A stretch of 38,977 nt of DNA from Catajapyx aquilonaris (Eukaryota), in NCBI GenBank assembly GCA_000934665.2, contig JYFJ02003671.1:1-38977 (forward strand), given 5' to 3'. Under the pieces are notes generated by a model that saw only the letters and a list, made by a program, of their open reading frames with translations, made no database searches and was not told where the DNA came from. Shown here one piece after another: positions 1 to 38,977 of this stretch. Position 1 is the first letter of the stretch. Every line of letters starts with the position of its first letter. Position numbers and translations under genes: made by a program.

Positions 1-81
1 ACGCGTACGCATTTCTGAAGTATCTCTATTAATCTTGTAGGTTGACAAATCCAGCCCCCGATACTCAAATGAGCCAAGGTA

Positions 82-363
82 CAGTGCTGGACATTAATTC
101 CGGCGTACTGCTAGCGACATTGTCCGATGCGGCAGAAGTGCAAAGCGAATCGATGGAGTGCGAACTGTAAGTAAGAAATGGTAGGCCTTGGTTGTCGTCA
201 CCAGCTGGAGGCAATGGAGAAAAAAGGCTTGTCACCAGCCGGCGATGTCACCCACGGCCTACCATTTCTTACTCACACGATTCCCACTCCATAAATTTAC
301 TTTGCACTTCTGCCGCATCGGAAAATGTCGCTAGCAGTATGACGGAATTAATGTCCAGCACTG
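82..363. mobile_element. Tc1/mariner-type MITE (family A, copy 1)
   Basis: TIRs CAGTGCTGGACATTAATT...AATTAATGTCCAGCACTG, TA on both flanks, internally near-palindromic. Related copy at 20198-20479. Confidence 0.85.
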
Positions 364-645
364 TACACCATCATTTCTGTTTCAACTCTTGAATGTAATT
401 AAAATAACCCCACAATTCCAATAAATGCTTTCTCTTGAAATGAGCAGCACATTGACTTGCCTGTAACAGCCAGTGTATATCAGCATGCTGTTATTTGCAT
501 GGTAATGTGGGGAAAATATTGTTATCATCATACCCCATAATTCCAAACAAATACCATGTGTTACAAAATTCAGCTCACATCCCTATCAGTAAAAATTTAG
601 CAGACGCTCAGTTACTCAGCTTCAACTTTGGCACACAGCTATATA

Positions 646-1058
646 CAGAGTGAAGGGAAACTCGCGCCCAATCTAATATAGGAATGTGCAATTAGTTTTG
701 GGCGCCATTGCATAGTTAATGCATATGGCGCCGTCCAAGTTTCGTGACGTCATTCCCATTCTGCCAGCTATAAAGAAGCAAAAGCCAGCTGAAGGGCCTC
801 CAAACAATCCAGCCTTAGGTTCATAACACATCGCCCATGTGCAATAGGTGATCAAATCCCGTCGAAGTAAAAATCAGTGTACGGCACCTGTGCACTTGTT
901 ATTTTTACCTCATCTTTTACCATCTGGCTGTCTACAATTTAAAGGCGCCTACGCATTAACTACGCACCGGCGCCCAAAATTAATTTCACATCCCTATATT
1001 AGTTTTGCAAGTACGATCAGTCTACCTGGTGATTGGGCGCGAGTTTCCCTTCACCCTG
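646..1058. mobile_element. mariner-type MITE
   Basis: TIR CAG(A/G)GTGAAGGGAAACTCGCGCCCAAT at both ends, TA TSD. Confidence 0.85.
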
Positions 1059-1076
1059 TATGCAGAGTGTTTCTAA

Positions 1077-1422
1077 CTAGTCCAGCCAACTGCCGTCAGC
1101 ATATTCCTTGGCCAAAACAATTCGAAAATGTAGGGGGGAGAAATGTTGAGGGACCAACTGTTAACGAGGTAGACCACCAGAAACTTGGCCGGTGGTTGCC
1201 GAAGTTGCAGGATATGAGTAGTGATAATCACTTTGTGAAAGAGGTGACCTTGCAAATCCCAACAGTTGTGATTTTCACACTCATATCCTGCTCCTCTGGC
1301 AACCATTGACCAATGTTTCTGGTCAAGGTCATGTTAACAGTTGCTCCCTCGACATTTCTCCCCCCTACATTTTCGACTTCTTTTGGCTCAAGGCATACGC
1401 TGACGGCCGTTGGTTGGACAAG
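1077..1422. mobile_element. palindromic MITE
   Basis: About 90-bp imperfect inverted arms (CTAGTCCAGCCAAC...GTTGGTTGGACAAG). Related fragment near 17175-17345. Confidence 0.7.
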
Positions 1423-2380
1423 TAACAAACACTCTGTATATATACCATTGTAAAGCTCATTAAATGAGCTTTCCCATGGTGTATATAACTCCCTTGCAGG
1501 TGAAGCATCAGGAGAAAAAGGAAATAAGGGTCCCATGAGATATCCACCTGCATGGATGTGAACTCCATTCTGAAACACAGTCTAAATATAAAATGTAATA
1601 CTGCATCATATATTGTAAAACATACTTAAAAGGGTAGCTTGCGATGAACAATGAATTTAACATGTATATATTTAAGTATAATATCAAATATAAAAGTTTC
1701 TCTTGCCATTTTTAAGGCCTGCATTCAACTCAAGTCAAATAAAAGCTTGCTCTCATGCAATGCGGCCATGATTGCCTCATGTGTCATGATTCACCCTCTT
1801 TTAAACCACATGGTTCCAAGGCCTGTACACATAATGACTGACAAATCACAGGGTTTTTAACTCCAGGTAGAGGTCACGTCAGGGTTGAAGTCAGGGTCAA
1901 GTTGGATCTGCACACATAACAATAAACAAGGCAACCAGCAGCCAGATAGCCACAGTTGCTTTGGCTTCTTCCTAATCAAACCAAATCAAACCAAACTCAA
2001 CTCCACCCCCAAAACCGTGTCGTGCTTTTCCCAAGAAACAATATTGCACACTTTTGTGGGGTGTCTCTCGTCACTCTGACCCATTCCTACACCCAGCCTT
2101 GAATGTCTTGAAAAATAGCCTAAACACTTTTTCAGACTTGACCCTGCCTGCCATTATCAAACATGGCTGTCAGAGTCAATGCTTCTCCCCGACCAGGGTT
2201 GACTTCAGGACCAACTTGACCCAGCAAAGTGAGGATCGAATACCATTATGTTATGGACAGGGGGAACAACCCCCTCTCAACTTGCAGTCAACCCTTGCTC
2301 CGCGTTCCAAAATCCACTGTGTACACAGGCCCAAGTGTCTGGAACTTTGCAAGCAGGTCTTTCTGCGGGAGCATTTTGGG

Positions 2381-2742
2381 TTTCTCCAGTGACTCCAAGA
2401 CCAAATTGTCACTCATCCATAGCAATGAATGCGTTTCTCCAGTGACTCCAAGACCAAATTGTCACTCATCCATAGCAATGAATGCGTTTCTCCAGTGACT
2501 CCAAGACCAAATTGTCACTCATCCATAGCAATGAATGCGTTTCTCCAGTGACTCCAAGACCAAATTGTCACTCATCCATAGCAATGAATGTGTTTCTCCA
2601 ATGACTCCAAGACCAAATTGTCACTCATCCATAGGAATGAATGCGTTTCTCCAGTGACTCCAAGACCAAATTGTCACTCATCCATAGCAATGAATGTGTT
2701 TCTCCAATGACTCCAAGACCAAATTGTCACTCATCCATAGCA
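2381..2742. repeat. 53-bp tandem repeat, about 6.8 copies
   Basis: Unit TTTCTCCAGTGACTCCAAGACCAAATTGTCACTCATCCATAGCAATGAATGCG recurs at 2381, 2434, 2487, 2540, 2593, 2646 and 2699. No spacers. Confidence 0.95.
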
Positions 2743-3325
2743 TTAAGGTGAAGATGCTGGTTTGTTAAGTTGGAAGATCTTGAAAGGTGAGATTCAGCTA
2801 CAATTTCCAAGTGTCCTCTTCATTTTGTCATCCAGAATTATACCTGCATTAAAAATTTTAATGTCCATCATCAATTTCAGGTGAAAAACCTGTACCATTT
2901 AAACACTGGTAATATTGTAGGACGAGTCTAGTAATACAAAATGGCAAATGTTGTTGTTTCATTACCAAAATGATCCTGACCATCCTGAGTAACATCATGT
3001 AAAACATGCCATGTGTTTCAAAATTGGTCTCACGTACCAGTGGGAATTGTGTTGACAATCTACCCTACGACCTCGCCTTCTGGTTATGCCTGGAATCATA
3101 CATACCAGAGAAAAGCCCATCAAGTGGACTTTCCACCAATGTGTGTAACTCATTTCTGAAATTGAAAATGACAGAAGCGGGCAGAAATGAGTGGCCATGA
3201 AATTTCCACTGATACTTATGTGAAGTAAATTCCAAAGCACATGGTGTTAAGAGTCAGTGATGAAGGCATTTCAATACATTTCAAGCAAATTCACAGTTTC
3301 GTGAGCAGATTGATTTGTCAATATA

Positions 3326-3643
3326 CACTGCACTCCTGATTATCCGTGCTAATGAATGCCTGGGTGTGCCTGGAAAACCAGAAAACATGGACAATCCAAA
3401 TATGGTCCTAGGCACTGTAAAATGAACTATTCAGAGGTTTTTTAATGAACTACTCCACATGCTGCATACTTCTTCAAATAAGGTTTAATCAAAATAATAA
3501 TCTTTATTATAGATTTTTAATGTCTTCTTAAAAAAGTATGTTATATTTGCAAGACATGTTGACATTCTTGAGGATATTTATTTCTAATCCCACTTTTTGG
3601 CGATGCATGGATAATCTGCACCCAGATAATCAGGAGTACATTG
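3326..3643. mobile_element. pogo/Tigger-like MITE
   Basis: TIR CACTGCACTCCTGATTATC / GATAATCAGGAGTACATTG with TA flanks. Related fragment near 13847-13950. Confidence 0.65.
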
Positions 3644-4057
3644 TAATGGTGCTGTGTAAACATAAAGGTATTGTGACTCATCCTGTCTCCTCCTTATCAT
3701 CACTGGAAATTCAGTAGTTCTACCATATTTACATTCTGAGAGCAGCAGGCCAGTCATATTGGAGGTGACTATAATTGGAACACACCCACTTGGTGGCTAT
3801 ATTGGTTTGCTGACATAGCATTGAGTTTGTCTACATTTTTAAAATCTGCAAAAAATCAAGCTGAAACTTAATTTCTTCCTAAAAAATAGAAATATTCAAG
3901 GGAATAAAGTCTTGACCCCATTTCCCTGTCAATCAGTGGCAATTATACAGGTTGTTTCACTAAATAGTCACCCCAAAGAATCGACTAAATTTTTCTTCCC
4001 ACTCTACCTAGAAACATGATGTTTGGTTTAAAAGTTACCTTAGTTCGTGGGAATGTA

Positions 4058-4537
4058 GCACCATTCGCAATAAATGCTGTAATTGACCTTCAAAGACGTC
4101 CTTACGCACTCAAACGCAATTCAACGCAACACTCCGCATTATCGAAGATCCTACACAGCATATCTTCATAAATGGATTGCTGCACTTATGTTGGTTTCCA
4201 AGTCTTCTCACGTTGAGGCTCACTGTTATAAGCACAACCCTTCAAATATCCCCATTCGTGGCTCTTTTGACATGTGGAAACAGGACACCTGGGTTTCTTG
4301 TGACAAAATCGTGGTGACTTTTTCGGTCATTCCAGCAGCCTGTGCTTCCCTTTTTCTATTTTTTCTTCCTCTAAACTCTAAAGGAGTTCATCTACCACTG
4401 TATTGATCCAAAACACTTCGTGCAGCAATCCTTACTATTAATGTCGATATGCTCTGGAGGGCCTTCGATAATAAGGAGTTAAGGAGTGCATATGGAGGTC
4501 GTTGAAAGTCAAGTATAGCATTTATTGTGAATGGTGC
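4058..4537. mobile_element. MITE with about 55-bp degenerate TIRs
   Basis: GCACCATTCGCAATAAATGCT... versus ...AGCATTTATTGTGAATGGTGC, TA flanks. Confidence 0.65.
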
Positions 4538-5234
4538 TACAATGCTTCTGTCAATCACTTTTAGAAGCTTGTTGATAAAACACAACTTTCTCCCACTCTT
4601 TGAGGAAGGTTTAATTGTAATTAATAAGGAAGAGTTCACAAGTGCACTTCACTTCTAATCTGCAATTCATTGTGCCCCTCCACACCAAGTATTTCAAGAC
4701 ATTTAAAAGTGCTTCATGGACATGGTGGGGTCCTTGTGGGAAAAGTTGAGCCAGATGGATTTGGATGCGGGGAAACAAAAAGAAGTAAGTCATCATCAGA
4801 CCTCATTTTCTGACAAACTGGTTCTTGAATTATCTTTATGGTACTAGAACCATTAGTTGTCACTGAATACCCACCAGTTTCCTTAGAAGCTTAACAGAGT
4901 GGATCTATGGCTATGGAAAATCTGAGTTTGTGGGAAATTGGTGGGTGATGGAACTTTTTAAGTACTTTTCCTGAAATCAGCACCCAGACATTTAGCAGAA
5001 TTGGCTATTAGTTTCCAAGAAGTTTTTCCATTGCAGGCCTGTGTTTTCAATGAAAAAATGGAAGCATAAACATTACCCCACTTTAAAGAGGCTGGCAAGC
5101 TCTCTCTGGGTATATTGCCTTGCTGGTCACCTTCGCTTTATACTGGCATGCTGCTCTATGAGCTAAAATGTGGCACAAAGCAAACCAATGAGTGTCCTAC
5201 CAGTTGTAACAGTCCGGAACCACCCATCTTGCTT

Positions 5235-5879
5235 TCACATATCGCACTGGAAGGGATGCACCACCTCCGGATGTCCCCTGAGATGCTTCTGCAATGCTGC
5301 TAGCTGTGGAAAACCTTTCTTACACACCCTGCACTGAAACTGTGTGCTGACACTGCCATCCCCAGAATGAATCACCATGTGCTTATGTAAGTTCCCCTTA
5401 AAAGAGAAAGTCCTCTGGCACATGTCACACTGGTAAGGTTTGCTCCGAGAGTGAGTTTGCTCATGATTTCGAAGGTTTTGCTGCCTGGAAAATCCCTTCC
5501 CACACGTTCCACATGTGAACTGTGGCTTGTTACTTGACTGTGGTCCTCCTGAATGCAGCAGGAGGTGCTGCCTCACTCCATGCTTCTTGGCAAATGTCTC
5601 TGGGCAGAAACGGCACTGGTAGAACTTCTTTCCCTCGAAGGTAGTCTCACAAGAGGTCAAATCAGCTGAGGTGAGTCCTGCCATAGAACTGCTGAGAATG
5701 TCTTCACCTTTGTGAACTTTGGAAGTGTCCTCTCGCTCCTCACGGTACTTATCCTTTTCTGGTGGCTGTGACGCAGAGGACACAGGGGGCATCTCCTCCA
5801 GGATGGTGATGCTTCCAGAAGGATCACGGCGCATCTCAACCGAGACAGAATTGGCAGCAAAGGCTGCCACCTGAGTGTC
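5235..5879 (-). CDS. Gene 1 terminal coding exon: four C2H2 zinc fingers
   Basis: Fingers CRFC..HLLLH, CGTC..HEQTH, CDMC..HMVIH and CRVC..HLRGH. Acceptor ttctccttgcag|GAC is phase 0, matching the donor at 13122. An alternative in-frame acceptor at 5928 is phase 2. Stop TGA at 5237-5235. Confidence 0.88.
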   Translation of the reverse strand, partial: DTQVAAFAANSVSVEMRRDPSGSITILEEMPPVSSASQPPEKDKYREEREDTSKVHKGEDILSSSMAGLTSADLTSCETTFEGKKFYQCRFCPETFAKKHGVRQHLLLHSGGPQSSNKPQFTCGTCGKGFSRQQNLRNHEQTHSRSKPYQCDMCQRTFSFKGNLHKHMVIHSGDGSVSTQFQCRVCKKGFPQLAALQKHLRGHPEVVHPFQCDM

Positions 5880-6257
5880 CTGCAAGGAGAATAAGGCAGC
5901 CCAATTATTGCACTCTTTCACTATTTTACTAGGTGCGAGGAGAAATTATTAGTTCATACAGCCTGGAATGGCTGCTTTAGGAACATAAGCAGAGCATAAG
6001 AAACAGTGGAGTCCAACAAGCAACACTGCTCACAGAAATTTGCTTATTTATCTGATTTCCAATAACCAGAAAGTATTAGGTTACTTGTAGCAGGTCAAAG
6101 TAACTGTTTATGCCTCTAGTATGGCCAAAAAAGGAATAACTGATAGCCATCAAAATGACATAGGAGTACCAGTTTGAGGCACACAATCCCCTGGTACAGT
6201 ACTGTACAGTACCGTTCATAAAGAATGGTACCACTCTATATGGACGAAATAATGTTT

Positions 6258-6548
6258 ATCCTGTTCTCAACCCCTGGGTCGCCAGCATGTTTTTATGGGT
6301 CATGAGGAAGTCCAGAAAAAGAGAATCAAAATAAAATTAAAAGGAGAAGAAAAAAACAGCGAAGTAGGAAAATTTTAGGGGGGAAATTCACATCAAAAAT
6401 TATATACCGTAAGTAAGCATTGACCATGGTTGAACATTTTGGTAATTAAAATTTTTATTTAAAACTCGGGATGGGTCATATGAGTCACCAGAGGTCCAGA
6501 AAAGGTTGCCCATAGGGTTTCATTGAAATAAGGTTGGGAATAATGCTG
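6258..6548. mobile_element. degenerate hAT (Charlie/MER5-like) MITE
   Basis: GTTCTCAACCCCTGGGTCG... start and ...AAGGTTGGGAA end, typical of hAT MITE termini. Confidence 0.45.
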
Positions 6549-6613
6549 GATAATCAGGATAAACATTTCCTATACAATGTGACAGTCTATTCTCGGCCAT
6601 GGAATGTTACCAC

Positions 6614-6777
6614 ACAGTAACAAACTAGCAGTTGTTCCATATTTTCGTTGGTTAGTTGGCGCCGGTTGCTGACAATACCTCTTTATATGCTAAAAACCAC
6701 CTTTCAACGCCACATGAAGTAACTGGATCATACTTGAAAAGTGAAATGTCTTCTACTGCCAGTTCATCTGGCATGCC
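6614..6777 (-). pseudogene. hAT-type transposase C-terminal fragment
   Basis: Manual translation PDELAVEDISLFKYDPVTSCGVERWFLAYKEVLS, then after a frameshift NRRQLTNENMEQLLVCYC. Resembles the hAT dimerisation motif TSCxVERSFS...RRxLTxENL. Subterminal (TAGGCGCAAG)x3 repeats lie near 6899-6935. Confidence 0.75.
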
Positions 6778-7086
6778 TACAGCTTCTTAGCCCCCATTGG
6801 TTGAAGCAGGAGGGATGCCTTGAACAGAAAACCCTCAAAAACTCTCAAAAATCCTACAGAACAGCGTCAAAAAAGAAAAAAGAACAGCGTGGTGGGAATA
6901 GGCGCAAGTAGGCGCAAGTAGGCGCAAATAGGCCATTCAGGTTCCAACGTCCAAAATAGGCAATTTTAGGTTCCATAAAACTACGATTTTTGAGGTCCTT
7001 GTGTTATGAAATGGATTAGATATATTTTGGTTCCGGTGTTCTGCCTACAGAATCAAAAGTAGGGAAAACCCTACAAATCTCTTCTC

Positions 7087-7200
7087 ATTATTATCATCAT
7101 CATCATCATCTATCATATTAAACTCCTTGCGGGAGTTGGCCGAGCCCTCTGATTGGTCCGCCGCATATTGTTACCGCCACCTCCCCATTGGCCCGCGTTC
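7087..7200 (-). mobile_element. possible 3' end of a non-LTR retroelement with (GAT)n tail
   Basis: (ATC)n/(ATT)n microsatellite abutting a GC-rich segment, as in RTE-type tails. No TSD found. Confidence 0.35.
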
Positions 7201-7456
7201 TACTTATGAGCAATGCGGTGTAAACAACTCCTCTGTTGGGTTGCCAGGGAAACTGTCCATTCCTTCTCTGTATTGTTGCCCAGTTGGCACTACTGTGAAG
7301 GTGTTTACAGAGTCAGTTCCCTTTATGGAACGACAGACACAGGACAGACATGTTGTCACTTCTCACTAATCAGGCCATTCGAAGACTGCTGGAGGGCTAA
7401 CATTACACCCTCCCCTGGTGATATGGTGTGCCGAATAGGTACCCCAGGCCGCGGGC

Positions 7457-7537
7457 CTAGAAAAGAGCAAGCGAAGCGAGTGGTTTTCTAGGCCTGCACC
7501 CTAGGAAAATGCGAGTGGAGCGAGGGTTTTCCTAGTT
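7457..7537 (+). mobile_element. Helitron-like 3' terminal motifs (tandem pair)
   Basis: Two copies of GAAAA..GCGA(A/G)..GCGAG..GGTTTT(C)CTAG, the second ending CTAG|T. Confidence 0.4.
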
Positions 7538-8380
7538 ATTATATAAACTGCCAACATGTCCCTATTTATGCTGCTCTAGTTCAGATCTTGGAACTTAATG
7601 CAATACCATTTAAATGCTTTTCTACAGCAAGCAACACTGCCATTAAGACATGCCCAGCCACAAACTTTTGATAGCCATTTTTGACCATCCACACTTCACT
7701 AAGAAGAAACCAGCAGCTATTTTTTACTGATCTCCCCCAAAATGAGCAAAAACTGTAGTCCAGGTAATGCTATTGGCAGTATCTCACCAAGGTAAATGTA
7801 TAAATACTTGAAGACCGGCTTTCAAGGAAACATTGGCACTACGACAGATCACTGATATTGATTGCCCAACACCAATGAAGTTCGCCTAGAACGAAAATCA
7901 CCTGCATGTCGATGTTACAAATACAAATTACTGGAGAATGAATCATGTTTTAATTGCACAACTTATATGCTAATGAGCCACATGGAAGAGCAATGTTGGG
8001 GTGAGATATCAAGGGGTGGAACAAGATGAATAGGACAGTATTTACTTAGTGCGCCGGGTAATAGAGTTCGCCCAGGGTGCTAAACGCACCACAAAGTTTG
8101 CCTAGAAGCAGGTGACATAGCCATGGGCAGCAATGACGGCCTCCACACAACACGACATTGTGTTGAATTAGCTCTGGCACTCGGCTGGAGTGATGCTGTC
8201 CCAAACCTCCTGCAGTTTGGCCCTTATTTACATGCTAGGCAAACTTCAATGGTGTTGGGCAAGTAAACGAAACAATGTAAATCAGAAATTAGTAACAGTC
8301 ACAAAGACTGGCTAATCTGGATCATGGTGTACCAGCAGCAGTGTCAATGTTCAATTCTTTAGCAAGAAGGCTTTCAACTA

Positions 8381-8963
8381 CAGGGTGATTCTCCTGAAAC
8401 TGAACCCAAACATTCCTCAATAACTTTTGAATTATTGTATGGTTCTCAATGAAAATTGACATGTACTTACCTTGTATGATGCCAAACAAGGTCCGCCTAG
8501 AAAATATGAGGAAAATGGTCCCCTCCAGCATCCAAATTTTTTTGAATGCGAGTCTGCATATTGGAGTATACATGTGCTAATGTGACATCATAATGGCAGC
8601 AAACTCCTGCCGTATCAGGGCTTGAGGGCTTCAATTGTTATGGGCTTAATCCTGTATATGATGTGCAGCCCTTCATTAAACCCCACAAGAAGAAATCAGG
8701 TCTGGTGGGGCCTCCTCAACCCAAGGCCGCGCAGGTGTACCTGGCTGTCCCGCTTCCCTCTGCATCTGTCTTGTATACGCCAGTATGCAGACTCGCATTC
8801 AAAAATTCTTGGATGATGGAGGGGACAATTTCCAGCATATGCTTTAGGCAGACCTTGTTTGGCATCATACAAGGTAAGTACATGTCAATTTTCATTTAGA
8901 ACTATACAATAATTTAAAAGTTATTGAGGAATGTTTGGGTTCAGTTTCGGGAGAATCACCCTG
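8381..8963. mobile_element. mariner-derived MITE with about 190-bp TIRs and an internal transposase remnant
   Basis: CAGGGTGATTCTCC...GGAGAATCACCCTG with TA TSD. The minus-strand interior reads PPDL/DFFLWGLMKG/YRIKPITIEAL/IRQEFAAI with frameshifts (SPDLxPxDFFLWG motif). Confidence 0.85.
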
Positions 8964-9719
8964 TATACGCAGAATAATAGAGTAGGCTCTCCTAAGCTTT
9001 TGGTATGTTCCATTTTTCCTTCACATGAATTTCTGTAATTTTGTTATTGCAGGATAGGTCTATATTGGATAATTACATATTTATAGGCCTGCCAATTGAA
9101 TGTGTACATGGATCATTAGCCTTAATTGGCACAATGATCACTTCTATCATGTAAAACCGATTCCAAAGCATGAGCAGTAATGGAAGATGCCTATCTCTTT
9201 GCAAATTATTTAAAAAATAAAATCAATGTAGATATCTTTGTACCAAAGGCTATGGCAGACAGAAAACCCCTTCCATTAGACTTCGACAAATATTAACTCA
9301 TGCACTTTTTCCACCAGGCTTTTGTGAAAACTTGTCAAATGATTAGAAAATCCAGTAAGCAAAGCATACATATTAACACCAAAACTTAGTAATTATTTGG
9401 TCAAAAATAAAAAATCATGCAACAATGCCAGAAGACTCAGCACATAACTTTGTACTAGGATTGTGTTCAAAATAGATAGTAACAAATCAGTATCATAAGG
9501 GCATGTTGTATAGCTCCGGTTGAGAACTACCTCATTATTTCCCAATATCCTGAAGCATTTACCATTTCACCATTGAACTGAAGTATGTATCAGTTTGATG
9601 TATTGCTATGCAACCTGTCATGATAACTGAAAAATGGAGTACCAAAGTATGCCATCCCAATGTGCAAGAAAAAGAGTAGCTTTGAGACAGAGACAATGCA
9701 ATGATATTATTCCACTTAC

Positions 9720-9785
9720 CCTCTCATTTCCACTACTGCTCCATCCACATCACCACTGACTTCTTCTACGCTGAACACGGAATTT
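9720..9785 (-). CDS. Gene 1 putative 66-nt cassette exon
   Basis: ttttgcag|AAATTCC...GAGAGG|gtaagt. Of the phases compatible with the flanking splice sites it is open only in phase 2 (NSVFSVEEVSGDVDGAVVEMRG), which fits the donor at 13078 and the acceptor at 5928. Confidence 0.55.
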
Positions 9786-10024
9786 CTGCAAAAGCACATT
9801 GACTCTACTATTGCATATACTACAACTTCTTGCACATTGGTTGGGCCGCACTGTATGTATTTTGTGAATCTATTGTAAAGTAGCTAGTGAATTCTCGCAT
9901 AAGATATCAGTAAACTAATACTGAAGGTCATCTTGGTACCATATAAAAAATGGACCTTAATATGAACAATAGGCTAGTGTGTCCACTTGACCCTTTGACC
10001 CCAAAAAGCATCATATCACTAATT

Positions 10025-10371
10025 TATTTATTTTTTTATTTCTATTACCCTGTGATAACCCGATTGGGGTTTATAGGGGAGTGGATTACCACCATTTTAG
10101 AAATAATTTTACTTCATTCTTCGTGCAGGGACTTTCGGGATATAGAGTGGGGATAGGGATTGTTGGGGAGGGGACACTAGTGCAGGTGCAATGTCCTAGC
10201 CTTTGGGCCATGTGCAGTCCCCCAGGAGGTTAGGTTGCCAGACACCTCCTTGGTGCAGGTCAGAGACCCTCCCGACGCAGGTGAAAGGAAGTTCCCCAGG
10301 CGGGGATTGAACCTGGGGCCTTTCACTCAGCAAGCCGAGACGTTACCATCTCGGCCACCACACCTCCCCCG
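10025..10371 (-). mobile_element. tRNA-derived SINE
   Basis: A-box TGGCCGAGATGG, B-box GGTTCAATCCC, A-rich tail. 14-bp TSD TCATATCACTAATT at 10011-10024 and 10372-10385. Confidence 0.9.
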
Positions 10372-10559
10372 TCATATCACTAATTAGACAAATGTATGAC
10401 TATTTCTCCACAATAAATCTTCATTTGAAATGTTGCACCAACCCCATCAAGGTATTGGTTAGCTGGTCATCCTTATTATTTGCAATATATCACAAACCAC
10501 CACATATCTTTCATTACATGATGTGAAACTGCCAGTCCCCTTGTAATAAACATAAATAC

Positions 10560-11834
10560 CATATTTGGGTCAATATTTGGTAAAGGTACACTATGTTGTC
10601 CCAGTTCAGTAAATAGTAAAACACTTACATATATGCTAGGTTTGAGGTACAGTATTGCACTTATTCACATGTCATAAGACAAGTCAATTAAATAGAAGCA
10701 CTAAATATTTATAAATGAAGTTTTTGTGTCAATATTTGCTAAAGGATTAAATTGAGTATGCTAATGAAAGATTTAATTTTCTAACCATACCTTATGTATT
10801 TCCTGCATTCTCTTACTATTTGTATTAATACTGTGTAATGTCATCACATTTCACCAGAAACTTTCCTAGATAATTTTTTTTTCATTACTGTCACTACCAA
10901 TTAAATTTTTTTGCAAGTGTTAAAACATTACCCTTGTATTATACAGGGTGACTGAAGTCAGGATACATAGGTAATTTAATTCCATAGTTGGCTTCCAGTT
11001 GTGCCAACTCCAAGTGCCAATTGTGTCAACTCAAACTTTACTGACTGTCAATAATCTGCTAGTTGGTCCAACTGGAAACCAACCATTCAATCAAATTACC
11101 GATGTAACTTTCACATTCATAATTTTCCACACTTGCAAGTAAGAGAGCTGTGCCACTAAAATTGTCGTTATTGCAAAAGATGGGCCATTATCATTGTGCA
11201 ATTACTGTTATTCGAGGTTCATAACATGTATTCAAATTGACGAGACTTATTTGAATAAGAAAATTATATTTACATGTAACACTTTATTGATGGGAAGGGA
11301 CTATTTCCAATGCTGCATCATTTCTACAGTGCAGAAAACGAATTGACGTTCTGACGTCATCATTTTGTTCTCATGCAACAATAGGAGTAAACAATGTTCT
11401 TTTTGTTGACACTGTTTACTCATAATTTATTGCTGTGTGACGATGACATCAGACTGTAGTTTCGTTTTCCGCAGTTTATATCAGCAATTTAGAAAATTTT
11501 ATTGTGAAGTGGCAATTTATAACACAGTGCATGATAAACTTAGTTAATACTTGCAAGTGTGTACAGATGGTAATTTTATTCCCACATAGTAAAAGTGTAG
11601 GAAGTATGCTTATCATTTGTCTAATAAAAAGTTTGAATGTGAAAATTATTTAAAAGCAGTTGCTACGGTAATGACAGAAATATTATCATGTAAAATTTAT
11701 GATGAAATTTCGTAACATTACACAGTGCATTAAAAGACATAGTCACAGAATGCAGGAAATAAATTAATATAACAAAAAAACTTTTGTTACCATACCCAAC
11801 CTTTGACCTTTAAGTAACTATTGACCCACATATA
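10560..11834. mobile_element. old degenerate foldback element
   Basis: 10560-10590 and 10790-10900 are reverse-complementary to 11800-11834 and 11660-11765. Confidence 0.5.
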
Positions 11835-12596
11835 CAGGGTTATTCAAAATGATCGCTACACTTTGATGAGGCCATAACTCGGTAAGAAATAACAATACAT
11901 GAAAGGGCTATGCACCAATCGAGAGGTAATATCTTCAAGTTTCATTTTGAATGGTGCACGACCGGTGTTTTGCTCATGCGCCGCAATGGGGACTGGGGAG
12001 CCACCGAGGCAAAATGGCGACGCCCCAGCAGAAGGCCTTCTGCATCCTGCATTTTGCCAGGACAAATTCCGCCACTGTGGTGCAACGACAGTTCTGGACG
12101 AGTTTCAAGAGTGATCCACCACCTCGATCATCCATCTGCAAGTGGTACAAGAAGTTTGAAGAGACAGGATGTGTGTGCTTGATTCGTCGATTTTCGTGGG
12201 CTCCGTACAAAAGCTTCTCTGATGCGGGTGACTGTGTCCTCTGATACCCGTGGACTTTTTTTTTTTGCACACACATCCTGTCTCTTCAAACTTCTTGTAC
12301 CACTTGCAGATGGATGATCGAGGTGGTGGATCACTCTTGAAACGCGTCCAGAACTGTCGTTGCCCCACAGTGGGGGAATTAGTCCTGGCGAACTGCAGAA
12401 GGCCTTCTGCTGGGGCGTCGCCATTTTGCCTCAGTGGCTCCCCAATGCGGCGCATGAGCAAAACACCCGTCGCGTGCCATTCAAAATGAAACTTGAAGAT
12501 ATGACCTCTCGATTGGTGCATAGCCCTTTCGTGTATTGTTATTTCCTACCGAGTTATGGCCTCGTCAAAGTGTAGCGATCATTTTGAATAACCCAG
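11835..12596. mobile_element. palindromic mariner derivative carrying the DUF4817/HTH 5' end in both arms
   Basis: CAGGGTTATTCAAAATGATCG termini, TA flanks, arms of about 340 bp. ATG at 12014 gives MATPQQKAFCILHFARTNSATVVQRQF...WYKKFEETGCV. The mirror copy starts at 12424 on the minus strand. Confidence 0.9.
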
Positions 12597-13121
12597 TACA
12601 TGTTTCTTACTAGTGGGACTTATGGCCCACAGGATAATTACTGGCCTGAAATAAGCCTAAAATGTAGGAGTACAAAATGTTAAGGCACCAAATGGTAATG
12701 GCCTACACAATTGACACACACATTTGCCTTCTCCTAAACACAATCAAACCATAATGTAGAAATTTGCAGGCAGTACAAGCTATGCACATGCAGAGCTTGC
12801 CTAGGGAGCAAGATTGTGATACCTGTTACAGCAAATACACTGCCTGTACTGCCTGCCAACTGCTGCAATGTCGGTGGCCATGACTGTCTTGGAGAAGGAA
12901 AGTGTTTCGCTCTGTCTAGGTCATTCCTGATTAGTCCCTTGGCATTTCTGATCCAGCTACATTTTGGATTTGATTGGGGCCAATGATTACACTGCCTGCT
13001 GGAATTTCCACTAGTACGCAGTACTCTCTATATTACCATCCTCATTTGAATAAGCATTTCTATGACCAAGGCATTACCTCCCTCCCCACAATTTCAACTG
13101 CAAAAAAACTAATGTACTTAC

Positions 13122-13691
13122 GCAGCCAAGTCCCAGTGAGCTAGCGAGATCAGTCGCCCAGTGCAGGTGTGGTGCAGCCCAGGCTCCTCCAACACCTATC
13201 CCCCCAACAGTACCTCCACCCTCAGCTTCCATGCCAGGGGGAGGTGCGCCCAAGGGACGCCCTTGTGCTACGAATGCCTCATAATGAGTTGCCTCCTGCT
13301 GTCCACCAAACTCAGCTGTAAATCTATCAGGAGCTGCAGCTGAAGTGGAAGAAGGAGCTCCTCCTGAAGATGAGGACAGTGTACCACCTGCTCCCCCTCC
13401 ACCACCATCCTGAATCAGATCAAATGGGATCCCATCTATGGGTAGTGCATTGAGGTTCTCTGCACTAATGACAACATCATGATAGTAGGCGCTGTTGTGT
13501 TTGAGCCACCGGAGCGCCTTCTCCACGGTGGCCCTGCGGACCCGAAGGTCCCTCAGGGAGTCTGAATTGCTGCTTCCAGAACTATTACGACGAGATGGTC
13601 TCATCTGTGCAATGTCAGCTGGAGACCGTGGAAGGTTTGATGCCACATACTCGCCTTGAAGATGAGTTCCACCACCTGCACCTGGATATAC
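13122..13691 (-). CDS. Gene 1 coding exon 3: DUF6570-like Helitron-associated domain plus Gly/Ser-rich linker
   Basis: Acceptor attgcag|GTA (phase 0). Reads VYPGAGG...LPRSPADI...DLRVRRATVEKALRWLKHNSAYYHDVVISAENLNALPIDG. Donor TGC|gtaagt (phase 0), with an alternative donor AG|gtaatg at 13078 (phase 2). Confidence 0.85.
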
Positions 13692-14427
13692 CTGCAATAT
13701 GCCCAAAGGCCAAAATCAGATCTGTAACTCCCTTGTAAATGGTGTCATAACAGTCATGTTGGCCTCACTGATGAATAAATCCAGCAGAGATTTAAGAAAT
13801 AATGTGAACTACCTCTGAGGGTCACTTGACAAAGAAAATATTGAACACTGTACTCCCGTTTATCCATGCTAATTAATTCACTGGGGGGGGNGGGGGGGGG
13901 GGAATAATAATAAAACACGCATGACCTGGAAATGGTCCTAGGTACCTTAACTCAGATATGCCGGGAAAAGTTTTTGTTGAATTTTGAACTTTTTTTCTTT
14001 CTATTAGTTCATTTAGTTCCCAAAACACAAAAACTGAGAAAAAGCATTTTCCTGAGTGCGTGTTTGCGAGAAAATGGCTGTTCCCTATAATTATGGGATG
14101 CTAGGAAATAAAAGGGATGATGACAGGCACATGGGCACCTTTCCATTTCAGGGTCGCAACAGTTCGCATCCGACCTATTGTGATTGACCCATTTGGCCGG
14201 TCACAACCCCGGCCGGCGCGGCAGATGACCTGTTTCCCATGGACGACCCTTTTTTCCCTCATTAATTGGTACATGGGCATTGGACCTAATATCAGCAGGT
14301 GCTATTCCAGATACTCGAGAAAGTAACTCTTAGCAAGTAGCTGCTTAGAAAGTAGCAGCTTATGCGATTTTTCCAATAACTGTTGGGGCGATCAAGTTGG
14401 ATCACCCTGTATGTGTGTGTGTTTATA

Positions 14428-14821
14428 CAGGGTGGACCAACTTCAAGTGTCGTTTTATAACGGCTATTAATAGAAGCGCTTTACGATTGACGTAGCAGAG
14501 ACGTGTAAAATGGCCCACTTCGGCGCCATCGAAAATATTAGCTGTGTTTCGTTTGCAGGCTTCCCCCTTGCATTACAGGTCCATGGTCCATCTGGTGCCT
14601 TGGGCGTCACCCATTTCACCCAGGCGCATCGCAGGTCATGTGTGCACCTCCATTTTTCCAGGTCGACCCAGCAGCAGGGTTGATTACATGTGTGCTGCTA
14701 TTGGCATCTAATATTTTCGATGGCGCCGAAGTGGGACATTTTACACGTCGCTGCTACGTCATCGCAAAATCACTGCTATTAATCGCCGTTATAAAACGAC
14801 ACTTGAAGTTGGTCCACCCTG
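14428..14821. mobile_element. mariner-type MITE (family B, internally deleted copy)
   Basis: TIR CAGGGTGGACCAACTTCAAGTGTCGTTTTATAACGGC with TA TSD. Longer copy in opposite orientation at 23572-24126. Confidence 0.9.
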
Positions 14822-15164
14822 TATATATAAACATACATACAGTAAAACTTCTATAAGTCGAAGAAAATGATGAGCTTGGTTGGTCACAATGTAAAATAAT
14901 AGGAAATAAAACTTTACAGGAAGCACTTTTGTTTAGACAATTGCATATTCTGACATGGGGTAGGGGTTATACGGGTACATGAGGGGAAGTCACTAGTTTC
15001 ATTTCTGTGGTTTTTGTCGCTTCTAATTATTTATTTTTCAAAGAACATATTTCCCACGTTGTTCCATAGCTATCTCAAAAGTGTCAAAAATACACATCCA
15101 ACATTGTTCCATCCCAGCATTCAATTTTTGCTTTGAAAATGGTAAGTTTTTGGAGAATCACCTG

Positions 15165-15357
15165 TATACATTACTTATAACACCTAATACAATGTACAAT
15201 AAATGCTAGATGTAAATAGTTGTTATACTGTATCATAGTGATAGCCCCATGGTAATCGCAAGTTTTGTTTTTTGGATCATTTTGCACATTTTTTTTTTTC
15301 GATCTATGGTTTGTTGAATTCACGAATATGATCCCACAGATTCAGAGGGACCTCTGC
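15165..15357 (+). mobile_element. Tigger/pogo-like 3' fragment
   Basis: TTATAACACCTAATACAATGTA...GTAAATAGTTGTTATACTGTAT...TTTCGATC..GTTGAAT..GAGGG resembles, from memory, Tigger4/Zombi-type 3' ends. Confidence 0.5.
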
Positions 15358-16009
15358 ACATCCCACTTTGATGAAAAAGATATGGTGAAGTGACTCATAT
15401 ATGTTTTGGGCATTGTTAGACTCCATTTATGAACACCTGTGCTGTAAATAAAGAGATGAGGCTTTCTGAAGGTAGCGTCATATTGAATAAGTTGATTTCT
15501 TAACTCAGGATTGGTCACTCAATCCTCAAATATTTAAATAAAATATTTAACAGATAATCTCTTACTCTGTAGTTTTCTGAATGCATTCTACCAAGATAGG
15601 GAAGCTGTGGATGCCCATTTAGCTTGAAATTAGATCTTTGATGCAAATGGTGAGTAGCAGGAACAATAAGAAAAATTTAAAAAGTAACTGCAAAAGATCT
15701 AAATCAACCAAGATATGGGGGGCAAGATATTGCTGCCATATTTTCTTATACCAAATTGCCACAGAAATCATTGCAACGTGCAGAACTTTTACCTTTAATG
15801 GTACAAGAGCCCAATTTCTTGAGTCATATCTTGTTTAAGAAAATTAACATTTAATAAAATTGAAGAGCTTGCCCATTGTAATACCCCATTCGAAGGGGTA
15901 TTTATGTTCTCATGCATCTGATTGCAGTATCATTGCTCCCAAGTTACAGTTGGATGACAGAGCAATGAATTCGTAACATTTCATTCCAAAATGGTTTTGT
16001 CCTATTCTA

Positions 16010-16285
16010 CAGGGTGGTCGGTTAATGCCTGGCAATGTCCCTGCAAGTATATACGGTTCCATTGTTTGGTGAAAATGTGGGGCATGTCAACATGGCAATG
16101 CCTGGAAACGCACCGCATACAGAAGGATACGGCAGTGTTTGAATTTCATGATTTGGCCCAAACTATGGAGGCCTCGTGAGCTCTAACCAGGCATCGTAGA
16201 GCAATAGGACCTTCACTTCCTTATACTGGTTTTTCACAAGGAATCTCGCTACCTGAAGCTTGTGCACCATTTACTGACCACCCTG
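16010..16285. mobile_element. mariner-type MITE
   Basis: CAGGGTGGTCGGTTAATG...CATTTACTGACCACCCTG with TA TSD, 22 nt from the exon 2 donor. Confidence 0.8.
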
Positions 16286-16307
16286 TATAAAAGAAGACTT
16301 AACTCAC

Positions 16308-17085
16308 CTTAACTACTGGTACACTCCTGGCTATGAGAAGCTTTTCTGCAGCACTGAGATCTCTGAGCTCAGGTGGTGCTGGAGATGCCTGGGAATCTTG
16401 CAGGAACCTTTCCACTCTACACTTAGGGCACACAAATCCAGGAGCAGCTCCACCACCTTCTAACTTGTGACCCACAGGCCAGGCCTCCTCACACACCACA
16501 CACTGCTGGCACAGTTCAGCTGGGCAACCCTCAGGACTATAACCCCAACCTCCCACTGAAGAGGATTCAGATTCAGAATTATTAGCCCCACCTCCCATTG
16601 CTTTTTTCCTACGTCGTTCTCGCTGTCTGATCCGATTTAAAGATCGGCGGCGCTCCTGTTCTTCTGGTGTTTCCATTCGACGTCGCTCTTGCTGACGAAT
16701 CCGATTCAAGGCACGGCGCCTTTCCTGCTCCTCTGGAGTCTCCTGGCTACGGCGCTTCCTCTGGCGTAAGCGATTGAGTAAGCGGCGCCTCTCCTGCTCT
16801 TCTGGTGTCTCCTGGCGACGCTTCTGTTTCTGGCGGAGGCAGTCCGACATCCGTCTCTGGCGCCGCTCTTCGGCGGTCTCGTCTTTACGGTAGTGGTGGC
16901 GACGGGGGTGGCGCACTGGCACTGTTGACCCTGAGGTCAATGAAGAGGTTGGAGATGGGGTTGAGTCCTTCTTTGCAGCTTCTCCACCTTCAGAAGATCC
17001 TGAAGGTGACCCCTCTCCCGCTATGACCTCTTTCCGGGACCACAGCAGGTTTTGGGGACGCCACGTTGACATTGGCACATTGCTC
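16308..17085 (-). CDS. Gene 1 coding exon 2: 4x23-aa STPR-type repeats, CxxC..CxxC motif, start of the DUF6570-like domain
   Basis: Acceptor gaacag|G (phase 2). Contains ETxEE...RR repeats, CVVCEEAW...CPKC and PAPPELRDLSAAEKLLIARSVPVVK. Donor AAG|gtgagt (phase 0). An alternative start ATG lies at 17072. Confidence 0.88.
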
Positions 17086-18036
17086 CTGTTCAACAACCCG
17101 ATATAAGGTGCTGTTATTGTTCTCAGGCATGATTAAGATACATGTTGATAAGAGGAAAAATAGAAGTCCTCAAGGGGTAGAAATGGAGGAGAAATGTTGA
17201 GGGACCAACCGGTAAAGAGATAGATAACCAGACACATTGGGCTGCCCCTTGACACATGCAGCAACACAAAACACCTTTTTGTAGGGAGATCGCCTGACCA
17301 ATGACCTACATACCTACAGTGGTTGCCTAGGAAGCAGGATATGAAGCATAATGATAATCATTACTGCACAGTGCAATTGTCTTCACATAGACCTACTCAG
17401 TTTTTCATCTACACGTTGTGAAGCCAATACTGTACAGATTACATTTTGTGGTGGGCTTGTGGTATCCTTTTCAGGACAGTGTTATAATCTTTTAAAAGTT
17501 GTCTTTTCTTTTGCTCTGCGTTTGGTGGCATCCATAAAGGCAACTGATCCATGTACTTTATAATTCCTATTTACATGGGAGTTAATAGAATTCTCTACTT
17601 TGGGTGTGCAAGGCACTGCCTAAAACCTCCTTCTGCTTTCAAGGTCTTGAAAATACTGTTTTAACTCATATTTTAACCCTTTACTGATACATGTCATAAT
17701 TATGTACTACGTATATCTCTATTATATGCGAAACTATTGCGGATTTCCCAGAAACAGTAGCCAATTTTGCATTTGCATTGTCATATTCGTGATTAGTACC
17801 TTGAAATCATTCAAAAATTGCTACTTTAATCTCAGAGTCTTGATTATCATTAACATCGCCATTAATACATGCTTTATATTCGTTTCACAGGGCTGGGTGA
17901 TAGTTAGAGAGGCTCTAGGAAAAGAGTCGCCTACTTCTGACATCACGTTGTCTCTGATTGGCTGGAGTAACCCACCCACAAAAATGTCAACATTGAGTTA
18001 AGCCCCGGAACATACACCCTAAGGATAGTAGCCTAC

Positions 18037-18038
<2 letters not shown>

Positions 18039-18071
<33 letters not shown>

Positions 18072-19027
18072 GTTGTAACCCCGTTTCAGGGCAGGGCCCT
18101 CTTGGGGGGACACAACTCTCAGATACAGATCATCACCCAATATAGCAGTACCCTTAAAAATAAATCCTTTTCCCCACATTATCAAAAAAATTAAATAGAC
18201 GGTATGCCACCTCTTTTGGCAGGTTCCCAAACAAAAGGTGGGTCTTGTCGGCTGGAAAAACCCTCAGATCTGACACAAAATTCTTCCTGGGCGTAATAAA
18301 GAAAGGGCAATTGTACAAGACATGATGCAATGAGAAAGTCTCGTGAGAGTTACACCAAGTACAGGGAAGTGTATCATCGAAAACAATTTTCCGGCCGCGT
18401 ATATAATTATATTGAGGGGGATTGGTTTCTGAGGTTGGCCATCAGCCTTGTGATAGGCAGTGGTAAACAAAAGGCCAAATACCAAGGCGGAGATGATTCC
18501 GGGACTAGATCCCGATAATGAACATATCGGGTTGAACGAGTTAGTGCCAGGTGACTAGCACTTAAAATACGTTCCTCATAAACTTGAATGCCCGCACCCA
18601 ATGAGAGTTCCAGTAATTCCAAGTCATCACAGCCCACTTCCGATAACTCTCGGTATACCCTACTATACCAGTTCAGGCTTGGGGATGTAGCCGCCACCTG
18701 GTTTTTGGAACTAAGGTATGCCAGTTTCTGGAGCCGGGATGTAGGAAGGTTGGTCAGCTTTATCAGTTGTTTGCCTATCAATCTCAGGGCTCTTCCAGAA
18801 AGTGGTCTAATGCCTAGTTCCAGCCTTAGAAAATAATTTGCCGTGTTGGATGGGAGCTGGAGAAACCTCTTCAAGAAATAATTTTGAACCTGATCAAATA
18901 TCTGTGAGTGCCTAATTCCCCAGACCTGGGCTCCGTATAGAATTGTGGGAGCAATTTGGGCGTCAAACAGCCTACGTGCTACCTGAACGTCCCGGACTTT
19001 CAGGCGTAGCATTGTATTCCACAGGCA
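18039..19027 (-). mobile_element. 5'-truncated LINE (RTEX/L2-like ORF2 C-terminus)
   Basis: LFDAQIAPTILYGAQVWG...FLKRFLQLP..T.N..LRLELG, then after a frameshift a CCHC motif CTWC...HVLYNC. (TAAA)n tail. 14-bp TSD ATAGTAGCCTACTT at 18025-18038 and 19028-19041. Confidence 0.9.
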
Positions 19028-19211
19028 ATAGTAGCCTACTTCATTCAGTTAAAATCAAGGTGCCGAAATCTGCATACTTCTGTTAGGCTATAGGTGTTTT
19101 AGGGTGTAATTTGAAATAATACGTTGTGGATTGGAAGAAAATGCGATTTTATAGCTCAGCATGAGAATGACAAGTCAGTCGCTAGTCATGTCTACCGTAA
19201 CTCCTTGTAGG

Positions 19212-19994
19212 AGGTGGGCATGGTGGTCTAGTGCAGGGGTATTCGACTAGTTTATGACAAGGTCGAGTATTTACCTTTCCTGGGCCATTGAAGGTCCGGA
19301 CCCCCCCCCCCCCCNAAATAAATTATATAGATTTTATATGGTACCACAGGGTTCATATTTGAAAATAGAAACATGTGCAGCAAGGGTAGAAGGGCCTATC
19401 AAGACAGGGCATATTAAGACATTTTCGCCCTTTATGATGTCCTATACAGGCGCGCAGGCAGAAGAATTTCGGAGGGGGGCCCATTTCGTAAGCACAAGGT
19501 GAACAAGCCGTCAAGGGCTGGGGGTGGGGGGGCTGTTCAAGGTCACATGAGCTTAGGTGAATGTGGGAGATTTGAATTGGTGTGTATTTGATGAAATTGG
19601 TAGCTCTTTTTTCCAAAAAATCATGAATTAGTGATTTATCATGCTATTTCAAACTGTCCTGTATATTGTCGCGGTCCGGACAACATTGCGTCACGGTCCG
19701 CATCCGGACCGCAGTCCGCCAGTTGAATAGCCCTGGTCTAGTGGTTATGCTACTGGCCAGCCAAGCTGGAGGTCCGGGGTTCAAATCCCGTCACCTTCGC
19801 TTGGTAGGGTATTCTTCCCCTTTTCACCTGACATGTCCGGGCAGAATTGCATGCCATTCTCTGCCCAGGGCCAAGAGAAAAGGTCTGGTATTTAAGAGGG
19901 TCAGAAATGGCTATTTAAAGAGGGCCCTCCCTTGGGAACCTCCCCTTCCCCCACTAAGAGGACACTTGGCCTCATCACAGAGTATTACTAAACA
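19212..19994 (+). mobile_element. tRNA-derived SINE interrupted by a hAT MITE
   Basis: Reconstructed A-box GGTGGTCTAGTGG and B-box GGTTCAAATCCC. 13-bp TSD AACTCCTTG(T/C)AGG at 19199-19211 and 19995-20007. Confidence 0.8.
19234..19735. mobile_element. hAT MITE
   Basis: Termini CAGGGGTATTCGACT / AGTTGAATAGCCCTG. Perfect 8-bp TSD GTCTAGTG at 19226-19233 and 19736-19743. Confidence 0.9.
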
Positions 19995-20197
19995 AACTCC
20001 TTGCAGGCTCTGGATAAGAATATTGTTGCATCATTAGACCCATGCAGCTGCAACATATCAAATCACCAATTACAGCAATTACAGTAGCGACCGACTTGTC
20101 ATTCTAATGCTGAGCTATTAAATCACTTTTTATTCTAATCCGCACAATGTATTATTTCAAATGACATCCTAACACCTTTCACCTAGCACCCCATTTA

Positions 20198-20479
20198 CAG
20201 TGCTGGACATTAATTACGTCGTACTGCTAGCGACATTTTCCAACACGGCAGAAGAACACATCAAAGGTGCATCGAAGTGTTGGGAGTGCTAAGAAGTGGT
20301 CGGCCCCGGGTGACGTTATCGTCGGGGACAATCAAGAAGAAGGCTTGCACCCGGTCAGTGACGTCACCTGGGGTCTACCACTTCTTACTCACAAGGTTTG
20401 CACTCCATCACTTCAATGCACCTTCGATGTGTTCTTCTGCCACTTCGGAAAATGTCGCTAGCAGTCATGTCCAGCACTG
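20198..20479. mobile_element. Tc1/mariner-type MITE (family A, copy 2)
   Basis: CAGTGCTGGACAT...ATGTCCAGCACTG with TA TSD. The right TIR has a small deletion. Confidence 0.85.
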
Positions 20480-20629
20480 TACAGTACACATCATTTCTTC
20501 CACTTGATCACTAAAAACAGTTAAAATAAAAATATGTAAAAAATTATTTTTAAGAACACGCTTTATATTTCAAAGTGCACTAAAAATCAGTAAATAAATT
20601 TTTCCTGTAATCTTCAGCTTTCTCTTTTA

Positions 20630-21792
20630 TAATTGAACCTCGGAATCGGAAAACAGGCTAAGTGGACTTCAAAATGACTTGGCACTTATGCACTTGTTGC
20701 TCTGAGCCTCGCTGTACGCCAAACGGAGCGTCGCAGGCGCACCAAACTCGGGTGGTAGGTGTGCCTGGCGAATCCATGACGATACAAGGTGTCAGAAATC
20801 CGATACGAGTAACGAGTGACGAATGGGAGCGGTGTCTTTGACCCCCCACCCTCTGGACACCCCCGTAAAGTTAACCTGTTTTCCGACTCCCATGCGAGTT
20901 CGAGGCCACGTTGACCCCTCTGCAGGTCACAGTGATTGTCACACCTGGGTAAAAAAAATTTGTATTTTTCTTGCGGCGAATGCGTACCTATCCCCGGTAT
21001 CACGATACCGATAGGACAAACGAGTCAAATGCGGCACTGGTTTATCTGATCCCCCTCCTGGGATGTCGCCTATAGTGCAGTAGATTATACTTGGTGTAGG
21101 TATGTGTACACAACATGCACGCCTATGTACTGTACACAACCGGTTGGCGACACCATTAGCAACACCATTAGCAACATGCAGCAGCACATGTTGTACATTG
21201 TAGCCTACGCAATTATGTGATATCTGATGCGGCTTTGGTATAACAAGCAGTTCCACACGACATATATTGATGTTTCCAGTTACTTTTATTGACCATATTC
21301 CTTTATCTGTTTTAAGATGTATCTACACTAAAAAGAAGGCATTGGAATCGGAAATAAAAAAGGGATGGGGGTAAGAAAAACCAGTGCCGCATTTGACTCG
21401 TTTGTGCTATCGGTATCGTGATACCGGGGATAGGTACGCATTCGCCGCAAGAAAAATACCAAATTTTTTTTACCCAGGTGCGACAATCACTGTGACCTGC
21501 AGAGGGGTCAACGTGGCCTCGAACTCGCATGGGAGTCGGAAAACAGGTTAACTTTACGGGGGTGTCCAGAGGGTGGGGGGTCAAAGACACCGCTCCCATT
21601 CGTCACTCGTTACTCGTATCGGATTCCTGACACCTTGTATCGTCATGGATTCGCCAGGCGCACCTACCACCCGAGTTTGGTGCGCCTGCGACGCTCCGTT
21701 TGGCGTACAGCAAGGCTCAGAGCAACAAGTGCATAAGTGCCAAGTCATTTTGATGTCCACTTAGCCTGTTTTCCGATTCCGAGGTTCAATTA
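20630..21792. mobile_element. foldback element with about 414-bp near-identical inverted arms
   Basis: 20630-21043 is reverse-complementary to 21378-21792. Mirror ORFs in the track confirm this. Confidence 0.9.
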
Positions 21793-21793
21793 A

Positions 21794-22275
21794 GGGGGCG
21801 CATTAGTAAAAATACGGTAGGCGCATTTTTGAGGGAATTTTATTTTTTGTGGCGAAACGCACCGTTAATCGGAAAAATCACGACGACCGTGCCCTGCGCA
21901 AAGGTTTGGCCTTTACTATGGTACCATACTCGATATGATTGCATTAAAATTGTGGACATATGGGCGCAGAAGCGTTCCCGACTTTGTCGCGTTCCTGCCG
22001 CCATGTTATTCAAATGGGCTTTTCGGGAACGCCATTTTCCTTTCACTTCAACTCGATGAAAAGGTCACTTCTAGGCCGAAAATGGTAAAATGACGACGAA
22101 GGTGCCCTGCGCCAGATCATGTCCTATTTTTTGGTGTAATTTTTGTGTCCATTGCAGAAGCGTAGACATGTCGAATCCCCATATGCTGTCCATGCATACG
22201 CGAGTTTGTTTACGTGGTCGCCAAGGGCTCGCATTGTTACCGATTGTTACCGTATTTTTTTGCTAATGCGCCCCC
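21794..22275. mobile_element. TTAA-flanked MITE (Kolobok-like)
   Basis: TTAA|GGGGGCGCATTAGTAAAAATACGGTA...TACCGTATTTTTTGCTAATGCGCCCCC|TTAA. G-starting termini argue against piggyBac. Confidence 0.75.
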
Positions 22276-23097
22276 TTAACTAAACAGAAGAATATTATTC
22301 CTTTTCTTCTGTGGTGTTCAGCTATTTCAGTATTGTTTTGCTTTACTTATATTCCTGATATAAAATTTGGAGTCCCGGAAATTGCATGTGGCTATGCTGT
22401 TATGCTACGCAATTGGCATTTTTGTAATCCTCCCATCAAAATCAATAAAGGAACATCAAAATATTGAGATCAACACAAAAATGTGCAAATTTCGTTACAC
22501 TGTGTTACCATTTCCATATCCTGCTCCGTTGACAACCACTGCAGGTGTGTGGTTCATCTGTCAGGCAATCTCCCTACAAAATGGTGTTATGTGTATTGGT
22601 GACAACCCTAATCTCACTTCCAAAAATTCATTATGTATTTGGGCCTAAGTGACTACGGATATGCTAAAATGCAACAGAGTGGTGCAATGTGATACTGTGC
22701 AATCATAGACTTCCCCCCTAAGTCAGCAAATGGGCAGGTTACAACCTTCAGGCTATAGAGCAATTCCACGATAATGTCAACCTGGCAGGGGTTAGAAAAA
22801 ATTTATTGTAGGAGAAAATATCTTGCTCTGCGAGTCAATTTGTTATATGAAAACACTGTTCTGGCAATGGACCCTGCATAAGAAAGTGTCACAACCTCAT
22901 ATAATTCACAGGAATTTCACATAATGTAATAAACCCCTTCCTGTAAGGCTGTTTTAATTATGTAACATCCGTAACGCGTACAAAAACCCTACTGTCCCTC
23001 TTGTGTGCATATGTAGGTGATCGTAGCATAGAACATACGGAAGTACAGATTCTTATGGTTTCTCTGGCCATACCCATTACATCATCACTTGCATGTA

Positions 23098-23185
23098 CTA
23101 TGGGCGCCAAAAGAATTGACCGGCGTTGATGGGTATATAGCGCCATATACCCATCAACTCCGGTCAATTCTTTTGGCGCCCATAG
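23098..23185. mobile_element. 88-bp near-perfect hairpin MITE
   Basis: TA|CTATGGGCGCCAAAAGAATTGACCGG...CCGGTCAATTCTTTTGGCGCCCATAG|TA. Confidence 0.8.
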
Positions 23186-23571
23186 TACTAGTGTGGAAGC
23201 AGCCATCTTTCCCCAAATGTGCGTGCGACATCCCAGTGCAACTTCGTTTTTTTCACATAGGTTTCCCCCTCCGACCCCTGTGACTTTCGATAGGCAAGGA
23301 GAGGCTTATCAGTAGTTAGGTAGGGTGCCGCATCGCTTGAGTTTGCCGCGGTTTTGTCCCGTTTTTTTAGTGCTCTACCTACTAGAGCAATCCATCTTAT
23401 AAGCTAGTGGGGGAGTGGGGACATCCACATTCTCATGATCCGTTCTCAATGAATAGTAATAATTTTCGTCACAGTCAGGGGTGTCGCTCCATGCACTCAC
23501 GGTAAGAAGAGGCCGGTGAGACTCTGGAGATCCATGCAATAAGGGGGCTAGTTTCCAGACCTGTATATATA

Positions 23572-24126
23572 CAGGGTGGACCAACTTCAAGTGTCGTTTT
23601 ATAACGGCGATTAATAGCAGTGATTTTGCGATGACGTAGCAGCGACGTGTAAAATGCCCCACTTCGGCGCCATCGAAAATATTAGCTGCCAATAGCAGCA
23701 CACATGTAATCAACCCTGCTGCTGGGTTGACCTGGAAAAAAGGAGGTGCACATATGACCTGTGATGCGCCTGGGTGAAATGGGTGACGCCCAAGGCACCA
23801 GATGGACCTGTAATGCAAGGGGGAAGCCTGCAGTCTTGCTGATCGGATGCTGGTTTGGGCATTGCTTGGTTGGTGGTTAGGGGGCACCGCACGTGCCCTG
23901 TTTTACACCGCGTGTTGCGCGGGCGAGGCAGCCTTCTTTAAGGACTGCCGGATTGGCATTGGTGCCGCATGTGGTTGCACAGGGTTCATTACATGTGGGC
24001 TGCTATTGGCAGCTAATATTTTCGATGGCGCCAAAGTGGGCCATTTTACATGTTGCTGCTATGTCAATTGTAAAGCGCTTCTATTAATAGCGGTTATAAA
24101 ACGACACTTGAAGTTGGTCCACCCTG
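23572..24126. mobile_element. mariner-type MITE (family B, long copy)
   Basis: Same TIRs as 14428-14821, opposite orientation, TA TSD. Confidence 0.9.
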
Positions 24127-25003
24127 TATATACAACAACTCCTCGGCCGTGGCGTGCGATTATAATGTCCGTAACGCTGGAATTGCTCTACAGTTTCTCT
24201 CTACCTCTTATGGAAATAACAGCACAAAGAAGAAAATGCTTATTGTGCACAAGAAAACGTCAGTGTGGTTCCTTCCTCTACGTAATTTATTATGCCATAA
24301 GGCCTCAAGAGAGAAGAGTGGTCATGTTAACTGGTGAAACCAGCTACAAAGTCAGGGCAGCGTAGCTAGTAATCTGTCCAAATAATTACAGTGGTATCAC
24401 CTCCATCAATAACTGAACAATTTAGCTTATTACCTTCATGCAACTGGGTCAACTTCAGCATCACCAATGTCTCCTCAAGAATCACACTCTCTGACACAGT
24501 AGTACACCCCTGCACTTCTACCAAACACACTCTCTGAGCTCACAGAGACATGTCTGACATGTGACAACTCTGGTCCAGCGAAGTCTGCCCATACTTCCTC
24601 CTATGTACCATCCAACTATTTCCTTCCTTGACAATTGGTACAATTCTTGATGTTGTCTAAACACAACTGCACTTGTTCCCTTGTCTTTGACCCAGTTGCA
24701 CTTCTCAACTTGAAGCAGCCAGCACCCTTACACACAGAGCTGATAAACACCATATTTTAATGTTGCCAATTGTCCTATGACACCAACTAATCTCATCTCT
24801 CTGCAGATGTTACGTTTCATACAATGCACCAACCCAACCATTGTTGCAAGCCTAGTCCTACACCAACCATATCCAAGCTGCAATGCTTTCTTCGCAAATG
24901 GTCAGCAGCGAGCCCTGATCCTGCCGCATTCGGTCCTGCATCTCCTTCAATCCGTCCCTCTACCCCATAACAATAAAGTCGGCCTGAATAATAAGGGACA
25001 TAC

Positions 25004-25032
25004 CAGTAGCAAACGCTGGGCAGACATTCCAT
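25004..25032 (-). CDS. Gene 1 putative first coding exon (MECLPSVCYW)
   Basis: ATG at 25032. Donor TG|gtatgt is phase 2 and joins in frame to the acceptor at 17085. Lies in a CpG-rich segment downstream of a promoter-like region. Confidence 0.55.
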
Positions 25033-25249
25033 TGATGCCCTGCACTGTTGCCAGTATAGGAGGTGGAGCGGGGGGAGACTCGGCTCGCCTTCGACTACGA
25101 CCTTATCGGACACTGTGCTACCGCAATCGATGTAGACAGTGGTGTATACAGTTGTTGTTACCCGTAGAGGAAGCAGAGATGCCGGAGAGAAATGCTAGGA
25201 TCACTTTTGATCGGCTGGAATCATAGAGATCATCCTCGGACATACTATG

Positions 25250-25460
25250 TTTACTATCATGTGGCGACCAGGGAATTCATTGATATTGGGAAAGGGGCGT
25301 GGCCTAATTCATCAGGCTAATATCATCACGATACGATACGATATTCAAATGCTTAAAATCGATTTATCAACCCCTTGAATCGATGGTTTGGTTGTTTCAA
25401 TATCTTTCAACCTTCGACCATGGTCGAAGGTTTCAACCGGGCCGGGGCGGCGGAAATTAT
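25250..25460 (-). promoter_or_regulatory. putative promoter of gene 1
   Basis: GGGGCGTGGC and GGGGCGG GC-boxes, several CGATA/ATCGAT DRE-like cores, and local CpG enrichment. Confidence 0.4.
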
Positions 25461-25499
25461 GATTCGGCAGATATTTATGCGGGTAATTTGATGCCAATT

Positions 25500-28095
25500 T
25501 ACGTATAGCCTATGTGAAAAACATTACAGTAAAAAAATCAGTACGATACCTAAAAGAGACGGCTTTGCATGAATGTTTTATGGCTAAATATTCCCTCCAA
25601 TCAATAGAAACTCAATATCGCCTACTCAATACTGAAGTTCCTAATTTCAGAAAATACACTACCACAAGGAGTGGCTCATGAAACTGTTTTCAGAAGGCAC
25701 ACTTTATGACGAGTATATTAATTATTTTGGACTTGCTTGAATAAGTCCTATATATGATACTGCTGATTAAATCATTTTGTGAAGTACTTACGTGAGCCAG
25801 CCTGGTTGTTTCTCAGTCCAGCATAATCACGTTTGCTTCAAGTTGGAAATGTAAATAGGGCCGAGTTTATAGACTTGGTTTCAAACGCTCTTTGGCAGAT
25901 TAACTTGTTGAAATATACGAATCTTACGACTTTTCGCTGCCGCGCAACTGGCTGCCGGTCAATTCGCTGAGGTCAAACGCTTGCTTGGTTTTGGAACGCA
26001 ATTTGCCAAGGGAAGAGCCGAGATTCCCACTTTCCATCCCCAAAGAAATAAGTAGCCAAAGCTAGTCGTATATAATTATACCGCGAGTTATAGTACGCTG
26101 AAAACGGATAAACGCAGACGTTCATAACCAGAATATGGAGGTGAAAATAATGAATATCAATAAACTGGTAGCAAACAAGTGTTGGCTATTTTTATTTGCT
26201 TCTTATTTTGATACAGCCTGTTGAAGAGATCTTTCAAGCATTTTACAACAAATGAAGACGTCAGCAGTTGCCAGAGCACCCAAGTCACCAGTTTTCGAAA
26301 AACCGTTTTATTGCGTGTTCCTATGCGTGGAGTTGGGCCTTGCAATCCTGGTGAAGAAGGGCCCAAGCCAAACAGAATTGCCGTAAAATGGAATGTGACG
26401 CTTTGTAGTCAATTATTGTAAATGACTGTATGTAGCTTAGATACTAATAATAATTAACATTGGATGGAAATAAAAAGGTTCACACCTTTCTTTATAGTAT
26501 TACTTTATGAATATATACGATGTTTTCATACGGACAAGCATGAATGTACCACTGACATTTGCAACAGGAACCAGTTCATTAGCCAAAGGGTCCAACTCCA
26601 TTGATTTTGACCTTCAATAGACACTGACATATTGCTTTCTAGTAGATGATCTCTGTAGTAGATGATCGCACTGGCTGGTCAGCCCTTATCACCCCTTTAT
26701 CAGTAGATGATCTCTATCCCGAAGATGACTGCTGTGTATAATGGTGCCCTATTTCGCGTCATAAACAGCGAAACTCTAAATGGAACAATATTATATTATT
26801 ACACATATGCGCGTACCGGTACTGTAAGTTATATGCAGTTTATTGCCTCTTCTGAAAACGTTTGCCTCGTGGAGGTTGGGCCCTCTGGCAAATGACGTCT
26901 TCAAAATATGAATTTGGTGTAATATTGCTCAAAAGATAAGTCAGGATCATTATTTTTGCGAACTGAATGTTTCAAATCATGTACTTAAATGATTTAAGTA
27001 CATGCCATACATTTTGCAAACGATTAGCCAATTCCTCCAGTTCCTCGCTTGACGTCACGTCGCGTCGCCAGCTCTTCACAAGCTACATCGGCCACCCAAT
27101 TTAAAATAACGGTTTCCACTTGAATCCAAAATTGTAGCAATCACCTGTTTTTTTCCAATTCGCTCTTATAGGTCTGAAGTCCATGCAATGCTCTCTCAAC
27201 TTGAAGTAGCAGTACCCGTCTCTGGTTGAATCACTTACATATTTATGGGTCATGCGCCGTAGTACGTATTTAGAAGATCAGAAATAAATTGATGTGCAGT
27301 CATGTTTAAAAGGTCAACCATGGACGTCAAACACATAGGTGATACAGTCCTGTCAATATGAATTGCCTTTTCAATTCCTATTTTGGCCTTTGATTCGTAT
27401 TGTTCTTGTTGCTCGTGTTAATAAAAGACATTCTTTTCAGTAAAAAAGGTAGTAAGATCTCCGTGGCGAAATGAAAGTACTGAAATAAGGCAGGTGCACG
27501 TAAAACCTTCACCAATTGATTTAAGCAGTATATGCCTACCATAGGTCTTACTCAAGCAATTCCCAAATTAATGCTCGTAAAGTGCTTTCTGAAAGCAGTT
27601 TCATGAGCCACATCATGTAAGTCTATTTTCTGAAAATATAGGATCTTCAATAGACTATCGAGTATAAGTTATATTGAGTTTCTATTGATTGTGGTGAGAA
27701 TCTTTTGCCATAAAACATTCATGATATAAGTTGTGGTCTCTTTTTGGGCTGACTTTTACTGTAATGTTTAAATCCACATATATCAGTCCGTAAATGTGAA
27801 TTTGCGAGGGTTTTTTTCTATGGGATTCTGCATTTTCAGCAGCGAAAATTTAAAAGTCTGGGAGGATGGGTTGAGATGTTTTTTTTTTTAAATTTAAGAA
27901 ATCCTGCGTACTGACATAAGTAGTTTGCAGTAGTATTTTTTATGAACCATTTCGAGCAATACTTTATAGAATTGATTGCTTGAGTAAGACCTATGGTACA
28001 TCTTAAATCAATATATTGATGAAGGTCTTGTGTGCGCCTGCCTTGTTTCAGTACCAGTACTTTCATTCCGCCACGAAGGTCTTACTGCCTTTTTT
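25500..28095. mobile_element. old foldback-type repeat arms
   Basis: 25520-25790 is inverted relative to 27520-27770. 27440-27560 is inverted relative to 27970-28095. Confidence 0.55.
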
Positions 28096-28344
28096 CCTGC
28101 CCATGCATCAATGCAGTACACATAATTTGTTAACAATAACTTTGACTGTTTTATGGCTAATGTCAATAAAATCAGGCGCAATGTGAAAGTTCTGATGCTC
28201 GGTATTGACCGTAAAGCAAAATAATGACCTCATGTACCAAATGCATTTGAAAACCGCATCAAAAGAGCAAACACGATAATATATTATAAACTTGGCCAAC
28301 GTGCTTATGATTGTATTGCTCCGTAGCTGTTTGTTTTTTAAATT

Positions 28345-31300
28345 CTACAGAGCAATGGAATCTGTCTTCTTATCTTGTCGCAACTTCTCAATATCTTCAA
28401 TTGTATCGGACAGTTTGACTCCTTTAGTTTCTGGAAGCAAAAGGCTGGTCACTCCGGCAGTTAAGGCAGCCCCAGCCAGAATTCCACCAGGAATTAACCG
28501 GTTGTTGGCACCCTAAAGGAAAAGCACATGTCATTACATCTTTTGTGATAATATTATATTAAGTAATATTTTATCTAATAAATGACTGCAATACCATTAA
28601 ATCCACCATAAATGGAGCCAAAATAGCACCGATTCTAGCATTTAGGGAGCCCACACTGACTGCAAGTCCTCGAACTTCAGTTGGAAATAGCTCAGCGGTA
28701 TAGAGGTAAACTAAGGTAAAGTTAATGGCACAACCGCATGAAGCCAGTAACAGAACTGTCCACGCAGCATACGGGTAATCTGAAAAGCATTAAAATCACA
28801 CAAACTTATTATTGCTTATCTGCTACAAATGCATGATAGTGCGACAGTCGGATGCTTGCTAAAGTTTAGACCCACAGTGCAGTGTAACTATGCAGTAGGC
28901 CTAGTGTGTGTTCTGTTACAGAAACGTCCTGTAGTTCAAGGTCTGAGCATTTGTTTTCTAGGAAATTGCGAAACCCTACAATGATATAGCTCTTGATGAT
29001 AGTAGCTGTTATCATCACAGTATTATATGGCATTTCCTGGAAAAAATTATATTATGGGGAGTACTTGCAGCACTGTAGTAATCAGGTGGCCGTCACGTGA
29101 CGTCAGTGCAGTGAGTACGCACATTATCTTATCAGATGCCCCAATTATACAGTATATACTTTGCACATAATTATCGTGTAACTAGCTACAAGTGCAACTA
29201 AGCTCAGTAACGCACAACTCCAATGCGTTCCACACTAATCAGATTTATTTTTTAAATGAGAGATTCAATAAATACTTTTAAAAAACAGTCGCGCAAAGTC
29301 CAAAGAGGACTTCAAAATATTTTCTTTCCAGCCTTGAGAGTGTGAAAAACGTAATGAAAACGTGAAAGTTTTAATAACATTTTATTATCAAACAAATAGG
29401 ATTTCCCAATAATGTTAGGAAATCCTATTTAAGAGCCAAAGCAACTATGGTTTTCCAGCAATAAGCAGATACAAATGTGGGACATGTGGAGATAGAAACG
29501 AAGAGAAAAGGAAGAGTGGAAAGGCTGATATTGTATCTCTCTCTGTCTCTCTCCTATCCCCCCAAAAAAGAAAAAAAGGCCTTTGAAATTGGAATTGGCA
29601 CCGGTAGCCTATAATATAATAAGCCTGTCTCCCAATGGGGTAAGTAAAATAAAATAAAAAAAAGCCTTTAGAGACTCACAGACGTGAAATCAAGTGTTAT
29701 ACGCACCGGTCGGGATGAATAGGAAGGTGAACAGAAATATCGCCATGATGACGTAACCGGCAGTGTACATGATGCGCCTTCCAAATCGAATGAGAGGCCA
29801 GGTTGCAGTAATTCTGACAATGAGATTTTTGCATCCATGAACCAGCATGATGAGGTGGGTGCTGAGTGGTAGTCTGACGCTCAGGTATGTGATTCCAAAT
29901 GCTACCAGGGAAACTACGAACCAAGTCCAGAACATCTTTAAACTTCTGGCTCGCATCTCTGGGGTCAGCCATAGGACCAGGATTTTTTTCGATCTTCCAA
30001 GAAGACTAGATGATGGCTTTGGTTTAGAACCCACTTCCTGCCAAATGAGTCAGTTAGAGTGAGAGTAGGAAAATCAAACCTCAACATACCGACTCCCAAA
30101 AATTGGTCATCAGACTTGTGAGCTCCTGACAATTTGGCATTTCCTTTCCGTTCCACTTGGCAGCATTTCTTAAAACCACTTCTGCTTCATTGAACCGCCC
30201 TTTCAACAACAACCATCTTGGAGATTCAGGTAAAATCCTAATAAGAAAAATATTATAGTTATATTCTGCAAATCTCGGATGCGCGGGAAAAAGTGCATAA
30301 GCATAAGTCAAAAAATATATAATTCTTTTCCTTACGCTCTTTTCCCCCCGAATCCTAGTCTTATCAATGAGGTGGATTATTATTTTATAGAGGTGAATGC
30401 TCGGATTCGGGGGAAAGAGCGCATAAGTAAAATATATATTTTTGACATACAGGCCTATGCTCTTTTTCCTGCGCATCCGAGAATTATGAGACTGGAATCT
30501 ATACCATATGTATGCAAGTAATATGCAGCTTGATCCTGCGGCAGAGAAGTACAGATTTCTCCAGTCCGGCAGCAAATATGAAATTCCTGCAAAACTGATG
30601 ACACTGATTGGTGGACCTAAATCAAAAGCAATAGTTGAGATCGTCCTCTTGCCCACACTCATTACTTCCAGCACTGAAACGCATCAATGGGTTCGTTATA
30701 TGGGAAGATAATTAATCGTCTACCTTATTCCAACGGATATGTCAGTCAAAATATGAGATAGTAATGTAAGCCAATGCCCTTACCCAATGTGAAAAGATAA
30801 TTTTAGACTCACTGAGTACGTAGCAGGAACTGTAGACTCCGGCCACGGAAAATCCAGCCAGAAATCGGACAACCAAGAAAAAAATATAATTAGGAGAAAT
30901 AGCCGATGCGAACATGCTGGGGATGAGTATCAGCACCCCTATAATAACTGCCGTTTTACGCCCCAACCTAGAAGAAAAGTACAAGGTTAGGTGTTCATCA
31001 AGAATTTAGAAGGAAAATAACATGGAAATGGGAGTCAAATATAAAGACGATATCATTGATAATAATATTTGTGGGCATTTTAACGTGAACAAAAGGAGTG
31101 TTTCTGTCACGAGGAAAGATTCAGGCATAATTATGCTTCATAATGATTTATTTTTACCTGTCCATAGCTGGTCCGAAAAAGAATGCTGAACAGAGGACAC
31201 CAAATTTATACACCCCTTGAATAGTGGGCCGAAGAGCAGTGCGTTCGCAAACCAAGTTCCACTGAAACATAAAGTAGTGTATGAAATGCGGTATTTAATT

Positions 31301-32852
31301 ATTTGAGGTTTTGTCAGACAGAGGGAGGCGGACGTGGACACACTACTCAGGTATATACTTGTGTACAATAGGCTACGTTCAGCACCAAGAAGCCAATATT
31401 ATTATCGAACAGCGAGAGAAATAATCCACGTTCTCTAAAAACTTGCCACACATATTATTTTTGAATTCTGCGACATTTTTTGAACAATAATATTCACATT
31501 TCTCATAATATTATACACGTATATTCTCAAGTAGCCTACTTGAGGCATTACGAACTGATGTTGTTTTGGACAATCGGTTACCGAAAAGTGTCATGCAGAC
31601 TGTGCCAACGTCAAGGAAAAAATTATTGAAATGGGCATGTTCAATTTGTGACATAAAATCCTAATTTTTGTATTTGTCATTTGTTACTATAGTGAGGACA
31701 ATATTGAGGCATTGTATAGCATAATTATACCATCACACCACAATAATTATATTGACAAACTCATTGATGTGCTGAAAAGATGCTCAGCTGCGGCTATGCC
31801 ACAAACTACTAATACTTATGAATTTGTTTGTTTGATTTTGTATAGTTATTACTTTAAAAATATTACGCAACTTTTGGCCACCATGCTTTCATCGGCGCTA
31901 AACAATTAGTAAGTAATGCAAGCTTCCTGGTGACCTATTTCATTATGTAATAAACACAACGATGATGACCAAAAATTTTCAGCAGGTAAAAAAGATAAAA
32001 TGTTACCTTAATCATCAATTTTTCAAAACCTTTGACCGCTACTGTAATTAGCCTACCTCTGACACTGTTGTGCTTGTAAAATACGTCGAATCGTAATGCC
32101 AAGAATGACAGGCCATACGTTCCGTTCCTCCTTCTTGATATGCCATTTTAGCAGCTTCTTCGTATGGTAGTTTAATTAACTCCGAATAGTTGCGTTGAAA
32201 AACTGAACACCTGCTAAATCTATTCTTTCCCTCTCTGTACTCCCTGAATTAAAAAATAAAAACATTATAGACACAAATAATATTGTAACCTAGGGGTGGA
32301 TTCATCAAATGACGTTAAGTCAAATTTTCGTCGTAACCGGTCGTAACCATAGTTAGTTAATTATTAGCAACTATGGTTATTACCGGTTACGACGAATTTG
32401 ACTTATACGACATTTGATGAATCTACCCCCTGAACTTTATAGTGTACAAGGTGTTTTGTAATGATTCGAACTCATCTGGCATGTCCTCATAAAGTGGGAA
32501 AGGTAGATGGGTTTAAAGAAAATTGATGGTGGCTTTGGAGCGGTAGTGAATTGTGTTTCAACTTATTCGCATTCCAACTATCCCAGATCCCTCCTAACTA
32601 TTTTTATTTAAATAGGATACATGCAGAGACCAACCTGGGAATACTAATTTCTTTGATCTCATCTTGAGTCCAGTTGACGTAGTCCAATTCTTTCACCCTG
32701 CACCAGTGATCTGGCTCAGCAGAATGGTACACGTAGCAACCGTGATTAAAATTCAAAAAGAATCCGGAGAAAAAGGTAGCAGCTATGATACCGACTTGCC
32801 ACCTTCCGAAACCACCCGCCAATGACAGCAGATTCTCAAATGTCGTCGTCAT
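28345..32852 (-). CDS. SLC22-family (MFS) organic ion transporter, 9 coding exons, 554 aa
   Basis: Exons 32852-32635, 32243-32057, 31261-31158, 30967-30813, 30673-30505, 30237-30090, 30037-29707, 28779-28595 and 28512-28345. All introns are GT-AG and phase-consistent, total 1665 nt. Motifs [50 protein letters not shown] and LLPETKG. The 104/155/169-nt exons are typical of SLC22. Confidence 0.95.
30272..30482. mobile_element. small MITE in SLC22 intron 5
   Basis: TCTCGGATGCGCGGGAAAAAG...CTTTTTCCTGCGCATCCGAGA inverted termini with internal subrepeats. Confidence 0.7.
32292..32431. mobile_element. PIF/Harbinger-like hairpin MITE
   Basis: GGGGTGGATTCATCAAATG...CATTTGATGAATCTACCCC, almost fully palindromic. 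Confidence 0.75.
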
Positions 32853-33627
32853 ATTGCGATGCGTATCGCGAGTCTTCCTTTATCTAAGTGGAGAAAAAGT
32901 ACCGCTAATGATTGTTATAATGAAGTCCTTATTTTGTGGCAAGTCTATTTTGGAATATGATGCGTACAAATAAGCAAAGACAGCCTAGACATGATTTTAG
33001 TATGGCTGCATTATCTTTGGCTTATTAATACCTAAAGGTATTAATAGTGTATACATAGTATATAGTATATTCCAGATGATTTATTGCCAACCTCAGCATG
33101 AAACAAACAAATGGGAAACCATGAAATTAATTCCAATAATATGAAATAAACTGGAAATAATATTTTGAGAGGGTCTCTCTGTATTCGCGTGGTTTTCTCG
33201 GTGTTCTCCTTTTTCTGACACTGTCCAAAAATCCCTCCACCCCTTAGGCCCCGTGATGGTATCGTACATTGCTAAATTTATTCCTAGTCGGTTGGTCATG
33301 ATTGGTTATGAAAGAAAATCATATTATTACAACTTATGACAAGTCATTATTTTACAATAATATTACAGTGTAACAGACATTCATACAATTTGCTATTTCA
33401 TTGCTGTCCGGTTACTGTGTGTCATGTCATTGAAATTTTTTCAAAGATATAATTTATTCATATAAGCGTAATTTCCCAATGAACTACCCTTTTATCTTAT
33501 CTATACTGTAGAAAATAAATTAATACAAAAGAATACGAATAGCTTTAAGTCACACTAGGTAGTTCTTGCTGCTCTTGGCTACGTTGTTTTCGGAACTTCA
33601 GTGGTAGGCTAATTTTATGCTGACTTA

Positions 33628-33883
33628 TGGCCGGTTTCACCAAGCCCGGTTTTCATAAAATCTCCGGTTCTTTCGGAAAATCCATGCAAATAGAATAGGG
33701 ATTTTCCGAAAGAACCGGGGTTTTTATGAAAACCAGGTTTGGTGAAACCGGCCATTAAGGGCCGGTTTCACCGAGCTCAGTATATGATAAAACCAGGGCA
33801 TTTCTCAAAATCCCTATCTATTTGTATGGATTTTCCTAAAGAAACCTGGTTTTATCATATACCAAGCTCGGTGAAACCGGCCC
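33628..33883. mobile_element. two adjacent PIF/Harbinger MITEs
   Basis: 33628-33754 (TSD TTA) and 33759-33883 (TSD TAA), both with GGCCGGTTTCACC TIRs. Confidence 0.85.
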
Positions 33884-34136
33884 TAACAGGATGTTTTACA
33901 CGTATGACCACAATTTGGATAGATCCATTACATATCCCAGTGTGCAAAATACACCGGAAGTTTGTCAATGCACATACCCATAGAGATACAGTACTTGCTC
34001 TCTGAAAAATATGCGCGTATCGTTAAAATATAATTCAATGTTTCAAACTGCTAATATTCTAATCATCTGCCATAAAATAGGAGAAAGTAATTATTATAAT
34101 TTATTGTAGTCTAATGTCAAATTAAACATGACTAAC

Positions 34137-34280
34137 CTTTGCCTGGGATGGAATATGAACAGTCTGCAGTTCTTCGGCAAAGCCCAAGTCTTTGAGTGGG
34201 AGACGTCACGGATAGCACTTGACTGCTATTGGCATGAGTCGTCTGAATATTTTGTCGTCTTCTCTTGGCAGCACTGAAAG
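34137..34280 (-). other. putative 5' non-coding exon of the SLC22 gene
   Basis: Donor AAG|gttagt at 34137. An acceptor ttctccacttag| at 32883 lies 31 nt before the ATG, with an in-frame TAA upstream of the ATG. Inr-like TCAGT near 34275. Confidence 0.4.
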
Positions 34281-37009
34281 TAGTTAGTCAGCACGCAGAC
34301 TGTATTGCTTGCAGTCTCATTCGCGTACAGTACGTATATGAGAAGCTCTCTCGCTTGATAATGACATATCACAGCGAACATCCTCGACCCACGCCTCATA
34401 TGAGTTAGGGGCGAAAGAAGATGAACAAAAAAGTGATCCCACAAGTTTAGTTGCAATATGGACTATGCGATTTATAGCCTACGCATTATCCATTTTGGCC
34501 TCAGAATTACATGTAATATTGAATGTTTGAAAAATTACATAGACTAGGCCTACTGAACTGACTACTAGAAATATCGATGCAATTTAGACTATTGCCATCC
34601 AGAATATATGGGATGTAAAAGGAGAACGAAATTGTGCTAAATACAGTAGGAATGCTTTGAAGCTACGAAGAGGTTTGTTACGGCAAAGTGGACGTGTGCC
34701 GATCGTTTTTGGCGCACGAGTCCCGGTTCCAGTAACTTTTTCCATTGTGTTGTGTGTAAATGAAGTATTGCATAAAATATAAATACACAAGGCAAATGCC
34801 TCTGTAGGCTATATGATGTGTCATCTAGTTGACCACATAAAACCATTGAACAGCAACATATGCAATGAGTTTTTGGTGAATATTTTACTTTGCATTTTTA
34901 AGGCCACTACCTGAAATAAAATCTGTCATTCCAAGTACCGAGTTTTTTTCCTAGCCAGACAGATGGGGGATCTAGGGAAAGGTGAAGGCCGAGTGATGAC
35001 GTCATCAACTCTGATGTGCATCCCACTTCATGATTGCCACAACGTTTCTAGGTCCCAGAATGAACGATTAATCGGAGAGACTATGAAACCACTTGATGTC
35101 ATCTGCCATTGGTCTTTGCATTTTATTTCCGACGACTGGTCACCTAACTTAGTATCCGATTATCAAAAATTATTTTTGACCGAACATGACTATGTGAGGG
35201 TGGGACACAGTCTCCCCCCCCCCTCCTCCCCATCCGGTTACTACTACAATTTTTGGTACAGTACAATACTTGACGCCGGTATCATGGCTATGAATGCAAA
35301 TTGATTTTTTATAGCTTATTGAGAAATATTTCAGTTGATCGCGCTCTCATTATCATATAAGTATCCTACCGTATTGTCACTCTTTCATTTTCTGATGTCA
35401 TTCTCCTTCATTTTTCAAATCCAGTCACCAGGGTGGTATCCTTATTCCCAGCTAGTTTCCAATTCAAGAGAATGGTAGGAGAACAACGTATTGGAAAGAA
35501 TGAATTTATGGGCCAGCACATTCACGGGTATAGATTGCTACTTCTCATTTAACTGGAGTTAATCTAGGCTATTAACATAAATAATCCTTAACGTATTCAC
35601 CTACCCACCCTCTACAGGACTATGAACTTGCTCAGTGCAACATTCTGTGTTTGTGTCAACCTATATCGGTATACTATTCTACCGGGAGGAAAAAAAAAAT
35701 CATAAGTTACCCGTCCGGTAGTCGTACTTCGTCAACGTCATGATCATGAATGCTATTAAGTCATCGGTTTTCGTCGGTCTAGGATTATGTACTGTAGGTC
35801 ACATCTTGTGTAATGGTTTAAAAAGTGTGTGGCTAAATAGAATTGACGAAATAAAATAATTACAGGGGATTCTGCCGACCACGTAATAATTATTATTTAT
35901 TATTTCAGACCGCTTCTTCTCCGGTGCAACAGAACCCATGAAGTGGTTTTTGCTCGGCACTTCAAAATACATGTCGAGCCATATCGGGTCATAATGGAGT
36001 AATGGGGTAAATGAAGAAGAAAAGAAAAATTATACGGCAGGTTTCTGACTTATCGAAGTAGAGAGGAGAGGGGAATGAAATATCTTACAGATTGGTTATC
36101 TGAACCCATTGTAAGCAACAATCATTCCCTATGGTCGTAAATGTATTGCTTCTCTTCAAACTAGTTACTAGAGTAATCTCCATGCCATTGTTGGACTGTG
36201 AACTCCTGCAGCAGTTACCCATAATGTGCAGTATGAAAAGTTGACCTTGCTCCTTTTTTTTACATCTTTGATGCTGCTTTCCATTCTATTCTGTAGACTA
36301 GTGTAGAGATATGGATGTGACTCTGTCTAGTGAACCCCAGAATATTTCCTGATACAATATCTGTTATTTTTAGCTTCAGCATCGTCATTACATTTTTAAA
36401 ACTCAGTAATTATTTTATTTTTATTATTTGAAATACCACGAGTTTTAAAAAGACTACGAGGTCCCCGTCACTTACGTAAGTGCAGGTATAGAAATGATGC
36501 AATGGAGAGGCGCTTCCGGTTAATGACGTCGATAAAGTTGCGCCAATGGTTGTACTGTACTGCCGTGCAGCAGGCTAGATGTCAACGCAGGCCATATTAA
36601 CGGACTCCAGTCTTCAAGAAAGGACGTAGAAATTTTTGCAAGGCTCCGTTGCTCATGGCCAGCAGTATTGGAGGTGCGCCCATGTTAGATCTATTTGTAT
36701 GTTAAAGAACTAAGATTGACTTGACGTTTATATTTTAAACGACTCTTCTTGTGAATCATTAATATGTTAGCAGGAAAATTTTGGCAAATTATCACATGTA
36801 GAAATTCTGGAAATGAAGGCTTTTGTTTCCTAATTGATACTTAATAGTTATCTTGCCAGAAGACTAATACTTTATTGTTGATTTACTCAACTTGCCTGGA
36901 ATCTCGTCTCTTGTGCTCAGAGTGGTAGATTATCCTAACATATCACCTCAAACTCGAGATCTTATGGCAAATTGATAATTGTAGAGGTCAATCATGTTCA
37001 AGTAAAATA

Positions 37010-37317
37010 ATAATAATAATAATATAATAATAATTAATAATTCATACCCCGTTATCAGCCTTTTTCGGCTCTTTAGGGGGGAAGTTTTCTTTTGCCTGGA
37101 ACTCTTTGCTTTCATTTTACTGCACTTTTTGGGATGGGATAGGGACCGAAGGAAGCGGCTGTGGCCTGTTAATTACGGAAACAACTCCGGAATTTTCCTG
37201 GAAGGACCGTGGGAAACCACAGAAAACCACGGTCTGAGTTGCCGGCCCCGGGATTCGAACCCAGGACCTCCCGATTAGCAGTCGGACGCCTTATCCACTA
37301 TGCCAACCTGCTTCGGT
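37010..37317 (-). mobile_element. tRNA-derived SINE
   Basis: A-box TGGCATAGTGG, B-box GGTTCGAATCCC, (TTA)n tail. 16-bp TSD ATGTTCAAGTAAAATA at 36994-37009 and 37318-37333. Confidence 0.92.
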
Positions 37318-38308
37318 ATGTTCAAGTAAAATACAAGGGTCAGTCAAATGAAAATCAGACTACAGAATGTTGAATGTAACCAATTTGTAGAATTATTTTA
37401 CAAATAACGGAATACCTGTGACAAGTTTGTCTTAAAATACAGCGTTACGATCCAGTCTCCTCTCCACTTGCCAAAGTTTAATTTGGTTAGTAGCTACGTA
37501 GCTAATTGAAACATACAGAAAGATATCTACACAATATTGTAATATATTCAGTCTTATAGAGGGCATTGGAAAAAATGCGCACTTCCTCTCAGATTAATTT
37601 TCAGTTCCTTGCTATAGTAAAAGATTAAAACCACAGTTGGTTTTAGGGATTTCGGCCAGACCCCCTGTGCGGGCTATAAAAAGGATGAGCCCATGACACT
37701 TCATATTAGCATCTAATACTTTTGATGACTATTAAAAGCCTCTACACAAAGGTCGATGTAGGTCGATGCCCCCAAGGTTCCAGCCAACCACTTTGGAGGA
37801 GATGTGCATGAGCAAGATTGCCCAGGCTGTTTTGGATGTATGCATGCTGACTATCAACTTGTGGATGGTTCATTTGTCCCAACTCCTGCAGGATACACCA
37901 ATTCCAGATGCTGCTGGCATGTACGTGTGGCAGATCCAGCCGTATGACCATGTCGTCTCTAACATTGGTGAACAGGAGGCAGAGGAGAGTTGGGGTAAGG
38001 ATGATGCCACTTAGTTGAAGGAGGTGTAATACTACCTAGTTGAGTATCGCATTTTGTCTGCAGGCACCACCCTACCGAGACCATTAGGATATCTCACAAG
38101 GGAAGGTCACGGGGTGATAATGTCGGATCTTGATGAAATTGGACGTGCTAATACAGGACAATATATGATGCCCAAAAATGAAATATTTCGTGCTGACGTC
38201 CATATTTGCAAAAGTTATGACGTCTTAAAGTTCCAAAAATAATACATTTTCATACTCCATGGGATTACATTAGTGACCACATATAATGACATTGAAGTGT
38301 GTAATCAG

Positions 38309-38560
38309 TTTCTAGACCTTTTCTCGTCGGAAAAAGTCCTACAGAACTGCTCTGGCCGTCCGTCCGTCCGTCTGTGGACAGGTATAAAGGCCTAAACCGT
38401 AAGAGATAGCGACAAACGGTTTTCATATTCGGATTGAGAGTGACCAAAATAGGTTTCATGGTCAACTTCTGGTGACCCGCCACTTCCGGTCTTCCGGGTT
38501 CACTCTATCCGCACAAGTCTATACTTTACGGGCGGGTTATCGTTGGATTTCGAAGTTAGT
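38309..38560 (+). mobile_element. Helentron/DINE-like non-autonomous element
   Basis: T-rich start, short inverted repeat GAC(C)TTTT..GAAAAAGTC, then a (GTCC)n microsatellite followed by an AAACCGTAAGAGATAG core. This is the DINE-1/HINE layout. The right end is uncertain. Confidence 0.55.
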
Positions 38561-38977
38561 TTCCGTGTATTCCTGACCGTGTATTTCGGGGATTTGCTCC
38601 GGGTTTTACCTGACTCTCTGGCACAGGGGCAGTGGAATTTATTCCTGACGTTGGACATGTTTGCAATGAGCGTCATCGGCCGCCATGATGTTATCGCCCA
38701 AGCCGATACTAGAATCGATATGTTGCCTAGGTTACGATATATCGATTCACATGCTCCCTGAAAGAATGAGAAAAGGTCTCATCGAATCACGCTCACGTGA
38801 TTTTCCCATATTTTTATTGTACCAAATGCACAATTTATTTACACATATGCAGTTCACTTTTTAGTGAATGGTTCATACAAAAACACATATTGCAATGTGC
38901 ACAACAAAAGAAGCTCATCTCGTCACATTTAGCACACTTGTCACTTGATAAGTTGTCAAAGCAGAACTCGATTGGTG

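What the first reader, a model, noticed from the sequence alone, without database searches (positions are those of the whole stretch)
5235..25032. Candidate domesticated Helitron-derived gene: STPR repeats, C4 motif and DUF6570-like domain fused to four C2H2 zinc fingers
Seen in the sequence: four exons (29+778+570+645 nt) splice through GT-AG introns into one uninterrupted 673-aa frame spanning 20 kb. Established knowledge: the sequence CxxCxExW..CxxC..PPELxDL..ExLIAR..PV..VY..GG..LPR..DxRVRR..V..AL.WLK.N..Y.D..I....L..LP.DG is the DUF6570-type region that precedes the Rep/PIF1 helicase in Helitron/Helentron proteins, which often carry ETxE repeats at the N-terminus. Here no HUH Rep or helicase follows, and C2H2 fingers occupy that position. 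The exons are intact while the introns have collected many TE insertions. Inference: this is a host transcription factor built from a Helitron N-terminal module. I do not know this architecture as a described family.
Basis: partly seen in the sequence, partly recalled or inferred. Interest (0 to 1): 0.88.

Follow-up and report, generated by a model that had tools for sequence, protein, structure and literature searches.

The report
Helentron-derived DNA-binding module beside zinc fingers
Two intact exons encode the front, DNA-binding part of a rolling-circle transposon protein with its enzyme parts missing, and they may be spliced to a nearby zinc-finger exon to form a new regulator gene, but that link and any host function are not shown.

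Summary
The sequence features are real. On the minus strand, 16308-17085 and 13122-13691 encode four 23-residue STPR-like repeats, a CxxC...CxxC motif and a DUF6570 domain. Pfam gives E 4.5e-12 for the part in exon 3. A canonical GT-AG intron splits the domain, and alignment to Helentron proteins runs colinear across the junction, so these two exons belong together. No Rep or helicase remnant lies anywhere in the 39-kb window. An exon with four intact C2H2 fingers (5235-5879) lies 7.2 kb downstream on the same strand. It is frame-compatible and has a strong acceptor.

Three things are not shown. The 29-nt first exon is one of four equally good chance candidates. The exon 3 to exon 4 join rests only on splice consensus and frame. 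Domestication could not be tested: no genome is held, no RNA run was listed, and no close relative was found by one exhaustive search of 1.84 billion representatives, three word-index protein searches or two metagenome scans. The finger array ends inside a fifth finger, so it is itself a fragment.

My best reading, at 0.4, is a transposon-derived, enzyme-less DNA-binding gene. The main rival, at 0.35, is a young truncated or non-autonomous Helentron copy with an unrelated or captured finger fragment. Interest is moderate.

The parts
25004..25032 (-). Candidate only.
   Evidence: The sequence is as described. It is 1 of 4 equally scoring ATG..GT phase-2 candidates between 17.1 and 28.5 kb; the others start at 22631, 20893 and 19288. 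No independent support.
16308..17085 (-). Exon 2 (778 nt): N-terminal Ser/Gly-rich leader, four STPR-like repeats, C4 motif, first part of DUF6570. Alternative start is the in-frame ATG at 17070-17072.
   Evidence: Lies in the ORF 16299-17132. The donor AAG|GTGAGT is at the 99.9th percentile of 2184 GT sites by a hand-made matrix. phmmer gave 53 hits at E <= 1e-3.
16605..16880 (-). Four tandem 23-residue STPR-like repeats (ETAEE.., then 3 x ETPEEQERRR..).
   Evidence: Tandem Repeats Finder reports a 69-nt period. The units are listed. Glu1, Thr2 and Arg9 are present in 4 of 4 units, against the criteria in PMC4856987. The AF2 model has helices 71-90, 94-113, 117-136 and 140-163 at pLDDT 97-98. 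The Pfam STPRs model gives no hit.
16419..16511 (-). CxxC-x23-CxxC motif (CQQCVVCEEAW...CPKC), a putative zinc-binding ribbon.
   Evidence: Coordinates. The cysteine pairs align with those of P0024, P0036 and P0045. Zinc binding is inferred.
16308..16376 (-). DUF6570, N-terminal part (PPELRDLSAAEKLLIARSVPVVK).
   Evidence: Pfam DUF6570 profile positions 17-40, E 0.24. Aligned block.
13692..16307 (-). Intron 2 (2616 nt, GTGAGT...TTGCAG), which splits DUF6570. AT-rich and CpG-poor, with a nested repeat at 14407-14842.
   Evidence: Boundaries. The repeat is (I7, I2, D1, D2). Composition is. blastp to P0036 (2e-22), P0045 (5e-19) and P0024 (6e-17) runs colinear across the junction.
13122..13691 (-). 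Exon 3 (570 nt): C-terminal part of DUF6570 (13449-13691), then a Gly/Ala/Ser-rich linker (13122-13448).
   Evidence: Pfam DUF6570 E 4.5e-12, residues 18-81 on profile 70-133 of 133. The donor TGC|GTAAGT is at the 87.5th percentile. The ORF stops 16 codons past this donor.
5880..13121 (-). Proposed intron 3 (7242 nt), with mariner-type HTH fragments at 11817-12614 and an inverted repeat at 8379-8965. An alternative in-frame splice pair uses a donor after 13078 (GAG|GTAATG) and an acceptor before 5928.
   Evidence: No Pfam domain appears in the 79 minus-strand ORFs of 28-64 aa in this interval, apart from one weak DUF7083 hit at E 0.0096.
5235..5879 (-). Exon 4 (645 nt including TGA): 86-residue leader and four C2H2 fingers (5553-5621, 5451-5519, 5367-5435, 5271-5339). 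It ends 'FQCDM' (5238-5252), the start of a fifth finger, with TGA where the second Cys is expected.
   Evidence: Pfam zf-C2H2 E 1.4e-20, 4 stretches. The acceptor CTCCTTGCAG|G is at the 99.7th percentile of 2261 AG sites. No further finger pattern lies downstream in the window.

Best explanation
The locus holds the non-catalytic N-terminal module of a Helentron (HLE2-type Helitron-like element) transposase. The module has four STPR-like helical repeats, a CxxC...CxxC motif and a DUF6570 domain. It is kept as two intact exons with a canonical intron, and the Rep nuclease and PIF1 helicase parts are absent.

I think the most likely working unit is a transcript that starts at or upstream of exon 2, joins exon 2 to exon 3, and then splices from the exon 3 donor to the strong acceptor of the four-finger C2H2 exon. 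That would give a protein of about 660-670 aa with no catalytic domain.

Such a protein would bind DNA in two ways. The STPR helices would lie in the major groove of AT-rich DNA, as in Bombyx FMBP-1, and the C2H2 fingers would add sequence reading. It would then act as a transcriptional regulator, or as a repressor or competitor at Helentron-derived sequences.

Shown: the domains, the exon 2-3 join, and the loss of Rep/Hel from the window. Inferred: the exon 3-4 join, the start site, expression, DNA binding, and any host function.
For: - Domains: DUF6570 at E 4.5e-12 and four zf-C2H2 at E 1.4e-20.
- Colinear alignment of the joined exons 2-3 with DUF6570 proteins: P0036 at 2e-22 over query 76-359, P0045 at 5e-19 over 76-390, and P0024 at 6e-17. 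P0045 also carries Helitron_like_N. P0005 carries STPRs, DUF6570, PIF1 and Exo_endo_phos.
- STPR criteria are met: four units of exactly 23 residues, Glu1/Thr2/Arg9 in 4 of 4 units, and helices that start at residue 3 of each unit at pLDDT 97-98.
- Old protein-level constraint on the repeats: units 2-4 have pS 0.75-0.88 against pN 0.10-0.19.
- No Rep/Hel remnant in the window.
- The exon 2 donor and the exon 4 acceptor are in the top 0.3% of sites. The exon 3 donor is GTAAGT, and the phases match.
- All 216 minus-strand ORFs of 28-64 aa between the finger exon and the upstream transporter gene were scanned, and none shows a usual zinc-finger-gene N-terminal domain. The Helentron-derived exons are therefore the only recognisable upstream coding exons for the finger exon.
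- Under an assumed neutral model, exons 2-4 stay free of stops and frameshifts with P 0.028 at 1% divergence and 0.0007 at 2%. The ORFs are therefore either very young or under selection.
Against: - No close relative was found. Of 53 hits from reading 1.84 billion representatives with exon 2, only 1 has E <= 1e-10 and none has E <= 1e-30.
- Word-index searches with exon 3 found nothing.
- The 45 hits to exon 4 are generic finger proteins at 38% identity or less. None aligns with the first 440 residues of the joined protein.
- The exon 3 donor reaches only the 87.5th percentile. A stronger donor lies 44 nt further on (GAG|GTAATG, after 13078) and pairs in frame with a weaker acceptor at 5928.
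- Frame compatibility alone is a 1 in 3 chance.
- The finger array stops inside a fifth finger. That is what a partial duplicate or a captured fragment looks like.
- The middle of DUF6570 is shortened by about 9 residues and diverged, and Pfam sees only profile positions 70-133 at significance.
- Copy number in the genome is unknown.
- The nested repeat in intron 2 is 98% like another copy in the window, so the locus need not be old.
Confidence: 0.4

Rival explanations
1. Exons 2-3 are part of a recently immobilised, truncated or non-autonomous Helentron copy that has lost its Rep/Hel part. The zinc-finger exon is either an unrelated gene fragment that happens to lie downstream, or a host fragment captured by the element. 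There is no host function, and the frames are open only because the copy is young.
For: - The module is the usual N-terminus of Helentron proteins.
- The finger array is cut inside a finger, as captured or partially duplicated fragments are.
- The nested repeat in intron 2 is 98% like another copy, which is compatible with a young locus.
- Exon 2 keeps CpG o/e 0.7 in a CpG-depleted background.
- No orthologue was found in any search.
- The neutral model allows survival only at about 1% divergence or less, which a young copy would satisfy.
Against: - No close Helentron relative of this copy exists among 1.84 billion representatives. The best DUF6570-bearing hits are 25-32% identical. An active family in a sampled lineage would be expected to leave closer relatives.
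- The intron inside DUF6570 is 2.6 kb, AT-rich and CpG-poor, with o/e 0.24-0.35. That is long and decayed-looking for a compact transposon gene.
- Pfam sees only the C-terminal half of DUF6570 at significance here (47 bits), against 109-124 bits for the full domain in P0045 and P0036.
Confidence: 0.35
2. There are two separate expressed genes. One is a short STPR-C4-DUF6570 protein that ends at the stop 16 codons past the proposed exon 3 donor. The other is an independent small zinc-finger protein that starts at an internal Met of the finger exon or from an unrecognised upstream exon.
For: - The exon 3 ORF ends at 13074-13076 if it is not spliced.
- Exon 4 has in-frame Met codons at residues 16 and 30 of its translation.
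- The exon 3 donor is only moderately scored.
Against: - The nearest AATAAA or ATTAAA after the exon 3 stop is about 1.5 kb downstream, at 11580.
- The finger ORF begins at a very strong acceptor with a pyrimidine tract (99.7th percentile), so it looks like an internal or terminal exon rather than a first exon.
- No other domain-bearing exon is seen upstream of it.
Confidence: 0.1
3. Both pieces are dead relics, a decayed transposon fragment and a decayed finger fragment. Their open frames and splice-like boundaries are chance.
For: No expression or conservation evidence of any kind was obtained.
Against: - The two longest ORFs among the 43 of 80 aa or more overlapping 5000-25300 are the exon 2 and exon 4 ORFs (277 and 236 aa). 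The exon 3 ORF (213 aa) ties for third with one other ORF.
- All four fingers keep their Cys and His ligands.
- About 284 homology-supported codons show no stop or frameshift.
- Seven in-frame CGA codons remain unmutated in a CpG-depleted genome.
- The neutral model gives P < 0.001 at 2% divergence.
Confidence: 0.05

Closest known systems
N-terminal region of Helentron / HLE2 transposases (DUF6570 upstream of Rep and PIF1 helicase; HELIANO paper PMC11417382, passages read)
   Same: Same order of ETPE-type 23-residue repeats, then a CxxC...CxxC motif, then DUF6570. The alignment is colinear with P0045 (DUF6570 + Helitron_like_N) and P0036. P0005 has STPRs + DUF6570 + PIF1 + Exo_endo_phos. The paper names DUF6570 as a marker of the HLE2 clade, in the same ORF as RepHel.
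   Different: No Rep (Helitron_like_N) and no PIF1 helicase anywhere in the window. The middle of DUF6570 is shortened. The domain is split by a 2.6-kb intron. Identity to the nearest relatives is only 25-32%.
STPR DNA-binding domain of Bombyx FMBP-1 (PDB 5d23; PMC4856987) and STPR proteins such as ZNF821
   Same: Four tandem units of exactly 23 residues. They are basic, carry Glu1, Thr2 and Arg9, and are predicted as a 2-3-residue linker plus a helix of about 20 residues per unit. 26 of the 53 phmmer relatives carry Pfam STPRs.
   Different: Pfam STPRs itself does not hit the window protein. The direct match to FMBP-1 is E 0.22. Foldseek found no PDB match. DNA binding is untested. That ZNF821 carries STPR is known to me from the listing and from recall, not from a test here.
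STPRs + C2H2 proteins in the public collection (P0007, 522 aa; P0023, 727 aa; unnamed)
   Same: STPR repeats lie N-terminal to C2H2 fingers in one protein. P0007 matches both exon 2 and exon 4 of the window.
   Different: They have no C4 motif and no DUF6570 between repeats and fingers. Identity is 30-43% and confined to the repeats and the generic finger scaffold, so they are not orthologues.
Host-transposase fusion genes made by splicing a transposase DNA-binding domain to host exons (Cosby et al. 2021, recalled, not read here)
   Same: The proposed origin is the same: a transposon's non-catalytic DNA-binding part is joined by splicing to host exons, giving a regulator without transposition activity.
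   Different: The examples I recall come from cut-and-paste DNA transposons. Here the donor would be a rolling-circle Helitron-like element, and the host part is a C2H2 array rather than a KRAB or similar effector. Fusion, expression and selection are not shown here.

Membership tests
Pfam DUF6570 (PF20209) | Match to the family model above the gathering score | tested here: met
   Exon 3 scores 47.0 bits against a cutoff of 24.3, E 4.5e-12, over profile positions 70-133 of 133. The exon 2 tail adds profile positions 17-40 at E 0.24. The domain is therefore present but split by an intron and shortened in the middle.
Autonomous Helentron / HLE2 element | Rep (HUH, Helitron_like_N) and PIF1-type helicase in the same coding unit | tested here: not met
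   There was no hit in 150 of the 155 ORFs of 65 aa or more, in 216 of 216 minus-strand ORFs of 28-64 aa between 5957 and 28558, or by tblastn with Helentron proteins (relaxed run, best E 0.6).
Autonomous Helentron / HLE2 element | DUF6570 N-terminal to RepHel (clade marker per PMC11417382) | tested here: met
Helitron-like element copy (any, including non-autonomous) | Element termini, and multiple dispersed copies in the genome | not testable with these tools
   No genome is held for this window.
STPR domain (Pfam STPRs PF21107; FMBP-1 type) | Match to the Pfam STPRs model | tested here: not met
   No STPRs row appeared for exon 2 at E <= 1, or for the repeat region alone at E <= 10. HMMER's filters may have dropped a biased sequence.
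STPR domain (Pfam STPRs PF21107; FMBP-1 type) | Tandem units of strictly 23 residues, basic, with Glu1, Thr/Ser2 and Arg9, each forming a 2-residue linker plus a 21-residue helix (PMC4856987, passages) | tested here: met
   There are four units at residues 69-160 of the exon 2 translation, and all have E1, T2 and R9. Model helices are 71-90, 94-113, 117-136 and 140-163 at pLDDT 97-98. The phmmer best hit P0001 (E 9.2e-13) carries STPRs at E 9.5e-78.
STPR domain (Pfam STPRs PF21107; FMBP-1 type) | Binding along the major groove of AT-rich DNA | not testable with these tools
   This needs a binding assay. It is inferred only from likeness to BmSTPR.
C2H2 zinc-finger proteins | C-x2-C-x12-H-x3-5-H units matching zf-C2H2 | tested here: met
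   Four units, zf-C2H2 E 1.4e-20. A fifth is cut after 'FQCDM'.
Domesticated transposon gene / host-transposase fusion | Single copy, syntenic orthologues, and purifying selection between species | not testable with these tools
   No genome is held. No orthologue was found. Selection is seen only between the internal repeats, and that may date from the transposon phase.
Domesticated transposon gene / host-transposase fusion | A transcript that joins the transposon-derived exons to the host exon | not testable with these tools
   No RNA run could be listed, so read laying could not be used.

The most novel reading that the evidence does not exclude
A lineage-specific transcription factor was born when the non-catalytic DNA-binding head of a Helentron transposase (STPR repeats, zinc ribbon, DUF6570) was spliced onto a four-finger C2H2 exon and kept by selection after the Rep and helicase parts were lost. 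This would be a protein-coding domestication of a rolling-circle (Helitron-like) element, and the first assigned cellular role for DUF6570. My phrase searches found no such case.
Probability: 0.3. Interest if true: 0.75.

Novelty: new variant of a known kind. Interest (0 to 1): 0.45.

Why it matters
Helitron-like elements are known for capturing host gene fragments and for spreading regulatory sites. Protein-coding co-option of their own proteins is hardly documented. My phrase searches found only cis-regulatory 'domesticated Helitron' uses, and no paper linking DUF6570 or STPR-bearing Helitron proteins to host genes.

If this locus is a spliced, selected gene, it would extend the 'transposase capture' route of transcription-factor birth to rolling-circle elements. 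It would also give a handle on what the DUF6570 region does.

If instead it is a young truncated Helentron next to a finger fragment, it is an ordinary transposon relic. The data here cannot yet separate the two.

Tried and rejected
- Own-genome search: no genome is held.
- RNA evidence: no RNA holder was listed for exon 2.
- Word-index homologue search with exon 3, whole and residues 1-95, longer proteins only: no hit.
- The listing of cluster members, for names of the relatives: switched off.
- ESM Atlas: busy for exon 4, then closed to new sequences for exon 3.
- The search of earlier findings by place, by sequence and by words: nothing.
- PDB by sequence: only E 0.22-0.75 rows, including FMBP-1 5d23 at 0.22.
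- AF2 of relative P0036, to read the DUF6570 fold: that part had pLDDT below 50, so no fold search was made on it.
- Foldseek of the exon 2 model against PDB: no match at E <= 0.001.
- Idea that the exon 3 tail still aligns with the segment just before Rep in P0045 or P0036: rejected. 184 of 500 and 241 of 500 shuffles reach the observed score.
- Search for a further finger exon downstream of the stop: none.
- Search for KRAB, SCAN, BTB or ZAD-type exons for a separate finger gene: none in 216 ORFs.
- Metagenome contig scans with exon 3 and with exon 2: pattern matches (596 and 142 stretches), but no relative by tblastn.
- Poly(A) signal positions and CpG o/e were looked at and do not decide between the readings.

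Full report
**What is in the sequence.** The window is eukaryotic, and no whole genome is held for it. Background CpG o/e is 0.06-0.45, which points to a methylated genome. Among the 43 ORFs of 80 aa or more overlapping 5000-25300, the two longest are minus-strand 16299-17132 (277 aa) and 5235-5945 (236 aa). Minus-strand 13074-13715 (213 aa) ties for third with one other ORF, 18407-19048. That is 673 codons plus TGA, with no internal stop.

**Domains.** Pfam finds DUF6570 in exon 3 (E 4.5e-12, 47 bits against a cutoff of 24.3, profile positions 70-133 of 133). It finds four C2H2 fingers in exon 4 (zf-C2H2, E 1.4e-20). The last 24 residues of exon 2 match DUF6570 profile positions 17-40 at E 0.24. 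This is not significant alone, but it is in the right order.

Pfam's STPRs model does not hit exon 2 at E <= 1, nor the repeat region alone at E <= 10. The region is nevertheless four tandem units of exactly 23 residues (ETAEE.., then three times ETPEEQERRR..). All four carry Glu1, Thr2 and Arg9. These are the features the BmSTPR structure paper gives for STPR repeats (PMC4856987, passages read).

An AlphaFold2 model of exon 2, built with a 28-row alignment, puts helices at 71-90, 94-113, 117-136 and 140-163 with pLDDT 97-98. Each helix starts at residue 3 of its unit, as in BmSTPR. The direct match to FMBP-1 in the PDB is only E 0.22, and Foldseek found nothing. I therefore call the repeats STPR-like. 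They meet the published definition but not the Pfam model.

**Relatives.** An exhaustive phmmer search of 1.84 billion representatives with exon 2 gave 53 hits at E <= 1e-3. Only 1 has E <= 1e-10, and none has E <= 1e-30. Pfam on all 53 (20 at E <= 1e-3, 33 at E <= 1e-4) gave:
- STPRs in 26.
- DUF6570 in 5 (P0005, P0017, P0024, P0036, P0045).
- zf-C2H2 in 2 (P0007, P0023), both with STPRs and without DUF6570.
- No protein combining DUF6570 with zf-C2H2.

P0005 has STPRs + DUF6570 + PIF1 + Exo_endo_phos, and P0045 has DUF6570 + Helitron_like_N. These are Helentron-type transposases. The HELIANO paper names DUF6570 as a marker of the HLE2 (Helentron) clade, lying in the same ORF as RepHel (PMC11417382, passages).

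**Exons 2 and 3 belong together.** Inside a script, the joined protein aligns colinearly with three of these relatives:
- P0036: 2e-22, query 76-359.
- P0045: 5e-19, query 76-390.
- P0024: 6e-17.

Each alignment runs straight across the exon 2/3 junction at residues 269/270. Together with the GTGAGT...TTGCAG boundaries, this makes the exon 2-3 join well supported. The middle of the domain is about 9 residues shorter and more diverged than in the relatives.

**No catalytic part.** Three tests found no Rep or helicase:
- tblastn of all 53 relatives hits only exon 2, exon 3 and, through the fingers of P0007, exon 4.
- A relaxed tblastn with the Rep/Hel-side parts of four relatives gives only scattered hits, with best E 0.6.
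- Pfam on 150 of the 155 stop-to-stop ORFs of 65 aa or more finds no Helitron_like_N or PIF1.

**What is weak.**
- Exon 1 is arbitrary. Four ATG..GT phase-2 candidates with donor scores of 6 or more lie between 17.1 and 28.5 kb, and exon 2 has an in-frame ATG at 17070-17072.
- The exon 3 to exon 4 join rests on a GTAAGT donor, a very good acceptor and matching phase. On a hand-made matrix built from recalled consensus frequencies, which is rough, the donor is at the 87.5th percentile and the acceptor at the 99.7th.
- A stronger donor 44 nt further on (after 13078) pairs in frame with a weaker acceptor at 5928.
- No RNA run could be listed.
- The finger exon's relatives are generic. There were 45 hits among 559 candidates, all at 38% identity or less, none with DUF6570 and none aligning with the first 440 residues of the joined protein.

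In favour of the join, all 216 minus-strand ORFs of 28-64 aa between the finger exon and the upstream transporter gene were scanned. None shows KRAB, SCAN, BTB, ZAD or any other domain. The Helentron-derived exons are thus the only recognisable upstream coding exons.

Against a tidy picture, the protein ends 'FQCDM' followed by TGA. This is the start of a fifth finger, with the stop where its second Cys should be, and no finger remnant lies downstream. The finger array is therefore itself a fragment of a longer array.

**Selection or youth.** The STPR units 2-4 differ at 75-88% of synonymous sites but at only 10-19% of non-synonymous sites. The repeats are therefore old and were kept at the protein level, but this may date from the transposon phase.

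A neutral simulation used assumed values: CpG transitions at 10 times the base rate, and indels at 10% of substitutions. It leaves exons 2-4 free of stops and frameshifts with P 0.028 at 1% divergence and 0.0007 at 2%. The frames are therefore either very young or under selection.

I could not date the locus. The nested repeat in intron 2 is 98% like another copy in the window, which allows a young age. On the other side, intron 2 is 2.6 kb, AT-rich and CpG-poor, and no close Helentron relative exists in the collection. Those two points fit a long residence better.

**Verdict.**
- Shown: a Helentron-type N-terminal module (STPR-like repeats, C4, DUF6570) survives as two intact, canonically spliced exons without Rep or helicase, 7.2 kb upstream of an intact four-finger exon on the same strand and in a compatible frame.
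- Not shown: the first exon, the fusion transcript, single-copy status, conservation and function.

| Reading | Confidence |
|---|---|
| Transposon-derived, enzyme-less DNA-binding gene that includes the finger exon | 0.40 |
| Young truncated or non-autonomous Helentron copy with an unrelated or captured finger fragment | 0.35 |
| Two separate genes | 0.10 |
| Dead relics | 0.05 |

**Novelty.** The phrase searches turned up no protein-coding domestication of a Helitron-like element and no DUF6570 + C2H2 architecture. The library lacks most subscription journals, and the HELIANO supplements were not opened. Host-transposase fusion as a route to new transcription factors is known (recalled, not read here). 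If real, this would be a new variant of a known kind.

Noticed in passing
window 28574-32879, minus strand: These are exons of an MFS/SLC22-like transporter gene on the same strand, upstream of the finding. Pfam gives MFS_1 and Sugar_tr hits at 28574-28789, 30084-30683 and 30745-31005, each below or near the family cutoff for a single exon.
   Followed up: partly
window 11817-12614: Two inverted copies (arms 91-94% complementary) of a mariner-type element fragment lie inside the proposed intron 3. They encode DUF4817/HTH_48 helix-turn-helix pieces.
   Followed up: partly
window 20630-21792: An inverted repeat has 340-nt arms that are 98% complementary and 483 nt apart. CpG o/e is 0.9-1.3 here in an otherwise CpG-depleted region. 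It looks like a young foldback or MITE-like insertion in the proposed intron 1.
   Followed up: no
window 14407-14842 and 23562-24135: Copies of one repeat family, 88-98% alike and in both orientations, lie in the proposed introns 2 and 1.
   Followed up: no
window 37240-37311, minus strand: ARAGORN calls a tRNA-Ser (GCT). It may be a real tRNA gene or the head of a tRNA-derived SINE.
   Followed up: no
window 18410-19048, minus strand: A 213-aa open frame in the proposed intron 1 has no Pfam hit at E <= 0.01. By eye it resembles the C-terminal part of a non-LTR retrotransposon ORF, but this is unverified.
   Followed up: no
proteins P0005 and P0017 (unnamed representatives): STPRs and DUF6570 occur in the same Helentron-type proteins. 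The HELIANO paper says STPRs are almost exclusive to HLE1 and DUF6570 to HLE2. The ETPE-repeat head may be commoner in HLE2 than that survey suggests.
   Followed up: partly
window 4083-4403, plus strand: A weak Ferric_reduct match (E 0.0014, 19.1 bits against a cutoff of 28) lies in a 107-aa ORF downstream of the finger exon. It is probably chance, or an exon of a neighbouring gene.
   Followed up: no
window 13891 and 19315: There are two single-base N positions in the assembly, both inside proposed introns.
   Followed up: no
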